DNA of 64,000 nucleotides, taken from NCBI GenBank assembly GCA_965238005.1, contig OZ250165.1, forward strand, positions 672,001-736,000, in the 5' to 3' direction. Under the pieces are notes generated by a model that saw only the letters and a list, made by a program, of their open reading frames with translations, was not told where the DNA came from and ran no database searches. This DNA is from Longimicrobiales bacterium (GTDB lineage: Bacteria; Gemmatimonadota; Gemmatimonadetes; Longimicrobiales; Gaopeijiaceae). Shown here piece by piece: positions 1 through 64,000 of this stretch (positions within the stretch are counted from its first letter, which is position 1; each line of letters begins with the position of its first letter). Made by a program: the position numbers and the translations under genes.

Positions 1-1
1 T

Positions 2-346
2 CAGCTCGAAGGGCTGGACCTACGCCGCAACCGTCTCACCGGCCCGATTCCACCAGAGTTGGGCAGTCTCGCATTACTCGATCGCCTTGTTCTCTCGTAT
101 AACGATCTCTCTGGCTCAATTCCACCGAAGCTGGGCGACGCGGTCAGGATCCGAGGGTTGTTCTTGAACAACAATGCCGGGTTGTCTGGGCCCCTTCCCT
201 TTACCATGACCCGTCTTTCCCTCGTTAGGGAGATCGACCTTCTGCACACGGGCCTGTGCGTGCCCAACACCCCCGCCTTCCGTGACTGGATAAATAACTT
301 TCGAGGCGGAGTGTTCCGCCGCCAGTTCGAGTGGTGCCAGCCCTGA
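2..346 (+). CDS. Plant-type leucine-rich-repeat protein, C-terminal part (runs off the window)
   Basis: Frame from nt 2: LEGLDLRRNRLTGPIPPELG / LDRLVLSYNDLSGSIPPKLG / GLFLNNNAGLSGPLP, matching LxxLxLxxNxLSGxIPxxLG repeats. Confidence 0.9.
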   Translation, partial: QLEGLDLRRNRLTGPIPPELGSLALLDRLVLSYNDLSGSIPPKLGDAVRIRGLFLNNNAGLSGPLPFTMTRLSLVREIDLLHTGLCVPNTPAFRDWINNFRGGVFRRQFEWCQP

Positions 347-577
347 CTCTCCCTGCGACACCCCCTGAACCCCTCGCGGCGGGACATGCGGGCTCGCGGA
401 TCCCCGGACTCGATTGCGTATGGTTTAGCCCCCCGAAGGTCTGGGCAGAACCTCCCGGTGCGGGGCCGGTGAAACGACTAACGACGGAACGCCAGAAGTG
501 AAACTACGACCGACTTCCCGGCGGTTCTCTTTCCGGCTTGGCTGGCGCTGCTGGCGCGGGCAGCGTGTTCCGGCGAC

Positions 578-637
578 GCGGCGGACAACCGGGCCGCGTT
601 GGTGGCGCTGTGCGAGGCGGCGGACGGCCCGAATTGA
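578..637 (+). pseudogene. Remnant of an LRR-protein N-terminal cap
   Basis: Reads AADNRAALVALCEAADGPN*, like the DRAALVALYxATxGPNW cap of bacterial plant-type LRR proteins, with TGA at the W position. Confidence 0.6.
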
Positions 638-1116
638 GAGCGGTCCGACAACGCGCGCGAACGCGTTCGCAGGCTATCACACCGTGGCTCAGGAGCAACT
701 CGCTTGTTAGCATGCCGGTATGGATAGCAGCTGGAGGTCTTAGCTGGCGAAGTCGCTACGTTGGGTTGTGCGGTGGCTCTTCTTGGTCCTCATGGGAGTG
801 ATTGCTACATTGCTCTACGGACGCAACCATCGGAAGCGCCTTGGCCGTTGGGCCGTTGCTGGGCAGGTGAAGTCCGGTGCGGTCTGCCCCCCGTAGGCGG
901 CCCGCAGCAACCAACAGCTCGACTTCTCCCCATCGGGCTTCCGACGCTTGGAAGTGCCTGGGATCTCTGGTAGTTCGATGTCGAGGCTGTGGAAGTTATC
1001 CCCCACAGTTCAGGGGTCCAACTACTTGGGGGACGATCCTTGGTGCACTTCACGATTGGAGGGAATCGTGTCAAGACCGGCATCACCGCCTTCGTGCTTG
1101 CGGTGCTAATGGGTGA

Positions 1117-2216
1117 TGGGGTTACTCGATTTAGTGGACAGTCGAAAGTGGTGGTTTTCTTGTTCTGTGAAGTTCTGTTAGAAGTGATGGCTCTGGCTCC
1201 TCCTATGGTAAGGGGATTGGAAAAGCTTCTTCTGCGTAGCGGGGGAGTAGAAGGCGGCCTCGCGGCTGCGCTCGAAGTTGACGGGCGCTGGTAGCCAAGG
1301 GCTGAGTGTCTGCGGTGCGGGTTGCAGGATCACCCCATCGGGTCTGCGCTACGTGAGCGCCATGTCGAAGGCGTCCAGCACCAGAGACGTCCTGAGGTGC
1401 GTGGCCATCGACCAGCCCACCACCCGTCGGCTCCAGGCGTCGAGCACGATCGCGAGGTAGAGGAAGCCCTCGCGGGTGGGCACGTAGGTGATGTCGGCCA
1501 CCCAGAGCTCGTCGGGGCCCGAGGCCGAGAAGTCTCGTTCCTCGAGTGGGCCGCCTGCTGCGTCGTCTTGCCCTTCCCCCGGCGCCGACTCACCCTCTCG
1601 ATCCCCGCCATCCGCATCAGCCGCGCCACACGAGTGCGGCTCCGGGCCCTCAACTTGGCGTGGACCCGCGGCGCCCCGTACGTCGCGCCGCTCATGGCGT
1701 GTATCTTGAGGACCTCGGTGGTGAGCGCCGCGTTCTCACGAGCCCGCTGCGAGAGTCCTCGCTTACGCCACGCGTAGTACTCGCTCGGGGAGAGACCCAG
1801 ACTGGCGGCACACGCGCACGGGATACATGGCCTGGTCATCGCTCACGAACCGGAATCCCCTCTGGGAATCGATCCGCTCTCCCGGGCGAACCAGGCCGTG
1901 GCTTCTGCAAGGATATCACGCTCGAGCTTCCCCCGGCGAAGCTCACGCTTCAGATCCCGCAGTTGCTTGCGCTCGGCCGTCGTCAGACCGTCCTTGCGAA
2001 GACCCTCGTCCCGGTCCGCCTGCTCCACCCAGCGCCGTATCGCCGTCGCCGATGGCTCGAACTCCCGGGCCAGTTCCTCCGCGCTACGGCCCGCACGAAA
2101 CAGTTCCACCATCCGCGCACGGTACTCCGATGCGTACCGCCGCCCAAATCCAGACATAGAGCACCTCCCCGTTGTTCCAACGCTCTAAGGTGTCCACCAA
2201 AATCGCAGTAACTCCA
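1117..2216 (-). mobile_element. IS3-family element, internally deleted
   Basis: Imperfect terminal IRs TGGGGTTACTCGATTTAGTGGACA (1117) and TGGAGTTACTGCGATTTTGGTGGACA (2216, minus); orfA 1843-2157; degraded orfB 1330-1839 with YGAPRVHAKL. Confidence 0.85.
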
Positions 2217-2374
2217 TCCAGCGTTAGGACAGGCGCAGCGTTCCCCACCGGAGCGGTATTGGGTAAGGTATTGGGTGAGTTGAATTGAGCCGGGAGCGCC
2301 AGGCGAAGGAGCCGTACTCTTGCGGCGGCAACCATCCGGGAACCGCTCTGGCCGAGTTGGAGGTGTTTGTGGAG

Positions 2375-2812
2375 ATGAAGCTGGCGGCGCGATTCATCGG
2401 TTGTCTCGGGTTCGCGGTGCTGTGCGCAGTGGCCGGGATCCTCGCGGCGGCGGGTACGCTAACGGGGTTGTTCCGCGTCATGGGGTTCACGGACCCGCTC
2501 CAGATGGCGGCGGCATCGTGCGGGGCCGGTGCCTGGATCGGTGGTGTGTGCGGATGGCGGGCTTACCTCCGCGGCGGCTGGTCTGTGCCCGGCGTGGCGG
2601 TGTCGATGTCGGTGGCGGCTATCGGAGCAACGGTCGCGTTCACGGTGGCGGGCCTGTCCAGATGGGGAGAAGCGAACCTGCCGCCGGGCGTGGAACTGAC
2701 GGTCGGTGATATGCTCTGGTCCGTGGAGTCTGCGTTGCTCGGATGGATCGGCGGCGCGGTGGTGGCGTGGTTCGCGTTGCGCTGCGTGATCCCGCGCCAA
2801 GTCGCAACCTAG
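2375..2812 (+). CDS. Hypothetical membrane protein (about 4 TM segments)
   Basis: Several hydrophobic stretches; GGAG/GGAGG upstream of the ATG. Confidence 0.6.
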   Translation: MKLAARFIGCLGFAVLCAVAGILAAAGTLTGLFRVMGFTDPLQMAAASCGAGAWIGGVCGWRAYLRGGWSVPGVAVSMSVAAIGATVAFTVAGLSRWGEANLPPGVELTVGDMLWSVESALLGWIGGAVVAWFALRCVIPRQVAT

Positions 2813-3570
2813 GTAGGGGCTGGTTGGGCGCGCGGGGGGAACTCTGAAACGGGCCGAGTGCCACGGTCCTACGGGTCGACCGGCTTGAGAAACCGTGTTA
2901 CTCTCGCGCTGTCGCGTCAGCGCGGCCATAGCGTAAGGATCCCCCTCAAGTCGGCAGGAGCAGTGTGGCGGCGGTTCTGGTTGCGCGCTGGTAGTGAGAA
3001 GCCTGTTATCGGAATTCCTCCGCTGCAGAGCGCTTCGATCCCCTCCTAACCGATCGTTCCCGAGATGGGGATCTGCACGGCGAAGTCACCGGCGTGATGC
3101 TGAGGCCAGTCACGCTCGTTCTCGTGGGCCTCACTGCTGTTGTCGCGATCGCCCCGCCTTCCGGGTTTCGTTCCTCGGTCCCAGCAAGAACCCGTCCTAG
3201 AGCTAGATCGGAGAGGCGGCCCCAGTCGCTTCGTCGTCGTCAACCACCACCCACTCCCGGCGACCTGGATCTGGCGACGTGCTCGCACCTAGGTCCTGCG
3301 AGAAAGAGGCTCACACCATCGGTGCTAGGTGCCGTAACCCGTTTAGTCAGCTGGCGCGAGTACCCCTCGTCGACCCGCAAGTGCTCAAGGACGATAGACG
3401 ATAGATGGTCCAGCCCGGATACGGCCCTGGCACGCCAACCATCTGGCGTGTCAATTCTGGCCTTTTGGATCCAGGGGATCCAGATGTCCCGCAAGGGCGA
3501 GAACGGGGGATCGCGCGGTCCTCGTTGAACTTAGACGATGTCTTGCGGGGATATCACCCTATTTTCAGGG

Positions 3571-3614
3571 GCCTGATAAGCGTGAGGTCGGTAGTTCGAG
3601 TCTACCCAGGCCCA
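3571..3614 (+). pseudogene. tRNA-Ile(GAT) 3' fragment (anticodon loop to acceptor end), att site of element copy A
   Basis: GCCTGATAAGCGTGAGGTCGGTAGTTCGAGTCTACCCAGGCCCA: GAT loop, T-arm and acceptor 3' strand present; D-arm and 5' half absent; adjacent to the integrase 3' end. Confidence 0.9.
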
Positions 3615-3671
3615 TTGAACTTACGGGAATCTCGGGTCGGATTCCCGCTGTTGGATTCCCGCTGTTCGGGG

Positions 3672-4414
3672 TCAGGAACGGGCTCTGCAGCGGTGCTCGA
3701 GGGCGTTCTTGAGCTGCCCTTGGTTGACTTGCTGGTAGCACTGGAGGACCGTCTGTGCGGTCTTCCAGCCGCCGAGTTCGCATAGCACCTTCAGCGGTTG
3801 GCCCATGAGGTCCGAGGCAAACTTCCGCCTCAGGGAGTGCCAGCCGCGGCCACGCTTTGGTACCAGTCCTGCGAGCGCTACGGCCTTGTTCCACCAGTCG
3901 CGCGCCAGCGAACGGCTCACGCACTTCGACGGGTCCTTCGGCGCGGGCAGCATAGGTATGTCCCCGACTCCGGAGTTCCTCCTCTGCGCCAGTTCCAGAG
4001 CGGCGACCGCTTCTGCGGTTACCGGAGTCAGGTGCTCGTACCCTGTCTTCTCGTGCTCGCCACGCCATCGGATGACCTCACCCGCCACATCGACATCCAG
4101 CCATCGAAGCTGACGGATGGCGCCGATGCGGTGTCCTGTCTCGTGCGCGAGCACGAGAGCGACGTGAAATCGCCAATCGACCTCTCGCGATACCCGCAGC
4201 AGTCGGGCTCGGCGTGGCCTGCGGCGATTTCGTCCGCCTGCCGCTTTGCCCGCCTCCAGTCGCGATGCTTGAGCGACCTGCTCAGCCTACGCCCGTCGTC
4301 GCGCCACTCGATCTGGATCAGGCCGGTCTTGGGATCCGGGAAGACCCGTACCCGGTTCCGGCCCCGTTCGCCGGCGCTGTAGCCCCGGCGGTGTCGTTTC
4401 GTGCGTGCCATCAT
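3672..4414 (-). pseudogene. Tyrosine integrase with ~0.4 kb internal deletion and frameshift
   Basis: N-terminus MMARTKRHRRGYSAGE fused out of frame near 4200 to the catalytic half (ETGHRIGAI, WHSLRRKF, VLQCYQ). Confidence 0.9.
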
Positions 4415-4797
4415 CAGGTTCCTCGCTCGATGACGGACTGCACGATCTGCGCGGTCGAAATCTCGCGCAGAGGAGCCTTCTCGGCCAGACGCGGGGTGGC
4501 CGCTCCGGTCTTCCGGGGGAGGTGGCTCAGGGCGATCCTGGGCGCGCCGGGCCGTCCGGCGTTCGGGATCTTGCCGTCGCGCACGAGGCGGCCGAGATGG
4601 TCCGCGGAGTAGCCACTCTCCCTGGCGGCGTCGGTCAGCGAGAGGGTGGTCTCGTCCCTCTCCCTGAGCGTGGCCTCGAGCTTTGCCGCGCACGCCTCGA
4701 GGGCCACGGCCGGTGTCTCGCCCCCGTATTGGCGGAGCGTCTTGGCCTGCGTCCGCCAGGCGCCGGGCAAGGTCTCGACGGAAGCGCGGCCGGTCAT
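4414..4797 (-). CDS. HTH excisionase-like protein (copy A)
   Basis: LSLTDAARESGYSADHLGRLVRDGKIP, an HTH_17-like motif; directly upstream of the integrase. Confidence 0.75.
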   Translation of the reverse strand: MTGRASVETLPGAWRTQAKTLRQYGGETPAVALEACAAKLEATLRERDETTLSLTDAARESGYSADHLGRLVRDGKIPNAGRPGAPRIALSHLPRKTGAATPRLAEKAPLREISTAQIVQSVIERGT

Positions 4798-4843
4798 GGG
4801 CGTGCTTCCTCCCGAGCGTGAGCGGCCGACCGGATCTCCCCGT

Positions 4844-5158
4844 TCACTCCCACTCCCCCTCGGCGTCTCTACGAAGCGCGTCGCTGAGGCCCGGATCGCC
4901 CTCGCCACGCCGTACCGAGCGCTCGGCGAGATCGACGCGGCGTCCGAGATCGGCGAGTCCGGCGGCGCGAGCGACGGTGTAGATGGCGGACGCGACGGCT
5001 GCGAGCGCCAGCGCGGTGTGCAGGGCGATCGAGACACCGTGAGCGGCGAGGATCGTGGGCCAGAACGGCGCGAGGTACTCGAGCCGCGGACCGGCGAGGA
5101 GGACGACCGATCCGGCGATGGCGGCGCTGAGTCCCGCGCTGATCTTCCAAGGCTGCAT
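4844..5158 (-). CDS. Small membrane protein (copy A)
   Basis: MQPWKISAG..., homologous to 27432-27746 and 41731-42045. Confidence 0.8.
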   Translation of the reverse strand: MQPWKISAGLSAAIAGSVVLLAGPRLEYLAPFWPTILAAHGVSIALHTALALAAVASAIYTVARAAGLADLGRRVDLAERSVRRGEGDPGLSDALRRDAEGEWE

Positions 5159-5178
5159 GGTGGGCTTCTCCCAGGGAG

Positions 5179-5922
5179 TCAGAGCTCGAGCGCGGCCGAG
5201 TCGCGGTCGGCCGGGCCGCGGAGTGAGCTGCGATCGCTGCCCGGCCCGAGGAGTCGGAGGACCCGTCTCCCGGCCGCTCCGTTCGCGTGCATCCGGAACC
5301 CCGCAGCGGCCTTGGCCCGGATGGATCGGCCGTGGTAGTTGCCGGAGGCGACCTCGACGTTGACGCGGCCGGTGCGTCCGTCGGCGTCCACGTACTCGAT
5401 CTGCGCGTCCGGGTAGAGCACGCGTCCCCGGGCGTCGATGGGCAGGTGTAGTTCCTTGGCGGCGCGGTGCCGTTCGGCGTCGGCGGCCCTCCGGCCCTCC
5501 CGAACCCGCGCGGACTCGCTCCGGCGCGCGACGATGCTCTTGAGCTCGCCGTCGAGCCGCACGCGCCGGACGGTGGCGTCCCGCTCGAGCAAGCGGCGGC
5601 GTTCGCGGCCGCAGGCCCGGTAGATCGCGGTGTCGTGTGCGAGCCGGGCGTGCTGGAGGCGGGTGGCGGACCTGATGTGCTGCCCGGGGTCCAGCCCCTG
5701 CCCGGCCGCGGGGTCGCGGATGGCGGCCGCTCCCTTGCGGGTGAGGGTCCGGATCTTGAACGGGTTGCCCTTCGGCCCGGTGGCGGTGGTTTCCTTGGCG
5801 AGCCCCTCGCGGACCCAAGCGTTGACGGCCCGCCGGGTGGTGTAGGGATGGCCGCCGAAGCGAGCCTCGGCTAGGTCCCGGACCGAGACGGCGCCGTAGA
5901 TGCCCACATCGGCGAGCGCCGA
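5179..5922 (-). pseudogene. wHTH/PD-(D/E)xK candidate relaxase, 5' part deleted (copy A)
   Basis: Homologous to 26511-27410 from LADVGIYGAVS onward; fused to the ardC tail. Confidence 0.8.
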
Positions 5923-6715
5923 AGCTTCGGGTCGGAACCGGCAGCGGCAGCTCGGGCCTTGCGGAGTGTTGCGGTGCGGGAGCGCGGGTGGCGGCCACCG
6001 ACGCCGGCTCCCGCTCGGCCTCGCGCTCGCGGCTCCGCGCCAGCACGAAGTCGGAGATCTTCTGCGCATCGGCCGCGGCGCGGCGGATCTCCCGGGGGTC
6101 CTCCTCGAGGGCGGCGACCCACCCCTCGACGTAGGCGGCGCCCCGGCTCGGGTCGTGGCCCACGCCCACCCGCTCGCCGGTCATCATTGCGCTGATCTCG
6201 GCCCGGAGCTCCTCCTTCGCATAGGCCGGCGATCCGAACCCTTCGCTCATCCCCAGGGTGAGCGTGGCGCGATTCATCCGCTCCGGGTGGCCGGTGCTGT
6301 GCCCCAGCTCGTGGAGGGCGGTCTGGTAGTAGTGGTTGGCCGAGGGGAACTGCACCCGTTCGGGGAGCACGATCTCGTCGCGGTTCAGGTTGTAGAACGC
6401 CCGGTCGCCAGCCACGTGACGGACGGGGACCCCGCTGTCCGCGAGCACCCTCTCGGCGTTCTGGTGGACCTTCCAGAGCGGCTCGGCAGTGGGCGCGGGC
6501 CGGGCCCGGAAGCCCATCGGCCTGCTCGGCGTTGAAGACGGTGTACTGCCGGACGAAGGGGGTGGGCAGGCGCTCGTAGCGGTAGACGCGCTTCCCTTCG
6601 TTGTCCGTGGCGGGACGCTCGCTCGCGTCGGTGACGGCGATCTTCCGGTGGTCCTGGAAGGAGAGGATGCGGGTGCCCCGCTCGCCCTTCCTGACCTGAC
6701 CGCCCCGGGCCTAGA
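5923..6715 (-). pseudogene. ardC: ArdC-like gene, 5'-deleted and frameshifted (copy A)
   Basis: HELGHSTGH and YAKEELRAEI motifs; starts mid-gene at RQI; frameshift near 6510. Confidence 0.85.
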
Positions 6716-7175
6716 TCTGGCGGGCGAACGGGTACATGCAGGCGGTGGTCTTGCCGGTGCCGACGGCACCCACGATGAGGATGCCGGTGTAGAGCCCCTT
6801 CTCGGGGACGACGAGCCACGACGGCCCTTCGCTCTCTCGCGCCACGGTCGGATGATGCAGTTCGCCGATCACGAGCGAGGGCGCCTCGTCGCCGGGCGAG
6901 GTGGGCCAGGCGGGGAGCTTCCCGCGAGCGCCGCGCCGGGTACGCGGCTCGAGCCAAACCTTCGAGACCGAGAGGCAGACGCTGCCGGCGAGCAGCAAGG
7001 CGATGCCCGGCACCGCGTAGTACCAGACGTGGATCACCGTGTGTAGGCCCGGATCGTGGTAGGCGATCAGGTCCAGCACGGGGTTTCCGCCGATGCCCGG
7101 AAACGGCGCCAGGAACGCGCGGACCGTGGCCGCCGTCAGAGCGATCCCGATGATGACCAGCGTCCAGGGCCTCAT
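6711..7175 (-). pseudogene. VirD4-like coupling protein, 5' fragment (copy A)
   Basis: Near-identical to the 5' part of 22238-24277 through Walker A GAVGTGKT, then joins ardC and stops. Confidence 0.9.
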
Positions 7176-7209
7176 CGGTCCGACACCCTTCCCGGAGGGA
7201 CTGCTGGCT

Positions 7210-7302
7210 GGGAGCGACCCCGCAGCGGAGGGGACGATGGGGATGCCCATCGCCATCCTCCCCGATGCCGATCGAGGCATGCCGAGATGGGGGGTCGCTC
7301 CC
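7210..7302. repeat. Inverted repeat GGGAGCGACCCC...GGGGTCGCTCCC upstream of virD4 (candidate oriT/ori)
   Basis: 12-bp perfect IR; the same stem occurs at 22118-22203 and 62244-62333. Confidence 0.7.
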
Positions 7303-7696
7303 AACCACGGCCAAGAGACACGGATCGGCAACGCCACCCCGCTGGCCGTGGCACAACCGCAAGCGCGCCAGCGACATGCGGAATCGGCGGCGTGCCCATC
7401 ACAGGCGCGATTTCGTGTCCGGTCACCCCCAAAGTGCCCCGGACACTCGCGGATCGGCATCGGCCGGGCGGTTTCTGGCCCCCAAGACCGACTCCCAGCC
7501 GTCCTTGGAAGCACCGCGCCCGAAACCTCCAGGTCCATGGATCCGAACTTGGGAATCGGAGTGCACCGGCCCGGGGGGTCAACCCCTCGGACCTGCGCGA
7601 ACGCCGCCCTTGAAGCCCGCTACTGGCCAGCAAGCCCCGCCGACGCGACGTTTCAAACGCGCAGATCGTGCAGTCCATCATCGAAAAAGGAATCGA

Positions 7697-8860
7697 ATGA
7701 TGGCACGCACGAGACGAGTCCGGCGCAGCTATGGCGCCGGCGAATGGGGCCGGAACCGGGTGAGGGTCTTCCCCGATCCCAAGACCGGCTTGTACCAGAT
7801 CGAGTGGCGAGAGAACGGGCGCAGGCTCACCCGGTCGCTGCAACACCGCGACTGGAGGCAGGCGAAGACGCAGGCGGACGAGTTCGCTGCCGGGTTCGCC
7901 GGGCCGGAGCTGAACGGCAAGAAGAACGCCGAGCCCGAGCCGCTCACGCTGGGCACGCTTTTTGACATCTACGGTGAAGAGGTGACGCCCACCAAGGCCG
8001 AGCAGACACGGCGGCGCGACAGGACCGCGACGAGGATGTTCCTCCAGTTCTTCGGACGGGACCGAGACCCGGCAACGCTCTCCCAGCGCGACTGGGACCG
8101 ATTCATCGGCGCGCGGCGCGCGGGAAGGATCGGCATCTCGGGCAAGCCCGTGTCCAACAGGACGATCGAGTGGGACCTGACGTTCCTGATGGCCGTGCTC
8201 AACTGGGCGGCGAGGTCGAAGGACGAAGGGGGCCGCCCGATGCTCGACAGGAATCCGCTGAAGGGCCTCAGGAAGCCCAGGGAGAAGAACCCCACCCGGG
8301 TCGTCCTCACCGAACAGGAGTACCAGGGGTTGTTGAGGGTGTCCCGGGAGGTGGACTGGCGGTTCCATGTCGCGCTCGTACTCGCGCATGAGACCGGGCA
8401 CCGCATCGGTGCCATCCGCAAGCTCCGGTGGTCCGATATCGACTTCGACGGCGAAGCGGTGCGGTGGCGGGCGAAGCACGAGAAGACGGGCTACGAGCAC
8501 ACCACGCCCGTGACCGACGAGGCGTTGGACGCTTTGGAGGAAGCGCGAGCGATGAGCGCCGGGACCGGGGACGGGCCGGTGCTGCCCGCCCCGACGGATG
8601 CCTCGCGGTGCGTGGGCCGGTCGCTGCCGAGCTTCTGGTGGCAGAGAGCCCAGACGCTCGCGGCGCTGGAACCGAAGCGGGGCCGAGGCTGGCACTCGCT
8701 GAGGCGGAAATTCGCGTCCGACCTCATGGACCAGCCCCTCAAGGTGCTGTGCGAACTCGGAGGCTGGAAGACGGCCAAGACTGTCCTCCAGTGCTATCAG
8801 AGAGCCGACGAGGGACAGCTGAGACAGGCGCTCGCGGACCGCCGGAGAGTTCGGGCCTGA
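7697..8860 (+). CDS. Tyrosine integrase, 387 aa (element copy B; integrase plus xis tail only)
   Basis: Catalytic R (TGHRIG), K (EKTG), HSLRR, LGGW and CYQ motifs; preceded by the xis 3' tail; followed by GCGGGAATC repeats. Confidence 0.93.
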   Translation: MMARTRRVRRSYGAGEWGRNRVRVFPDPKTGLYQIEWRENGRRLTRSLQHRDWRQAKTQADEFAAGFAGPELNGKKNAEPEPLTLGTLFDIYGEEVTPTKAEQTRRRDRTATRMFLQFFGRDRDPATLSQRDWDRFIGARRAGRIGISGKPVSNRTIEWDLTFLMAVLNWAARSKDEGGRPMLDRNPLKGLRKPREKNPTRVVLTEQEYQGLLRVSREVDWRFHVALVLAHETGHRIGAIRKLRWSDIDFDGEAVRWRAKHEKTGYEHTTPVTDEALDALEEARAMSAGTGDGPVLPAPTDASRCVGRSLPSFWWQRAQTLAALEPKRGRGWHSLRRKFASDLMDQPLKVLCELGGWKTAKTVLQCYQRADEGQLRQALADRRRVRA

Positions 8861-8952
8861 TCCCAATCAGCGGGAATCAATCGGCGGGAATCGCGCCAGC
8901 CGAATCCGTAAGTTCAATGATCACAACAAGATCTGCACGGGAATGTGCATGC

Positions 8953-9181
8953 TGGCCCAGCGGGCGATCTGGTTCAGGTTCGCCCCGATCCGCGCCAGCT
9001 CGCGGGTGCGCTCCCGCTCCACCTCGGCGTGCGCCACGGTCCACGGGCGCACCCGGCCCACCGACCGGCGCACCAGATCCGACAGCGTTAACCCTGCGGA
9101 GTGCGCCTTGGCGTGCCACTCGGCACGCTCCGCCCCGCTGGCGCGAATCTTCACCCACACGTCGCGTCCAGCGCCCCTCAT
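8953..9181 (-). pseudogene. mobC: MobC-like relaxosome accessory protein, 3'-truncated by the copy B end
   Basis: RHH-like start (VKIRAS...AGLTLSDLVRR) and ELARIGANLNQIARWA motif, cut at about 8952. Confidence 0.8.
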
Positions 9182-9195
9182 GTGCCGTTGCCGTT

Positions 9196-9287
9196 GGGGG
9201 GGTCAGAGGGGGCACAGCCCCCCGCCAGCCCCTGCCGGGGACCCGCGAAGCGTGGCCCCAAAGGGTAAGCTGGCTCTCCCACCTTAG
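9196..9287. other. Putative oriT (ColE1/MOBP-like), copy 1
   Basis: Upstream of mobC; CGCCAGCCCCTGCCGGGGACCCGCGAAGCGTGGCCCC...GCTGGCT shared with 32201-32294; related motif at 36572-36653. Confidence 0.6.
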
Positions 9288-9876
9288 CGGCGTCCGACAA
9301 GCCCGTCCGACGCAGCCGCGGACGCTCCGGATCAATGCGCCGCATCGGCCCCTTCGACGTGCTCACGCGCGCGCCCGATCCCCTCGAATGCTGGGCACGG
9401 TCTCCCCGGCGGCCAACTCCCACGCGATCAGCGTGCTGGCCGCGCCGCAACTGTTCGGGGTGCGCGTCCATGAACCGCGCCCACTGTGCGCGGGTTTACA
9501 CCCGGCAGTGGAGGCGGACCAGGACGATCCACCCGGTCCGGCGACCCGTCCAGCCGAGCGGTTCGAGCGCCTTATCGCGTCCGCGCGGGTGGGCGATGGC
9601 TCCGCTCGCCGCCGACTTCAACTCCTGCTCCAGCACATCCATGCCGGGAACGCTGAGGAGCCGCCCGCAAGGAAGTCAACCCTTGGGAAATGTCCCAATG
9701 TCTCAGGAAGTATTAGGACGGTTCAGAACGTATCCAATCCGTCGGACACCGCCGCCAGCGGCGTGTCCGAACGCCCCCGCCGGGACTCTCGTGGAACCCG
9801 CTTGGGGTTGCCATCCGGCTTGCGGAGGTCGGCCAAACTGGCCAAGACTTAGACTGCCACCAGCCGGAGGGATCGC

Positions 9877-10065
9877 ATGCAGACGCTGAGCGCGAAGGAC
9901 GCGAAGTACGGCTTCGGCCGACTCATCGACCTCGCCCGCGCGTCGCCCGTCACGGTGGCCAAGCATGGGCGCCCAGTTGTCGTGGTGCTCTCGGTAGAGG
10001 AATACGAGCGGCTGAAGGCGCTCGACACGCCTGAGACACGCCCGGAAAAGGAGGAAGGGGAGTGA
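9877..10065 (+). CDS. Phd/YefM-family antitoxin (no adjacent toxin)
   Basis: MQTLSAKDAKYGFGRLID...VTVAKHGRPVVVVLSVEEYERL. Confidence 0.85.
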   Translation: MQTLSAKDAKYGFGRLIDLARASPVTVAKHGRPVVVVLSVEEYERLKALDTPETRPEKEEGE

Positions 10066-10096
10066 CCTGGAACGGAACTGGAGGCCGCTGAGCCGG

Positions 10097-12454
10097 ATGG
10101 ACAAGCGAAGCCTGTCGGAGCGCGACATCTGTACGAAGTTCATCACGCCCGCCCTGCGCGGGGCCGGGTGGGACGAGATGTCGCAGCTTCGCGAGGAGGT
10201 GAGCTTCACCAAGGGCCGCATCATCGTGCGCGGCAAGCTGGTCACGCGCGGTAAGGCCAAGCGCGCCGACTACATCCTGTACTTCAAGCCGAACATCCCG
10301 ATCGCGGTGATCGAGGCGAAGGACAATTCTCACAGCGTCGGCGATGGCATGCAGAAGGCTCTGGATTACGCCGAGACGCTGAACATCCCCTTCGTGTTCT
10401 CTTCGAACGGCGACGGCTTCGTGTTCCACGACCGCACGGGGGCCAGTACGCCTCGTGAGGCAGACCTGCCGCTCGACGCTTTTCCGTCACCAGCCGATCT
10501 GTGGGGGCGCTATCGGACCTGGAAGGGCCTGACGCCGGAAGCCGAGGAGATCGTCCTTCAAGACTATTTCGATGACGGCAGCGGCAAGACGCCGCGCTAC
10601 TACCAGGCCAACGCCATCAACGCGGCGATCGAGGCCATCGCCAAGGGGCAGGACCGCATCCTGCTCGTCATGGCCACGGGCACGGGCAAGACGTACACCG
10701 CCTTCCAGATCATCTGGCGGCTGTGGAAGGCGCGGCGAAAGAAGCGCATCCTGTTCCTCGCCGACCGCAACGTGCTCGTCGATCAGACGATGGCGAACGA
10801 TTTCCGCCCCTTCGGCGGGACGATGACCAAGCTCTCTGGCAATATCGATCCCTCCTACGAGGTCTATCTCGGCCTCTATCAGGCGATCACCGGTCCGGAG
10901 GAACACCAGAAGGCCTACCGGAAGTTCTCGCCGGCGTTTTTCGATCTGATCGTGATCGACGAATGCCACCGGGGCAGTGCCGCCGACGATTCGGCGTGGC
11001 GCGAGATCCTCGAGTACTTCTCCTCCGCAACCCAGATCGGCCTCACCGCCACGCCGAAGGAGACGAAGTACGTCTCCAACATCGCCTACTTCGGAGAGCC
11101 GGTCTTCTCCTACTCCTTGAAGCAGGGCATCCGCGACGGCTTCCTCGCTCCCTACAAGGTGGTCAGGATCCATATCGACCGCGATGTCGAGGGCTACCGT
11201 CCGGAGAAGGGCCAGCTCGACCGCGACGGCGAGGAGGTTGAGGATCGCGTCTACAACGTCAAGGACTTCGACCGTACGCTGGTCATCGCCGAGCGGACGG
11301 CCCTGGTAGCGCGGAAGGTCACGGCGTTCCTGAAGGAGAGCGGCGATCGCTTTCAGAAGGCGATCATCTTTTGCGTCGATCAGGAGCACGCGGCGCGGAT
11401 GCGGCAGGCGCTGATCAACGAGAACGCTGATCTCGTTGACGCAAACTCGCGGTATGTCATGCGGATCACGGGCGGCGACGTGGAGGGGCAGGCCGAGCTC
11501 GGCAACTTCATCGACCCGGAATCGAAATACCCCGTCCTCGTCACCACGTCGCGTCTGCTGTCCACCGGCGTCGATGTGCAGACCTGCCAGTTGATAGTGC
11601 TCGAGCGAGCGGTGGGGTCGATGACCGAGTTCAAACAGATCGTCGGGCGCGGCACCCGCGTGCACGAGGACACCGGCAAGTTCTACTTCACGCTCATCGA
11701 CTTCCGGGGCGCTACTAGTCACTTCGCGGACCCGGAGTACGACGGCGAACCCGTGCAGGTCTACGAGCCGGGAGAAGGCGATCCGATCGACCCACCCGAT
11801 GTGGCGCCTACGGACGACGACGGGCTCGGCGACGACGAGATCGTTATCGATGGAGGGGATCCACCACTGCCCCCGGGGATGGGGCCACAGAAGAAGATCT
11901 ATATCGACGGCGTCGAGGTGGCCATCGTCGGCGAGCGGGTGACATACCTCGACGGCCACGGCAAGTTGGTGACCGAGTCGCTGCGCGACTTCACGAGGAA
12001 GGCCTTGCGCAGGCGCTTCGCGAGCCTTGACGACTTCCTGACCCGTTGGAACGCCGTGGAGCGCAAGCAGGCGATCATCGACGAGATGGCGGCCGAGGGC
12101 CTGCCGTTGACGGTGATCGTCCAAGAGTTGGGGAAGGATCTCGACCCCTTCGATCTCGTCTGTCACATCGCCTTCGACGCCAAGCCGCTGACCCGCCGCG
12201 AGAGGGCCGAGAACGTCAAGAAGCGGGACGTGTTCACGAAATACGGAGGTCAGGTCCGCGCCGTACTCGACGCGTTGCTCGACAAGTACGCCGACGAGGG
12301 CATACTCAATCTCGACGACGCCAACGTGCTTAGGATCCCGCCACTTGACAGCCTCGGCACTCCGGTAGAACTGGTCCGCGCCTTCGGTGGGAAGCCCGGC
12401 TTCGAGCGGGCCGTGCACGATCTTCAATCCGCTCTCTACAGGGATATCGCCTAA
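10097..12454 (+). CDS. hsdR: Type I restriction subunit R (EcoEI/EcoAI-like)
   Basis: RADY...IEAK nuclease motif, MATGTGKT, DECHRG, QIVGRGTR helicase motifs. Confidence 0.95.
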   Translation: MDKRSLSERDICTKFITPALRGAGWDEMSQLREEVSFTKGRIIVRGKLVTRGKAKRADYILYFKPNIPIAVIEAKDNSHSVGDGMQKALDYAETLNIPFVFSSNGDGFVFHDRTGASTPREADLPLDAFPSPADLWGRYRTWKGLTPEAEEIVLQDYFDDGSGKTPRYYQANAINAAIEAIAKGQDRILLVMATGTGKTYTAFQIIWRLWKARRKKRILFLADRNVLVDQTMANDFRPFGGTMTKLSGNIDPSYEVYLGLYQAITGPEEHQKAYRKFSPAFFDLIVIDECHRGSAADDSAWREILEYFSSATQIGLTATPKETKYVSNIAYFGEPVFSYSLKQGIRDGFLAPYKVVRIHIDRDVEGYRPEKGQLDRDGEEVEDRVYNVKDFDRTLVIAERTALVARKVTAFLKESGDRFQKAIIFCVDQEHAARMRQALINENADLVDANSRYVMRITGGDVEGQAELGNFIDPESKYPVLVTTSRLLSTGVDVQTCQLIVLERAVGSMTEFKQIVGRGTRVHEDTGKFYFTLIDFRGATSHFADPEYDGEPVQVYEPGEGDPIDPPDVAPTDDDGLGDDEIVIDGGDPPLPPGMGPQKKIYIDGVEVAIVGERVTYLDGHGKLVTESLRDFTRKALRRRFASLDDFLTRWNAVERKQAIIDEMAAEGLPLTVIVQELGKDLDPFDLVCHIAFDAKPLTRRERAENVKKRDVFTKYGGQVRAVLDALLDKYADEGILNLDDANVLRIPPLDSLGTPVELVRAFGGKPGFERAVHDLQSALYRDIA

Positions 12455-12456
12455 GA

Positions 12457-13908
12457 ATGGCCGTCAGCACCCTCGTCAAATCCATTCAGGACATCATGCG
12501 CCAAGACGTGGGCGTCGATGGCGATGCGCAGCGCATCAGCCAGCTGTGCTGGATGTTCTTCCTCAAGATCATCGACGACCAGGACCAGGAACTCGAGCTT
12601 CTGAAAGACGGCTACCGTTCGCCCGTCCCTGTCCATCTGCAATGGCGGAACTGGGCCGCCGACCCGGAAGGCATGACGGGCGAGGAGCTGCTCGACTTCG
12701 TTAACGGTGATCTCTTTCCGCAGTTGAAGGAACTCCCGCCCAGGGCCGGCCCTCGCGCAAACGTCGTGCGTGACGTGTTCGAGGATGCCTACAACTACAT
12801 GAAGTCCGGCCAGCTGATGCGGCAGGTCGTCAACAAAATCAACGGCATCGACTTCAACAACCTGGCTGAGCGCCGGCACTTCGGCGACATCTACGAGCAG
12901 ATCCTGAACGACCTGCAGTCGGCCGGCAATGCGGGCGAATACTACACGCCGCGCGCCGTGACCTCGTTCATGGCCCAGATGATCAACCCGAAACCGGGCG
13001 AGATGCTGCTCGATCCGGCTTGCGGCACCGGCGGCTTCCTTACCTGCGCCATCCGTCACATGCGCGAACGCTATGTGAAGCGGCCCGAAGACGAGGCAAC
13101 AATGCAGGCCTCCCTGCGTGCCGTGGAGAAGAAGCCGCTGCCCCACATGCTCGCCGTCACGAACATGCTCCTGCACGGCATCGAGGATCCGTCCTTCCTG
13201 CGCCACGACAACACGCTCGCGCGTCCCTACATCTCCTGGGGCCGGGACGAGCGCGTGGACATCGTGCTGACCAATCCGCCTTTCGGCGGCAAGGAGGAGG
13301 ACGGCATCGAGTCGAACTTCCCGAAGCACTTCCAGACGCGCGAGACGGCGGACCTGTTCCTCGCCCTGATCATCCGCCTTCTGAAACCCGGCGGCAGGGC
13401 CGCCGTGGTCCTGCCCGACGGCTCCCTGTTCGGCGAGGGTGTCAAGACCCGGCTCAAGGAGCACCTGATGAGGGAATGCAACCTCCACACCATCGTGCGC
13501 CTGCCGAACTCGGTGTTCCGTCCCTACGCCTCGATCGGGACGAACTTGTTGTTCTTCGAGAAGGGCGAATCGACCAAGGACATCTGGTTCTGGGAACATC
13601 TCGTGCCCGAAGGGCAGAAGGCCTACTCCATGACCCGGCCCATCCGGCTGGAGCATCTGGAAGACTGCGCCGCCTGGTGGGGCGGGACGGAACGCGCGGG
13701 CCGAGAGGTGGGTGATCGCGCCTGGAAGGTGAGCGTCGAGGAGATCAAGGCGCGCGGCTACAACCTCGACATCAAGAATCCCCACGCGGAGGAAGAGGAC
13801 TACGGCGATCCGGAGGCGCTTCTGGAGGAGCTGACAAGCGCCGAGGCTGAGGTGATATCGGTGCGAGACCAGTTGAAGGGCATCTTGACCGAGGCGCTGT
13901 TGCGGTGA
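12457..13908 (+). CDS. hsdM: Type I N6-adenine methyltransferase subunit M
   Basis: GEYYTPR, DPACGTGGF, NPPF. Confidence 0.96.
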   Translation: MAVSTLVKSIQDIMRQDVGVDGDAQRISQLCWMFFLKIIDDQDQELELLKDGYRSPVPVHLQWRNWAADPEGMTGEELLDFVNGDLFPQLKELPPRAGPRANVVRDVFEDAYNYMKSGQLMRQVVNKINGIDFNNLAERRHFGDIYEQILNDLQSAGNAGEYYTPRAVTSFMAQMINPKPGEMLLDPACGTGGFLTCAIRHMRERYVKRPEDEATMQASLRAVEKKPLPHMLAVTNMLLHGIEDPSFLRHDNTLARPYISWGRDERVDIVLTNPPFGGKEEDGIESNFPKHFQTRETADLFLALIIRLLKPGGRAAVVLPDGSLFGEGVKTRLKEHLMRECNLHTIVRLPNSVFRPYASIGTNLLFFEKGESTKDIWFWEHLVPEGQKAYSMTRPIRLEHLEDCAAWWGGTERAGREVGDRAWKVSVEEIKARGYNLDIKNPHAEEEDYGDPEALLEELTSAEAEVISVRDQLKGILTEALLR

Positions 13909-15611
13909 ATGTCGACCGCCTGTTCGCCCTTTACGACCGTGTGGCCGAGGCGCCGGACGCCGTTGGCCGCCTGCGCCGGTTCGTGCTGGACCTCGCCGTG
14001 CGCGGCAAGCTGGTCGAGCAGAATCCGACCGATGAGCCTGCGTCGGATTTGTTGAAGCGGATCACGGCCGCAAAGGCGCGACTGGTGAGGATTGGCAATA
14101 TAAGGAAGCCAAAGCCATCAACCCCGATTGACCGCACGGAGGTCCCTCTTGAAGTGCCAATACACTGGACTTGGATACGGCTAGGCGACATAGGGACGCT
14201 GGCCGGAGGCATGACACCCTCCAAGAACCGACCTGAGTATTGGGATGGAACCGTGACTTGGCTTTCGCCCAAGGACATTAGGGCTGATGCGGTATCTGAC
14301 TCTGAACTAAAGATCACCGAGAAGGCCCTATCGGATACTCGCCTTAAGGTGTTCCCGGTGGGGAGCCTTTTCATGGTCGCCCGAAGCGGGATTCTCAAGC
14401 GAACATTTCCCGTTGCGATTAACCGTGTTCCTGCGGCAAGCAACCAGGATCTGAAGGTGTTGGTTCCTTTCTTGAAGGGTCAAGAACGATATCTACAGGT
14501 AATGTTCCGCGGCTTGACCAATTTTATTCTGAAGGATCTGGTAAAGACAGGGACGACGGTTCAGAGTCTCAAGTACGCGGAGTTCGAAGTCCAGCCAATC
14601 CCTCTCCCGCCTCTCGCAGAGCAGCATCGCATCGTTGCCAAGGTCGATGAGCTCCTAGCGCTCTGCGACCAGTTGGAGGAAACCCGCACTGCCCGTGAGG
14701 ACACCCGCGACCGGCTCACCCTAGCCAGCTTGACCCGCCTGAGCGCACCCGGCACGGATGTCTCGACGTTTCGTTCTCACGCCCGCTTTGCCGTCGATGC
14801 CCTGCCCGCTCTGACAGCCCGCGCCGATCAGGTCAAGCACCTGCGCCAGACCATTCTCAACCTCGCCGTGCGGGGGAAGTTGGTGGAGCAGGATCCCGCT
14901 GACGAGCCAGTGCCTTGCCCGGATCGCGCGATCCATACCAACATAGAGCCCCCGTTTCCGGTCCCATCCAACTGGCGATGGTCGCGCCTTCGCGCCCTTG
15001 GCACTCTCAAAGGCGGCGGAACTCCCTCCAAGGCTCGTGTCGACTTTTGGGGCGGAAGCATACCCTGGGTCTCTCCCAAGGAAATGAAGCGCGACTACAT
15101 CGAAGGAGCGCAGACGCAGATTACGGAGACGGCGCTCGCCGCCTCGGCGGTGAACGTCATCGAACCCGACAGCGTCCTCTTTGTGGTTCGCGGCATGATC
15201 CTCGCACATAGCTTTCCGGTCGCTATTTCTCGGGTTCCGTTGACGATCAACCAAGACATGAAAGCTATCACCTTGAAGTCGCCCGAGATGGCTGAGTATC
15301 TGCTTCGTGCGCTAAAGGCCTTGAAGCCTGAGATGCTGGCTCGAGTTCAGCGATCCAGTCATGGAACATGCCGCATCGCGGGTGCGGACTACCGTGATTT
15401 CATGGTCCCTCTGCCACCGCTCGCCGAACAGCGCCGCATCGTTGCCAAGGTCGATGAACTCATGGCGCTCGGTGAGCAGCTGGAAGCCGGACTCGGTGCT
15501 GCGGATGGCACACGCAGTCGGCTTCTCGATTCCCTTCTCCATGGGTCGCTGGGCTCCCACGATGCCACGATCAATGGAGCGATTGGTGGCGTTGCGAAGG
15601 TCGGTGGATGA
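13905..15611 (+). CDS. hsdS: Type I specificity subunit S
   Basis: Repeated conserved regions (LAVRGKLVEQ; PLPPLAEQxRIVAKVDEL) flanking two TRDs. Confidence 0.95.
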   Translation: MNVDRLFALYDRVAEAPDAVGRLRRFVLDLAVRGKLVEQNPTDEPASDLLKRITAAKARLVRIGNIRKPKPSTPIDRTEVPLEVPIHWTWIRLGDIGTLAGGMTPSKNRPEYWDGTVTWLSPKDIRADAVSDSELKITEKALSDTRLKVFPVGSLFMVARSGILKRTFPVAINRVPAASNQDLKVLVPFLKGQERYLQVMFRGLTNFILKDLVKTGTTVQSLKYAEFEVQPIPLPPLAEQHRIVAKVDELLALCDQLEETRTAREDTRDRLTLASLTRLSAPGTDVSTFRSHARFAVDALPALTARADQVKHLRQTILNLAVRGKLVEQDPADEPVPCPDRAIHTNIEPPFPVPSNWRWSRLRALGTLKGGGTPSKARVDFWGGSIPWVSPKEMKRDYIEGAQTQITETALAASAVNVIEPDSVLFVVRGMILAHSFPVAISRVPLTINQDMKAITLKSPEMAEYLLRALKALKPEMLARVQRSSHGTCRIAGADYRDFMVPLPPLAEQRRIVAKVDELMALGEQLEAGLGAADGTRSRLLDSLLHGSLGSHDATINGAIGGVAKVGG

Positions 15612-16757
15612 CTCGCGTTCCAATACCCCCGAAGATGCTTCGCTGGGCCTGCGAGCGTGCCGGCTACGACGTAGCCCACCTCGCGGCGCGCATCCCGCAG
15701 CTCCCGGCTTGGGTCCGACGCGAAAGGCAGCCGACGCTCAAGCAGCTGGAGAAGCTGGCCAAGGCTACGCATACGCCGCTCGGCTACCTGTTCCTTCCCG
15801 AGCCCCCCGACGAGCACCTTCCGGTTCCCGACTATCGCACCGTGGCGGGTGCCGCCCGAGGCAGGCCGAGCCCCGACCTGCTTGACACGCTCTACACGAT
15901 GCGACGGCGGCAGGAGTGGCTGCGGGAGTCCCTGGTCGAGAACGACGCGGAACCACTGGCGTTCGTTGGAAGTGCCCGCCTAGCCGATGAGCCGGACGCC
16001 GTGGGCCGCGAGATGCGGCGGGCGCTCGGACTCGATGGCGGCTGGGCTGCGGGAGTCCGCACTTGGCAGGACGCCGTGAGCGAATTGCGCCGAACGATCG
16101 AGGACCTGGGCGTGATGGCGGTGATCAACGGCGTGGTGGGGAACAACACGCACCGCCGGCTGAGCGTGGAGGAGTTTCGCGGCTTCGCGCTTACCGACCC
16201 CTACGCGCCTCTTATCTTCGTGAACGGCGCGGACGCGAAGTCGGCGCAGATGTTCACGCTCGCTCACGAGTTGGCGCACGGTCTGGCTTGGGACGGAAGG
16301 GCTCTCCGGCTTCCAGGCCCTACTGCCCGGCGGTTCGGACGTGGAGGACTGGTGCAACGCGGCGGCAGCGGAGTTGCTCGTGCCGGCGAGGGAGCTAAGG
16401 GAGCGGTGGGGGGAAGTCGGGCAGGGAACGAGTCGCTTCGAGACGCTTGCCCTAGGGTTCAAGGTCAGCCCAATCGTCGCGTCCCGTCGAGCCCTCGACC
16501 TGAACCTCGTTGAACGGAGCACCTTCTTCGAATTCTACGAGCGCTACGTCAGTCGCGAGGGTGGCGGTGGCAGGACACCGGCCGGGGGCGATTTCTATAA
16601 CAACCAGAACACCCGCGTCGGGGAACTCTTTGCGACCCGGGTGCTGCGCGCGGCGATGGAGGGGCACATCGGCTTCAAGGAAGCCTATGACCTGACGGGG
16701 CTGCGTGGAGGAACGTTCCAGCGATACGCCAGTCGGCTGGGCGTGGATCTCCCATGA
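15608..16757 (+). pseudogene. HTH plus ImmA/IrrE metallopeptidase, frameshift near 16279
   Basis: HTH N-terminus and FTLAHELAH; continues in another frame as EDWCNAAAAELLVP. Confidence 0.85.
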
Positions 16758-17245
16758 TGGGCGACCGGACCTACCTCGTGGATTCGGACGTGTTCATCAC
16801 GGCGAAGAACCTCTACTACTCGTTCGATCTCTGCCCCGGCTTCTGGAAGAGCGTGCTTCACCGCCACCGGGAGGGCCGGGTCTTCAGCGTCGACAGGGTT
16901 CGCAGTGAACTCCTTGCGGGGAGCAAGACGGATGACCTCGTCCGGTGGGTGAGAGACACAGTCCCGGACGATTTCTTCCTGCCCGTGGACACCGAGGCGG
17001 TGCTGCGCGCCTATACGGACGTCATGATCTGGGTTCAGCGTCATCCAAGGTACTTCGACCATGCGAAGGCGAAATTTGCGACCGGCGCCGACGGCTGGCT
17101 GGTCGCCTATGCGCGGGTTCATGGCGCGACCGTCGTGACGAACGAGCAGAGAGCGCCGGAATCCAGAAAGGAGATCAAGCTCCCGGATGTATGCGATCGG
17201 TTCGGTCCCCCCGTCGAGGCGGCAGGCACCCAGATCCCCTGTTGA
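16754..17245 (+). CDS. DUF4411 PIN-like protein, C-terminus probably replaced after about 17206
   Basis: YLVDSDVFITAKNLYY, ADGWLVAYA, VVTNE, IKLPDVC; typical partner of ImmA/IrrE genes. Confidence 0.8.
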   Translation: MMGDRTYLVDSDVFITAKNLYYSFDLCPGFWKSVLHRHREGRVFSVDRVRSELLAGSKTDDLVRWVRDTVPDDFFLPVDTEAVLRAYTDVMIWVQRHPRYFDHAKAKFATGADGWLVAYARVHGATVVTNEQRAPESRKEIKLPDVCDRFGPPVEAAGTQIPC

Positions 17246-17363
17246 CCCAGTCGCGCAGGCGATGGTTCCGACGGTCTCTGACCATACGTGGAGCGTACCG
17301 GTCGACGTGCTGCCGTACCTCGGTAAAGCCAGATTCGCGGCGGTGGTGGATGATCCGCTTGGA

Positions 17364-18644
17364 TCAGACCGTCGCCAGCGTGCGTAGAGCGCGCTGCACG
17401 CTACTCTGGGAGCTTGCTGGGGACGCAACGTCGAACGGCACGAAGACGAGCTTCAGGCCGTCGAAGAACCGGGCGGTGAACGGGCTGGTGAAGGCGCCGC
17501 TCCGGGGGTAGACCAGGGCCACGGCCCGGCACTCGTACAGCTTGCCGTAGGCGTAGAGCTGGTACAGGTCGGAGCTGACGATGTCGTGGATCCGGCCGGA
17601 TCCTCCCCTGCCGATGTGCTTCCACTTGGCGTCGAGGATGAACCGGACGGCGTTGGGGGGGTCGCGGAGCGAAATGTCCGGCTTCATCGCGAACACGCGC
17701 TTGCCGCCGATCGAGGCGATGTGCTTCCGTGGCCCTTGGGCGACCACCTGATACTCGGCTTGGTGGCGACGAAAGCTGTGGGTCACGAAGTCCTCGTACA
17801 CTTCCTCCATGGGGAAGAGCAGCGACTGATTGACGTGTCTGCCGGACCAGGTCGCAAGCCCCCGGTTGAAGAGGAAGAGGTCAACCCACTGCATGACCCG
17901 GCCGTAGTGCTGCATGGAGCGATCTATGCTGTGGCTGCGCCAGTCCGCGCGCGGGTCTCGGGTCGCCGGCACCCCGCTGAACGCCGGCCCAAGGTCCGCA
18001 AGCAGCCGCCGGTTGCGTTCGTTGCGCACGATGGGCTTGAGCCTGTCGAGGGTGGTGCGGATGAGCCGGTTGGCGGGGCGGTTGGGGCTCAGCTCGTCGT
18101 GTTCCACGTAGAAGCGTGAACGGTCGATCTGGTTCTCGCGCAGGTGATGCCGGAAGGCGATGCGGCCGCGCAGGAAGGGCAGATTCTCTTGGGTCGCCAC
18201 GTACCGTCGGCCGAGGCCGCCTCGAACCAGCAGGCTGACGTTTTCCAGGAAGAGTCGGACAAATACCTCGAGCATGGGAAAGCGCCGCAGCGTCCGAATG
18301 GCGCTGGGAGGGAGGTTCGCTGCCCTCTTCAGGCCGCGGTAGGCGCGCAGCATCGTTAGGAATGCCTCGCGAGTCTGCTCGTGGCCCGCGTACGCGACCC
18401 CGCCAAAGTCGATCTTGGGCAGGATCTCGACGACTGTGCCGCGCTTCGTGGTGATCGTGCCAACGTAGTTGCTCGCGTGGAGTCTGCCACTCCGGCCAAA
18501 GTGAAGGACCGGGCCGTATCCGTGTTCCTGAAACGCACGTGCATTGTCGTGCGCGAAGGCCTTCAGATCCTCCAGATCGCGCCTGTCGAGCCCGAGTCTG
18601 ATGCGGAACTGCTCGTACTCCCGAATGGTGTAAACACTAGGCAT
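17364..18644 (-). CDS. mcrC: McrC-family nuclease subunit (system 1)
   Basis: FPMEEVYEDFV, KPDI, ILDAKWK, DLYQLYAY. Confidence 0.92.
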   Translation of the reverse strand: MPSVYTIREYEQFRIRLGLDRRDLEDLKAFAHDNARAFQEHGYGPVLHFGRSGRLHASNYVGTITTKRGTVVEILPKIDFGGVAYAGHEQTREAFLTMLRAYRGLKRAANLPPSAIRTLRRFPMLEVFVRLFLENVSLLVRGGLGRRYVATQENLPFLRGRIAFRHHLRENQIDRSRFYVEHDELSPNRPANRLIRTTLDRLKPIVRNERNRRLLADLGPAFSGVPATRDPRADWRSHSIDRSMQHYGRVMQWVDLFLFNRGLATWSGRHVNQSLLFPMEEVYEDFVTHSFRRHQAEYQVVAQGPRKHIASIGGKRVFAMKPDISLRDPPNAVRFILDAKWKHIGRGGSGRIHDIVSSDLYQLYAYGKLYECRAVALVYPRSGAFTSPFTARFFDGLKLVFVPFDVASPASSQSSVQRALRTLATV

Positions 18645-20799
18645 CGATTCGAGACTGATCGTCGCCGGTGTCGGGATTCTCGTCCTGCCGCGGGTTACCA
18701 CCGACTGAGGCGCTCTCGTCGTATATGCGCCGGTACTGGACCGGATCCCGCCACTCCTTCGCCGTCGTAGGAAGCACCTCGTGGATGGCGGTGTCCGGAT
18801 CCAGCAGGCCCTCGTCCACCAGGCCGGACGCGTGCTCGCCGTCCTTCTTCACGACGACGAAAGCCGCGCCGCCCAGCACATGCCGGACCTTCGACCAGTC
18901 GTCGTAGAAGTACTCCAGCAAGAGGGGGAGGATGGCCATTCGGAACTTGTCGGCCAGCGATTCGACATCGTTCACGTTGAAGAGGTAGGTGTGGCCGATC
19001 TGGCGTTCGCGATCCAGGAGCAGCGAGATGCGCCCGTTGATCGCCTTCAGCATCTTGCGAAGGTCGATACCGGCGACGCTATCCGCGATGAGCGGATGAT
19101 CCGGGTTGGGCATCATCTCCACGTGGTCGAACCTGCGCCGTAGGGCGGTGTCGAGAGGAAGAATGGAGCGGTCGGCCGTGTTCATGGTGCCGATGATGTG
19201 CAGGTTGCCCGGAACTCCGAAGCGGTCGCCGGAATAGGGCAACGTGACGGTCGTCTCGTCTTCCTGGCCGAAGCGGCGGGACGGTTCGATCAGCGTGATG
19301 AGCTCGCCGAGGATCTTTGGGATGTTGCCCCGATTGATCTCGTCGATGATGAGGACGTAGGGGCGGTCGGGATCGGCCAGAGCCGCGTCCGCGATTGACC
19401 TGAAAATTCCGGGCCGGAGTTCGTAGCCGATGTCACCGCCCTTCCCGAGCCGGGGCCGGATGCCTTCCACGAAGTCCTCGTAGGAATAGTTCTGGTGGAA
19501 GGTGACCATGGCGATCTGGCCGGTCGCATCCATGGGATTGAAGCGGAGACTGCGGAATTCGGTGCGGTGTTCCTCATTGACTTCATCCGCCTCGATCCCC
19601 TTCACGATGGCCATGGCAAGAGTGGTCGTGCTATAGGTCTTGCCGGTGCCGGGTGGGCCGTAGAGGATTTGGTTGAGCTGGTGGACGGCGGTGGGTGTGG
19701 CGCCGTCCGGTGGTGGCAGCAAATCCACGGTCGCCGAATAGGCGGCGCATTTGGCGAAGGCCTCGTAGGTGCCGCGGCCAGCTCTCGAAAAACGGACCGC
19801 CGGAATGTCGACGGACAGGGGCGCCTGCTTCTTGTTCACCCACAGCACGTGTATTCGACTGTTCCGATGTAGCCGCTCGCTGTAATCGTTACGGTACACG
19901 ATCCCGATCCCACGCCCTTCCTGTCTCCCCGAGCGGACAAGAACGACATCGCCGGGCATGGGTTCGTCGAGCCGGTAATCTTGCTTGAGCCCTGGGAGCA
20001 CCTCGTCTTCCGCAGGCGGTTGCTTGTCTCCGTGTCCACCATGGTAGGCCCAGTTGTTTTCAAGGAAATCGGGCCACCTGTCTTCACTAGCGCTGATCTG
20101 ATACCAGCGATTGCCTTCGCGCGGAAGGGTTCCGCTCGTCCACAGGTAACCGAAGATGTTGATCTCGTAGCACTCGCAGCCGGGGAACGCGGTCTGCACC
20201 GTGCCCATTTCGTCGACGTACTCAGCCCAGGAAATCTCGGCTGGGGACGTGATGAACCTACCGATACCCAGCGGCAATACGGCCTTCGTGTCAAAGGGCA
20301 GAAACGATCTCGGATTGATCAGAAAGAGGACTTGCGTGAGTTTTGGGACACGGACTCCGTTGATCTGCAACATCTTGGCGAAGGTGTCGGCCCTAACGGC
20401 ACCGTACGATGTACCATCGAGGGCGCGCGCTTGGTTGAACATCTCCCAAAGAAGCTCAGGATTAGCTCCGCTGTTGTTGAACCTCACCGCCATCGCGGGC
20501 GGAGTCGGAAGGATAAAGCCGTCGTCGAAGCTGTGGTCGAGGTCGCTCTCGATCCCGAACACTTCCGCGACGCTCCCGTAGATCGTCCCCCTCTTCTCCG
20601 CCTTGCCGCCCGCGATCGACGCAAGATGGTAGAAGAACGTCAGCGGGTCGGCGTTGTCCTCCCCGTTTGCGAGCACGTGGCACGTCCCCCCCACCCAATC
20701 CACCTTCTTCGCCCTCGCCACGAGCCCCTTCCGTCCACCCTCCCCCACCTCTTGGGCTAGCTCCCCAAACCACGGTACCCATTGGAACAGCTCCTTCAT
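18637..20799 (-). CDS. mcrB: McrB-family AAA+ GTPase (system 1) with a ~370 aa unassigned N-terminus
   Basis: GPPGTGKT, TFHQNYSYEDF, DEINRGN, MNTADRS. Confidence 0.93.
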   Translation of the reverse strand: MKELFQWVPWFGELAQEVGEGGRKGLVARAKKVDWVGGTCHVLANGEDNADPLTFFYHLASIAGGKAEKRGTIYGSVAEVFGIESDLDHSFDDGFILPTPPAMAVRFNNSGANPELLWEMFNQARALDGTSYGAVRADTFAKMLQINGVRVPKLTQVLFLINPRSFLPFDTKAVLPLGIGRFITSPAEISWAEYVDEMGTVQTAFPGCECYEINIFGYLWTSGTLPREGNRWYQISASEDRWPDFLENNWAYHGGHGDKQPPAEDEVLPGLKQDYRLDEPMPGDVVLVRSGRQEGRGIGIVYRNDYSERLHRNSRIHVLWVNKKQAPLSVDIPAVRFSRAGRGTYEAFAKCAAYSATVDLLPPPDGATPTAVHQLNQILYGPPGTGKTYSTTTLAMAIVKGIEADEVNEEHRTEFRSLRFNPMDATGQIAMVTFHQNYSYEDFVEGIRPRLGKGGDIGYELRPGIFRSIADAALADPDRPYVLIIDEINRGNIPKILGELITLIEPSRRFGQEDETTVTLPYSGDRFGVPGNLHIIGTMNTADRSILPLDTALRRRFDHVEMMPNPDHPLIADSVAGIDLRKMLKAINGRISLLLDRERQIGHTYLFNVNDVESLADKFRMAILPLLLEYFYDDWSKVRHVLGGAAFVVVKKDGEHASGLVDEGLLDPDTAIHEVLPTTAKEWRDPVQYRRIYDESASVGGNPRQDENPDTGDDQSRIDA

Positions 20800-21492
20800 C
20801 CGCGCACCCCGCTCATCTCCTTTGCTCGCCTGGGGAAGTCATTCGTGTCGTTCAATGGTTTCATCTCATCGTCGATCCGGTTCAGCGGCAGGATTCGTAT
20901 CGCCCATCCCACGAGATGCAGCAAGTGGCCGGTAGAGCCCGGTGGACTCCCACATTGACGAGCCCGTTAATGGTTGGCAAGCGCTACGCGCAGGGCCGTC
21001 GATCACGGCCACTATCCCACGACAACGACCATGGCCACCGCCTCGTGCCGCATCCGACGGCTTCCGCCGTCCTCGCCGCGATGGACGTGTCGGCATGAGG
21101 AAAAGGGGGGCGAGCCCCACCCGCGAACTCCGGCTCTGTGGCGGATACAGTGCAGCGCACACAGGGATAATAAGCGATGCTGCGTATCTGGGCGCTCGCT
21201 AGCGACCCTGCGTCCAGATCCCCGGCGTGGTGTCGAGCTGAGTGCTCTCCCGCGTTCGAGCGCCACGTCCCCGCGTGAGCGGGTCCCCGGTCGAGGGTCC
21301 CGGCCCGCTGGCGCGCCGTCGGCGCAACGGCCCGTGGTCCGTGGCAGCCGCCCATCCGTCGTCCGTGGGTTTCTGTCCTAAACCCAACGGGTAACACGAT
21401 TTACGATCTTCGCACACACCCAGTGATACACGTCTCCCGCAAGGTACTGCCAAGTCGTTGTCCCATCGGGACTTGGGCAGACTGATCCCGGC

Positions 21493-21945
21493 TTCCCGCT
21501 CAAGCTGCCGGTCGCGCTCGAGGCCGAGCGCGCCCTCTTCGTCTACGTCGAGCCCGGACACGACACCTCGACGGCGCTACGCTCGTGGGGCGAAGCGCAC
21601 CTGGGCCTCTGGCAGGCGCTCAGCGAGCGCGGCCGGTCCGTCGAGGTCGTGGCCGTCGTCCGCACTCTCGAGGAGTTCGCTCGGGCCCGGGCGATACTCG
21701 GCGGCTGGGCAGAAGCCTCCGGCCCGGCCGAACCGGACGCCGGGATCCGTGAAGAGATCGACCGTATCGAGCGTGCGATCCTGCAAGGCGCGATCCAGAT
21801 CCTCGACGAGTTCGGCGGCCTTCAGGCCGCGTTGAAACGCAGCGTCGCGCTGACGAAGCAGGCACGTCGGCAGCGCGGCCGAGGGCCGATCCACACCGGC
21901 CGCACCTGGCAAACGGTGCGCCTCTCAGGGGCGCACTTCCGATGA
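21493..21945 (+). pseudogene. 3' fragment of the rep-like wHTH protein (homologue of 61134-62078)
   Basis: FPLKLPVALEAERALFVYVEPG...ILDEFGGLQAALKRSVAL; 5' part replaced by a junction sequence. Confidence 0.8.
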
Positions 21946-22117
21946 CCGGCCTGCGTGTCATGCCACCACTAGGGCGTGAAAACGACGCGCGGGGTCGATT
22001 CACGACTCGGCCCGGCCCGGATTCACACGCGGCCCACCGCATATGCGCCGACGCCACTGCGTCTTACGCCCCAGCGGCCCGGCCGGACGTGGCCAGACGG
22101 GCCGATGAGGCGGATAT

Positions 22118-22203
22118 GGGAGCGACCCCGCCCGCGGACGCCCTAGTGATGGCGTGGGGGCGTGCGTGTTTTCACACGCGCTGCCCCCGGCGGGGTCGCT
22201 CCC
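22118..22203. repeat. 15-bp inverted repeat hairpin (candidate oriT/ori)
   Basis: GGGAGCGACCCCGCC...GGCGGGGTCGCTCCC with internal GTGTTTTCACAC. Confidence 0.7.
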
Positions 22204-22237
22204 GGTCATCGATCCCTCCGGGAAGGGTGTCGGACCG

Positions 22238-24277
22238 ATGAGGCCCTGGACGCTGGTCATCATCGGGGTGGCCCTGACGGCGGCCACGGTCCGCGCGTTC
22301 CTGGCGCCGTTTCCGGGCATCGGCGGGAACCCCGTGCTGGACCTGATCGCCTACCACGATCCGGGCCTACACACGGTGATCCACGTCTGGTACTACGCGG
22401 CGCCAGCCGTCGCCTTGCTGCTCGCCGGCAGCGTCTGCCTCTCGGTCTCGAGGGTCTGGCTCGAGCCGCGTACCCGGCGCGGCGCTCGCGGGAAGCTCCC
22501 CGCCTGGCCCACCTCGGCCACGGACGAGGCGCCCTCGCTCGTGATCGGCGAACTGCACCATCCGACCGTGCCGCGCGAGAGCGAGCGGCCGTCGTGGCTC
22601 GTCATCCCGGAGAAGGGGCTCTACACCGGCATCCTCATCGTGGGTGCCGTCGGCACCGGCAAGACGACCGCCTGCATGTATCCGTTCGCCCAGCAACTGC
22701 TCTCCCGGCGGGCCGACGAGCCGACCCGCCGCGCGGGCGCGCTCGTGCTCGAAGTCAAGGGGGATTTCTGCCACCAGGTCCGCGGCATCCTCGAAGACGC
22801 CGGGCGCGGGGACGACTACCTCGAGATCGGGCTCGACGGCTCCTGGCAGTGGAACCCGCTCGACGATCCGCTGCTCGATTCCTACTCGCTGGCCTACGGC
22901 GTCGCCTCGCTCATCAACCAGCTCTTCGGCAAGAGTAGAGAACCGTTCTGGCAGCAGGCGTACACGAATCTCGTGCGGTGGATCGTGGAGCTGCACCGGC
23001 TCCTGCCGGGGGGCTGGGTCACGCTCCGGGACATCTACCGCTGCACCGTGGACGCGGAGTTGTTCGCGGGGAAGATCGGCGAGGCCCGCGAGATGGCCGA
23101 CCGGATCTCTCCGGTGGACGCCGTCATCTCCAGCGACGACATGATCGCCCATGCGCAGGCGCTCAAGAAGTGGGACTGGGCGCCGGTGCCCGGCACTGAA
23201 CAGGTGCGCTGCCGGATGGACGCGGAGCTTCGGGCGCAGCTCGCGAAGCACGAAGTCGCATGCGAGGTGGAAGCGGCCGGGGGAGGCGCGGGCGGCGAGT
23301 TCAGGCAGCAGGTCGAGGCCATCGAGCGGTGGTACGTGCACGACTGGACGGTGCTCGACGCCAAGCTCCGCACCTCGATCGTCGAGGGCATCAGCGTCTT
23401 CCTGTCGCTCTTCGACCAGCCCGAGGTCGCCGGCGTGTTCTGTCCGCCGCCGCCGCCCCGAGAGGAGCCTCCCGATGAACCCACGCCGGACGAGAACGAC
23501 GACACCGAAGGCGCTGGCTATCCCATGCCGGGGCTCCGGCGGAGGCTGCCGCCGCTCTCCGATCTGATCGAAGACGGACGGGTCCTCGCGCTCAACATGC
23601 CCGCCGGAGCGAACCCCGCGCTCGCCCGCGCCATCGGCGTGCTGCTCAAGAACGCTTGGATGCAGGCGCTGCTCCGGCGGCCCGCCGAGGCCGCGCGCCG
23701 GCCCGACCGCTACATGCGACCCGCCGTGTTCATCTGCGACGAATACCAGGCGTTCGCCACCGTCGGGCAGGACGACCCTTCGGGCGACGAGAAGGCGTTC
23801 GCGCTCACGCGCCAGTGCCGCTGCATACCCATCGTCGCCACGCAGTCGATCTCCTCGCTCCGCTCCGTGCTGCCCTCGGGCGAGGCGTGGCGCACGCTCG
23901 TCCAGACGCTCCGCACCCGGATCTTCCTGTCGCTTTCCGACGAGGCGTCGGCGCGGGTCGCGTCCGAGATGTGCGGCAGCGTCATGAAGACGCAGGCCTC
24001 CCACACGTTCACCGAGAACACGGGCCGGCCCGAGTTCTCGCTCCTCTCCGGACGCGCCGGAGGCGGACGCGGCACCATCGGCACGAGCAAGTCGTTCCGA
24101 CAGGCCCGCGAGCCGGTGTTCACGCCGCGCGAGTTCTCGCTGCTCGCGAACTACCAGGCGATCTGCCTGCCGTATGACGGGGTCGTGTCGCTCCCCGCAC
24201 GGCGCGTCTACCTCAAGCCCCACTACCTGCCGCGCGAGACGGGCTACTGGCGGCTTCGTGAGGAGGGACGGATATGA
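22238..24277 (+). CDS. VirD4/TraD-like type IV coupling protein
   Basis: N-terminal hydrophobic segments, Walker A GAVGTGKT, LEVKGD, Walker B ICDEYQ, IVATQS. Confidence 0.88.
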   Translation: MRPWTLVIIGVALTAATVRAFLAPFPGIGGNPVLDLIAYHDPGLHTVIHVWYYAAPAVALLLAGSVCLSVSRVWLEPRTRRGARGKLPAWPTSATDEAPSLVIGELHHPTVPRESERPSWLVIPEKGLYTGILIVGAVGTGKTTACMYPFAQQLLSRRADEPTRRAGALVLEVKGDFCHQVRGILEDAGRGDDYLEIGLDGSWQWNPLDDPLLDSYSLAYGVASLINQLFGKSREPFWQQAYTNLVRWIVELHRLLPGGWVTLRDIYRCTVDAELFAGKIGEAREMADRISPVDAVISSDDMIAHAQALKKWDWAPVPGTEQVRCRMDAELRAQLAKHEVACEVEAAGGGAGGEFRQQVEAIERWYVHDWTVLDAKLRTSIVEGISVFLSLFDQPEVAGVFCPPPPPREEPPDEPTPDENDDTEGAGYPMPGLRRRLPPLSDLIEDGRVLALNMPAGANPALARAIGVLLKNAWMQALLRRPAEAARRPDRYMRPAVFICDEYQAFATVGQDDPSGDEKAFALTRQCRCIPIVATQSISSLRSVLPSGEAWRTLVQTLRTRIFLSLSDEASARVASEMCGSVMKTQASHTFTENTGRPEFSLLSGRAGGGRGTIGTSKSFRQAREPVFTPREFSLLANYQAICLPYDGVVSLPARRVYLKPHYLPRETGYWRLREEGRI

Positions 24278-25284
24278 AGCGCGCGAGCGGTGTCGGCCAC
24301 CTCACTCCGTTCCTTCCGGGGCTGGGGCCGCTGCTCGAGGACCCCGAGGTCTCCGAGATCATGATCAACGGACCCGGCAACGTCTGGGTCGAGCGGGCGG
24401 GCCGGCTCGAGCCCTACGACGCGCCCGGACTCACCGCCGCTTGGCTCCACCGCGCCGCGATCCACATCGCCCGGCCGCTCGGGCTCGATCCCGCCGCGAG
24501 GCCGATCCTCGACGCCCGGCTCGGCGACGGATCCCGGGTCGCCATCTGCACCCCGCCCGCGGCACCCGAGGTCGCCATCACCATCCGACGGTTCGGGGGC
24601 CGGGCGTTCTCGCCCGACGATCTCGTGCGCCTGGGTTCGCTGCCGGAGGCGGTCTTGCGCGAAGCCAAGAGGGTGCTCCGCGCCCGCAGGAACATCCTCG
24701 TCTCCGGGGGCACCGGCTCGGGGAAGACCACGCTCTTGAACGCGCTGATCGAACTGCTGCCCGAGGACGAGCGGATCGTCGCGATTGAGGACACGCTCGA
24801 GCTCAGGATCGACCGCGCGAACTGCGTCCGCTTCGAGGCCGGGGCCATCGGCTCGGAAGCACCCGTATCGATCCGCGACCTGGTGCGCCACGCGCTCCGC
24901 CACCGGCCCGACCACATCGTCGTCGGCGAGGTCAGGGGCGCCGAGGCCGCCGATCTGCTCCAGGCGCTCAACACCGGGCACGGCGGTTCGCTCACGACCG
25001 TGCACGCGAACAACGCCCGCTCCGCGCTCTCGCGCCTGGCGAGCTGCGCCATGCAGGCCGAGGGCGCGCTCCCCTGGGACGTCACCTGCCGGGGGGTCGT
25101 GGACGGGATCGCGCTCGTGCTCCACATCACCCGGCAACGAGGCAGGCGGTTCGTCGAGGAAGCCATCCAGGTCCAGGGCTACGACGCGGCCACCGGCCGC
25201 TGGGTCACCGAACCGATATCGGGCGGGGCGGCGAAGCCCCGGCAAGAAGAACAGACCTACACACCGAAGGAGGTGAGCGCATGA
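24274..25284 (+). CDS. VirB11/TrbB/CpaF-family secretion ATPase
   Basis: EIMING, SGGTGSGKTT, IEDTLEL, RPDHIVVGEVRG, NTGHGGSLTTVHA. Confidence 0.92.
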   Translation: MKRASGVGHLTPFLPGLGPLLEDPEVSEIMINGPGNVWVERAGRLEPYDAPGLTAAWLHRAAIHIARPLGLDPAARPILDARLGDGSRVAICTPPAAPEVAITIRRFGGRAFSPDDLVRLGSLPEAVLREAKRVLRARRNILVSGGTGSGKTTLLNALIELLPEDERIVAIEDTLELRIDRANCVRFEAGAIGSEAPVSIRDLVRHALRHRPDHIVVGEVRGAEAADLLQALNTGHGGSLTTVHANNARSALSRLASCAMQAEGALPWDVTCRGVVDGIALVLHITRQRGRRFVEEAIQVQGYDAATGRWVTEPISGGAAKPRQEEQTYTPKEVSA

Positions 25285-25478
25285 CGGGCAACGACAGCAC
25301 CATCCGCGTCGAGACGTTCGAGGACTTCGACCGCGAGCTCGCGCGCGACGGAGGCGAGACCCTCGAGGTCCCGGCCTACCTGGCCGAGCAGTACGGCCTC
25401 TTCCCCGAGGAGGTCGGGAGCGAGGAAGACATCTTGGGCGCCGGCGCCGATCCGCACGGGGAGGAGGTGGACCGATGA
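25281..25478 (+). CDS. Small highly acidic protein (65 aa, 19 D/E)
   Basis: AGGAGG RBS; overlapping start/stop codons on both sides; conserved at 39578-39778. Confidence 0.8.
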   Translation: MTGNDSTIRVETFEDFDRELARDGGETLEVPAYLAEQYGLFPEEVGSEEDILGAGADPHGEEVDR

Positions 25479-26503
25479 AGCACGACGAATACCACCGCAA
25501 GTTCGCCGACCGGGTCATCGAGCAGATCCGGCAGGGCACCGCCCCCTGGCAGAAGCCGTGGGCGCCGGGCGAGCGCGTGCTCCCCGCGAACGTGGACACC
25601 GACCGCTCCTATCGCGGCGGCAACAGCCTGCACCTCGCCGCCGTCCAGCAGGAGCGCGGCTACGGCGATGTGCGCTGGGGCACCTACCGCCAGATCCAGG
25701 CCCGCGGCGGGCAGGTCAGGAAGGGCGAGACCGGCACCCGCATCCTCTCCTTCCAGGATCACAAGCGGACCCAAGTCACCGACGAGCGCGGACGGCCCAG
25801 GAGGGACGCCGAGGGCAATCGCGTCTACCGCCACGAGCGACTCAAGGCGCCCTTCGTCCGCCAGTACACCGTGTTCAACGCCGAGCAGGCCGACGGGCTG
25901 CCCGCAAGGTCCACCCCGACGCCTGAGCCGCTCTGGAAGACCCACCAGGAGGCCGAACGGGTGCTCGAAGACGGCGGGGTTCCCGTCCGTCACGTCGCGG
26001 GCGACCGCGCCTTCTACAACCTGAACCGCGACGAGATCATCCTCCCCGAACGGGTGCAGTTCCCCTCGGCCAACCACTACTACCAGACGGCGCTCCACGA
26101 GCTGGGGCACAGCACCGGCCACCCCGAGCGGATGAACCGCGAGACGCTCGTCGAGGGGATCAAGAGCGGGTGCGGATCGCCCGACTACGCGAAGGAGGAA
26201 TTGAGGGCCGAGATCAGCGCCATGATGACGGGCGAGCGCGTGGGCGTCGGCCACGACCCGGCGCGGGGCGCCGCGTACGTCGAGGGCTGGATCGCCGCGC
26301 TCGCGGAGGATCCGCGCGAGATCCGGCGCGCCGCCGCCGACGCGCAGAGGATCTCGGACTTCGTGCTCGTTCGGCACATCGAGCGCGAGGCCGCGAGGGA
26401 ACCCACGGCCGTGGCCGCGGCCCGCGCGCCCGGACCTCAGCGGACCCAAGTTCCCGTGCCGCCGCTCCCGGTCCCCGAGCGCAGCTCCGGGCCGAGCCGC
26501 TGA
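25475..26503 (+). CDS. ardC: ArdC-like ssDNA-binding antirestriction protein with zincin domain
   Basis: PWQKPW, YRGGN, WGTYRQ, VFNAEQ, HELGHSTGH, EELRAE. Confidence 0.9.
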   Translation: MKHDEYHRKFADRVIEQIRQGTAPWQKPWAPGERVLPANVDTDRSYRGGNSLHLAAVQQERGYGDVRWGTYRQIQARGGQVRKGETGTRILSFQDHKRTQVTDERGRPRRDAEGNRVYRHERLKAPFVRQYTVFNAEQADGLPARSTPTPEPLWKTHQEAERVLEDGGVPVRHVAGDRAFYNLNRDEIILPERVQFPSANHYYQTALHELGHSTGHPERMNRETLVEGIKSGCGSPDYAKEELRAEISAMMTGERVGVGHDPARGAAYVEGWIAALAEDPREIRRAAADAQRISDFVLVRHIEREAAREPTAVAAARAPGPQRTQVPVPPLPVPERSSGPSR

Positions 26504-26510
26504 GCAACCG

Positions 26511-27410
26511 ATGAGAGGCAGGGAGATGTTCGACCGCACGGTCGAGGAGGACCCCCGTTCCGCCGCGCCACCCAGCCGCGAGAAGCAACGCATGCGGAAC
26601 GGCCATCGTCGAGAATACGCCGCGAGCCGGGACGGCGGGTCCATCTCCTTCCCCGAACGGTGCGCCCGTGGACTTGCCGATATCGGCGTCTACGGAGCCG
26701 TCTCCTACCGCGACCTCGCCGAGGCCCGCTTCGGGGGACACCCCCACACCACCAAGCGGGCCGTGAACGCCTGGATCCGAGAGGGTCTCGTCACCGAGAC
26801 CCGGGCCACCGGACCCAAGGGCAATCCGTTCAAGGTCCTCTCCCTCACCCGCCAGGGCGTGGCCAAGGCCCGGAAACTCGCCGCCGAACGCGAGATGGAT
26901 CCCGCACAGCAGATCCGGATCGCACGCTCCAGGTCCGCCGAGGCCGCGCACGACACCGCCGTCTACCGCGCCTGCTGGAAGGAACGGCAGCGCCTCGTGG
27001 AACAGGGCGCCACCGTCAAGCGCGTCCGGCTCGACACCGAACTCAAGAGCGCCGTCGCGCGCGCGAGCGAGGCCGCCCGGCTCAAGAACGGCAAGCGGGC
27101 CGCCGATGCCGAACGGCACAGAATCGCCCAAGAGCTCGGCCTCCCCGTCGACGACGAGGGCCGCGTGCTCCACCCGGATGCGCAGATCGAGTACACGGAC
27201 GCCGAAGGCCGGACCGGCCGCGTCAACATCGAGGCCGTCTCCGGCAACTATCGCGAAGGGGCCGTCCGGGCCAAGGCCGCCGCCGGGTTCGCGCTCCACG
27301 CCAACGGGCCGGCCGCCGGGAAACTCCTCGGCAAGCTCGGCCTGGGCGGCGATGGCGGCTCCTGGCTGCGCGGGCCCGCCGACCGCGACCCGGCCGCCGT
27401 CGAACTCTGA
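26511..27410 (+). CDS. wHTH plus PD-(D/E)xK-like protein, candidate replication-relaxation/MOBC-type relaxase
   Basis: Winged-helix segment (AWIREGLV...LSLTRQG), AHD, then PDAQIEY...NIE; conserved in 3 copies; function inferred. Confidence 0.6.
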   Translation: MRGREMFDRTVEEDPRSAAPPSREKQRMRNGHRREYAASRDGGSISFPERCARGLADIGVYGAVSYRDLAEARFGGHPHTTKRAVNAWIREGLVTETRATGPKGNPFKVLSLTRQGVAKARKLAAEREMDPAQQIRIARSRSAEAAHDTAVYRACWKERQRLVEQGATVKRVRLDTELKSAVARASEAARLKNGKRAADAERHRIAQELGLPVDDEGRVLHPDAQIEYTDAEGRTGRVNIEAVSGNYREGAVRAKAAAGFALHANGPAAGKLLGKLGLGGDGGSWLRGPADRDPAAVEL

Positions 27411-27431
27411 CGACCCGGAGGACTTCAGCCC

Positions 27432-27746
27432 ATGCAACCCTGGAAGATCAGCGCGGGACTCACCGCCGCAATCGCCGGTTCGGCCATGATCCTCGTCGGG
27501 CCGCGCCTCGAATACCTGGCACCGTTCTGGCCGGTCATCCTCGCCGAACACGGCCTCCTGCTCTCCCTTCACCTCGCGTTCGCGCTCGCAACCGTCGCGG
27601 CCGCCATCTACGCCGTCGCGCGCGCCACCGGGCTCGCCGACCTCGGACGCCGCGTCGATCTCGCCGAACGGTCCGTCCGGCGCGGCGCGGGGGATACGGG
27701 CCTCACCGAAGCGCTCCGCAGGGACGCCGAAGGCGACTGGGACTGA
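27432..27746 (+). CDS. Small membrane protein
   Basis: Two hydrophobic segments; conserved in 3 copies. Confidence 0.8.
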   Translation: MQPWKISAGLTAAIAGSAMILVGPRLEYLAPFWPVILAEHGLLLSLHLAFALATVAAAIYAVARATGLADLGRRVDLAERSVRRGAGDTGLTEALRRDAEGDWD

Positions 27747-27752
27747 ACGCGC

Positions 27753-28142
27753 ATGGGAGAGCGAACATCCGTCGAGACACTGCCCGCCAACTGGCGGAGG
27801 CACGCCAAGGCGCTCCGGCGCTACGGGGGCGAGACTCCGGCCACCACGCTCGAAAGCTGCGCCGCCGAACTCGAAGCCACGCTCGTCGAAAGGGACGAGA
27901 CCACCTTCTCGCTGGTCGAAGCCGCCCACGAGAGCGGCTACTCCGCCGACCATCTCGGGCGCCTGGTCCGCGACGGCAGGATCCCCAACGCCGGAAGGCC
28001 CGGCGCGCCCAGGATCGCCCGCACGCACCTGCCCCGGAAGGCCCATGCGCCGGCCGAGCCGCGACTGGCGGAGCAGCCCCGCCGACGCGACGTTTCAAAC
28101 GTGCAGATCGTGCAGTCCATCATCGAAAAAGGAATCGAATGA
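27753..28142 (+). CDS. HTH excisionase-like protein
   Basis: FSLVEAAHESGYSADHLGRLVRDGRIP; overlaps the integrase start. Confidence 0.75.
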   Translation: MGERTSVETLPANWRRHAKALRRYGGETPATTLESCAAELEATLVERDETTFSLVEAAHESGYSADHLGRLVRDGRIPNAGRPGAPRIARTHLPRKAHAPAEPRLAEQPRRRDVSNVQIVQSIIEKGIE

Positions 28143-29302
28143 TGGCACGCACGAAACGAGTCCGGCGCGGCTACAGCGCCGGCGAATGGGGCCGGAACCG
28201 GGTGAGGGTCTTTCCCGATCCCAAGACCGGCTTGTTCCAGATCGAGTGGCGCGAGGGTGGGCGCAGGCTCAGCCGGTCGCTGAAGCACCGCGACTGGAGG
28301 TCGGCGAAGACGCAGGCGGACGAGTTCGCCGCAGGGTTCGCCGGGCCGGAGCTGAACGGCAAGAAGAACGCCGAGCCCGAGCCGCTCACGCTGGGAACGC
28401 TTTTTGACATCTACGGTGAAGAGGTGACGCCCACCAAGGGCCTGAGTTCGCGGCAGCACGATCGCGCTGCGGCGAAGATGTTCCTCGGGTTCCTGGGCAG
28501 GAGCCGCGACCCGGCGACCTTGTCGCAGCGCGACTGGGACCGGTTCATCCGGGCGCGCAGGGCGGGAAGCGTAGGCTCCAGCGGGAGGCCCGTGTCGGAT
28601 CGGATGGTCGAATACGACCTGAGATTTCTGATCTCGGTCCTCAACTGGGCCTCGAGGTCGAGGGACGAGCGGGGCCGCCTGCTCCTCGAGTCGAACCCGC
28701 TGAGGGGCCTGAAGATGCCCATGGAGAAGAACCCCACCCGGGTCGTTCTTTCCGAACACGAGTATCAAGCGCTTCTGAAGGTGTCCCACGAGGTGGATTG
28801 GCGGTTCCATCTCGCGCTCGTGCTCGCGCACGAGACCGGACACCGCATCGGAGCCATCCGCAAGCTCCGGTGGTCCGACATCGACTTGGCACACGAAACC
28901 ATCCGGTGGCGTAGCGAGCACGAGAAGACCGGATACGAGCACCGGACCCCGGTGACCGCTGAAGCAATCGCAGCCTTGGAGCCGGCGCGGGGGCGGAACC
29001 CCGTGACCGGCAGCGCTCCGGTGCTGCCCTCGTCGAGGGACCCCTCGGTGAGTGTCGGCTCCTGGATCTCCCGCGGTTGGTGGAAAAGGGCCGAAGGGCT
29101 CGCAGGTCTGGAGCCGAAACGCGGTCGTGGCTGGCACTCGCTGAGGCGGAAGTTCGCGTCCGATCTCATGGACCAGCCCCTCAAGGTGCTCTGCGAACTC
29201 GGCGGCTGGAAGACGGCCAAGACCGTCCTCCAGTGTTATCAGCGGGCGGACGAGGGACAACTCAGGCAGGCGCTCGCAAACCGCCGGAGAGTTCGGACCT
29301 GA
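28139..29302 (+). CDS. Tyrosine integrase (copy C), 387 aa
   Basis: Same R, K, HxxR, W and Y motifs as 7697-8860. Confidence 0.93.
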   Translation: MMARTKRVRRGYSAGEWGRNRVRVFPDPKTGLFQIEWREGGRRLSRSLKHRDWRSAKTQADEFAAGFAGPELNGKKNAEPEPLTLGTLFDIYGEEVTPTKGLSSRQHDRAAAKMFLGFLGRSRDPATLSQRDWDRFIRARRAGSVGSSGRPVSDRMVEYDLRFLISVLNWASRSRDERGRLLLESNPLRGLKMPMEKNPTRVVLSEHEYQALLKVSHEVDWRFHLALVLAHETGHRIGAIRKLRWSDIDLAHETIRWRSEHEKTGYEHRTPVTAEAIAALEPARGRNPVTGSAPVLPSSRDPSVSVGSWISRGWWKRAEGLAGLEPKRGRGWHSLRRKFASDLMDQPLKVLCELGGWKTAKTVLQCYQRADEGQLRQALANRRRVRT

Positions 29303-29394
29303 CCCCATTCGGCGGGAACCGTTTGGCGGGAATCCGACCGGACAGCCTCCTAAGTTCAATGATCACAAACAGATCCGAATCCGAACGCGGATGC

Positions 29395-30162
29395 TGGATC
29401 ATCGAACTGTACCGGCTCTTGCCGGGGGGCTGGGTCACCCTCCAAGACATCTACCGCTGCACGGTGGATGCGGAACTGTTCGGCCGGAAGATCGGCGAGG
29501 CCCGCGAGCTGGCCGACCGGCTCTGCCCGGTGCGGGCCGTCATCGCGACCAGGGATCTCGCCGCTCACAAGGAACCCCTCGGGGAATGGGGCTGGGAGCC
29601 GGTGCCCGGCTCGGACAAGGCGGCTTGCCAGCTCGACCCCGCACTCCGGGACCGGCTCAAGGAACTCAAGGTCGCATACGAGACGGAGGAGAGCGGGGGC
29701 GGAGCGGGCAGTGAGTTCGGCGCGCAGGTCGAGGCCATCGAGCGGTGGTATCTGCATGACTGGATGGCGCTCGACGCCAAGCTCCGCACCTCCATCGTCG
29801 AGGGCATCAGCGTGTTCCTCTCGCTCTTCGACCAGCCGCAGGTCGCCGGCGTGTTCTGCCCGCCGCCACCGGACCCGGATGAATCCATACATATGTATGG
29901 TGCTGCGCCGGACGAGGACGCCGAGGCCGTCCGGCCCATGCCGGGCCTCCGCCGCCGGCTGCCGCCGCTCGCCGAGTTGATCGAGGGCGGCAAGGTCCTC
30001 GCGCTCAACATGCCCGCGGGCGCGAACCCGGCGCTCGGACGCGCGATCGGCGTGCTGCTCAAGAACGCCTGGATGCAGGCGCTGCTGCGGCGGCCCGCCG
30101 AGGCCGCCCGCCGGCCCGGCCGCTACCTCCGGCCCGCCGTGTTCATCTGCGACGAGTACCAG
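29395..30162 (+). pseudogene. VirD4-like middle fragment (WIIELY...ICDEYQ)
   Basis: Collinear with about 22978-23749. Confidence 0.9.
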
Positions 30163-30574
30163 TCCGATAATATATATGTCATAACTCTATATGCCATAAC
30201 CCGTTATGATGTCGCTTGCTCTCCCGCGATCACCCCTGCAATCACCCTTTGCGCGGCGGGTAGCGGAATCCCATGGAGCAGTTCCGTTCGCCGTTCTCCG
30301 TTCGGCCGTCCCGTGGGACCCGGCCTCGTCCCATAGCGACTCCCGGCAACTCAAGTTCGACGGCGGCTGACTTTTTATTCGTCACCGAACACCCCCCCAC
30401 CCCACCCCGACAAGGGGTGGGGTGGGCAGACGCGATTGGGTGCGCCCCTGGAGGGAGCGCGCCCTGATCCGCGCTGCCCCCTCCTTACAAGCAGGACCGC
30501 AGCGAACCGGCCGGGGAAGCCTCGCGGAGCGCTAGGAGTGCCCCGGGTCAGTCATGAACGCGCCGTCTCACCGT

Positions 30575-31669
30575 TCACCGTTCCCAGCTGTCAGGGAATG
30601 GCTGGTAGAGGTCGGCCGGATAGACCTGTCGCGGGAACATCGCCGACGGTTCGGATTGATCGGCCTCCCGCCGCCCGAAACGCCCGGAAGGTTGTTCGGT
30701 CGACGCTCGCCGACACTGACAACCGGCCTCCCGTATGTCGATGGCTTCCCAGATCTCATCCACACGGATGCCGAAATCCAGGCTTCCAACCGGGACACGT
30801 ACAATGTCACCATCCCCACCCACCACAGGGGCGACAATACTCGCATAGTTCACGGCGATGACCCAACCGTCGTGATCGAAGACCGGACTGCCGCTCGTTC
30901 CTCCTGTGGTATCGAAGTTGTACTGAACCTCCACGAATTGGGACCCTCCCGAATCGACCGCCCGGAGCGCACTGACCGCTCCGTCCTTGAATGTGGGGGT
31001 AACTATGCCACTGACCACCTCATCATCAAAACCCGTGAAAGACAGCGATCCGGGGAAGCCCAACGTGCCTACGGGCTGTCCGATGCTGATGTCGTTGACC
31101 ATCTCCCGGGGCAGGAGGTTCAGCCCAACAGGCATTTCCCCGTCGATGTACAAGAGTCCTATGTCCGAGGACGTGAGCGTTTCACTATCGTAGTCGGGAT
31201 GGAACCAACTGTCGTCGAGGGTCTCGGAGATCTCGAAGGTTCCGCTTTCACCCACGACGGTGCCTGATCGCACGACAACGGGCTCCGGGTTCATCACGCC
31301 CAGCTCCTCCAGAAAAGCAAGGCTCTCTTGCAGCCCCTCGATAACGTGGGCATTCGTCCAGATCGCATCCGAGTAGTGTGCTGCGAAACCAGTGCCCACC
31401 ACGCGGTACACTGTTCTCTCCAAGCGCGGGTGGAAAAACCGAACCCCGACCGCGTACACGGCTTCGTCCACGCGCGATTCCGTGATGACGTCCGACCAGT
31501 CCAGGGTCTCGCCTTGTGGGCCTTGTGGCCCCTCGGGGCCCGTAGCTCCATCGGTTCCATCAGCCCCTGGAAGACCCTGGGGACCTTGTGGCCCCACTGG
31601 CCCCACCGGCCCCTCGCAGCCGACAGCCAAGATGAGCAGGGCGGTCAGTACAACGGTCAGTGGGCGCAT
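30575..31669 (-). CDS. Lipoprotein with collagen-like Gly-X-Y repeats and trypsin-like serine protease
   Basis: LAVGC lipobox; GPVGPVGPQGPQG...; TNAHV, SDIGL, GTSGSP triad motifs. Confidence 0.88.
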   Translation of the reverse strand: MRPLTVVLTALLILAVGCEGPVGPVGPQGPQGLPGADGTDGATGPEGPQGPQGETLDWSDVITESRVDEAVYAVGVRFFHPRLERTVYRVVGTGFAAHYSDAIWTNAHVIEGLQESLAFLEELGVMNPEPVVVRSGTVVGESGTFEISETLDDSWFHPDYDSETLTSSDIGLLYIDGEMPVGLNLLPREMVNDISIGQPVGTLGFPGSLSFTGFDDEVVSGIVTPTFKDGAVSALRAVDSGGSQFVEVQYNFDTTGGTSGSPVFDHDGWVIAVNYASIVAPVVGGDGDIVRVPVGSLDFGIRVDEIWEAIDIREAGCQCRRASTEQPSGRFGRREADQSEPSAMFPRQVYPADLYQPFPDSWER

Positions 31670-31815
31670 CTTATACTCTTTGCAGTTGATGTGCAGATTC
31701 GCATTGAGCGGGCAACCCGACTCAGCGGGATCCCCAAAGACAATGGTTTCCGGGGGGGAAGTCTGGGGGTTCGATGGACGCCGAACAAGGCCACACTTCC
31801 GGCGAGGAGAAGAGG

Positions 31816-32148
31816 ATGACCAAAGCCGATCTCGTTGAGCAGGCCGCCGATGTGGCCGGACCGCGAGTCACCAAGAGGGACTGCGGGCTGGTGGTCGACG
31901 CCTTCCTCGACGCTGTGAAAGACGCGCTGGCGCGCGGCGACCACATCGAGCTCCGGGGCTTCGGCACCTTCAAGCTGCGGCACCGCAAGGCCCGCACGGG
32001 CCGCAACCTCAAGATCGGAGAGCCGGTCGAGGTTCCGCCCCGCGATGTGCCGGTCTTCGGACCCTTGAGGCACCTCCTCCGCCGGGTGGACCGAAGCCAC
32101 GGCTCGTCCGTCACGGGGGAGCCCTTGGAGGCCGTCGGCAAGCCGTAG
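31816..32148 (+). CDS. HU/IHF-family DNA-bending protein
   Basis: MTKADLVEQ, IELRGFGTF, RKARTGRN. Confidence 0.9.
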   Translation: MTKADLVEQAADVAGPRVTKRDCGLVVDAFLDAVKDALARGDHIELRGFGTFKLRHRKARTGRNLKIGEPVEVPPRDVPVFGPLRHLLRRVDRSHGSSVTGEPLEAVGKP

Positions 32149-32200
32149 CCCGCCCGCCACGACCGCGTCGCTGGCCGCGGGTGGAAGCGCTGGCTCATGC

Positions 32201-32294
32201 CCCTTAAGGTGCGTAAGCCAGCCTACCCTTTGGGGCCACGCTTCGCGGGTCCCCGGCAGGGGCTGGCGAGGGACTCCGCCCCTTCGATCCCCCC
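32201..32294. other. Putative oriT, copy 2
   Basis: Inverted near-copy of 9196-9287; contains CTGGCTTA (minus, 32214-32221), like the ColE1 nic motif. Confidence 0.62.
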
Positions 32295-32442
32295 TTGAGG
32301 CCCGCACTCGGGCGGAGGTCACGGGCGGCTGGCTCGCCCGTTCTTGTGTCCTGGCGGCGCGACCTGATGGCCGGTCGCCCGCACTGGGACCGCCGCCACA
32401 CGCGTGTCGCCGGTCGGTCGGGGTGGAACTTCCCAATCAGCG

Positions 32443-32841
32443 TCAGTCGGCGCGGTGAATTGACCTCGCCAGTTTGGCGGGGTAGTCCTCGCGCTTCCCC
32501 GTATCGCCAGTCTGAATGACGAAGTCACGCCGGTCGTGATACAGGCGCGCTCGGTTCAGCACGTAGTCCTGCCCGTCGTCGAGGTTGACCGTGTCCCAGT
32601 GAGTCATGAGCCAGTACTTGTAGTCGCCGATGAACAGATAGGTGTTCGGCCTGCCGAAGAAAGTGCCGGCGACGCCCTCCCCGGCCCGGAAGCGGGCAAC
32701 AACCAGCTCAACCAACTCATGCTGGCCGTCCTTGCGGCTGAGGACGTATTAGTGGGGCCACGTGTCCCGGTAGGTGACGGCTTCCCGCCACGGCGCGCGG
32801 TCGATCAACTCAGTGATCTTCAGGTTTTCCAGAATTCTCAC
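32443..32841 (-). pseudogene. Hypothetical protein with an in-frame stop
   Basis: ...WREAVTYRDTWPH*YVL...; TAA at 32749-32751; downstream frame stays open. Confidence 0.55.
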
Positions 32842-32914
32842 CGTCCTTCCGCTCAGCAAAGCGAGCCTCGCCGGCCTTGCCGCACTGGGACAGCCCTTCT
32901 GGTGCCCAGCCGTG

Positions 32915-34666
32915 CTAATCCGGTTTCTCCGTGCTGGCGGAAACGAGTCGGTGGCGCAGCTTCTTCAGGATACGGGTTCGGCGCGTCTCGTAGAAGTCCA
33001 GGAAACCCGTGAGTTCGGTTGGAACGTCGCCCAGATCGTGCAGGTCGCAGTGATTCCGCCGCCTTTCTTCCTCGGAGTACTGTGCGAGTAACCAGTCGGC
33101 AGGCGGCTTGGCACCCTTGCTCGTATTCGTCGATCCTTCGAGGAGCTGAAGGTTGGCTAGGCGGTTCATCCGATCGCGATACTCGGGGATCTTTTCCTCG
33201 TGGACGCCGGCCTTCTTCAGGCGCGCCGGGGTCATCAGCGCGCGCGGGAAGACATGGTCGATGTGGAAGCGGTTCGTGGCTACGTCGACGAAATCGTACA
33301 GGAGGAACAGGAGGCTGTAGGCCCTTCCATCGTACGCGGCGTCGGCCAAGTCCTGGAGTTCCTCGCCGTCGAAGGTCAGGCTCTTGCGGAGCGCATGCAT
33401 CGCCGCCTCGATCGCGCGAGCCGGGAAGCCGTCATGGCAGGAACTCTCCCGGATCCCCTTGCGGATCGCCACCAGCAGGTTATCGGCGGCGCTGCTCCAG
33501 ATCCCGTGTTTGAGCAGCGAGCGAATCAACCAGTCACGAATCGCCTCGCGGTCCTTGGCGCCTAACGACGACTGACGGTGATGGAGGAAGTAGGCGATCG
33601 GCAACAGGGCGTTTGCCGATGTCAGGCTCTGTCCAGAGTAGCCGAACGAGGATGCGAGCTCCACCGTTTCTGTGATCGTGCTTCTGATGCGATCCCATTG
33701 ATCCTGCAGGGTGCCGATCTTCGATCTTCTGAAGTTCTCGACCTTGAATCGGATGCTCTTGCTGTCGCCGAGCATCAGGCAGGCCTTGAGCACGAAGTCG
33801 TGGTTGAATGAGAAGCCCCTGCCGATGTTGTTGATCTCGTCAACTAGAGCGTGGATCTCCTGCCGCGCGTCGACCTTATCCCATTGGGCCACCGCCATGC
33901 TGAGGAGCATGTCCGAGTAGGAGAGCGGGGTGCCGCCGCTGTTGGTACGAACGAAGATGTTGAGAACCCGTTCCGGGTTCTGGTTCGCCTCTTCGTAGGC
34001 CGAGACGATGCCGTCGCTGTGAACGACGCGGTGAAGCTGGTTGAGCGTCTTCTGAGGCTCGCGTGTATCCGCGAGCCGTAGGTCATGGACGACGTCGATC
34101 AGGTCCGCGGCATCCTCAACGTCGAGGATGCCTCCCACGCGGTACCAGTGTTCGTGGGCGTTCCGGCGGTTCCGGTCTCCGGCCTCCTTCTCCGGGAGAA
34201 GGCTGAACTTGTACGAGAGTTCCTCTTCGTCCTCCATCCGGGGCGCGAGGAGATCGAGGTAGAGCCGTCGTTCCGGAAAGGCGTGTGGGTTGTTCCACCA
34301 CAGGCGGGGAAGTTTCCATCTACCGCTGCCGTGGAGCCCGACATTCAGCGCCGTGAGGCGTTGTTGTCCGTCGAGCACCGCCTTCAAGCCGGGCACGGTG
34401 GCAGGCGCACCGTGGACGGGATTGTGGGGCTTCCGTTGATCGTAGTTCGTGATGAACTGGTAGAAGCTGTAATTCTTGGCAGTTTCAGGATCGACTCGCC
34501 AGAACAGGAAGGATCCGATCGGATAGCCGCGCATGAGGCTGTCGAAGAGCCGCTCGATCTGCTGCGGCTGCCACACCAACTCCCGTTGAATGGCCGGAAG
34601 CAGGTAACGGTTGTTGTGAATGTGGTCGATCGCCTCCTTGATCGTGATCGGCGTCTGAAATGCCAT
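32915..34666 (-). CDS. GmrSD-family (DUF262 plus C-terminal HNH) modification-dependent restriction enzyme
   Basis: LPAIQRELVW, DGQQRLT, FVRTNSGGTPLS; HIDHVFP...NLQLL...N. Confidence 0.9.
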   Translation of the reverse strand: MAFQTPITIKEAIDHIHNNRYLLPAIQRELVWQPQQIERLFDSLMRGYPIGSFLFWRVDPETAKNYSFYQFITNYDQRKPHNPVHGAPATVPGLKAVLDGQQRLTALNVGLHGSGRWKLPRLWWNNPHAFPERRLYLDLLAPRMEDEEELSYKFSLLPEKEAGDRNRRNAHEHWYRVGGILDVEDAADLIDVVHDLRLADTREPQKTLNQLHRVVHSDGIVSAYEEANQNPERVLNIFVRTNSGGTPLSYSDMLLSMAVAQWDKVDARQEIHALVDEINNIGRGFSFNHDFVLKACLMLGDSKSIRFKVENFRRSKIGTLQDQWDRIRSTITETVELASSFGYSGQSLTSANALLPIAYFLHHRQSSLGAKDREAIRDWLIRSLLKHGIWSSAADNLLVAIRKGIRESSCHDGFPARAIEAAMHALRKSLTFDGEELQDLADAAYDGRAYSLLFLLYDFVDVATNRFHIDHVFPRALMTPARLKKAGVHEEKIPEYRDRMNRLANLQLLEGSTNTSKGAKPPADWLLAQYSEEERRRNHCDLHDLGDVPTELTGFLDFYETRRTRILKKLRHRLVSASTEKPD

Positions 34667-34686
34667 GGTTCCGCCCTCCTAAGGGT

Positions 34687-35058
34687 TTAGGGGCAAGACG
34701 TGTGTGAACGTTGTGGGCAGGTCCCATTCGCTGCCGTAGGAGGAGTCGCGCGGCAGTTGTGTCGCTTCTCAACCCACCTCTGAGCGCGATCCGAAGTTGC
34801 CGGAAATGTCGCGGGCATAGAAATCCGCGCCGCCGTTCTACCGGAACGTGGCATTCGGAATCCTCGCACAACCCACGCCACACCTAGACCAGCTGCATAA
34901 ACGATCAGCCCAAAGATTACCCAACCAAACGCTGTATAGCTGGCAGCAGTGGGGTCCTCATTCAACCACACCAACCACACAAGGGGAACGCCCCCGAGCA
35001 CGCCCAATAGAATCCACAATCTCTGCCAGCCGTTCATACCGCCGTTCTCCTTGTCCAT
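34687..35058 (-). CDS. Hypothetical membrane protein
   Basis: GWQRLWILLG plus two hydrophobic segments. Confidence 0.5.
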   Translation of the reverse strand: MDKENGGMNGWQRLWILLGVLGGVPLVWLVWLNEDPTAASYTAFGWVIFGLIVYAAGLGVAWVVRGFRMPRSGRTAARISMPATFPATSDRAQRWVEKRHNCRATPPTAANGTCPQRSHTSCP

Positions 35059-35755
35059 CCCCCCCTTCCACGGGCCTCAACGGACTCCGCGTAAGGGGGA
35101 TCGGGGGAGCTAGAGCACTCCGGCTCGCTCGGAGCCTCCAAGGGCCCCGCCTCGCTCGCTCCAGGGCCTCCCGTGTCCTAAAAAAAACTCTCCGGGAAAA
35201 ATCCCAGAGAAGGCGTATCCGACAGAACCGTACAACCCTCGCGGTCCTTCCACAGGTGCGCCCCAGCGTTTGCCCCCCTATCCCCTCCAGGGCCTCACGC
35301 ACGGCCTCGGGGTCCAACCCCGGCTCAACAGTAGCCCTCGTTCACCCGCAGGTACTCCAGGATGAACAGGTCCAGGTCCTCGGACAAGGCCTGCATGATG
35401 AAGCCCGCATCACCGCCGTGTTGGCCTAAGGTCTCGCCCCTCTCCCACGTAGTGGCCCCTCGCTCCAGTCCGCTCAGGTAGTAGTCGTAGGCCAGCTTCG
35501 CGAAGCTCCTGGCCCGTGAGCGGCGCGGCGAGAGCTAGACTCGCCAAAGCGAGCCGGTAGCCCGGATTCCGGCTCATGCCTGCCTCCGTTGCCGGGCCTG
35601 CGGCTTGCCTCCAGGGGCCATCCTCTCCCGTTAGAGAGACGTGGAGCACCCGTTACGCGAACTTTTACCGACCGCTGGTGGCGCGGCTGCGTCGGTCAGG
35701 AAGCGGCTGAGAAGTGGGCTTGACACCTAGAGCCCAGTTCACTCTTCTGCACAAC

Positions 35756-36217
35756 ATGAAGACCTCACCGTGGCTGATCGTGACCGTCGCGGCCGTCCTC
35801 GCTGGATGCGGTGACCTGGGAAGTCCCGTTGCGCCGTTCCCGATATACCCGCAAGTCGCAGGCATATACACCGGCCCCGCGACGATCACCGCCCACACAA
35901 CGGGGTTGACACTCACAGGGTTCGGGCGGGCCATTGTCTTTCAGTCCCGCAACGAGGTTACGATCCACGGATCGTTTACGTTCGGGGGGGTGGAATCTGT
36001 GCGGCCAGCCGCCACTGGAACGATCAACGAAACCGGGTTCTTTACGCTCATCGCGAGCGGGGCCGTGCCTGGTCCTCCCACAGTGTCGGGCCAATGTGGG
36101 ATCCTCACGCTCACCAGCCAATCCCTCCACTTCGCGGGACACACCCTTACCTTTCAGGAGGGCCACCAGACCACGTTTTGCGGGCCCGTGGCCCTGGTAG
36201 CCACCCTTACCCGCTAG
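35756..36217 (+). CDS. Hypothetical lipoprotein
   Basis: Signal peptide with LAGC lipobox; TTGACA at 35720. Confidence 0.7.
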   Translation: MKTSPWLIVTVAAVLAGCGDLGSPVAPFPIYPQVAGIYTGPATITAHTTGLTLTGFGRAIVFQSRNEVTIHGSFTFGGVESVRPAATGTINETGFFTLIASGAVPGPPTVSGQCGILTLTSQSLHFAGHTLTFQEGHQTTFCGPVALVATLTR

Positions 36218-36269
36218 TAACCAGCTCAGGCTGCATCACGAGCCCCCTAGCTCGCATCCTAATACCGCC

Positions 36270-36355
36270 TTGCGCGCCTCCAGAAGCCCCACGACCTCTT
36301 CCAGCGTCCACATTGTGGTCGGCTTACTCCTGCGGCCATAGCCGGGGTCGTGTGG
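36270..36355 (-). pseudogene. IS1-family transposase C-terminal remnant
   Basis: HTTPAMAAGV...MWTLEEVVGLLE, frameshifted. Confidence 0.5.
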
Positions 36356-36571
36356 ATGCCGCCACGGGCCTTCGTAAGCGTCTGATGCTTCCGGTGGAAG
36401 TCGTAGTCCCCGTTCCGGGCTCGGGACAGTGATAGCGCGACGTACGCACAGGTACAAGCGGGAGTCTTCTGGAGCCGGCGACGGTGACGGTGCGGCGATC
36501 AGGCATCGGGACGCACCGGAGGAAGGGGGGCGGAGCCCCCGACTGCGCGCTCCGGCGAAGCGTGGTTTTTC

Positions 36572-36653
36572 GGGGGATCGAAGGGGGGCGGAGCCACCCC
36601 TCGCCAGCCCCTTTGTGGGTACAAGGGGTATGCTGGCTCTTGACCCTTAAGGG
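36572..36653. other. Putative oriT, copy 3 (variant)
   Basis: GGGGATCGAAGGGG...CCTCGCCAGCCCCT...GGGTATGCTGGCT...CCTTAAGG, collinear with copy 2. Confidence 0.55.
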
Positions 36654-36724
36654 GTCATGAGCCAGCCGTGGATCGGCCTCGGATCGGGCCTCAATGGATC
36701 GCCCCCCGGCGGCTGGGAACCGGC

Positions 36725-37885
36725 CTACGCGTGTCGACGCTCGCCAGCCAGGTAGCCCGCCCACTGCTCCATCAGGATGCGGCGGCGCTCGAACAGGTCG
36801 GAGCGGGCGTAGGCGGCCTCCACCCTGTTGCGGACCGCGTGGGCCAGCGCCGCCTCCATGACCGCGTGCGGCGCGTCGGTGCGCTCCGCCGTCCAGTCCC
36901 GGAAGCTGGACCGGAAGCCGTGCGGCACGGCCGCGATCCCGAGCGCCTTGAGCAGGCCCGCGAACTCGAAGCTCGGCAGCACCAGCCCCCGCGCGGACGG
37001 GAACACCCACTCCGAACGAGGCGCGTGCGCCTTCGCCTCGGCCAGGATCTCCCGCGCCCGCGCCGACAGCGGCACCCGGTGCTCCCGCCGGCTCTTCATC
37101 CGCTCCGCCGGGATCGTCCACACTCCGCCCTCCAGGTCGACCTCCTCCCAGCGAGCCCCACGCACCTCGCCCGACCGGCAGGCCGTCAGCACCAGAAACT
37201 CGAAGCCCAGCTGCACCGTCACCCTTGCCTCGGATCGCTGGATCGCGTCAATCGCCCCGGCCACTTCCCGGTAGGGCAGCGCCTTGTAGTGCTTCTGGAC
37301 GCGCGGAGGCCTCGGCAGCGCGGCGCCGATCGCATCGCCCGCGGGGTTGTCCACGCGGTAGCCCTGCGCGATCGCCCACCGCATCACCGTCGAAATCCGC
37401 TGACGGACCCGCTTGGCCGTCTGGTGCTTCCCGTTCCAGACCGGAAGCAGCACCCCCATGACGTCGGCGGACGCGATCCGGTCCACCCGCTTCCCCCCGA
37501 TCCCGGGAAACGCATAGGTGCGCAGCGTCGCCATCCACTGGCCCGCGTGCCTGTCGGTCCAGGTCGGACGGTGCATGGCGAAGACCTTGGCCGCCGCCCG
37601 CTCGAACGTCGGCACTGAACTGTGCCGCTTCGTCCTCGGATCGCCGCCCGCGCGGGCCACCTTGCGGTTGGCCAGCGCCGTGTCCCGCGCCTCGGCCAGC
37701 GTCACGAGGCGGACCGAACCGAGCCCCAACTCCCTGCGCTTGCCGTGAATGAACAGCCGCTGGCTCCACTGCTTGTAGCCGGACGGCTTGACCCGTAGCA
37801 CGAGGCCGTGCTCGTCCCAATACAGCCCCGGTTCCCGGACGCTCCGCACGAAGGCGGCAGTGAGTTTCTTGGCGTGTCTGCCCAT
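36725..37885 (-). CDS. P4-like tyrosine integrase with arm-binding domain
   Basis: GLVLRVKPSG...LGLGS...LAEAR; LTACRSGE, HGFRSSFRDW, LAH, AAYARS, QWAGYL. Confidence 0.95.
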   Translation of the reverse strand: MGRHAKKLTAAFVRSVREPGLYWDEHGLVLRVKPSGYKQWSQRLFIHGKRRELGLGSVRLVTLAEARDTALANRKVARAGGDPRTKRHSSVPTFERAAAKVFAMHRPTWTDRHAGQWMATLRTYAFPGIGGKRVDRIASADVMGVLLPVWNGKHQTAKRVRQRISTVMRWAIAQGYRVDNPAGDAIGAALPRPPRVQKHYKALPYREVAGAIDAIQRSEARVTVQLGFEFLVLTACRSGEVRGARWEEVDLEGGVWTIPAERMKSRREHRVPLSARAREILAEAKAHAPRSEWVFPSARGLVLPSFEFAGLLKALGIAAVPHGFRSSFRDWTAERTDAPHAVMEAALAHAVRNRVEAAYARSDLFERRRILMEQWAGYLAGERRHA

Positions 37886-38040
37886 CTGGTCACCCTTTTG
37901 CGATCACCCCGTGGATCACCCTTTAGGTCTTGGAATATAGCGGCCTTCCTGAGATGGCAATATAACATAAGTATATCCCCTACAACAACTTCACTTGTCT
38001 TATGGGACTTCCTGGAACCTAGATGGACAGTGCGTAGAAG

Positions 38041-38577
38041 GAGTACCAGGCGTTCGCGACCGTCGGCCAGGACGATCCCTCGGGCGACGAGAAGGCGTTC
38101 GCGCTCACGCGGCAGTGCCGCTGCGTCCCGATCGTCGCCACGCAGTCGATCTCCTCGCTCCGCTCCGTGCTGCCCGGAGGCGAGGCCTGGCGCACGCTCC
38201 TCCAGACGCTCCGCACCCGGATCTTCCTGTCGCTGTCCGACGAGTCGTCGGCCCGGATCGCGTCCGAGATGTGCGGCAGCGTCATGAAGACGCAGCCCTC
38301 CTACACGTTCACCGAGACCACGGGCAGGCCCGAGTTCTCGCTCTTGTCCGGGCGAGCCGGCGGGGGCCGCGGCACGATCGGCGCGAGCAAGTCGTTCCGG
38401 CAGCAGAGGGAGCCCGTGTTCACGCCGCGCGAGTTCGCGCTGTTGGCCAACTACCAGGCGATCTGTCTGCCCTACGACGGCACGAAGTCGCTCCCTGCCC
38501 GGCGCGTCTACCTGAAACCCCACTACCTGCCGAGGGACGTGGGCTACTGGCGGCTCCGCGAGGAGGGCCGGATATGA
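38041..38577 (+). pseudogene. VirD4-like 3' fragment (copy D)
   Basis: EYQAFATVGQDD...YWRLREEGRI. Confidence 0.9.
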
Positions 38578-39581
38578 AGCGCGCAAGCGGGATCGCGCAC
38601 CTGAAGCCGTTCCTTCCGGGCCTGGAGACGCTCCTCGAGGACCCGGAGGTCTCCGAGATCATGATCAACGGACCCGGCAACGTCTGGATCGAGCGAGGCG
38701 GCCGACTCGAGCCCCACGAGGCGCCGGGACTCACCGCCGCCTGGCTCCACCGCGCCGCGATCCACATCGCGCGGCCGCTCGGCCTCGATCCCGCCGCCAG
38801 ACCCATCCTCGATGCCCGTCTCGATGACGGCTCAAGGGTCGCCATCTGCACGCCGCCCGCGAGTCCCGAGGTCGCCATCACCATACGCCGGTTCGGGGGC
38901 CGCGCGTTCTCGGCTCAGGACCTGGTGCGCATGGGCTCGCTGCCGGAGACGGTCCTCGGGGCCGCCCGGTCGGCCCTCTTGGCCCGCAGGAACATCCTGG
39001 TCTCCGGAGGCACGGGCTCGGGCAAGACGACGCTCCTCAACGCGCTGATCGAGTTGCTGCCCGAAGACGAGCGGATCGTCGCCATCGAGGACACGCTCGA
39101 ACTCAGGATCGAGCGCGCCAACTGCCTCCGCTTCGAGGCCGGCGCTGTCGGCACCGAGACCCCCGTCTCGATCCGCGACCTGGTGCGGCACGCGCTGCGC
39201 CACCGGCCCGACCACATCGTCGTCGGCGAGGTCAGGGGCGGCGAGGCCGCCGATCTGCTCCAGGCGCTCAAGACCGGCCACGGCGGCTCGCTCACCACCG
39301 TCCACGCGAACAACGCCCGCTCCGCGCTCTCGCGCCTCGCGAGCTGCGCCATGCAGGCCGAAGGCGCGCTTCCCTGGGAGGTCACCTGCCGGGGCGTCGT
39401 GGACGGGATCGCACTTGTGCTGCACACGGCCCGGCAACGGGGCAGGCGGTTCGTCGAGGAGGCGCTCGAAGTGCGCGGCTACGACGCGGCCAAGGGCCGC
39501 TGGATCGCCGAACCGATCCGGAGCGGGGCCGACGAAGCCCCGCAAGAACAGCACCCACACACCAAGGAGGTGAACCCATGA
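38574..39581 (+). CDS. VirB11/CpaF-family ATPase (copy D)
   Basis: Homologue of 24274-25284. Confidence 0.92.
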   Translation: MKRASGIAHLKPFLPGLETLLEDPEVSEIMINGPGNVWIERGGRLEPHEAPGLTAAWLHRAAIHIARPLGLDPAARPILDARLDDGSRVAICTPPASPEVAITIRRFGGRAFSAQDLVRMGSLPETVLGAARSALLARRNILVSGGTGSGKTTLLNALIELLPEDERIVAIEDTLELRIERANCLRFEAGAVGTETPVSIRDLVRHALRHRPDHIVVGEVRGGEAADLLQALKTGHGGSLTTVHANNARSALSRLASCAMQAEGALPWEVTCRGVVDGIALVLHTARQRGRRFVEEALEVRGYDAAKGRWIAEPIRSGADEAPQEQHPHTKEVNP

Positions 39582-39778
39582 AAGGCGACGAGAACATCGT
39601 TCGCGTCGAGACGCTCGATGACTTCGACCGGGAACTCGCGCGCGATGGAGGCGAGGCCCTCGAGGTGCCGGCCTCGCTGGCCGAAGAGTACGGCCTCTTC
39701 TCCGAGGACGTGGGCAGCGAGGACGAGATCCGCGACGCCGGAGAGGATCCGCACGGCCCCGAGGAGGAAGAGCTATGA
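39578..39778 (+). CDS. Small highly acidic protein (66 aa, 24 D/E)
   Basis: Homologue of 25281-25478; AGGAGG RBS. Confidence 0.8.
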   Translation: MKGDENIVRVETLDDFDRELARDGGEALEVPASLAEEYGLFSEDVGSEDEIRDAGEDPHGPEEEEL

Positions 39779-40803
39779 AACACGACGAATACCACCGCCA
39801 GTTCGCCGAGGGGATCATCGAGCAGATCCGCCAGGGCACCGCGCCGTGGCAGAAGCCCTGGGGGCCGGGCGAGCGCGTGCTCCCCTCCAACGTCGATACG
39901 GGCCGCTCCTACAGGGGCGGGAACAGCCTCCATCTCGCCGCCGTGGCCCAGGAGCGCGGCTACGGCGACGTGCGCTGGGGCACCTACCGCCAGATCCAGG
40001 CCCGGGACGGACAGGTCCGCAAGGGCGAGCAGGGCACTCGCATCCTCTCGTTCCAGGACCACCGGAAGATCGCCGTCACCGACGAGCGCGGTCGGCCCAA
40101 GAGGGACAACGAAGGCAAGCGCGTCTACCGCCACGAGCGCCTGCCCACGCCCGTCGTCCGGCAGTACACCGTCTTCAACGCCGAGCAGGCCGACGGGCTG
40201 CCCGCGCGGCCCGCGCCCGCTGCCGAGCCGCTCTGGAAGGCCCACCAGCAGGCCGAACGCGTCCTCGAGGACAGCGGGGTGCCCGTCCGTCACGTGGCGG
40301 GCGACCGGGCGTTCTACAACCTGAACCGCGACGAGATCGTGCTCCCCGAGCGTGGACAGTTCCCCTCCGCGAACCACTACTACCAGACCGCGCTGCACGA
40401 GCTGGGGCACAGCACCGGCCACCCGGAGCGCATGAACCGCGAGACGCTCACCCAAGGGATCTCTGAAGGGTTCGGGTCGCCGGCCTACGCGAAGGAGGAG
40501 CTACGCGCCGAAATCAGTGCCATGATGACGGGCGAGCGCGTGGGCGTCGGCCATGACCCGAGCCGGGGCGCCGCGTACGTCGAGGGCTGGATCGCCGCAC
40601 TCGAGGAGGACCCCCGCGAGATCCGCCGCGCCGCCGCCGACTCGCAGAAGATCTCCGACTTCGTGCTCTCGCGGCACCGCGAGCGCGAGGCCGTGCGCGA
40701 ACCCGCGGCCGTGGCCGCGACCCGCGCGCCCGCGCCGGGGCAGATCGTCCATCCCGTGCCGCCGCTCCCCGTGCCGCAGCGGACCTTCGGACCGCGCCGC
40801 TGA
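39775..40803 (+). CDS. ardC: ArdC-like protein (copy D)
   Basis: Homologue of 25475-26503. Confidence 0.9.
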   Translation: MKHDEYHRQFAEGIIEQIRQGTAPWQKPWGPGERVLPSNVDTGRSYRGGNSLHLAAVAQERGYGDVRWGTYRQIQARDGQVRKGEQGTRILSFQDHRKIAVTDERGRPKRDNEGKRVYRHERLPTPVVRQYTVFNAEQADGLPARPAPAAEPLWKAHQQAERVLEDSGVPVRHVAGDRAFYNLNRDEIVLPERGQFPSANHYYQTALHELGHSTGHPERMNRETLTQGISEGFGSPAYAKEELRAEISAMMTGERVGVGHDPSRGAAYVEGWIAALEEDPREIRRAAADSQKISDFVLSRHREREAVREPAAVAATRAPAPGQIVHPVPPLPVPQRTFGPRR

Positions 40804-40809
40804 CGGTCG

Positions 40810-41712
40810 GTGAGGAGCCAGAAGATGTTCGACCGCACGGTCGAACCGGACCCGCGGACCGCCGCGCCACCCAGCCGCAATCGCTACCGCATGCGGGACG
40901 GCCACCGCCGAGAATACGCCGCGAGCCGGGACCGCGGGTCCACCTCCTTCCCCGAACGGTGCGCGCGCGGGCTCGCCGACATCGGCGTCTACGGCGCCGT
41001 CTCGTACCGCGATCTCGCCGAGACCCGCTTCGGGGGCCATCCCTACACCACCCGGCGGGCCGTGAACGCCTGGATACGGGACGGGCTCGTCACCGAGACC
41101 ACGGCCACCGGACCCAAGGGCAACCCGTTCAAGGTCCTGACGCTCACCCGCAGCGGCGTGGCCGAAGCTCGGAAGCGGGCCGCCGAACGGGGAATGGATC
41201 CCAGCCAGGAAATCCGGTTCGCACGCACCCGGCCTGCGCAAGCCGCGCACGACACCGCCGTCTACCGCGCCTGCATGAAGGAGAAACAGCGCCTGCTCGA
41301 CCGGGGCGCAGCAGTGCGGCGCATCCGGCTCGACACCGAACTCAAGAGCGCCGTCGCGCGCGGGAGCGAGGCGGCGCGGCTGAAGGACGGCAAGCGGGCC
41401 GCCGATGCCGAACGGCACCGCACCGCCAGCGAACTCGGACTCCCGGTCGACGACGAAGGGCACGTGCTCTACCCGGACGCCCAGATCGAGTACACCGACG
41501 CCGAGGGGCGAACTGGACGCGTCAACATCGAGGTCGCGTCCGGCAACTACCGCGAAGGGGCCATCAAGGCGAAAGCGGCGGCCGGGTTCGCGCTCCACGC
41601 CAACGGACCGGCCGCGGCGCGGCTGCTGCGCACGCTCAGCCTGGGCGGCGGCGGCGACCGCTCCTCGCTGCGGGGACCCGCCGACCGCGATCCGGCCGCA
41701 GTCGAACTCTGA
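40810..41712 (+). CDS. wHTH/PD-(D/E)xK candidate relaxase (copy D)
   Basis: Homologue of 26511-27410. Confidence 0.6.
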   Translation: MRSQKMFDRTVEPDPRTAAPPSRNRYRMRDGHRREYAASRDRGSTSFPERCARGLADIGVYGAVSYRDLAETRFGGHPYTTRRAVNAWIRDGLVTETTATGPKGNPFKVLTLTRSGVAEARKRAAERGMDPSQEIRFARTRPAQAAHDTAVYRACMKEKQRLLDRGAAVRRIRLDTELKSAVARGSEAARLKDGKRAADAERHRTASELGLPVDDEGHVLYPDAQIEYTDAEGRTGRVNIEVASGNYREGAIKAKAAAGFALHANGPAAARLLRTLSLGGGGDRSSLRGPADRDPAAVEL

Positions 41713-41730
41713 CTACGGGAGAAGCCCGCC

Positions 41731-42045
41731 ATGCAACCCTGGAAAATCAGCGCCGGCCTCACCGCCGCCATCGCGGGGTCTGCCGTGCTGCTCGCCGGGC
41801 CGCGCCTCGAATACCTCGCGCCGTATTGGCCGCTCCTCCTCGCCGAACACGGCGTCTTGCTCGCCCTGCACCTGGCGCTCGCACTCGCAGCCGTTGCGGC
41901 CGCCATCTACGCCGTCGCACGCGCCGCCGGGCTCGCCGACCTCGGCCGGCGCGTCGATCTCGCCGAGCGCTCCGTTCGGCGCGGCGAGGGGGACCCGGCC
42001 CTCACCGACGCGCTCCGCAGAGACGCCGAGGGCGACTGGGAATGA
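41731..42045 (+). CDS. Small membrane protein (copy D)
   Basis: Homologue of 27432-27746. Confidence 0.8.
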   Translation: MQPWKISAGLTAAIAGSAVLLAGPRLEYLAPYWPLLLAEHGVLLALHLALALAAVAAAIYAVARAAGLADLGRRVDLAERSVRRGEGDPALTDALRRDAEGDWE

Positions 42046-42488
42046 ACGCGGAGACCGGGCGGGCGGCGGGCCGGCGAGATCGACCCAAACGTGCGCGCAC
42101 ACCTCGCGGCGCGTCCGTCGAGACCCTGCCAGTCACCTGGCGGACGCAGGCCAAGGCGCTCCGCCGGTACGGGGGCGAAGCTCCGGCCGTCGCGATCGAA
42201 AGCTGCGCGGCCGAGCTCGAGGCCACGCTCAGGGAGAGGGACGAGACCACCTTCTCGCTGACGGAGGCAGCCAGGGAGAGCGGCTACTCCGCTGACCATC
42301 TCGGCCGCCTCGTGCGCGACGGCAGGATCCCCAACGCCGGAAGGCCCGGCGCGCCCAGGATCGCCCGCTCGCACCTGCCACGGAAGACCCAGGCGCCAGC
42401 CACACCGCTACTGGTGGAAAAGCATCGCCGAGGCGAAGTTTCCAACGCGCAGATCGTGCAGTCCATCATCGAGAGAGGAATCGAATGA
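42042..42488 (+). CDS. HTH excisionase-like protein (copy D)
   Basis: FSLTEAARESGYSADHLGRLVRDG. Confidence 0.75.
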   Translation: MNAETGRAAGRRDRPKRARTPRGASVETLPVTWRTQAKALRRYGGEAPAVAIESCAAELEATLRERDETTFSLTEAARESGYSADHLGRLVRDGRIPNAGRPGAPRIARSHLPRKTQAPATPLLVEKHRRGEVSNAQIVQSIIERGIE

Positions 42489-43648
42489 TGGCACGCACGA
42501 AACCTATCCGGCGCTCCTACGGCGCCGGCGAATGGGGCCGGAACCGGGTACGGGTCTTTCCCGATCCCAAGACCGGCGTGTTCCAGATCGAGTGGCGCGA
42601 GAACGGGCGCAGGCTCACAAGGTCGCTGAAGCACCGCGACTGGAGACGGGCGAAGCGGCAGGCGGACGAGTTCGCCGCTGGCTACCTCGGGCCGGAGCTC
42701 CACCGCAAGGCCGAAGCCGAGCCCGAGCCGCTCACCCTGGAGACGCTTTTTGACATCTACGGTGAAGAGGTGACGCCCACCAAGCGTGGGCGGTCGCGGC
42801 TGCACGACAGGGCCGCGATGAGGATGTTCCTCGGGTGCTTCGGCAGGGACCGGAAGCCCGCAACGCTCTCCCAGCGCGACTGGGACCGGTTCATCCGGGA
42901 GCGGCGCGCGGGCAGGGTCGGACCGAGCGGCAAACCCGTGTCCGACCGGATGATCGAACGGGACCTGAAGTTCCTGCTCGCGGTCCTCAACTGGGCCGTG
43001 AAGTCGAGGGACGAGCGGGGCGAACTGCTCCTCGGCTCGAACCCGCTCAAGGGCCTGAAGACGCCCACGGAGAAGAACCCGACACGGGTGATGCTTACCG
43101 AGGAAGAATACCGGGTCCTGCTCCACGTGTCTCTGGAGATGGACTGGCGCTTTCACGTTGCTCTGGTCCTCGCACACGAGACAGGACACCGCATCGGCGC
43201 CATCCGTCAGCTTCGATGGTCGGACATCGACCTTGAATGCGGAGTGGTGCGGTGGCGCGCAGAGCACGACAAGTCGGGCTACGAGCACCGGACGCCGGTC
43301 ACCGCCGAGGCGCTCGCCGCCTTGGAGGAGGCGCGAAAGAGGAATCCCGGTATCGGGGACGCGCCCGTGCTGCCCTCGCCTTGGGATCGCTCGAGGTGCG
43401 TGAGCTGTTCCTGGACGCAGCGCTGGTGGGAGAAGGCCGTAGCGCTCGCAGGGCTGGAATCCAAGCGTGGCCGCGGCTGGCACTCCCTAAGGCGGAAGTT
43501 CGCCTCCGACCTCATGGACCAGCCGCTCAAAGTGCTCTGCGAACTCGGCGGTTGGAAGGAGGCCAAGACGGTGCTGCACTGCTACCAGCGGGCCGATGAG
43601 GCACAGCTCAGGAAGGCTCTGGAGAGCCGTCGCAGAGTTCGCGCCTGA
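42485..43648 (+). CDS. Tyrosine integrase (copy D), 387 aa
   Basis: TGHRIG, HSLRR, LGGW, CYQ. Confidence 0.93.
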   Translation: MMARTKPIRRSYGAGEWGRNRVRVFPDPKTGVFQIEWRENGRRLTRSLKHRDWRRAKRQADEFAAGYLGPELHRKAEAEPEPLTLETLFDIYGEEVTPTKRGRSRLHDRAAMRMFLGCFGRDRKPATLSQRDWDRFIRERRAGRVGPSGKPVSDRMIERDLKFLLAVLNWAVKSRDERGELLLGSNPLKGLKTPTEKNPTRVMLTEEEYRVLLHVSLEMDWRFHVALVLAHETGHRIGAIRQLRWSDIDLECGVVRWRAEHDKSGYEHRTPVTAEALAALEEARKRNPGIGDAPVLPSPWDRSRCVSCSWTQRWWEKAVALAGLESKRGRGWHSLRRKFASDLMDQPLKVLCELGGWKEAKTVLHCYQRADEAQLRKALESRRRVRA

Positions 43649-43740
43649 GACCAATCAGCGGGAATCAATCGGCGGGAATCCGGTCCGGTATGCCCGTAAG
43701 TTCAATTACCCCAAGCAGATGTGAACCTGTCGGCTTCTGC

Positions 43741-44532
43741 CCACTCGGCCCCCCGCACCTCACCCCATCGTGCCGCCGTCAGCACCAGGAACTCGAACGC
43801 CAGCCGGACGGCCAGCGGCACCGTTGATGCCCGCGCGGTCTGGATGGCCGCGGCCACCTCTCGATGCGGCAGCGCCCGCATGTGCTGCACGACGTCACGC
43901 TGGGGACCCAGGACCGGCCCGATCCGGTCGCACGGGTTGTCGATCCGGAACTCCATCGCCACCGCCCACTCCAACACCGCGCGGATGCGCTGCCGCAACC
44001 GCCGGGCGGTGTCCGCCTTCGTGTGCCAGATGGGAGCGAGGATCTCCAGCACGTCGGCGCTAGTGACCTCCGAGACCGGCATCTTCCCGATGCGCGGAAA
44101 GGCGTACCGCTCGAAGGTCAAGATCCAGTCGCGGCCGTGCGCCCGATTTCGCCAGCCGGCTTGCTTCTGTTCCACCACACGCGCGGTGGCTTCGGCGAAG
44201 CTCGGTACGCCCTGCCTACGACGCTTCTCGGCAAGCGGGTCGCCGCCCTCGCGGGCCAGCTTACGGTTGGCCAGCGCCTTTTCCCGGGCCTCGGCGAGGG
44301 AGACCAGCGCAACGCTGCCGAGCCCGAGCTCGCGGCGCCGACCCCGGATGACCAGGCGCTGAATCCAGCTTCGGGTTCCGCTCGGCTGGACGAAGAGGTA
44401 CAACCCGTTGCCGTCCGCGTGTCTTCCAGGCGGGGCAGTGCGCACGAAGGCGGCCGACAGGGCCTTGTCGGGATGGCGGCCCTTGGGCTTGGTTTTCCGG
44501 GGCGGAGTGGCCTTGTTCGTTCCAGTAATCAT
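43741..44532 (-). pseudogene. P4-like tyrosine integrase, C-terminus cut off by the copy D end
   Basis: HADGNGLYL arm domain through LTAARWGEVRGAEW; lacks HxxR and Y. Confidence 0.9.
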
Positions 44533-44682
44533 CCCCGCATAATATAGGGGATGGAGGCGGATATCAATGGATGTTGTGATCGGAGTGCGTTGCTAGTCGA
44601 TGCTCGTAACTTACTGTTATCACAGTCATTTATGGACTTAACTGGACGATACTGCACACCGTTCCAGATAGTCTGCCCATTC

Positions 44683-45098
44683 CTGGGTCGTGCGTGGCTG
44701 CCCGAGCACCCGGCACGCTCTCCTCTCCGACGCCCCGAGCTGCTGACGTACACGCACCACACAACGTCGTCGGCGCTCGGGGCTCAGAAGTTTCCCTTGG
44801 CCGCTTCCTCCAGGATCAGCTTGTCCAGTGTCAAGTCCGACCCGGATCGCTTCAGGCGCCCGTTCTCGCGCTCGAGCTCCTTCAGGCGCCGTGCCTGGCT
44901 CACCTTCATCCCGCCGAGCTCCCGGCTGATCAGCTTCACGGATTTGCCGCGGGCCAGACCCACCTCTGCCTCCCGCAGTGCAGTGATGATCTGCTCCGGA
45001 GTGTGTCGCTTCCTTCCCATCCTGACCTCCTCGCTGAAAAGCTTCAGGCCAGGTCGATCCTAACATTGCACCTGGTCTCGTTTCAGCGGGTCAGGTCA
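44683..45098 (-). mobile_element. IS3-family fragment (left IR, deleted orfA, start of orfB)
   Basis: TGACCTGACCCGCTGAAACGAGACCAGG end; MGRKRHTPEQII...EAAKGNF; RRACRVLGQPR. Confidence 0.85.
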
Positions 45099-45393
45099 CT
45101 ATAGTTTTGGGGGCTTTTCAATCCTGAACGGCGCGCGGCACGGCGTCAGGCGCGCTCCTACTTCCGTTCGCAACGCCCGCACCTGAAGCTTACTGAAATG
45201 CGGCCCCGAGCAACCGAACCCGATCGTTGGGTCTTTGCCGCCTTTCATTATGACCCGGAGCACCCCGTTAAGCCCACGCCCTACAGTCTGATCGCCGTCA
45301 CCCGAAACACCCTGGAGGTCTCCTTCATCGAATTGTCACCGGATTCCCCTTATTGGTACGGTGCGCGCAGATAGCCCATGTGGCCTTGCCCCT

Positions 45394-46771
45394 GAGCTAG
45401 GATCAAAGGGTGTGTAAAAAGAGAGGCGACGTACCTTTGCGCTGAGATTTAAACCAGCGAGTCCGGGTGACAGCCCGGGGAAAGGAACGTCGCCTCATGA
45501 GGAAGGATATCGCGGGACCCGAGACCGAGTCCACCATGCCGCTGTGGGAGGGCCTGGAGGGAGTGGTCCGTGAGAAGGCCCGGGAGTTCATCCAACAGAT
45601 CTTGGAGGAGGAAGTCACCGAGCTCCTCGGCCGTGAGAAGTCAGAGCGGAAGGCAGCCGTGGATGCGGCGCCTGGCTACCGCAACGGGTACGGCAAGGCG
45701 CGGCGGCTGTCGATGAGTTCGGGCACGATCACGGTGCGACGCCCCCGGGTACGGGGTCTGGAGGAACGCTTCGAGAGTCGGGTGTTGCCGCTGTTTGCGA
45801 GACGGACGAAGGAGGTAGGGGAGTTGATACCGGAGCTGTACCTACACGGGTTGGCCGAGGGGGATTTCGAGCTGGCGCTCAGGGGCCTACTCGGTGAGGG
45901 GGCGCCGCTGTCGAAGGCTTCGATCCGCAGGCTCAGGGCCGTGTGGTCGAGTGAGTTCGAGATGTGGGCGAAGCGGTCCTTGGCGGACCGTGAGGTTGTC
46001 TATGTATGGGCGGCCGGGATCTACGTGAAGGCGGGCCTGGAGCGAGACAAAGCGGCGCTGCTGGTGGTGATGGGAGCCATGCGCGACGGGACGAAAGAGG
46101 TTCTGGCCGTCACATCAGGCTACCGGGAGTCAACGGACTCGTGGGCGGAGGTCTTTCGGGGTCTCAAGGCTCGAGGCCTCGCAGCGCCGAAGCTACTGAT
46201 GGCCGACGGTAACGCGGCGATCTGGGGCGCGGCGAGGACGGTGTGGCCTGAGGCCGGCGAGCAGCGGTGCTGGAATCACAAGATGAGGAACATCCTGGAT
46301 CGGCTTCCGCAGCGCGGGCAGTCAGAGGCCAAGGAACTGCTGCGCACAGTCGTCTACGCCTCGACACGGGCCGCGGCGCTCAAAGCTCGTCAGGCGTTCG
46401 GCAAGCGTTATGGGCCGTGGTACCCGAAAGCTGTGACGGTGCTCGAGGATGACTGGGACCGCATGGTCACGTTCTACGACTTCCCCGAAGCCCACTGGAA
46501 GCATCTACGGACGACGAATGTGGTGGAAAGCCCGTTCGCTTCGGTACGGCTCCGCACGTCGGCAGCAAAACGATTTAAGCGCGTCGACAGGTGCTACCGC
46601 CCTCATCTGGAAGCTCCTGACGGTGGCGGAGAAACGCTTCAGAAGGCTTGACGCTCCAAACCTGCTCAAGGACGTGTTTGAAGAAAGGAAGTTCAGGGAC
46701 GGTAAGCCCGTCTCAGCTCATCAGCGCAAAGCAGCCGCCTGAAACGTTTACACACCTATTGACCCGACCTC
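45394..46771 (+). mobile_element. IS256-family element; transposase 45497-46742 frameshifted near 46590
   Basis: IRs GAGCTAGGATCAAAGGGTGTGTAAA and TTTACACACCTATTGACCCGACCTC; YRNGY, QRCWNHK, RTTNVVES; first catalytic Asp position reads VWAAG. Confidence 0.9.
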
Positions 46772-46825
46772 AAACCCGGGACAGTTTCATGTATCCGCAC
46801 TTCCGTTTCCTAGCAAGGAGGAACA

Positions 46826-47143
46826 ATGGCACTCGTGGGGAAGTACGCTTTTCTCGTTGGACTGGTGATCGCGGTGGCCGGAGGCTTAGGCTTTGAACAA
46901 GCGTGGTTTGGCTGGGTACTCGCCGTGCTCGGCCTGGTCGTTGGATTCTTGAATATCAGCGACAAGGAGAGTCAGACCTTCCTCTTAGCGGCGATCGCGC
47001 TGATCGTAGCGACCAGCGCTGTCGGAGCGATCCCCTACATCGGGGAGGGGATGACCCGGATCATCGCGAACCTCGTGCTCTTCCTGGGGGGCGCGGTCTT
47101 GGTCGTCGCGGTGAAGAGTCTGTTCGCGGTCGCGAGAGACTGA
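46826..47143 (+). CDS. Small membrane protein (about 4 TM segments)
   Basis: AGGAGG RBS; hydrophobic 105 aa ORF. Confidence 0.8.
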   Translation: MALVGKYAFLVGLVIAVAGGLGFEQAWFGWVLAVLGLVVGFLNISDKESQTFLLAAIALIVATSAVGAIPYIGEGMTRIIANLVLFLGGAVLVVAVKSLFAVARD

Positions 47144-47289
47144 AGTCACTCTGCCGCAGGCACATTTGGCCTCCTGGGTTCGTGGCTGAGCCAGGTGCCG
47201 TCTTGCGACCACGTGGAAACACGGAGGTAGGCGATGGTTTTCACGGATGTGTCCACGACAAGGCGCAATCCTGTCTATTTACGACCGTG

Positions 47290-48480
47290 AGCGCTGCGTT
47301 CACGGATTCGAGAACGTTGGTCGTCTTCAGCGAACGGCCAACCAGCGGGAACACGCCGAGTCGATGCAGGGTCAACGTCTCCTCGAACCCTTCGTCCAGG
47401 CTCGCAACCGCCGACTGGTTGAGCGCGGCCAGCTCAGCCCGCATCGCTTTCAGGTCCCGCTTCGCCTCCGCGTAGGTGGGCCGCTCGTAGGCTCGCTGCA
47501 GACGTCCACGCCAGGCCTTCTGCTCGGTGCGTGGCAGGTACGAGACCACATTCTCTCGCTTGTGCCATTGGCAGCGCTGGATAAGCACCTGGCCCCGGAA
47601 CACCGTCGTCACTGCCGACTTCAGCCCCTTGGCGCCGTCGATCACGACCAGCGCTCCGGCCGACAGATCGAGTCCCCGATCCTTCAGGGAGCGCAGAAAG
47701 CTCGTGATCACCCGGGCGTTCTCCGTTTCCGTCTGCACGAATCCCGCAAACACCTTGTCTCCCCCCATCGTCACGGCTAACGCGACGACGATTTCGTCAT
47801 TGGCAAACGTCTTGCCGTCCAGGAAGAGCGCCACGACGTCGAGCTCTGTAAGCTCACGTTCCTGAAACGCCTTCAGCTGCCTGGCGGTCGCCTTCTTGAA
47901 CTCCCGCGACACCGTCGACTTCGACAGCCCGATCGCCCCCGGCACTGCCTCCACCGCGGCCTCGTAGTCACGACACGAGATCCCAAGCAGGACCTTGCGG
48001 AACAACCCCTCGTCCACCTCGCCCGCCGCCCAGTGCAAGCGCTCGTACGACTCCAGACGCGCCTCTCCCTCCAGACCTCGCACCCGAGGGACCCGGACCG
48101 GATGACGCTGCCCGCCCAGGCGTACCGAGCCCGGGTTGCTCCCATGCCGGTAGATCACTTCTCCTTCTCCCTTGCGGGCGTGCCTCGGACCCGCCAACCG
48201 CTCGACCTCTTCGTCCAGCACCCGCCCCACCTCCGCCAGCCCAAGCGGTATCAATTCCTGGATCAATTCCACCCGCATCTCGGTCCTCAGCGCCTCGATC
48301 GCTTCCCAGTCCAGTTCACTCGGCGCACCCATCCTTCGGTCCTTCTTGCCTCGACGTACAAGCTGTGGCACTCTCTCCATTGGTGGCCTCCTTCCTCTCA
48401 TGGTTCGGTGTTGTGTTCCTCACACCCACCTTACCCGAGGTCGGAGGTCACTTCAAATTCCAACTAAACTTAGGACACCC
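47290..48480 (-). mobile_element. IS256-family element, 3'-truncated
   Basis: LFLDG, VIDGAKGL, QRCQWHKREN, KTTNVLES then truncation; GGGTGTCCTAAG... end at 48480. Confidence 0.85.
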
Positions 48481-48699
48481 TCCGAGGCCTTGGCTCCATT
48501 GGACACGAAAATCCGACCCTCCACTTCACACCCTTGCGGCGTGCTATGGGTGAGCATCACTGCGCGAATCGGGACGCCGCGCGATCCAAACCATCCGATG
48601 GAACGAGTACTCGGGTCACGATGAGGATGTGCGGAGTCCCCGCCATTGTAGAAGGTGTCCGGTTCCGGGGCGAGTCGGGCCGGCGAGAGCAGCGAGGAC

Positions 48700-49540
48700 T
48701 CAATACTGCGACTCGGCGGGTCTCTTCTCGCCGGCCGACACGGTGAGCGCCAACCGGTTCTCACGGGGAGGAAGCGCGCAGGTGGAGAAAGCCGTAAAGA
48801 CGCACGGGGGGTTGTAGGCGCGATTGAAGTCGATCGTCGTCCAGCCGTCCTCGTCGGCAAGCGGCGCGCCCAGATACCGACCTCCCTGATATGTGGACGA
48901 CGTGGCGGTCGAGTCCCACATCAGGATGAAGTACCGAGAGGCGTTCGCGCCGGCCACGGCAACCAAGCGATGCTCCTGACCGTTCCTCCGGAAGACCAAT
49001 TCCCCTGGCGTCTCGTACTCGATCGTCCCGTTGGTTACGTCCCAGAGCGGCAGAGGCCGGGGCGCGGGGTAGGGCTCGAAGCGGGCCTTGACGCGCCACG
49101 CAGGGTCGATGGAAAAGTACTCGGGGAGCTCGAAAGACTCTCGCTTCCGATGATCCTCGTCCCAGGTGCGGAGCCACAGCCGATCGGTGCCCGGCTCTCC
49201 ATAGATTCGCATTCCCAACGAGCCCCGCTTGAGGGTGGTGGTGGCGTCTGTCCGGTCGCTGTTGAGAGCCATCTTCTCGGTCACGGGAGCCACTTTCTCT
49301 TCCTCATCCTCTGCCGCTTCCACCACGTACTGGAGCTCGCGGGAGTGAGGCTCGAGCCTAATCTGCTGGCCGGACCGGTGGAGCGTTCCGGCCAGGGGCG
49401 GCGAGTCCTCTGGCGGCAGGACGATCGGCAAACTTGGATCGGAGCCGAACGGCGTGGCTCCTTGAGGCAGCTCCCACAGGCCGTTCCACGCGACTCCCGC
49501 GTAAGGGCGTATCTTCTCAGCGTCCAGAAGGAGCGACGGC
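48700..49540 (-). pseudogene. DUF1684-family protein, apparently 5'-truncated
   Basis: TYQGGRYL, IDFNRAYNPPCVFT, CALPPRENRL, AGEK; in-frame stop upstream and no clear start. Confidence 0.75.
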
Positions 49541-49696
49541 TACGGACCGATCCGAGCGGCTAGCCGGGAGGCGCCGCAGGGGCTATATGAAGCGCTCCTA
49601 GCGTCAATGATCCGAGACGGTGCCGGAACGGAGCCGACTGAGCTGCCGCAGGCCGCGGGCTGGCGAAACGCAACTCAGAATTCTTGGAGAGAGCGA

Positions 49697-50479
49697 ATGT
49701 CAGACAACCAGATTGTGACGACCGCAACCCTCGCAATCGCCTTCCTCGCAGCGGTGCCCGCCTCTGCACAGATCGAAGTCGGTACGGAGGTAGCACTGAA
49801 CAGCCAGTACGTCTGGAGGGGACTGAACATCACGAGCCCGTTCGTAATCCAGCCGCGTCTTTGGGCCTCGCGGGGAACGTCCCAAGGGACCTTCACGGCC
49901 GGCGTTTGGGGCAACGTTGAAGTATCCGATCCGGGATCCGACGACCTCACGTTGCGTGGCGAGGCCGGCCTTGGCCAGGTCGACTACTTCGGAGAGTATA
50001 CCCAGGGGTTCGGAAGCCTCGACGTAACCATCGGCGTCAACTTCCAAACGTTCCAGGGTTTCCCAGGGGCCAGCAATGCCAACTCGCCCGAGCTCTACGG
50101 CAGCATCGGAGCCTCCCTCCCGCTCTCGCCCTCGCTCGTGGTCTATCACGATGTCGGGGAGGTGAAAGGTGCCTACATCGAAGCCAGCGTCGGCCACTCG
50201 GTCGCCATCTTCGACTTCGGCGCCGCCGCCGGTTTCAGCGCGGGCCAGGAGGCCAATGCAACTGCCCCGGAAGAGTTGGCCTATTTCGCGGAGAGCGGCC
50301 TGACCCACTTCGACCTCTCCGCCTCCACGAGCTTCACCGCGGGGACGCTCTCGATCGCGCCCGGGATTCACTACCAGATCAGCCAGGACGCCAACACCAA
50401 GCGCACGGCGCAGACGAGATCCGCTCGCACGCACATCTGGTTCGGCGCGACTGTCAGCTGGTCGGAACTCATCGACTGA
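49697..50479 (+). CDS. Outer-membrane beta-barrel protein (TorF/Gcw_chp-like)
   Basis: Signal peptide, SQYVWRG, GVWGN, alternating beta-strand pattern. Confidence 0.7.
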   Translation: MSDNQIVTTATLAIAFLAAVPASAQIEVGTEVALNSQYVWRGLNITSPFVIQPRLWASRGTSQGTFTAGVWGNVEVSDPGSDDLTLRGEAGLGQVDYFGEYTQGFGSLDVTIGVNFQTFQGFPGASNANSPELYGSIGASLPLSPSLVVYHDVGEVKGAYIEASVGHSVAIFDFGAAAGFSAGQEANATAPEELAYFAESGLTHFDLSASTSFTAGTLSIAPGIHYQISQDANTKRTAQTRSARTHIWFGATVSWSELID

Positions 50480-50509
50480 CCCGCGGCGATCCTAGAGACG
50501 CCGTGAGGG

Positions 50510-50540
50510 AGGGGGCGCCTGCGGGCCGGGCGCCCCCCCT
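50510..50540. terminator. GC hairpin between convergent genes
   Basis: GGGGGCGCC...GGCGCCCCC. Confidence 0.45.
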
Positions 50541-50591
50541 GACTCGTTCTCGGAAGCCGGCGCCCAGTGCCGGTTTCCCACTACCACCGCA

Positions 50592-52434
50592 TCACCCTCC
50601 TTGGTACGAGCAGTAGGACGCCACCATATCGAGCCAGCCAGCTCCGAGCGGCAGCCCGCGCGGGCCGCTAGCCTTCCAGGCCCGGCCGGCCGCGCTCAAG
50701 CCCCAAACGCCCACCCCGGAGCCACCCAGGAAGTCCATCGCCCCTATCCCGATGGGAGCCCCCGGCGGCGCGTCCGGCGCCGACTGGACGCCGTAGGGCT
50801 CGACCGGCCGCTCTAGGAAGCGGCTGATGTCGAGCGCGAGCAGCCGCTCGCTCGCGAGCGGCGCGTCGAACGGGGCGTCGATGTGGGTCAACGCCGTGCT
50901 CTGCTCCGCGAAGAGCCTCCCGGCGCCTTCCAGGTAGGCCGTCGCAATGGCTCTCACCTGGGGCATCGCCGCCCCGTCCGCCAGCGCCATCAACCGGTCA
51001 ATCGCCACCCGGCGCACGGCCCGACGGATTTCGGCCTCATAGGGTGGATCGCCCTCATCGGCCCCCGTCGCCGCCAGGGTCCCCGCGATTACTTCCTCGA
51101 GGCCGGGGAGCGCCGGGTCGAGAGCGTGCTGCTCGACGAGCCGCGCAGCCCTCGCGGGCTCCAGCAGCTCGGAGATCGTGTGGTCGGACGCGACCACGGC
51201 CGGGGAGATCGCGTCGAACATGACGCCGGTGTAGCGGGGGAACAGCTCTCGGGTGCGGCCGTAACCCGACGGCCGGGGAGGCAAGGAAGCGAGCACGGTC
51301 CTGGGCACTGCGAGCGCCGACGGGGCCAGCGTCGCCAGCAGGGCCTGGATGGCCGCCCGCTGGTCCGTGGCCGACACGGGCTCCACCGGGGTGCGGCCGT
51401 CCCCTCGGAAGGCGTAGATGTAGTGCATGCCGCCCACCGAGGACGCCGTCGAGGTCACCTGATAGCGGTGATGCATGTAGAGGGGGACCAAGACTTCCTC
51501 CATGGTGGCCATCGGCATGCCGTTCTTGATGGCCCGCTCGCCGAAGCGGTCCAGGGCGAAGCGGCGGATCCCCATCACGGCGTCGAGGTCGGCGCTGGGG
51601 TTCATGCCGTTGGCCCACTGATCCACTCGGGCGTGCGCCGATTGATCCTGATTCGACAGGTAGTGGATGTCCTCGGCCCAGGCGTCGTCCAGGGTCCTCT
51701 TGAGCGCCGGCGGCGCCTCGGACTCGTCCGCGTAGACCGAATACCCGTAGGCAGTCGCCACCCGGTCCCACTCGCCGATCTCCGCTTCGTAGACGTCCGA
51801 GTAGTCGAGACGCCCGTCCTCGAGGGTCACGAGGGGGTGCGGGTAGTCCATCACCGAGATCCGACCCTTCTCGCTGTTGTAGTAGTTGTGCCCGAGGCCC
51901 AGGGTGTGACCCACCTCGTGAGCGCTGAGCTGGCGGATGCGGGCCAGGGCCCATTCGGCGAGCTCGGGCGGCGTCTCGTCGCCGTCCTCGTAGGGAGACA
52001 GCAGGCCCTCGGCGATCATGTAGTCCTGGCGGATGCGGAGCGACCCGAGCGTCACCCGACCCTTAAGGATCTCTCCGGTGCGGGGGTCTGTGACGGATCC
52101 GCCCGAGCTCCAGCCGCGGGTCGATCGGTGCACCCAGTTGATCACGTTGTAGCGCACGTCGTGTGAGCTGATCCCAGGAGGCCGAAGCTCCACCCGGAAG
52201 CCTCCTCGGAAGCCCGCCTCCTGGTAGGCCTGCTCCCACCACCGAGCGCCGTCGAGGAGCGCGGACCGGATGGGCTCCGGCGTCCCGGGGTCGAGGTAGT
52301 AGACGATGGGCTCGACGGGCTCGCTCACCGCCGCCGACGGATCGCGCTTCTCCAGACGGTGCCGGCGGATGAAGCGCTTCGTCATGGGCTCACCCAGCGG
52401 AGCCCAATAGTCGGAGAACGTCATCCTGCCGAAG
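50592..52434 (-). pseudogene. Zinc-dependent metalloprotease (metzincin-like), N-terminus lost at an island junction
   Basis: HEVGHTLGLGH, SVMDYP, PIVYYLDPGTPEP; begins abruptly with no signal peptide next to an AT-rich junction. Confidence 0.82.
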
Positions 52435-52874
52435 CGTGTGCGGAAGGATGTGAGTCACGGCAAGAATCACCAAGAGATTTATAAGTTGTTATGATACAAC
52501 GAGATGCATATGTTATGCCATTTGTCATTCCCTCTTCATACCCAGTTTTTCAAACTGGATTCCCCGCGACGCTGGCGGACCTTCGTGGACTCGCGGACGG
52601 GATGGATCGAACTGATCGACGCACCTCGCCGACAACGGTCGGGAGCCCCAACGAGAACAGTACCCACCCCCTGCGCTCAGGCCACCACGCGGTAGATTCG
52701 GCGCTCGGGATCGCCACAGAGAGAACAGCGATCACTTCTGCGACGAGGGTCTCAATTCCGACGGCCTGCGTGTGCCCTGCGTCCGGTTGATCGCAAGCGC
52801 GCAACCGCCTTATTGTGTTCCACCTCCACCTCGCATCCAAGTCTCGCATTTCCGAAGCCGACGGGAGATCGCCA

Positions 52875-55800
52875 GTGAGCCGATTCAAGGACGCCGAGCC
52901 CATCTTGGCGGCAGCCGAACGCTGGAAGCGGCGGTGCCTCTTGGACGAGAAGTCGCTGTTCACTGGGCGGTCCATGTGGACTCACGAGGGCTTTGACGAA
53001 CTGCGCAGACGGTATGTGGAGAGCATCGAAGACGGTTTACCCGCAACCTCGTTTCTGGGTGAACTTGAGCGCACGGTCAAGTCCGGATCGCCAAATGCCA
53101 GCTGAGGCCGTGTGAAAACTCACCATGATTGAACGGGGAGCGAGCACCTAGGGCGGTGAGCTTGACATTTTGCTGGGAGGGGCGGGAAAGTAGTCGGGTG
53201 GGGCGTTGCGGACCTGACAGGGCCGTCTGGAAGCGCCCCGAAGGGCGAAAAACGGCGCTGAGGACCCCCTCTACGCGAGGGCGTCCAGCAGCTGCGGGAC
53301 CTCGACGATGTTGAGGACCCGCTTCAGGTTGTAGGCAAGCACGGTCAGGCTGAACTCGCCGCGGACCTTCCGCATGCCTTTGAGCAGAAAGTACCCCTGG
53401 TCCATCCCGCGCTTCATCGTGCCAAACGGATGCTCCACTAGCGCTTTGCGCTGCGCGAAGCGCGCCTGCTCCCGCTGGAGCCGTTGCGCCATCTCCTCCA
53501 TCAGGTGCTCGTCCGCCCACCGTGTGATCTTCCGCCCGTCTTTGTTGCGCGTACAGCGGGGCCTGAGTGGACACCGCTTACAGGCGGTGGTCCGATAGTT
53601 CTTGATGGTGCGCCCGAGCTCGACGGTGGTGGTGCGGTAGGTGAGCGTCTTCCCCGCAGGACAGCGATAGAGGTCCCGAGTCCGGTCGTAGACGAAGTCA
53701 TCTTTGGTGAAGAGCCCGCGCTTGGCATTGGCCGAGGTGATCGGTCGGGGCACCAGCGGCGTGAGGCCCGCCTCCACACACGTCTTGATCTCGGCGCCGT
53801 GGTAGTAGCCCCGGTCGGCCACCACCACCGGCGTCACGTTCCCCAGTACCTCCTGGGCCGCCATGGCCATCGGACTGAGCTGATTCTGGTCGGCGGCGGC
53901 GTTGGTGACCGTCTCGGCCACAATCAACTTGTGCTTGGCGTCGACCGCGGTCTGGACGTTGTAGCAGATCTCGATGCGGCCCCCGCTCATCATCGGCCGA
54001 CTGTCGGCATCGGTGAGTGAGAGCGCGCTCTCCCCACTCGCCGCCAGCTCTTGCTGGAGATCCTCGTAGCGCTCCCGGCGCTGCTTAAGCGCCGCAATCT
54101 TCTCGCGCAGGGCGTCGGCGCTCGGCCGCTCGGTGCCCGCCTCCGCCTCGTCCTGGCGCTCCAAGTCTCGCAGATAGCGCGCGATCGTGCGCTCGATGTC
54201 CCGTTGTAGCTTGGCCAAGCGGGCCGCGGTGTAGCTCCGATCCCGGGCATTGACCGCCCGGAACTTGCTCCCATCGATGGCGAGCAACTCGCCGCCAAAG
54301 AGGTCCAGCCGCTTGCACAAGAGAATGAACTCGCGGCATACGCCCTTCAGCGCCTGCGGGTGATCCCGGCGGAAGTCAGCGATGGTCTTGAAGTCGGGTC
54401 GCAGTCCTCGCACCAACCACATCAGCTCGATGTTGCGATGCGTCTCCTGCTCCAGCCGCCGGCTGGAGCGAATGCGGTGCAGGTAGCCGTATAGGTACAA
54501 TCGCAGGAGATCACCGGGATCGTAGCCCGGGCGGCCCGTATCTGCAGGCACCGATCGCTGAAAACTGAGCGTGCCGAGATCGAGCTGCGCCACGAAGGCG
54601 TCGAGGAAGCGCACTGGGTTGTCAGCGGTGACGTAGTCGTCGAGGACCTCAGGGAGGAGCACCACTTGGGTGCGATCCCTGCCGGCGATATAGGCCATGG
54701 GCGAAGCTCCGAGCAAGGGGAGCACTGGCCAAAACACGGGACGTATAATATATGGCACGTCAGGAGTTTTCACACAGGCTCAGCTGCCTTTGGGCCGAAA
54801 TGACATGGGTGTACCTGTTGATCCACCGCCCGGGATCTATGCGAGCGGCCAAGAAGCGAGCCCGGATAGGCGAGATCTGGAATTGGTCGGGGCGAGACTT
54901 ACCGGGAGACCACGACCTGTTGAACGACGCCGTGCTCGGAGCGGGCGTCGCCCACCCGGGTCCCGCCTACAGCGTACATGCATGGAAAGAATTCCGCTTC
55001 TTCGCGACCGCCATGCTCCGATGGTTCTCGCTGGAGATTGACGAGCGTGCATCCCTCCTTGACCGTCCATGGAGATTCGCGAAATGGCTGGACGACACCA
55101 AGTACGCTCAGAACCGCATGTTCCGCCACATCGTTCTATTCCTGCTTTTCCCGGACGAGTTCGAGCCCATCTCGACGAGCGGTCACAAGATGCAGATCGT
55201 AGACCGCCTACACCAAGGCGAGCGTGTTGACGCTTCCAACTTGGTCGCACTCGATCGGGCCATACTCGCAATCCGAAAACGCCTAGAAGACCTGTATCCG
55301 GGCGAGGAACTACACCCCTACGGCTCCCCATTCAAAGATCTCTGGCAAGGCCCAGTGACCCCCAAGCCCCAGAAGAGGGGCGAGACAGTCCATGCGGAGA
55401 TAACCAAACGCCACCAGCTCAACCAGATCCTCTACGGCCCCCCCGGCACCGGCAAGACCTATCGCGCGACCGCCTGTGCCATGGCCATCGTCAAGGGGAT
55501 CGAGGCGGACGAAGTCACTGAGGAACACCGCACCGAATTCCGCAATCTCCGCTTCGATCCCACAAACGAGACGGGCCAGATCGCTATGGTCACCTTCCAC
55601 CAGAACTTTTCCTACGAGGACTTCGTGGAAGGCATCCGGCCCAGGCTCGCCGAGGGCGGCGACATCGGCTACGAGCTCCGGCCCGGCATTTTCAGGAGGA
55701 TCGTGGATGTGGCACTGGCCGATCCTGACCGCCCCTACGTCCTCATCATCGACGAGATCAACCGGGGCAACATCCCCAAAGATCCTCGGCGAGCTCATCA

Positions 55801-56447
55801 CGCTGATCGAACCGTCCCGGCGCATCGGCCAAGAAGACGAGACGACTGTCACGTTGCCCTATTCCGGCGACAGCTTCGGAGTTCCGGGCAACCTGCACAT
55901 CATCGGTACCATGAACACTGCCGACCGCTCCATTCTTCCTCTCGACACCGCGCTACGGCGCAGGTTCGACCATGTGGAGATGTTGCCCGACCCGGATCAT
56001 CCGCTCATCGCGGATAGCGTCGCCGGAATCGACCTCAGCAAGATGCTCAAAGCCATCAACGCACGTATCTCGCTGCTCTTGGATCGTGAACGCCAGATCG
56101 GCCACATCTACCTCTTCAACGTAACCGACATCGAGTCGCTGGCCGCCAAGTTCCGGACGGCCATCCTCCCCCTCTTGGCGGAATACTTCTACGACGACTG
56201 GTCGAAGATCGGGCATGTGCTGGGCGGCGCGCCTTTCGTCATCGAGAAGCCGCACGGCGAGCACGTGTCTGGCCTAGAGGACAAGGGCTTGCTGGATCTG
56301 GACACCGCGATCCACGAGGTGCTTCCTGCGACGGCGGAGGAGTGGCGGGATCCAGTCCAGTACCGGCGCATATACGAAGAGGGCGCTTCGGTCGGTGGCG
56401 ACCAGCGGGAGGACGAGAGTCCCGACATTGGCGACGGTCAGTCTTGA
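52875..56447 (+). pseudogene. mcrB: McrB-family GTPase (system 2), split by IS1182 and frameshifted near 55779
   Basis: Removing the IS gives ...GSPNASCLWAEM... in frame; AAA motifs as in system 1; one extra C in ATCCCCAAAG. Confidence 0.9.
53104..54781 (-). mobile_element. IS1182-family element; transposase 53271-54698 apparently intact
   Basis: 18-bp IRs GAGGCCGTGTGAAAACTC and GAGTTTTCACACAGGCTC; AGCT target duplication; PDFKTIADFR, IDGSK, ADRGY, VEHPFG. Confidence 0.95.
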
Positions 56448-56451
56448 ACCG

Positions 56452-57732
56452 ATGTCAGGTGTCTTAACCATTCGGGAGTACGAACAGTTCCGCATCGGTC
56501 ACGGACTCGACAAGCGCGATCTGGAGGATCTGAAGGCCTTCGCCTACGACAACGCACGTGCGGTTCAGGAACACGGATACCGCCCGGTCCTTCATTTTGG
56601 CCGGAGCGGTAGGCTCCACGCGAGCAACTACGTTGGCACGATCACCACGAAGCGCGGCTCACTCGTCGAGATCCTGCCCAAGATCGACCTTGGCGGGGCC
56701 GAGTACGCAGACCACGATCAGACTCGCGAGGCATTCCTCACGATGCTGCGAACCTACCGCGGGCTGAGGAGGGCCGCGAACCTCCCTCCCGGGGCCATCC
56801 AGACGCTACGGCGCTTCCCCATGCTCGAGGTCTTTGTCCGACTCTTCCTAGAGAACGTCAGCGTACTGGTTCGAGGCGGCCTCGGCCGACGGTACGTGGC
56901 GACCCAGGAGAATCTGCCCTTTCTGCGCGGCCGCATCGCCTTCCGGGATCACCTGCGCGAGAACCAGACCGACCGTTCGCGCTTCTACGTCGAACACGAC
57001 GAGTTGAGCCCCAACCGCCCCGCCAACCGGCTCATCCGCACCACTCTCGACAGGCTCAGGCCCATCGTGCGCAACGAGCGCAACCGGCGGCTACTTGCGG
57101 ACCTTGAGCCGGTGTTCGGCGCGGTGCCGGCGACGCGAGACCCGCGCGCGGACTGGCGCAGCCACGGCATAGATCGCTCCATGCGGCACTACGGCCGGGT
57201 CATGCCGTGGGTCGAACTCTTCCTCTTCAACCGGGGGCTCGCGACCTGGTCCGGTCGGCATGTCAATCAGTCGCTGCTCTTCCCCATGGAGGAAGTGTAC
57301 GAGGACTTCGTGACCGACAGCTTTCGCCGCGACCAAGCCGAGTTCCAGGTGGTCGCCCGAGCGCCCCGGAAGCACATGGCCTCAATCGGCGGCAAGCACG
57401 TCTTCGCGACGAAGCCGGACATTTCACTCCGCAAGCCACCCAACACCATCCGGTTCATCCTCGACGCCAAGTGGAAGCACATCGGCAAGCGAGGATCCGA
57501 CCCGATCCACGACATTGCCAGCCCCGACCTGTATCAGCTCTACGCCTACGGCAAGCGGTACGAGTGCCGGGCCGTGGCTCTGGTCTACCCGCAGAGCGGA
57601 GACTTCACCAGTCCATTCACCGCTCGGTTCTTCGATGGCCTGAAGATCGTCTGCCTGCCATTCGACGTTGCCTCGCCCGAGAGCTCCCGGAGGAGTGTGC
57701 GGCTTGCTCTACGGACGCTGGCGACGAACTGA
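56452..57732 (+). CDS. mcrC: McrC-family nuclease subunit (system 2)
   Basis: Close paralogue of 17364-18644. Confidence 0.92.
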   Translation: MSGVLTIREYEQFRIGHGLDKRDLEDLKAFAYDNARAVQEHGYRPVLHFGRSGRLHASNYVGTITTKRGSLVEILPKIDLGGAEYADHDQTREAFLTMLRTYRGLRRAANLPPGAIQTLRRFPMLEVFVRLFLENVSVLVRGGLGRRYVATQENLPFLRGRIAFRDHLRENQTDRSRFYVEHDELSPNRPANRLIRTTLDRLRPIVRNERNRRLLADLEPVFGAVPATRDPRADWRSHGIDRSMRHYGRVMPWVELFLFNRGLATWSGRHVNQSLLFPMEEVYEDFVTDSFRRDQAEFQVVARAPRKHMASIGGKHVFATKPDISLRKPPNTIRFILDAKWKHIGKRGSDPIHDIASPDLYQLYAYGKRYECRAVALVYPQSGDFTSPFTARFFDGLKIVCLPFDVASPESSRRSVRLALRTLATN

Positions 57733-57862
57733 TCCAAGCGAAGCATCCTCCACGGCCGGGGATTTGGCCAATGGCGAGGCACTGCAGGACATCGACCGAT
57801 TCGCGGGGCGCACGGTCGGAGTCCATCGGAACCGTCATCTGCGCGACTGGACTAACGGGGGG

Positions 57863-59766
57863 GCTCGGGATTGGCGGGACGCGGAATACGAAAAGGGCGA
57901 GACGCAGAGCTTCTACAACGATTTCTTCGAGGTGTTCGATGTCCGCCGCCGATCCGTGGCACGCTACGAGGAGCATGTCGCCAAGCTCGACAACCGGTCT
58001 GGCTTCATCGACCTGTTCTGGCCGGGCGTCCTGATCGTCGAGCAGAAGAGCGCCGGGCGCGATTTGGCAAAGGCGTACGGACAGGCCGGGGAGTATTTCG
58101 ACGCGCTCCCTGAGCGCGACCGCCCGCGCTACATCCTGGTGAGCGACTTCCAGACCTTCGAGCTTCACGATCTGGACGACCGGGAGACCGTCTCTTTCTC
58201 CCTTGCGGAGTTGCCCGGCCACGTCGAGGCGTTCGGCTTCATACTCGGCGTGCAGCGCCGCACGTTTCGCGATCAGGACCCCGTCAACATCCAAGCGGCC
58301 GAGCTTGTCGGCCAGCTTCATGATGCCCTCGACGCCGCAGGCTACCGAGGCCACGATCTGGAGCGCTTTCTGGTGCGGATCGTGTTCTGCCTGTTCGCCG
58401 ACGACACCGGCATCTTCGAGCCGCGCGACATCTTCTTCGATTTTCTCGATGGCCGCACCGCCAAGGACGGATCGGACACCGGATCGTGGCTGGAACACCT
58501 GTTCCAGGTCCTCGACACACGAGAGGAAGGGCGCTATGCGACGCTCGACGAGGATTTGGCGCGCTTTCCTTACGTCAATGGCCGGTTGTTCGAGGAGCCG
58601 CTACGCATCCCGGCCTTCAACGCGGCGATGCGGAAGGCGTTGCTGGAGGTCTGCCGGTTCGACTGGTCCAACATCTCGCCCGCCATCTTCGGCGCGCTGT
58701 TCCAGTCGGTCATGGATCCGGCGGAGCGACGCAAGCAGGGCGCGCACTACACGACCGAGAAGAACATCCTGAAGGTGATCGAGCCGCTATTCCTAGACGA
58801 CCTTCGCGCCGAGTTCGAGCGCCTGAGAAGCCGCAAGTACAGCCGCCGCCGCGCCGATCTGCGCCGGTTTCAGGAGAAGCTCGGCCGGATGGCCCTCTTC
58901 GATCCCGCGTGCGGGTGCGGGAACTTCCTCATCATCGCATATCGCGAGTTGCGGGAAATGGAGATCGAGGTTCTGAAGGAGCTTCACCGGAAGGGCGACC
59001 GGCGGCGGAACCGGCGGCGGAGCCGTACATGCGGCCCTACATCGGCGCCCGCGAGTACCTGCAAGGCGGCGGCAGGTGGATCCTCGCTCTGCACGATGCC
59101 CCGCCCAATGTCTTGGCGGGGATGCCAGCCGTACGGGATCGGATCGCAGCGGTGCGTTCCTACCGCGAGGCCAGCCGGAGCGCGCCGACGCGGAAGCTGG
59201 CCGAGACTCCGACGCTGTATCATGTCAACGTCATCCCCACCGCCCCCTTCCTCGTCGTCCCCGAGGTCAGTTCGGAAAGGCGCGAGTACGTACCTATCGG
59301 CTGGCTGGAGCCTCCGGTGATTCCGAGCAATCTCGTTCGCATTCTGCAGAACGCCACGCTGACAGACTTCGCGCTCCTGACCTCGGCCATGCACATGGCG
59401 TGGCTACGCCACATCGGAGGACGGCTCAAGAGCGACTACCGCTACTCCATCGGCTTGGTCTACAACACCTTCCCGACCCCGCCCACTGACGCCAACACGC
59501 CCAGGCTCAAATCTCTGGCGCAGGCCGTCCTCGACGGCCGCGCAGCCTGTCCCGACGCCACCCTGGCGGACCTCTACGACCCGGATCTGATGCCGCCGGT
59601 CCTCCGTCGCGCCCACCAGGCGCTCGACCGCAGCGTGGACCGGCTCTATCGCCGGAAGGGCTTCGCCTCGGAACGCGAACGCGCGGAACATCTGTTCATG
59701 CTCTATGAGAAGATGCAAACGCCGCTCACAGCAGGAATGAAGGGCAGGCGACGCCGAAGGCGGTGA
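57863..59766 (+). pseudogene. MmeI-like type IIL restriction-methyltransferase, 5'-truncated and internally deleted
   Basis: EKGETQSF, IDLFWPG...EQKS, GAHYT, DPACGCGNF; no NPPY/F motif; jumps near 59010 to the C-terminal part (SSERREY, DYRYS, LADLYDP). Confidence 0.88.
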
Positions 59767-59810
59767 CCCGCTACCGACCGCCCAGCAGACCACGGCGGAT
59801 CGGTCTCCAA

Positions 59811-60641
59811 CTATGTGTGGGGATCCTCGATCGGAGGGAGAATCCGAAAGATGTAGTCCGTCAAGATCAGCATGTTCATGCTGTGCTTGTGAGTCGAATA
59901 GGCCACCAGTCCATGCACGGCAGCGTGACGGTTCGGGGTTGGATCCCGCTCGAACCTTCCCCGTTCGTCCTCGCTTACCTGCTCGTACGCGTGCAATACA
60001 AGGCGATCGAACAGGACCCAATCGTATCGTTCTCTGGACCTAAGGTCCGCCGGATCTCGCGATCCGATTAGCTTTTCGAGCATCTTCTTGGAACCGCCGC
60101 GTCCGGCACCGATCATGCGCTCGATTTCGGGAAACAACACGCGGCAGGTGCACCGGTATAACCCAGCCTCGTGGGCCAAGAGGGCCTCACGGAACGTTGC
60201 CCTCGCTTCATCGTCGATGTGATAGTCCGCGAGACGTGAGTTCATGTCGTCACGAATCTCAATCCACCTGGAGCGGTAGTCGTCGGCCAAACGGCTGTCC
60301 AGGAGAAAAAGATCGTCTCCGCACTCTTCTACAAGGCGGTAGCGTGCAGAATGATGCGGAAGCCATCCAGCCTCAAGCGATGCGTCCGTGGTTCGTGTCC
60401 ACTCGCCGAACTCCTCCAGAAAGGGCTGAATCCGCTCCGTGGCCTCAGCCGCCGCTTCAGCGGTTCGGTTCCATTCCTCCAGAAAAGGGGCTACGGCGGC
60501 GGACCATTCATTCAGTGTCTCCAAGGCAGGACCGAGCGAACGCTTCATTTGCCGGATTGCTTCCGAAATCTGCGGGGCGGCCGGTGACAGAGCTTGCCAA
60601 GCGGCCTGGATTGCGGCGATGTCGTCCTTGGAAACGGTCAT
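59811..60641 (-). CDS. Hypothetical protein with a C-terminal RxxxxH (HEPN-like) motif
   Basis: PNRHAAVHG in a helical-looking C-terminal region; 276 aa. Confidence 0.6.
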   Translation of the reverse strand: MTVSKDDIAAIQAAWQALSPAAPQISEAIRQMKRSLGPALETLNEWSAAVAPFLEEWNRTAEAAAEATERIQPFLEEFGEWTRTTDASLEAGWLPHHSARYRLVEECGDDLFLLDSRLADDYRSRWIEIRDDMNSRLADYHIDDEARATFREALLAHEAGLYRCTCRVLFPEIERMIGAGRGGSKKMLEKLIGSRDPADLRSRERYDWVLFDRLVLHAYEQVSEDERGRFERDPTPNRHAAVHGLVAYSTHKHSMNMLILTDYIFRILPPIEDPHT

Positions 60642-61133
60642 GGTGAGTTTTCCACCAATTGCTGGGGGGTAAGGGAAATGGCGCTGCGAGGGTCAATCGA
60701 GTCCCCGCCGATGTCCTGTAAGGTAGCCATAGGTTCCACCACCGCGACCGAGGCCGGCTAGCGTAGTCCCCTGCCGACTGCTCCGGCATGTAGAGGGGAA
60801 CACGCTTGATCGACCGCCTCGACCGGTGTCGTGACCGGGCGTATTGCCCGCCAGCCGCCGCCCACTTCACGAACCGGGACTGAGGCCCTCCTCGGGAGGC
60901 GATGGAGGTGCCATCGGCGGAAGCCGATCGGCATCCGGGACTACGCTGGAACCCTCGGGACATCTAGTCGCGTGCTCCATTTGACAGCGCACAGATCTGG
61001 CTACTGGATTGAACTGGCCGGGAGATGATTGGAGTTCCGACTCGGGTGTCGCAACGTTTTGGGGCACGCCATTGAGAACGTGAGGAGCCGTCATGCGACA
61101 CCGAAACGCCGTTGGGGACTGGGAGCTGCCGCG

Positions 61134-62078
61134 ATGATTGCCCATCTCTGCGGACGCGAACGGGCGCTGGAGGCTTTCGGCTGGAAGGGACGCCGGGCGG
61201 AATGGATCGCCCTGGCCTGCCTCCACGGCAGCGGCGTCTTCACCCGGTTGCAATGGAGGAGCTTCATGCGCTGCCACCCCGAGAAGGTGCGCCGCGCCGT
61301 CCGCAAGCTCGTCGCGCAGGGCGTGGCCGTCGAGGAGCACCCGCCCGGGATCGACGGTATCGGCCGGGTGTGCCGGATCCACGGACGCAAGATCTACCGG
61401 GCGCTCGGTGCCGGGGATCACCCCCGACGGCGGATCACCTCCCGCGAAGTACTCATACGGCGCCTGCTCGCGCTCGACTACGTGCTCGAACATCCCCACC
61501 TGCCGTGGCTGCCGACCGAGCCCGAGAAGGTCGCCGCCTTCGAGGCGCTCGGGATCGAGCGCCGGTTCCTTCCCCAACGGGTCTATCAGGGCGCGCTCGG
61601 CAACCTTCGGCGCTTCTTCCCGCTCGGGCTGCCCGTCGCGCTGGACGCCGAGCGCGCCGTCTTCGTCTACGCCGAGCCGGGCCACGGGACCACGACGGCG
61701 CTCCATTCCTGGGGCGCGGCGCACCGCGAACTCTGGAAGGCGCTTTGGGATCGCGGCCGCAAGATCGAAGTGGTGGCGGTCGTCCGGACATGGAAGGAGT
61801 CGAGCCGGGCGGGGACGGTGCTCGCCAACTGGGCGCGGGATCCCCGCCCCTCCGAAATGGACGAGGAGACGAGCCGTGACCTCGCCCGGATCGAGCAGGC
61901 CATCCTGAAGGGCGATGTCCGGGTCCTCGACGAGTACGGCGGCTTGCAGGCCGCCATGAGGCGCAGCGTCGCCCTTGAGAAGCGGGCGCGGAGGCGGGCG
62001 GGGCGAGGGTTGATGGATCGAGCCGTCACATGGAGGACGGATCGGCCCGCGGGGGCGCGATTCAGTTGGGAAACCTAA
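61134..62078 (+). CDS. Rep-like wHTH hypothetical protein, first gene of the element
   Basis: Full-length homologue of the 21493-21945 fragment; HTH-like EKVRRAVRKLVAQG; function unknown. Confidence 0.7.
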   Translation: MIAHLCGRERALEAFGWKGRRAEWIALACLHGSGVFTRLQWRSFMRCHPEKVRRAVRKLVAQGVAVEEHPPGIDGIGRVCRIHGRKIYRALGAGDHPRRRITSREVLIRRLLALDYVLEHPHLPWLPTEPEKVAAFEALGIERRFLPQRVYQGALGNLRRFFPLGLPVALDAERAVFVYAEPGHGTTTALHSWGAAHRELWKALWDRGRKIEVVAVVRTWKESSRAGTVLANWARDPRPSEMDEETSRDLARIEQAILKGDVRVLDEYGGLQAAMRRSVALEKRARRRAGRGLMDRAVTWRTDRPAGARFSWET

Positions 62079-62243
62079 GGCTCTTATGCCGTACTGGAGG
62101 TGTGCATGCGACACGGGGGGTCGATGCACATTTTGGCGCTCCGGTGATTCACACCCGCTGGCCTGCTTATCCACTGGCGCGGCAAGGCCTTGTGGCCTCG
62201 CCGCACGGTCGGCCGTGGCACAGTAGCCACTTGGGCTGTGGAG

Positions 62244-62333
62244 GGGAGCGACCCCCCAGGCCGAGGGCCTGCTACGGGCGCGGGGCCAGGTGTGTTTTCA
62301 CACGCTGGCCCCCGCCCTCCGGGGGTCGCTCCC
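62244..62333. repeat. 13-bp inverted repeat hairpin (candidate oriT/ori)
   Basis: GGGAGCGACCCCC...GGGGGTCGCTCCC with GTGTTTTCACAC. Confidence 0.7.
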
Positions 62334-62520
62334 AGTCCATGGATCCCTTGGCGGGAAGGCCGTCCAGCGCCGCTGTGAGCGGCGTATCAACGGACCGATC
62401 CGGCTTCCGGGTCTCGGCTCTCGTCGGCCAGGTACGCGGCTCAGTCGAAGGGCAGGCTGTTCATGGTGCCGAGGCATGGGGCCTGATCGCGCTCCACGCC
62501 GTTCGACGAACGCGAGGTAG

Positions 62521-63576
62521 CTAAGGCCCTTCGGGCTCGTCGGACACCGGGTCATCGTGCTTGCGCCAAGCATCCTCCACGTCCCGTACAAAGTCAATTA
62601 GACGCGCTCTGCCGTTGTGCCACGATCCCTCGTCAAGGCGGCAATACCACTGATTCGGAGCGCGACGCGTCGCAGGTGCGTTCGGCGGCTTCTCAGCTTC
62701 GAACGGAATTGCATCCTTCAGCTTCTCGAAACGCTCATGACAAAGGTCGACAGCCGCAGGATAGAAAGTGATCCGTATCTTCCCGGGTTCGTCGATTGTA
62801 ACGGAATGCGACCCGCGGACACGCACGTCGTCGGGCAGGGTGATCGTCCGGTGCAGGTGGGTAATGCCGGATTTCGTATAGTATGTCCGGACACTGTAGT
62901 CCAACGACACTTTCGCATCCTGCCACACCTTCGCCACTCCGTGCTCGCCGGCCTTCCGATTCAAGTCGCGAGCGCCTGGGCGGTTGGCGGATGACGTATG
63001 GGGATCGTCCGAAGTCCGTACCTGCCTGGCCAACAGCATGCCATCGCCGTGAACGTAGCCATGGAAAGTCAAGAGCCTGATGTCGATGCCCCTATCCGCC
63101 AGATAAGCGACCATTCGGTGGGCGCTTATATCGATCCCGAGGCCGACCAGTACCATCCTGACGGGCTTGATGGAATTTCCCCGCTGGCTTCCGTACCATT
63201 CCTCAAAGTCTGCAATCTCTTTGATCCCATCCTTGCCGGATCGCTCGGCCAAGATGGTTGCGAGTTCCGAATCCGACAGGGCCTCCAAGTAGGTGCAGTA
63301 GTCCAGTATCTGTGCCACGGCATCCCTCGTGAGCTTCTCGCGCTTGAGCTCGAAGACTACCAGCCGACCGTCCTCATCAATGCCCAGTAGGTCAACGTAT
63401 CCGGTCTCGACCGGAACCTGTCTGCCAACCAGCGTGAGTCCGCGCATCAGCATGTCGGGGTTCGCCACCAGAACGGCTTCCAGCATCTCTTCCGTCTCAA
63501 CCCGCTCGGTGAGGCCGAGCTTGGTTCCGGCCCGGGATGCCCGGTCGATTTCCCAGATCCCGATGCCAGTCTTCAT
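62521..63576 (-). CDS. NucS/DUF91-like PD-(D/E)xK endonuclease
   Basis: E...LVGRQ...VDLLGID...VVFELK...Q...Y motif series. Confidence 0.8.
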   Translation of the reverse strand: MKTGIGIWEIDRASRAGTKLGLTERVETEEMLEAVLVANPDMLMRGLTLVGRQVPVETGYVDLLGIDEDGRLVVFELKREKLTRDAVAQILDYCTYLEALSDSELATILAERSGKDGIKEIADFEEWYGSQRGNSIKPVRMVLVGLGIDISAHRMVAYLADRGIDIRLLTFHGYVHGDGMLLARQVRTSDDPHTSSANRPGARDLNRKAGEHGVAKVWQDAKVSLDYSVRTYYTKSGITHLHRTITLPDDVRVRGSHSVTIDEPGKIRITFYPAAVDLCHERFEKLKDAIPFEAEKPPNAPATRRAPNQWYCRLDEGSWHNGRARLIDFVRDVEDAWRKHDDPVSDEPEGP

Positions 63577-63663
63577 ACGATCCTCTCGAACATGTCCCAC
63601 AGCCCACCACTCCCGCGGCGCTGAATCCTCGCATGGAGACCGGGATCTCATCAAGGCCTTCCG

Positions 63664-63701
63664 TGACCTGACCCCCCGAAACGAGACCAGGTGCAATGTT
63701 A
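63664..63701 (+). mobile_element. Solo IS3 left end
   Basis: TGACCTGACCCCCCGAAACGAGACCAGGTGCAATGTTA, nearly identical to the end at 45061-45098. Confidence 0.8.
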
Positions 63702-64000
63702 CGTGATTATATACTTGACGTAGAAAACGCATAGATATTCATGCCGTTATGGCGTACAAGACCATGCACCCGAGATGAGTAGTTATGCATGGGGCTTGTG
63801 GGCATGGAATCGCGGGCGCTAGCGTGGGAACATGGGAAGGCCGAAAGTGCATCGTCATTGCGCTATGCGAGATTGCAATTGCTGTCATCGGATATGGGGT
63901 CAGCATGATGTTCCCGGACGCCCCCCCCTTGGATATGGTTCGCGATCGGCAGCGTTGCGTTGCTAACAGCAATCGTTGTATGGAATTGGCCTTCCCTTAC

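Follow-up and report, generated by a model that had tools for sequence, protein, structure and literature searches.

Integrases of the lambda/HK022 type bind arm-type and core-type sites and demand a match across a 7-bp overlap; their specificity shifts through changes in core and overlap, and lambda also uses secondary att sites. Elements moved by Tn916/CTnDOT integrases end up with coupling sequences that differ between their two sides. The sublocation classes that Williams reportedly drew up in 2002 include tyrosine integrases whose crossover falls within a tRNA's 7-nt anticodon loop and whose attP carries the 3′ part of that tRNA. Islander (PMC4383910) is cited, for the part of it available, beside such tRNA-gene crossover integrases. 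The available part of PMC10111431 describes helper-embedded PICI satellites of Enterobacteriaceae with an integrase clade that repeatedly targets prophage late genes, and streptococcal IMEs inside conserved ICE genes such as traG/virD4 figure in the accessible parts of PMC5357655 and PMC5704250.

The window studied here, the whole 64,000-nucleotide stretch of DNA that was analyzed, holds four integrase copies (A–D), each followed by a similar sequence block. We propose, with a probability of about 0.87, that the four blocks are the integrase-side halves of attachment sites of one tyrosine integrase family, named Int387 here, which would have kept a tRNA-type layout with repeated changes of its 7-base crossover and so reached many target genes, including those of other mobile elements. 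Int387 is very probably the integrase family of VirB/Trb-type integrative conjugative elements and of smaller mobilisable derivatives. Such elements are very abundant in Longimicrobiales (Gemmatimonadota), and between the P arm and the integrase of a further copy in the genome, copy F, lie VirB2, B3, B4, B6, B8, B9, B10, VirD4, VirB11-like, ArdC and AlpA.

Results

By self-BLAST copies A–D are paralogous integrase genes together with their flanks, and the block pattern is therefore not due to chance. Sequence reading placed two GCGGGAAYC repeats, 14 nt apart, 3′ of all four integrase stops, and the TAAGTTCAA box starts 48 nt past the stop, 25 nt after the second repeat begins. Exact matches to TAAGTTCAA number five in the window against 2.06 expected, at 3615–3623 (minus strand, A), 8909–8917 (B), 29351–29359 (C), 43697–43705 (D) and, in the P arm of A, 3525–3533 (minus strand). 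A 35-nt spacer follows, ending at 3580 (A), 8952 (B), 29394 (C) and 43740 (D), and then a 7-mer. These four end positions and the quoted strings had been given correctly in the preliminary description, as had the four 7-mers and the GC that follows in three of the four; the fifth box, in the P arm of A, was absent from it. The fixed geometry that it proposed for the clade also holds: when downstream sequences were anchored by the arm repeats and nothing else, 96 of 100 integrase ends showed the box, the 35-nt spacer and the 7-mer, among them copy F and L041, in which a 1-nt deletion leaves a spacer of 34 nt.

We take the block after the integrase to be the int-side arm and core of attP. From the integrase stop, attP runs through two GCGGGAAYC arm-type repeats, the TAAGTTCAA box, the 35-nt spacer with YGC as its last bases, a 7-bp overlap for strand exchange, GCG and a P arm of ~190 bp. 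This arm has two further arm-type repeats and, at 39 nt from the overlap, a TAAGTTCAA of its own. The N-terminal domain of the integrase would bind the arm repeats and the enzyme would cut at the edges of the 7-mer. Integration duplicates the 7-mer and leaves one copy at each element end. The spacer may descend from a tRNA half, and a new 7-mer may be gained by capture at a secondary site.

Copy A, on the minus strand, displays the tRNA relationship most directly. Its integrase is a remnant (3678–4414, recognized by two matches) in which residues 212–386 are fused to 1–72 with ~420 bp deleted, and all self-BLAST alignments break at 4202/4203. The P′ arm (3615–3662) has arm repeats at 3640–3648 and 3654–3662 beside the box; the spacer (3580–3614) is the reverse complement of the 3′ half of tRNA-Ile(GAT), from anticodon stem to discriminator base, and the 7-mer TTATCAG (3573–3579), the putative crossover region, is the reverse complement of its anticodon loop. 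The decayed P arm (3340–3572) aligns with 16 other genomic P arms, its TAAGTTCAA lying 39 nt past the 7-mer and the two box starts 90 bp apart. Together, spacer, 7-mer and GC make a 44-nt stretch with 100% identity to tRNA-Ile(GAT), for which this genome has a single gene at genome position 2838657–2838731, 2.16 Mb from copy A, and ARAGORN found no complete tRNA in the window. From this arrangement we conclude that copy A is an unrecombined attP (tRNA-Ile 3′ half, then P arm) and not an occupied tRNA. The earlier assignment of A to a tRNA att site was right about the tRNA-Ile 3′ end but not about an element occupying a tRNA, as the junction is of attP type. This attP lies inverted within the B element with its junction intact, which sits awkwardly with our reading.

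Other tRNA-Ile members complete the picture. In the relative G005 a complete tRNA-Ile is directly followed by a reversed box, arm repeats and integrase. A relative at tRNA-Ile(GAT) in the present genome has the order integrase, box, 3 nt and complete tRNA-Ile, supplying the 5′ half with the 35-nt spacing unchanged, and a displaced tRNA-Ile 5′ half with loop and P arm is found at 891 kb. In tRNA-Ile members the 7-mer is the anticodon loop between both anticodon-stem strands, and the spacer is then exactly the tRNA 3′ half (5 + 5 + 17 + 7 + 1 = 35 nt); in the one variant, the tRNA 5′ half plus 3 nt of padding makes up the same 35 nt.

Most members retain this scaffold with other 7-mers and with different bases near the core, and their insertions interrupt protein-coding genes. 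Within the window, B has entered a mobC, C a virD4 and D a gene for a P4-like integrase. Copy B has an intact integrase of 387 aa (7697–8860, plus strand; Pfam PF00589) and an attR at 8870–8959 on the same strand, with arm repeats 8870–8878 and 8884–8892, the box, spacer 8918–8952 and the 7-mer TGGCCCA (8953–8959). Beyond lies the 5′ part of a NikA/MobC-like mobC (8953–9202, minus strand), identified by Pfam and an intact paralogue; it is cut past the codons for ..ARWA, and its final 10 codons come from the spacer. The attL of B, TGGCCCA plus P arm, is at genome position 669072–669078, 2.9 kb ahead of the window start, and the attL and attR flanks translate as two halves of one mobC, the 3′ part beside attL.

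The right-hand module of copy C (22154–29302, plus strand) comprises, by Pfam, virD4, a virB11-like ATPase, ArdC, three family-less ORFs and the integrase (28139–29302). Its attR (29312–29401, plus strand) has arm repeats 29312–29320 and 29326–29334, the box, spacer 29360–29394 and the 7-mer TGGATCA (29395–29401); copy F, at genome position 848176, matches C through the 7-mer and diverges after it. The target of C is a virD4 fragment from about codon 279 (29395–30162, plus strand), assigned by self-BLAST to 22979–23749, blastx and intact paralogues, and this is also the first virD4 piece of the element terminating in copy D. The same virD4 is interrupted by a 7.9-kb island (30163–38040) with a P4-like integrase (36725–37885, minus strand), GmrSD, a trypsin-like peptidase and an HU-like protein; at genome position 493187–498891 the two virD4 pieces are contiguous, without the island. 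The module of D (38041–43648, plus strand) continues with the remaining virD4, a virB11-like ATPase, ArdC, small ORFs and the integrase (42485–43648), followed by its attR (43658–43747, plus strand) with arm repeats 43658–43666 and 43672–43680, the box, spacer 43706–43740 and the 7-mer CCACTCG (43741–43747). Here the target (43741–44532, minus strand) is a P4-like integrase gene without its catalytic C-terminal part, Pfam detecting the arm-binding and central domains only. Homology to full-length P4-like integrase paralogues runs from 43741, and they have CCACTC(C/G) at that place.

Homology to the intact mobC, virD4 and P4-like integrase paralogues starts no more than 2 nt from the first base of the 7-mer, and these paralogues read on across the sites. 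The earlier view that foreign sequence starts at +35 is thus wrong, the 7-mer being common to element and target. Against our reading, the 7-mer of C ends in A and four intact virD4 paralogues have G. Elsewhere the insertions lie in the integrase gene of the family itself, at some five positions, and in relaxase, IS21 helper, restriction and ordinary metabolic or transport genes. None of 80 foreign loci has a complete tRNA next to it, and among 81 distinct junctions 54 have a spacer ending in GC and 46 a flank starting with GC, in keeping with the proposed insertion at GC-N7-GC-like non-tRNA sites. The targets had also been called unrelated, and they are indeed different genes, but not arbitrary ones: in the window each belongs to another mobile element, and the same junctions turn up again in other genomes.

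Over 96 junctions we counted 45 different 7-mers. It is possible, though we consider it rather unlikely, that each 7-mer group represents a strictly site-specific integrase co-evolved with one attB, the many flanks arising from multi-copy or divergent targets and the 7-mer alone not guiding insertion. The groups mostly track integrase clades (identity 80–90% between, 94–99% within), the mobC, virD4 and integrase sites are recurrent, TGCGGTA occurs in two paralogous flanks of G032, CGCAGTA has only 2 flank types in 7 loci, and at the mobC and P4-like integrase sites attP and attB have 5–8 of the 8–12 bases beside the 7-mer in common. However, CGCGTAG occurs at 12 loci with 11 unlike flanks and CCGTCCG at 6 with 6, the flank genes that Pfam names differ (Mrr/ResIII, DUF1156, TMEM164, DinB, PD40), and the integrase of L013, 98.2% identical to that of D, has another 7-mer and another flank. 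Outside the 7-mer, moreover, element-end pairs have little in common beyond GC.

A matrix of 38 distinct non-tRNA spacers was compared with the 3′ halves, reverse-complemented, of the 50 class-I tRNAs in the genome and scored 0.380 in register, against 0.20–0.29 at 28 other offsets and 0.251 (s.d. 0.043) for random DNA, a score to be expected from tRNA descent or from a shared protein-binding motif alike. Non-tRNA spacers still resemble the reverse-complemented tRNA 3′ half, and in register only, in agreement with the decayed tRNA-like sequence noticed earlier. Whether the likeness is a fossil is a separate matter: that it is a conserved protein-binding motif, contacted by a bending protein or by the core domain of the integrase and fortuitously matched by tRNA T-arms, is an alternative that we consider rather unlikely. 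The best-conserved spacer positions, AGAT at 12–15 and GAA at 18–20, make up one motif, and a similar one, GTGTGAATC, is present in the P arm at a similar distance and in the same orientation. Descent from a tRNA is favored by the 35 nt corresponding to the stretch from anticodon loop to discriminator base, with the box abutting the tRNA end in A and G005; by the 5′-half variant, found integrated at the tRNA although it lacks the motif, with just 3 of its 9 bases, a variant that is at the same time a point against our own reading; and by a 54%-identical integrase situated at tRNA-Pro in the classical manner in this genome.

The P arm, a ~190-bp repeat with its own TAAGTTCAA, occurs in 17 copies in this genome, one of them beside copy A in the window; all align from the 7-mer on, with a variable flank ahead of each. 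Five other genomes gave at least 34–42 P-arm matches apiece. The same 7-mer stands at both element ends in two pairs of this genome, both splitting a mobC: that of B and a second, ATCGGCA, which spans the assembly origin and splits another mobC. In the five other genomes, both ends matched at 16 of 17 integrase loci tested; the nearest same-strand P arm, 7.5–38 kb away, carried the integrase end's own 7-mer in 15, and the sixteenth matching pair is situated inside L031. The identity block of the G031 pair, 7-mer CGCGTAG, is exactly the 7-mer. As far as sequence can tell, the 7-mer is the crossover. The Tn916-type tolerance of heterologous overlaps once invoked for these elements is not needed, because the two-end 7-mers were identical in all pairs found.

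An insertion of Tn916/CTnDOT kind, in which the integrase-side 7-mer would be target DNA taken up at each jump, is for the same reason improbable. Three spacer clusters do carry clearly different 7-mers, a point against our reading; one spacer occurs with CGCCTCG, CTGACCG and CTTCCCG, and another with CCACTCG and CCCTACG. Yet one 7-mer moves with one spacer type to many flanks. Single-base differences between B and E (position 2) and between the copy at genome position 4827957 (L005) and L038 (position 3) would also suit such uptake and count against our reading; because of them the overlap may be 6 bp or shifted by 1–2 nt, or mismatches may be tolerated. No circular attP junction was found among short Logan contigs. 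Copies C and D have no P-arm partner in the window and many integrase ends in this genome are orphans, both points against us; with so many orphan ends, much of the visible material is decayed.

That the junctions are deletion or rearrangement scars or metagenome-assembly chimeras is very hard to credit: the region does consist of decayed nested elements (A internally deleted, C and D without left ends) and the genome is, judging from relatives, a metagenome-type assembly, but it was assembled as one 4.84-Mb contig, exact 7-bp repeats mark the split genes, and the same junctions recur in independent assemblies: L014 and L015 have that of D, and L038 has the mobC junction of ATCGGCA type, there reading ATTGGCA. 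The spacer and 7-mer of D are also found in L016 and L018, the four recurrences having 3 different flanks. Four things can be read directly from the DNA: the layout, the direct repeats of 7 bp, the genes that are split, and recurrence in independent genomes.

Discussion

Int387 resembles Tn916/CTnDOT integrases as a tyrosine recombinase of conjugative elements with many insertion sites, and differs in the identity of its two-end 7-mers. The integrase of the P4-like island, which has Arm-DNA-bind_3 and Phage_int_M domains and a different core, belongs to another clade and has neither a tRNA-like spacer nor a TAAGTTCAA box; the Int387 N-terminus matched no Pfam arm-binding family. Like the streptococcal IMEs, in the parts of their description available, Int387 elements are nested in conjugation genes of resident ICEs, virD4 included, but the Int387 invader is often the same kind of ICE with its own family integrase, in another host phylum.

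The PICI clade, as covered in the available part of PMC10111431, resembles Int387 in having shifted repeatedly to new sites, which lie in genes belonging to other mobile elements; in both, the crossover core measures 7 bp and a doubled arm motif flanks the attP center on either side at fixed distances. The PICI elements are phage satellites, whereas those of Int387 are conjugative or mobilisable elements of Gemmatimonadota, with at least 45 different 7-mers and with targets among which are ordinary chromosomal genes as well as the integrase gene of the family itself; the tRNA-derived spacer is a feature of Int387 that we did not meet in that part of the PICI account.

The tRNA forms come close to the anticodon-loop integrases: in A and G005 the identity block covers tRNA-Ile from its anticodon loop to its 3′ end, and the Int387 tRNA form converges on a restored tRNA with the loop between inverted stem strands. 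In contrast, tRNA use is confined to a minority of the Int387 clade (0 of the 80 foreign loci have an adjacent tRNA), one variant gives the 5′ half and upstream region, and the tRNA half would persist as a fixed-length spacer in members that have given up tRNA targets. Arm-type and core-type sites, a 7-bp overlap that has to match and a specificity that shifts with core and overlap are common to Int387 and lambda/HK022; the difference lies in the far greater number of specificities carried on one Int387 scaffold.

The Integrase Gene Is Followed by a Constant Arrangement

At each of the four window loci of the integrase family studied here (Int387; copies A-D, of which A is a remnant on the minus strand), the integrase 3' end is followed by a pair of GCGGGAAYC repeats 14 nt apart, the box TAAGTTCAA, 35 nt ending in GC, and a 7-mer, and the sequence reads bore out this layout as the preliminary description had given it. 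A search of the window sequence placed the box at 3615-3623 (minus strand), 8909-8917, 29351-29359, and 43697-43705, with its first base 25 nt beyond that of the second repeat and 48 nt beyond the integrase stop codon; a fifth copy lies at 3525-3533 (minus strand), 90 bp past the first. The window spans 672001-736000 of the genome, a single 4.84-Mb contig that holds about ten Int387 copies. All four window genes are paralogous, with pairwise protein identities of 76-78% among B, C, and D and an internal deletion of ~420 bp in A (locus L028 was left out of the integrase identity table, its coordinates being out of frame). The PF00589 catalytic domain scored 55.6-61.1 bits for B, C, and D and 51.8 for the remnant, against a curated cut-off of 27.1. 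None of the curated NCBIfam subfamilies (XerC/D, XerA, P4-type) was reached (best score 33 bits, cut-off 220), and Pfam found the generic catalytic domain only, with no Arm-DNA-bind_3 or Phage_int_M domain in the Int387 proteins.

A Second Repeat Completes attP

Genome-wide, the box occurs in two contexts: behind integrase ends and within a second repeat, the P arm, of which there are 17 copies. Their alignment revealed ~190 conserved bases with GCG at the start, TAAGTTCAA 39 nt on, and two GCGGGAAYC-like repeats at the end; every copy is immediately preceded by a 7-mer and, before that, by unrelated sequence. In copy A and in the copy at genome 23220, the P arm directly follows the 7-mer on the integrase side, and the complete attP therefore consists of arms, box, 35 nt, 7-mer, and P arm. 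Two arm-type repeats in P' and two in P, in the same orientation throughout, flank a core with a short overlap, the arrangement of a heterobivalent, lambda-type att site, and they would be bound by the integrase. Rfam returned no match in the window, and the P-arm repeat therefore corresponds to no known RNA family.

The preliminary description had placed copy A at a tRNA attachment site. The tRNA part of that claim stood: the 35 nt, the 7-mer (TTATCAG), and two further bases make up 44 nt that are 100% identical to the 3' part of tRNA-Ile(GAT). The occupied site did not, as copy A is, from its arrangement, an unrecombined attP of a tRNA-Ile-type element and not an element inserted in a tRNA gene. 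The decayed element to which it belongs (window 3340-7223), its attP intact, lies inverted inside the mobC-targeting element B (genome 669072 to window 8959).

The 7-mer Is the Probable Crossover

Paired element ends point to the site of exchange. At the attL of element B, the P arm (genome 669092) is preceded by TGGCCCA and, further out, by a reversed 3' part of mobC, the translation of which carries on that of an intact paralogue after ..ARWA; at attR, 11.9 kb on and in the same orientation, TGGCCCA is followed by the reversed mobC 5' part. We rejected the view that the mobC at B is intact (NikA profile positions 3-71 of 72 are covered), since the intact paralogue is ~35 residues longer and the missing part adjoins attL. 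A second pair spans the assembly origin, with the integrase end at 4827960 (minus strand) leading through ATCGGCA into a mobC 3' part, and the mobC 5' part leading through ATCGGCA to the P arm at 14457 (minus strand). Aligned in register, TGGCCCAGCGG and GCATCGGCA, the respective identity blocks of these pairs, coincide in the 7-mer alone.

The same relation held in five other genomes, each with at least 34-42 P-arm matches. We paired each integrase end with the nearest same-strand P arm on its proper side among the matches listed, which covered 17 of 25 integrase loci; the other 8 had no same-strand P arm nearby among those matches. The nearest P arm, 7.5-38 kb away, carried the exact 7-mer of the integrase end in 15 of the 17, and a further matching pair, ~3.5 kb apart inside locus L031, brings the count to 16. 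For the CGCGTAG pair of one relative (G031), the common block is the 7-mer and nothing beyond. Identical overlaps at attL and attR are thus found in two pairs in this genome and at 16 of 17 tested loci elsewhere. The tolerance of unlike overlaps known from Tn916-type integrases, to which the preliminary description had appealed, found no counterpart here, the 7-mers being identical in all pairs found.

For each of the three genes hit in the window, intact paralogues continue across the site and are homologous to the flank from the 7-mer onward. Paralogues of the P4-like integrase gene read CCACTC(C/G), then GCCC, at the D site (CCACTCG); those of virD4 read TGGATCG at the C site (TGGATCA), the next bases being those of the flank of C; and the mobC paralogue reads TCGCCCA at the B site. 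We also considered the P arm at 794928 and copy F (genome 848176) as one 53-kb element and rejected this, because their flanks belong to different genes: the left flank of the P arm is the last 37 nt of a virD4 5' part, and the right flank of F is another gene. Another mobC, at genome 2770033, is broken exactly at the TGGCCCA site, with a different sequence on the other side and neither Int387 arm there.

No circular attP junction was found in the short Logan contigs compared with element B. A Logan joint of positions 781 to 12685 of locus L096 (22 other letters, side 21; 3 runs, 2 studies) was discounted as evidence; it is an uninterrupted mobC variant, probably from a paralogue or another organism.

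tRNA-Ile Forms and the Possible Origin of the Spacer

Copy A is the only one of the four with an attP that contains the tRNA segment from anticodon loop to 3' end, and ARAGORN detected no complete tRNA anywhere in the window. The one tRNA-Ile(GAT) gene of the genome (2838657-2838731) adjoins a further Int387 copy at 2838645, whose integrase is 80% identical to that of D; integrase, arm repeats, and box, then 3 nt, come before the tRNA, which reads away from the integrase. At genome 891178, the tRNA-Ile 5' half, the loop, and GCG are followed by a P arm, and the upstream flank of this fragment resembles the region upstream of an uninterrupted tRNA-Ile in the relative G005 (80% over 128 nt). In this variant, the 5' half of the tRNA and all sequence upstream of the gene therefore come from the element, the native upstream flank having been displaced. 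G005 shows the classical form: the reversed box, the arm repeats, and the integrase end come straight after the discriminator base of a complete tRNA-Ile, and another P arm in turn interrupts this integrase at TGGTAGC. A restored tRNA beside the element was seen only in G005 and, via the 5' half, at genome 2838645. Displaced fragments mark the far ends, as 3' halves after a reversed P arm at 4326015 and 652651 and as the 5' half before the P arm at 891178. The distance from box to loop is exactly 35 nt in both orientations, ending in CACGC, and for the 3' half this is the sum of 5 (stem), 5 (variable loop), 17 (T arm), 7 (acceptor), and 1.

In the search for an empty tRNA-Ile allele, IS copies dominated the matches to the 2-kb flanks, and only the 85 nt preceding the tRNA were informative. 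The tRNA-Ile gene (2838600-2838740) and the displaced 5' half with its native flank (genome 891100-891200) are 1.95 Mb apart and on opposite strands, implying that a large inversion came later. A simple sigma-70 scan gave no sign, at D or at the 5'-half copy, of TAAGTTCAA serving as an outward-facing -10 element for transcription of the tRNA. Elsewhere in the genome, tRNA genes are densely clustered at 1035994-1037821 and 4451264-4453598, with 17 in each array, the former including tRNA-Ile(AAT) and an odd two-base anticodon call.

The idea that the other spacers are decayed tRNA sequence gained support from their composition. The 89 non-tRNA spacers, grouped in 38 clusters, share AGAT at positions 12-15 (T15 invariant), GAA at 18-20, and TGC at 33-35. 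Scoring of their position matrix on the 50 class-I tRNAs of the genome (3' halves, reverse-complemented) gave 0.380 in register, compared with 0.20-0.29 at 28 other offsets, 0.273 for tRNA 5' halves, at most 0.313 for a forward-strand control, and 0.251 (sd 0.043) for random genomic 35-mers; the agreement is located at T-loop positions. Alternatively, the motif may be kept because a protein binds it, rather than as a tRNA remnant, and a similar motif is present in the P arm.

One Scaffold, Many Overlaps and Targets

The species collection provided 615 candidate stretches, 593 of them encoding relatives, from which 80 loci were kept. We surveyed 100 tblastn hits of the integrase C terminus (these loci and the genome), anchoring on the arm pair alone. 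In this alignment of homologous integrase ends, which the preliminary description had proposed, 96 of the 100 have the box, 35 nt, and 7-mer, and the 96 junctions contain 45 different 7-mers. Single 7-mers recur with unlike flanks: CGCGTAG at 12 loci with 11 flanks, CCGTCCG at 6 with 6, and TGCGGTA at 7 with 5. GC closes the spacer in 54 of 81 distinct junctions and opens the flank in 46 of them. A complete tRNA adjoins none of the 80 foreign loci (the only tRNA found lies ~1.4 kb away in L045), in agreement with the earlier proposal of non-tRNA insertion. As corrected, the interpretation that the attP geometry is kept and targets other than tRNA genes are used is supported by these sequence comparisons.

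An open frame of at least 70 codons abuts 59 of 66 distinct foreign junctions, and Pfam names 25 of the 59, including IstB, relaxase, Mrr/ResIII, DUF1156, a metallo-beta-lactamase-fold protein, and peptidase S9; an FMO-like oxygenase is cut at profile position 207 of 532 and a DctM protein at 179 of 413. The 7-mer directly abuts an Int387-family integrase gene, hit at about five positions, in 12 junctions; a P4-like integrase gene and mobC account for 4 junctions each and virD4 for 1. Insertion in genes of other mobile elements is frequent, and the rule in the window, without being exclusive. In at least four genomes (L021, L063, L067, L111; also genome 23356), a TGGTAGC subtype inserts in the conserved C-Y-Q codons close to the 3' end of a gene for its own family's integrase. 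At genome 493187 and 2736168, virD4 adjoins the end of a third element, an unrelated one, 13 nt from the C site, and that stretch of virD4 has therefore been struck by at least three kinds of element.

Element Setting

Partly decayed elements lie nested in one another across the window, with restriction systems and IS elements around them. One module recurs, in the order virD4, virB11-like ATPase, ArdC, three ORFs without family, and integrase, and the window copies have only this virD4-to-integrase part. From P arm to integrase, the copy F stretch (genome 812701-848400) encodes AlpA, VirB2, B3, B4, B9, B10, B6, B8, VirD4, a VirB11-like protein, and ArdC; its ends (P arm 812854, integrase end 848176) have different 7-mers, and no relaxase was found between them. 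On the VirB gene set of this stretch, with its two unlike ends, Int387 was therefore provisionally assigned to VirB/Trb-type (MPF-T) conjugative elements.

Several neighboring features were recorded. A 7.9-kb island (window 30163-38040) interrupts the virD4 that copy C also splits; it encodes a P4-like integrase, GmrSD, a trypsin-like peptidase, and an HU-like protein, and its P4-like integrase/virD4-remainder junction recurs at genome 330504-325447 and 875088-880358. A McrBC restriction locus is present as an inverted duplicate, 89% identical (window 17236-19684 and 55411-57861), and a type I restriction-modification system (10097-16510) lies near a DUF4411 gene (16754-17245). An MmeI-like restriction-modification gene (57668-59766) occupies two overlapping frames, one with N-terminal, helicase, and methylase-start domains and then one with TRD and C-terminal domains, and looks frameshifted. 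An IS with a DDE transposase (53100-54797) has five more genome copies at 99.6-99.9% identity, two Mutator-family (IS256-like) transposase genes lie at 45392-46771 and 47241-48401, and a 1.35-kb IS and a 0.5-kb repeat each have at least nine more copies at about 100% identity.

What Decides the Target

The most far-reaching reading is that of a programmable integrase, in which a constant protein and arm scaffold would pick the target almost only by identity of the 7-bp overlap plus flanking GC, so that swapping those 7 bases would retarget insertion with the protein unchanged. A new overlap would be acquired through integration at a mismatched secondary site, with the overlap of the target taken along on excision. 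Forms hitting integrase genes of their own family, mobC, virD4, or relaxase genes would then act as competitors or hitch-hikers, under selection for disabling resident relatives or riding on them. Taken whole, with overlap-guided targeting, capture of overlaps, and self-targeting, we consider this reading unlikely as it stands, at roughly three chances in ten.

Its first component, that target choice is mainly guided by the overlap, may hold in its own right: single 7-mers have many unlike flanks, attP and attB share little past the 7-mer and GC, and an integrase 98.2% identical to that of D has another 7-mer. Target choice may instead follow from a specificity of the protein that co-evolved with its site, as the 7-mer groups mostly track integrase clades and several of them come back to homologous genes. 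Single-base differences within a type (B versus E, the copy at genome 4827957 versus L038, and C versus intact virD4) suggest either some tolerance of mismatch or an attP that co-varies with its target.

Comparison with Known Systems

Int387 documents probable conjugative elements in Gemmatimonadota, a phylum for which our literature search found no paper on such elements. It provides an unusually large natural series on one attP scaffold, with 45 overlaps in 96 junctions and the crossover set at 7 bp by many attL/attR pairs, and bears on how tRNA-targeting integrases escape to new targets, here probably leaving the tRNA half as a spacer, and on how mobile elements come to invade each other's transfer and integration genes. 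It also bears on whether editing of the overlap alone can retarget such integrases, which is of interest to those who seek integrases for chosen genomic sites, the aim of PMC12884075.

Arm sites and an overlap of 7 bp align Int387 mechanistically with the lambda-type tyrosine integrases. Crossover in the anticodon loop is the classical case for tRNA-targeting integrases. Tn916 and CTnDOT have unlike coupling sequences at their two ends, whereas all Int387 pairs found have identical 7-mers. The closest parallel described is a clade of helper-embedded PICI satellite integrases (PMC10111431), which has switched to prophage late genes time and again and whose arm motif is doubled, with fixed spacing. 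Integrase-bearing elements nested in ICE genes of streptococci (PMC5357655 and PMC5704250) parallel the Int387 insertions, and the P4-like integrase island in the window virD4 is a case of another integrase type likewise splitting an ICE gene. What sets Int387 apart from these systems is the scale on one scaffold, the tRNA half probably kept as a spacer of fixed length, the use of the tRNA-Ile loop in both orientations, and the forms that target their own integrase, mobC, virD4, and relaxase genes.

What the first reader, a model, noticed from the sequence alone, without database searches (positions are those of the whole stretch)
30154..38049. 7.9 kb element inserted in the Walker B codons of the coupling-protein gene
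Seen: virD4 of copy D is split at ...ICD-EYQ with GAGTACCAG duplicated, and precise excision restores the frame. The uninterrupted virD4 of copy C has the synonymous variant GAATACCAG (23741-23749). Established: streptococcal IMEs that target traG/virD4 of ICEs are known. Inference: a P4-like integrase targets a conserved motif of another element's transfer gene; copy C may escape through a silent change. The element carries its own HU/IHF and two oriT-like sites.
Basis: partly seen in the sequence, partly recalled or inferred. Interest (0 to 1): 0.75.

Follow-up and report, generated by a model that had tools for sequence, protein, structure and literature searches.

The report
Satellite island splitting a conjugation gene
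A small mobile island with its own integrase inserts at one fixed 7-base spot in the DNA-pump gene of a larger transferable element, its relatives do the same in several other bacteria, and the pump gene shows extra silent changes at such spots, which may be escape.

Summary
Confirmed. A 7.9-kb element (30154-38049) splits the Walker B codons of a virD4-like gene; a relative genome holds the precise empty allele. The crossover is 7 bp (GTACCAG) between fixed cores (AAGGA / TCCGA), not 9 bp. Targeting is real but loose: 10 of 24 integrases in its clade sit in this site, in both orientations and in two phyla; the others carry different 7-mers or hit other genes; none of 61 loci is at a tRNA. The element has an IHF-like gene, two ColE1-type oriT-like sites and BrxU-like defence cargo, but no relaxase or excisionase was found. 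Copy D is already 5'-truncated by ICE copy C, so excision restores only a fragment here. GAA escape is unproven: 0 of 24 GAA sites against 9 of 74 GAG sites are occupied (p=0.11). Silent changes are about 2.5-fold enriched at three of four virD4 att sites, but not at a virB11 att site, and restriction palindromes confound the Walker B site. It works like streptococcal IME_traG and helper-embedded PICIs but belongs to neither. The scan found the sister element of this genome before (e1-8065659).

The parts
29395..30162 (+). Upstream surviving part of virD4 copy D (about codons 276-532), ending in Walker B FICDEYQ; the gene's first ~275 codons are absent
30148..30167 (+). attL: host arm TGCGACGA, 7-bp overlap GTACCAG (30156-30162), element core TCCGA
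30230..30250 (+). Two arm-type repeats TCACCC at the distal end (integrase binding inferred)
   Evidence: (D18)
30575..31669 (-). Cargo: trypsin-like protease with short collagen repeat and lipoprotein-like N-terminus; absent from sister elements
   Evidence: joint 30367-31816 skipping it in 2 of 4 runs
31816..32148 (+). IHF-beta/HU-like gene; found in 10 of 12 complete elements; this copy has RNL for the conserved RNP
32205..32294 (-). oriT-like site 1: hairpin then GGGTAGGCTGGCTTA; 88% identical to the region directly upstream of mobC at 9196-9286; shares TAAGCCAG with ColE1
32443..32715 (-). 90-aa ORF, no family found
32915..34666 (-). Cargo: GmrSD-like HEC-05 (BrxU-type) defence nuclease
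   Evidence: Pfam GmrSD_N/C; PADLOC HEC-05 E=4e-211; paper passages
34687..35058 (-). 123-aa ORF, no family found; may not be a gene
35714..36217 (+). 167-aa ORF, no family found; 98% identical copy in L038
36590..36660 (+). oriT-like site 2, inverted relative to site 1 (GGGTATGCTGGCTCT)
   Evidence: I1; z=-3.0
36725..37885 (-). P4-like tyrosine integrase, 386 aa, intact catalytic residues
37890..37924 (+). Three arm-type repeats TCACCC just upstream of the integrase start
38038..38057 (+). attR: element core AAGGA, overlap GTACCAG (38043-38049), host arm GCGTTCGC
38050..38577 (+). 3' part of virD4 copy D, followed by virB11, ardC, Replic_Relax-like gene, xis-like gene and the host integrase
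23741..23749 (+). Empty Walker B site of virD4 copy C, GAATACCAG; the A is position 1 of the 7-bp overlap

Best explanation
A relaxase-less integrative satellite whose preferred attB is the Walker B codons of virD4 in a VirB-type ICE family. SHOWN: fixed anatomy attL - IHF-like gene - oriT-like site(s) - variable cargo - integrase - attR; arm repeats at both ends; 7-bp overlap between symmetric cores; repeated insertion at this site in both orientations; empty alleles. INFERRED: the integrase binds short degenerate cores (about [CG]G[ACT]-N7-[TGA]C[CG]) and needs a matching 7-mer, so the overlap carried in attP largely sets the target; GTACCAG finds virD4 because the motif is conserved, multi-copy and dispensable for the cell, and a changed overlap retargets near-identical integrases. 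INFERRED, less sure (about 0.5): the element excises as a circle, which restores virD4 where the ICE is otherwise whole, is nicked at its oriT by an MbeA-like relaxase from another island, leaves through the ICE channel and finds its target again in the recipient. The IHF-like protein probably bends the att arms. Defence cargo helps it persist. At this particular locus it is a passenger in an already broken virD4.
For: Site recurs: window, 329k and 875k in G000; L038, L093, L056 direct and L043, L048, L049, L050 inverted among 61 loci; further junctions in G005, G079 and G046. A starred 24-row clade (98/95) has virD4-targeting rows on its deepest branches and derived clades with GAACCAG or TTCCCAG. 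In G000, 3 of 4 exact virD4 sites are hit against 1 of 18 other consensus sites (p=0.01). All 6 complete virD4 insertions counted have GTACCAG at both ends, while 30 of 67 empty sites have it (p=0.011). L048 lies in an ICE with virB4, virB9, virB10, trbL and full-length virD4. The L056 element in an Acidobacteriota chromosome is 98-99% identical in DNA to the 872k element. No relaxase or AlpA hit in 12 complete elements; six MbeA-like relaxase loci lie elsewhere in G000.
Against: 14 of 24 clade members are not in virD4, including a 98.7% identical copy in a chromosomal gene. No circle joint was among the listed joints in 4 runs; the empty-site joint in 3 of 4 runs can come from paralogous empty virD4 copies. 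No excisionase was found. The strict nic-like pattern was found in only 5 of 12 complete elements. Which relaxase uses the site was not tested. Kin are not independent, so the p-values overstate. None of 120 metagenome Walker B loci was occupied.
Confidence: 0.75

Rival explanations
1. Loose integrase plus survivor bias: the enzyme uses any short consensus site; virD4 dominates only because it is multi-copy and insertions in needed genes are purged. No adaptation to conjugation.
For: 24 consensus matches in G000; off-target copy at 2110k; sister clades in an amine-oxidase-like gene and other genes; many hit virD4 copies are already broken.
Against: Two opposite overlap orientations converge on the same codons; the site is kept in a virD4 only 45-53% identical in another phylum; other integrase clades also hit virD4, virB11 and virB4.
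Confidence: 0.2
2. Silent escape: ICE virD4 alleles are selected for synonymous changes at att sites (GAA, TAT, CAA) that break overlap matching.
For: In 51 virD4 sequences, amino-acid-matched parsimony changes observed/expected: CDEYQ 41/15.9, KGDFCH 39/16.7, FWQQAY 35/11.6 (p about 1e-3 or less), VELHR 24/13.7 (p=0.04; p=0.5 when all third bases count). Att codons outside nine listed palindromes still give 86/37.3. Two control sets of metagenome homologues (22 and 18 sequences) show no excess at Walker B. Occupied sites: 8 exact, 1 variant.
Against: The out-of-sample test at the virB11 att site failed (35 sequences, window residual -0.9 to 0.0). The strongest raw peak, GRAGGG at 633-638, has no insertion among 110 matches in 32 genomes. 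All three Walker B overlap wobble bases lie in GTAC or CCWGG, and CCWGG and GGCC sites are elevated outside att windows (p=0.04, 0.005); Walker B core-only p=0.07. GAA alone p=0.11. The FWQQAY site rests on one insertion (L027). Att windows were fixed after the first scan had been seen.
Confidence: 0.35
3. The excess of silent changes comes from restriction-site avoidance, methylation-linked mutation, or scars of abortive integrase cleavage, without selection for escape.
For: Palindrome effect outside att windows; CAG to CAA is the change expected from deamination of methylated CCWGG (own knowledge); GTAC is mildly under-represented in G000 (0.85).
Against: Non-palindrome att codons are still 2.3-fold enriched; CCWGG is not depleted genome-wide (1.02). 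Scars cannot be told from escape with these data.
Confidence: 0.4
4. The satellite is a pure parasite or defence island that disables ICE transfer and stays put; the oriT-like sites are leftovers.
For: No relaxase, no excisionase, altered IHF copy, defence cargo; several copies are truncated or overlaid by other elements.
Against: 98-99% DNA identity across phyla implies recent transfer; hairpin stems before the nic-like motif vary while staying paired.
Confidence: 0.15

Closest known systems
Firmicute IMEs in traG (VirD4) of Tn5252-superfamily ICEs: IME_Sco1050_traG_site1/site2, Tn6104 (PMC5357655, PMC5704250; passages read)
   Same: Small integrative element that specifically disrupts the VirD4 coupling-protein gene of an ICE; excision-restores-transfer model proposed, untested there too
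   Different: Those use serine integrases (most carry their own relaxase); here a P4-like tyrosine integrase, no relaxase, Gemmatimonadota and Acidobacteriota hosts, both orientations, IHF-like gene
Helper-embedded PICIs (PMC10111431; abstract, introduction, part of methods and passages read)
   Same: One tyrosine-integrase clade repeatedly evolving new att sites inside helper genes; identity enforced at a 7-bp core; doubled arm motif
   Different: Helper is a prophage; HE-PICIs are co-oriented and encode AlpA and primase; here the helper is an ICE, both orientations occur and no AlpA was found
IntSXT subgroup tyrosine recombinases, including the P4 cluster (PMC8138268; passages read)
   Same: N-terminal arm-binding domain of genomic-island type plus core-binding and catalytic domains
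   Different: Described clusters insert at flanks of tRNA, guaA or prfC without disruption; this clade disrupts internal coding sites
Relaxase-less IMEs such as SGI1 and MGIVflInd1, and tyrosine-integrase IMEs in ICE oriT (PMC5704250; passages read)
   Same: Integrase plus oriT, no relaxase, dependent on a helper
   Different: Those do not sit inside the helper's coupling-protein gene; the oriT here resembles ColE1/MOB_P5-type islands rather than, as far as tested, the host ICE

Membership tests
IntSXT/P4-like arm-domain tyrosine integrase | N-terminal genomic-island arm-binding domain, core domain, RKHRH-Y catalytic set | tested here: met
   PF13356, PF22022, PF00589; residues. That PF13356 equals DUF4102 is recalled.
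P4 cluster of IntSXT | Insertion at tRNA genes | tested here: not met
   No tRNA within 1.6 kb of the integrase start in 61 of 61 loci; none in the window
IME (general) | Own integrase and att sites, no VirB4 | tested here: met
IME (general) | Functional oriT | tested here: inconclusive
   Sequence match to mobC-upstream region and ColE1 motif; nick position recalled; pattern in 5 of 12 elements
IME (general) | Excision and mobilisation by a helper | not testable with these tools
   Contig joints ambiguous
Streptococcal IME_traG | Internal site in the VirD4 gene of an ICE | tested here: met
Streptococcal IME_traG | Serine integrase | tested here: not met
   Tyrosine integrase against paper passages
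Streptococcal IME_traG | Tn5252-superfamily host ICE in Firmicutes | tested here: not met
   Host genes match VirB4/B9/B10/B11/TrbL profiles; relatives are Gemmatimonadota and Acidobacteriota
HE-PICI | Tyrosine-integrase clade with several att sites inside helper genes | tested here: met
HE-PICI | Target is a prophage late gene, element co-oriented | tested here: not met
   Target is virD4; both orientations
HE-PICI | AlpA gene | tested here: not met
   No hit with one G000 AlpA-like query in the window element or 12 complete elements
HE-PICI | Primase and replication origin | not tested
   No primase family among the window element's ORFs scanned; no dedicated search

The most novel reading that the evidence does not exclude
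A guild of P4-like satellites parasitises one ICE family at several conserved motifs, retargets by swapping or flipping a 7-bp overlap, and drives the ICE's coupling-protein gene to escape through synonymous changes, so that peaks of silent change map an arms race between mobile elements inside a coding sequence.
Probability: 0.33. Interest if true: 0.82.

Novelty: new variant of a known kind. Interest (0 to 1): 0.58.

Why it matters
It extends 'satellite inside the helper's essential gene' from streptococcal serine-integrase IMEs and phage PICIs to tyrosine-integrase satellites of ICEs in other phyla. The clade is a natural series for how integrases change target: 84-99% identical enzymes, constant cores, five overlaps, one of them flipped. 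That makes the old idea of retargeting through the overlap directly testable and may give an integrase whose target is set by a 7-mer. If the silent-change peaks are escape, synonymous sites would record conflict between mobile elements and could be used to find att sites.

Tried and rejected
9-bp core: rejected for 7 bp. 'Only GAA copies are empty': rejected; 36 of 89 empty sites are exact GAGTACCAG. tRNA targeting: rejected. Prediction of an att site at GRAGGG 633-638: not met; partial matches broke at 622-623, at an internal deletion or at contig ends. Replication of the silent-change peak at virB11: failed. Order-wide search of 301 genomes: 15 with close integrases, all in one family, mostly loci already held. 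Reads: only assembled contigs, no circle joint listed, 81 joints not shown; runs with a small share were not used for habitat. Promoter scan of the right arm: nothing. 90-aa ORF: no family or atlas hit. Automatic repeat pairing for the other G000 integrases mostly failed; their targets were read from the proximal junction. The ColE1 nick position was not found in two papers searched. No structure or complex prediction was run.
Full report
1. Observation. The 9-mer GAGTACCAG flanks 7,887 inserted bases (30154-30162, 38041-38049); copy C reads GAATACCAG. The flanks read in one frame, 346 of 433 residues identical to copy C virD4, whose Pfam hits are TrwB_AAD_bind and TraG-D_C. Genome G041 carries the same C-D tandem without the element, and G079 carries it with a different 3.7-kb element at the same base. 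Copy D starts at about codon 276: ICE copy C ends in ...GGATGCTGGATCA, an end that continues into unrelated DNA at another G000 locus, so C is itself integrated in D (same junction in G041, G050, G079). No matching 5' half was found in G000. Excision here restores a frame, not a gene.

2. Host. The gene order virD4 - virB11 - ardC - 300-aa gene - xis-like - tyrosine integrase recurs in many copies. The 300-aa gene has no Pfam hit; the atlas links it to Replic_Relax at 0.90, a lead only. VirB4, B9, B10 and TrbL homologues lie elsewhere in G000 and upstream of virD4 in L048. Named relatives are MAGs of Longimicrobiales, Ca. Palauibacter and Bryobacterales; that these are sponge symbionts is my recollection.

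3. att anatomy. Each end has TCACCC repeats, three beside the integrase start and two at the far end, conserved in relatives. Relatives show constant AAGGA and TCCGA with a variable 7-mer between. Four relatives sit in the same codons in the opposite orientation with the 7-mer reversed (CTGGTAC, CTGATAC). The 98.7% identical copy at G000 2110k lies in a chromosomal gene whose empty allele in G001 and G002 reads GGC-GTACCAG-TCG. So the overlap is 7 bp and the extra GA is part of the core. Tyrosine integrases typically enforce identity over such a 7-bp segment (PMC10111431, passage).

4. Specificity. Of 61 loci found with the clade alignment, 7 are in virD4 Walker B. A tree of 48 rows (42 of the 61 loci, fragments and most of the 69-75% group left out, plus 6 G000 rows) gives a starred 24-row clade: 10 in Walker B, 14 elsewhere. 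The others use GAACCAG (3 in an amine-oxidase-like gene; 1 elsewhere), TTCCCAG (3 at the 3' end of other P4-like integrase genes, 4 elsewhere), or single off-targets; one row (L054) has lost its proximal end. The sister clade of 14 uses a non-coding GC-rich site. No tRNA lies within 1.6 kb of any of the 61 integrase starts. In G000, 3 of 4 exact virD4 sites and 1 of 18 other consensus sites are occupied; purging of harmful insertions can contribute.

5. Content. Twelve complete elements of 3.7-11 kb were compared: all have the integrase, 10 an IHF-like gene at the far end, none a hit to the relaxase, MobC or AlpA queries. Cargo varies: HEC-05/BrxU here, a UzuA-like gene in the 872k element. 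Site 1 is 88% identical to the DNA directly upstream of a mobC gene and shares TAAGCCAG with the ColE1 region upstream of mobC; that ColE1 is nicked there is recalled. MbeA-like relaxases exist in G000. The 872k element is 98-99% identical to one in a Bryobacterales chromosome.

6. The GAA question. A pattern search of 44 genomes gave 97 sites in 30 genomes; with 7 from G000 and identical contexts merged, 98 remained: 89 empty, 9 occupied (8 GAGTACCAG, 1 GAGTATCAG). GAA: 0 of 24 occupied; GAG: 9 of 74; p=0.11. Exact 7-mer against any variant in the Longimicrobiales-type subset: 8 of 38 against 1 of 38, p=0.028. Silent changes: in 65 distinct alleles the overlap wobble bases of Tyr, Gln and Glu need 13, 11 and 7 parsimony steps against a median of 1 at 48 other sites, with no such excess in two metagenome control sets. 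In 51 alleles long enough (others dropped for truncation, stops or duplication), the four att sites then known in virD4 fell among the six highest windows; amino-acid-matched permutation gave 139 observed against 58 expected, and 98 against 42 without Walker B. Against this: no excess at the virB11 att site; no insertion at the top raw peak; palindromes CCWGG and GGCC also run high and cover, with GTAC, all three Walker B wobble bases, though 19 att codons outside palindromes still give 86 against 37. Recombination among ICE copies inflates parsimony counts, and alleles are not independent. I put escape at about one in three.

7. Mechanism. See Best explanation: shown are anatomy, site, recurrence, orientation flip and empty alleles; inferred are overlap-set targeting (about 0.75) and excision-linked, relaxase-in-trans transfer (about 0.5). 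Retargeting through secondary sites and the overlap is an older idea for lambda-family integrases (recalled; only the start of a title seen in a reference list).

8. What is known. IMEs in traG are described with serine integrases (PMC5357655, PMC5704250, passages). HE-PICIs are the closest tyrosine-integrase parallel but for prophages; 'ICE', 'conjugat' and 'synonymous' do not occur in that paper. Eight searches found no report of a tyrosine integrase in virD4 or of synonymous escape at an ICE att site. The library lacks most subscription papers, and I read no supplements; large att-site tables (for example PMC12884075, seen as a listing only) may list such elements. The scan's own notes already describe the 872k sister and the wider set of islands in conjugation genes; I had mapped 872k before that look-up.

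9. Verdict. Real, recurrent, a new variant of a known kind. Interest 0.58; higher if the overlap-swap and escape tests succeed.

Noticed in passing
window 29375-29401; G000 848124; L123, L285, L093: ICE copy C is integrated in virD4 copy D at TGGATCA (W276-I277); other copies of this ICE family end in mobC, a relaxase gene, an oriT-like site, a P4-like integrase gene or a tRNA.
   Followed up: partly
G000 740435, 2750404, 2751568, 2835687, 2733964, 2785464; L027, L354, L367-L371: Other P4-like clades (30-59% identity) insert in virD4 at codons 205-207, about 270, about 280 and near the start codon, in virB11 at about 240 and in virB4.
   Followed up: partly
virD4 codons 633-638 (window about 24050-24067): Strongest raw peak of silent change (GRAGGG) with no insertion found; unexplained.
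   Followed up: partly
L041, L044, L055: The TTCCCAG subclade inserts in the last codons (…LMADWE) of other P4-like integrase genes.
   Followed up: no
L057-L069, L083, L085: The 79-81% sister clade inserts in a conserved non-coding GC-rich site next to oriT-like hairpins.
   Followed up: no
L042 both ends: Its distal arm reads TCGTCGCAGAT, the virD4 host arm, in place of TCCGAACAGAT; it may have captured host sequence while in virD4.
   Followed up: no
G000 330504: The 329k copy has lost its left part where another ICE joins at its oriT-like site 2.
   Followed up: partly
window 31816-32148 and G000 2111695-2112021: Both copies of the IHF-like gene have RNL for RNP and GPL for KPS/QPS, unlike the other relatives.
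   Followed up: no
virD4 H281, virB11 V243: Amino-acid changes (H/Y, I/V) also occur inside or beside att sites of other clades.
   Followed up: no
window 43702-44532 and 18637-20799: A 5' fragment of another P4-like integrase abuts the end of ICE copy D; an AAA_5 (McrB-like) gene lies upstream of copy C.
   Followed up: no
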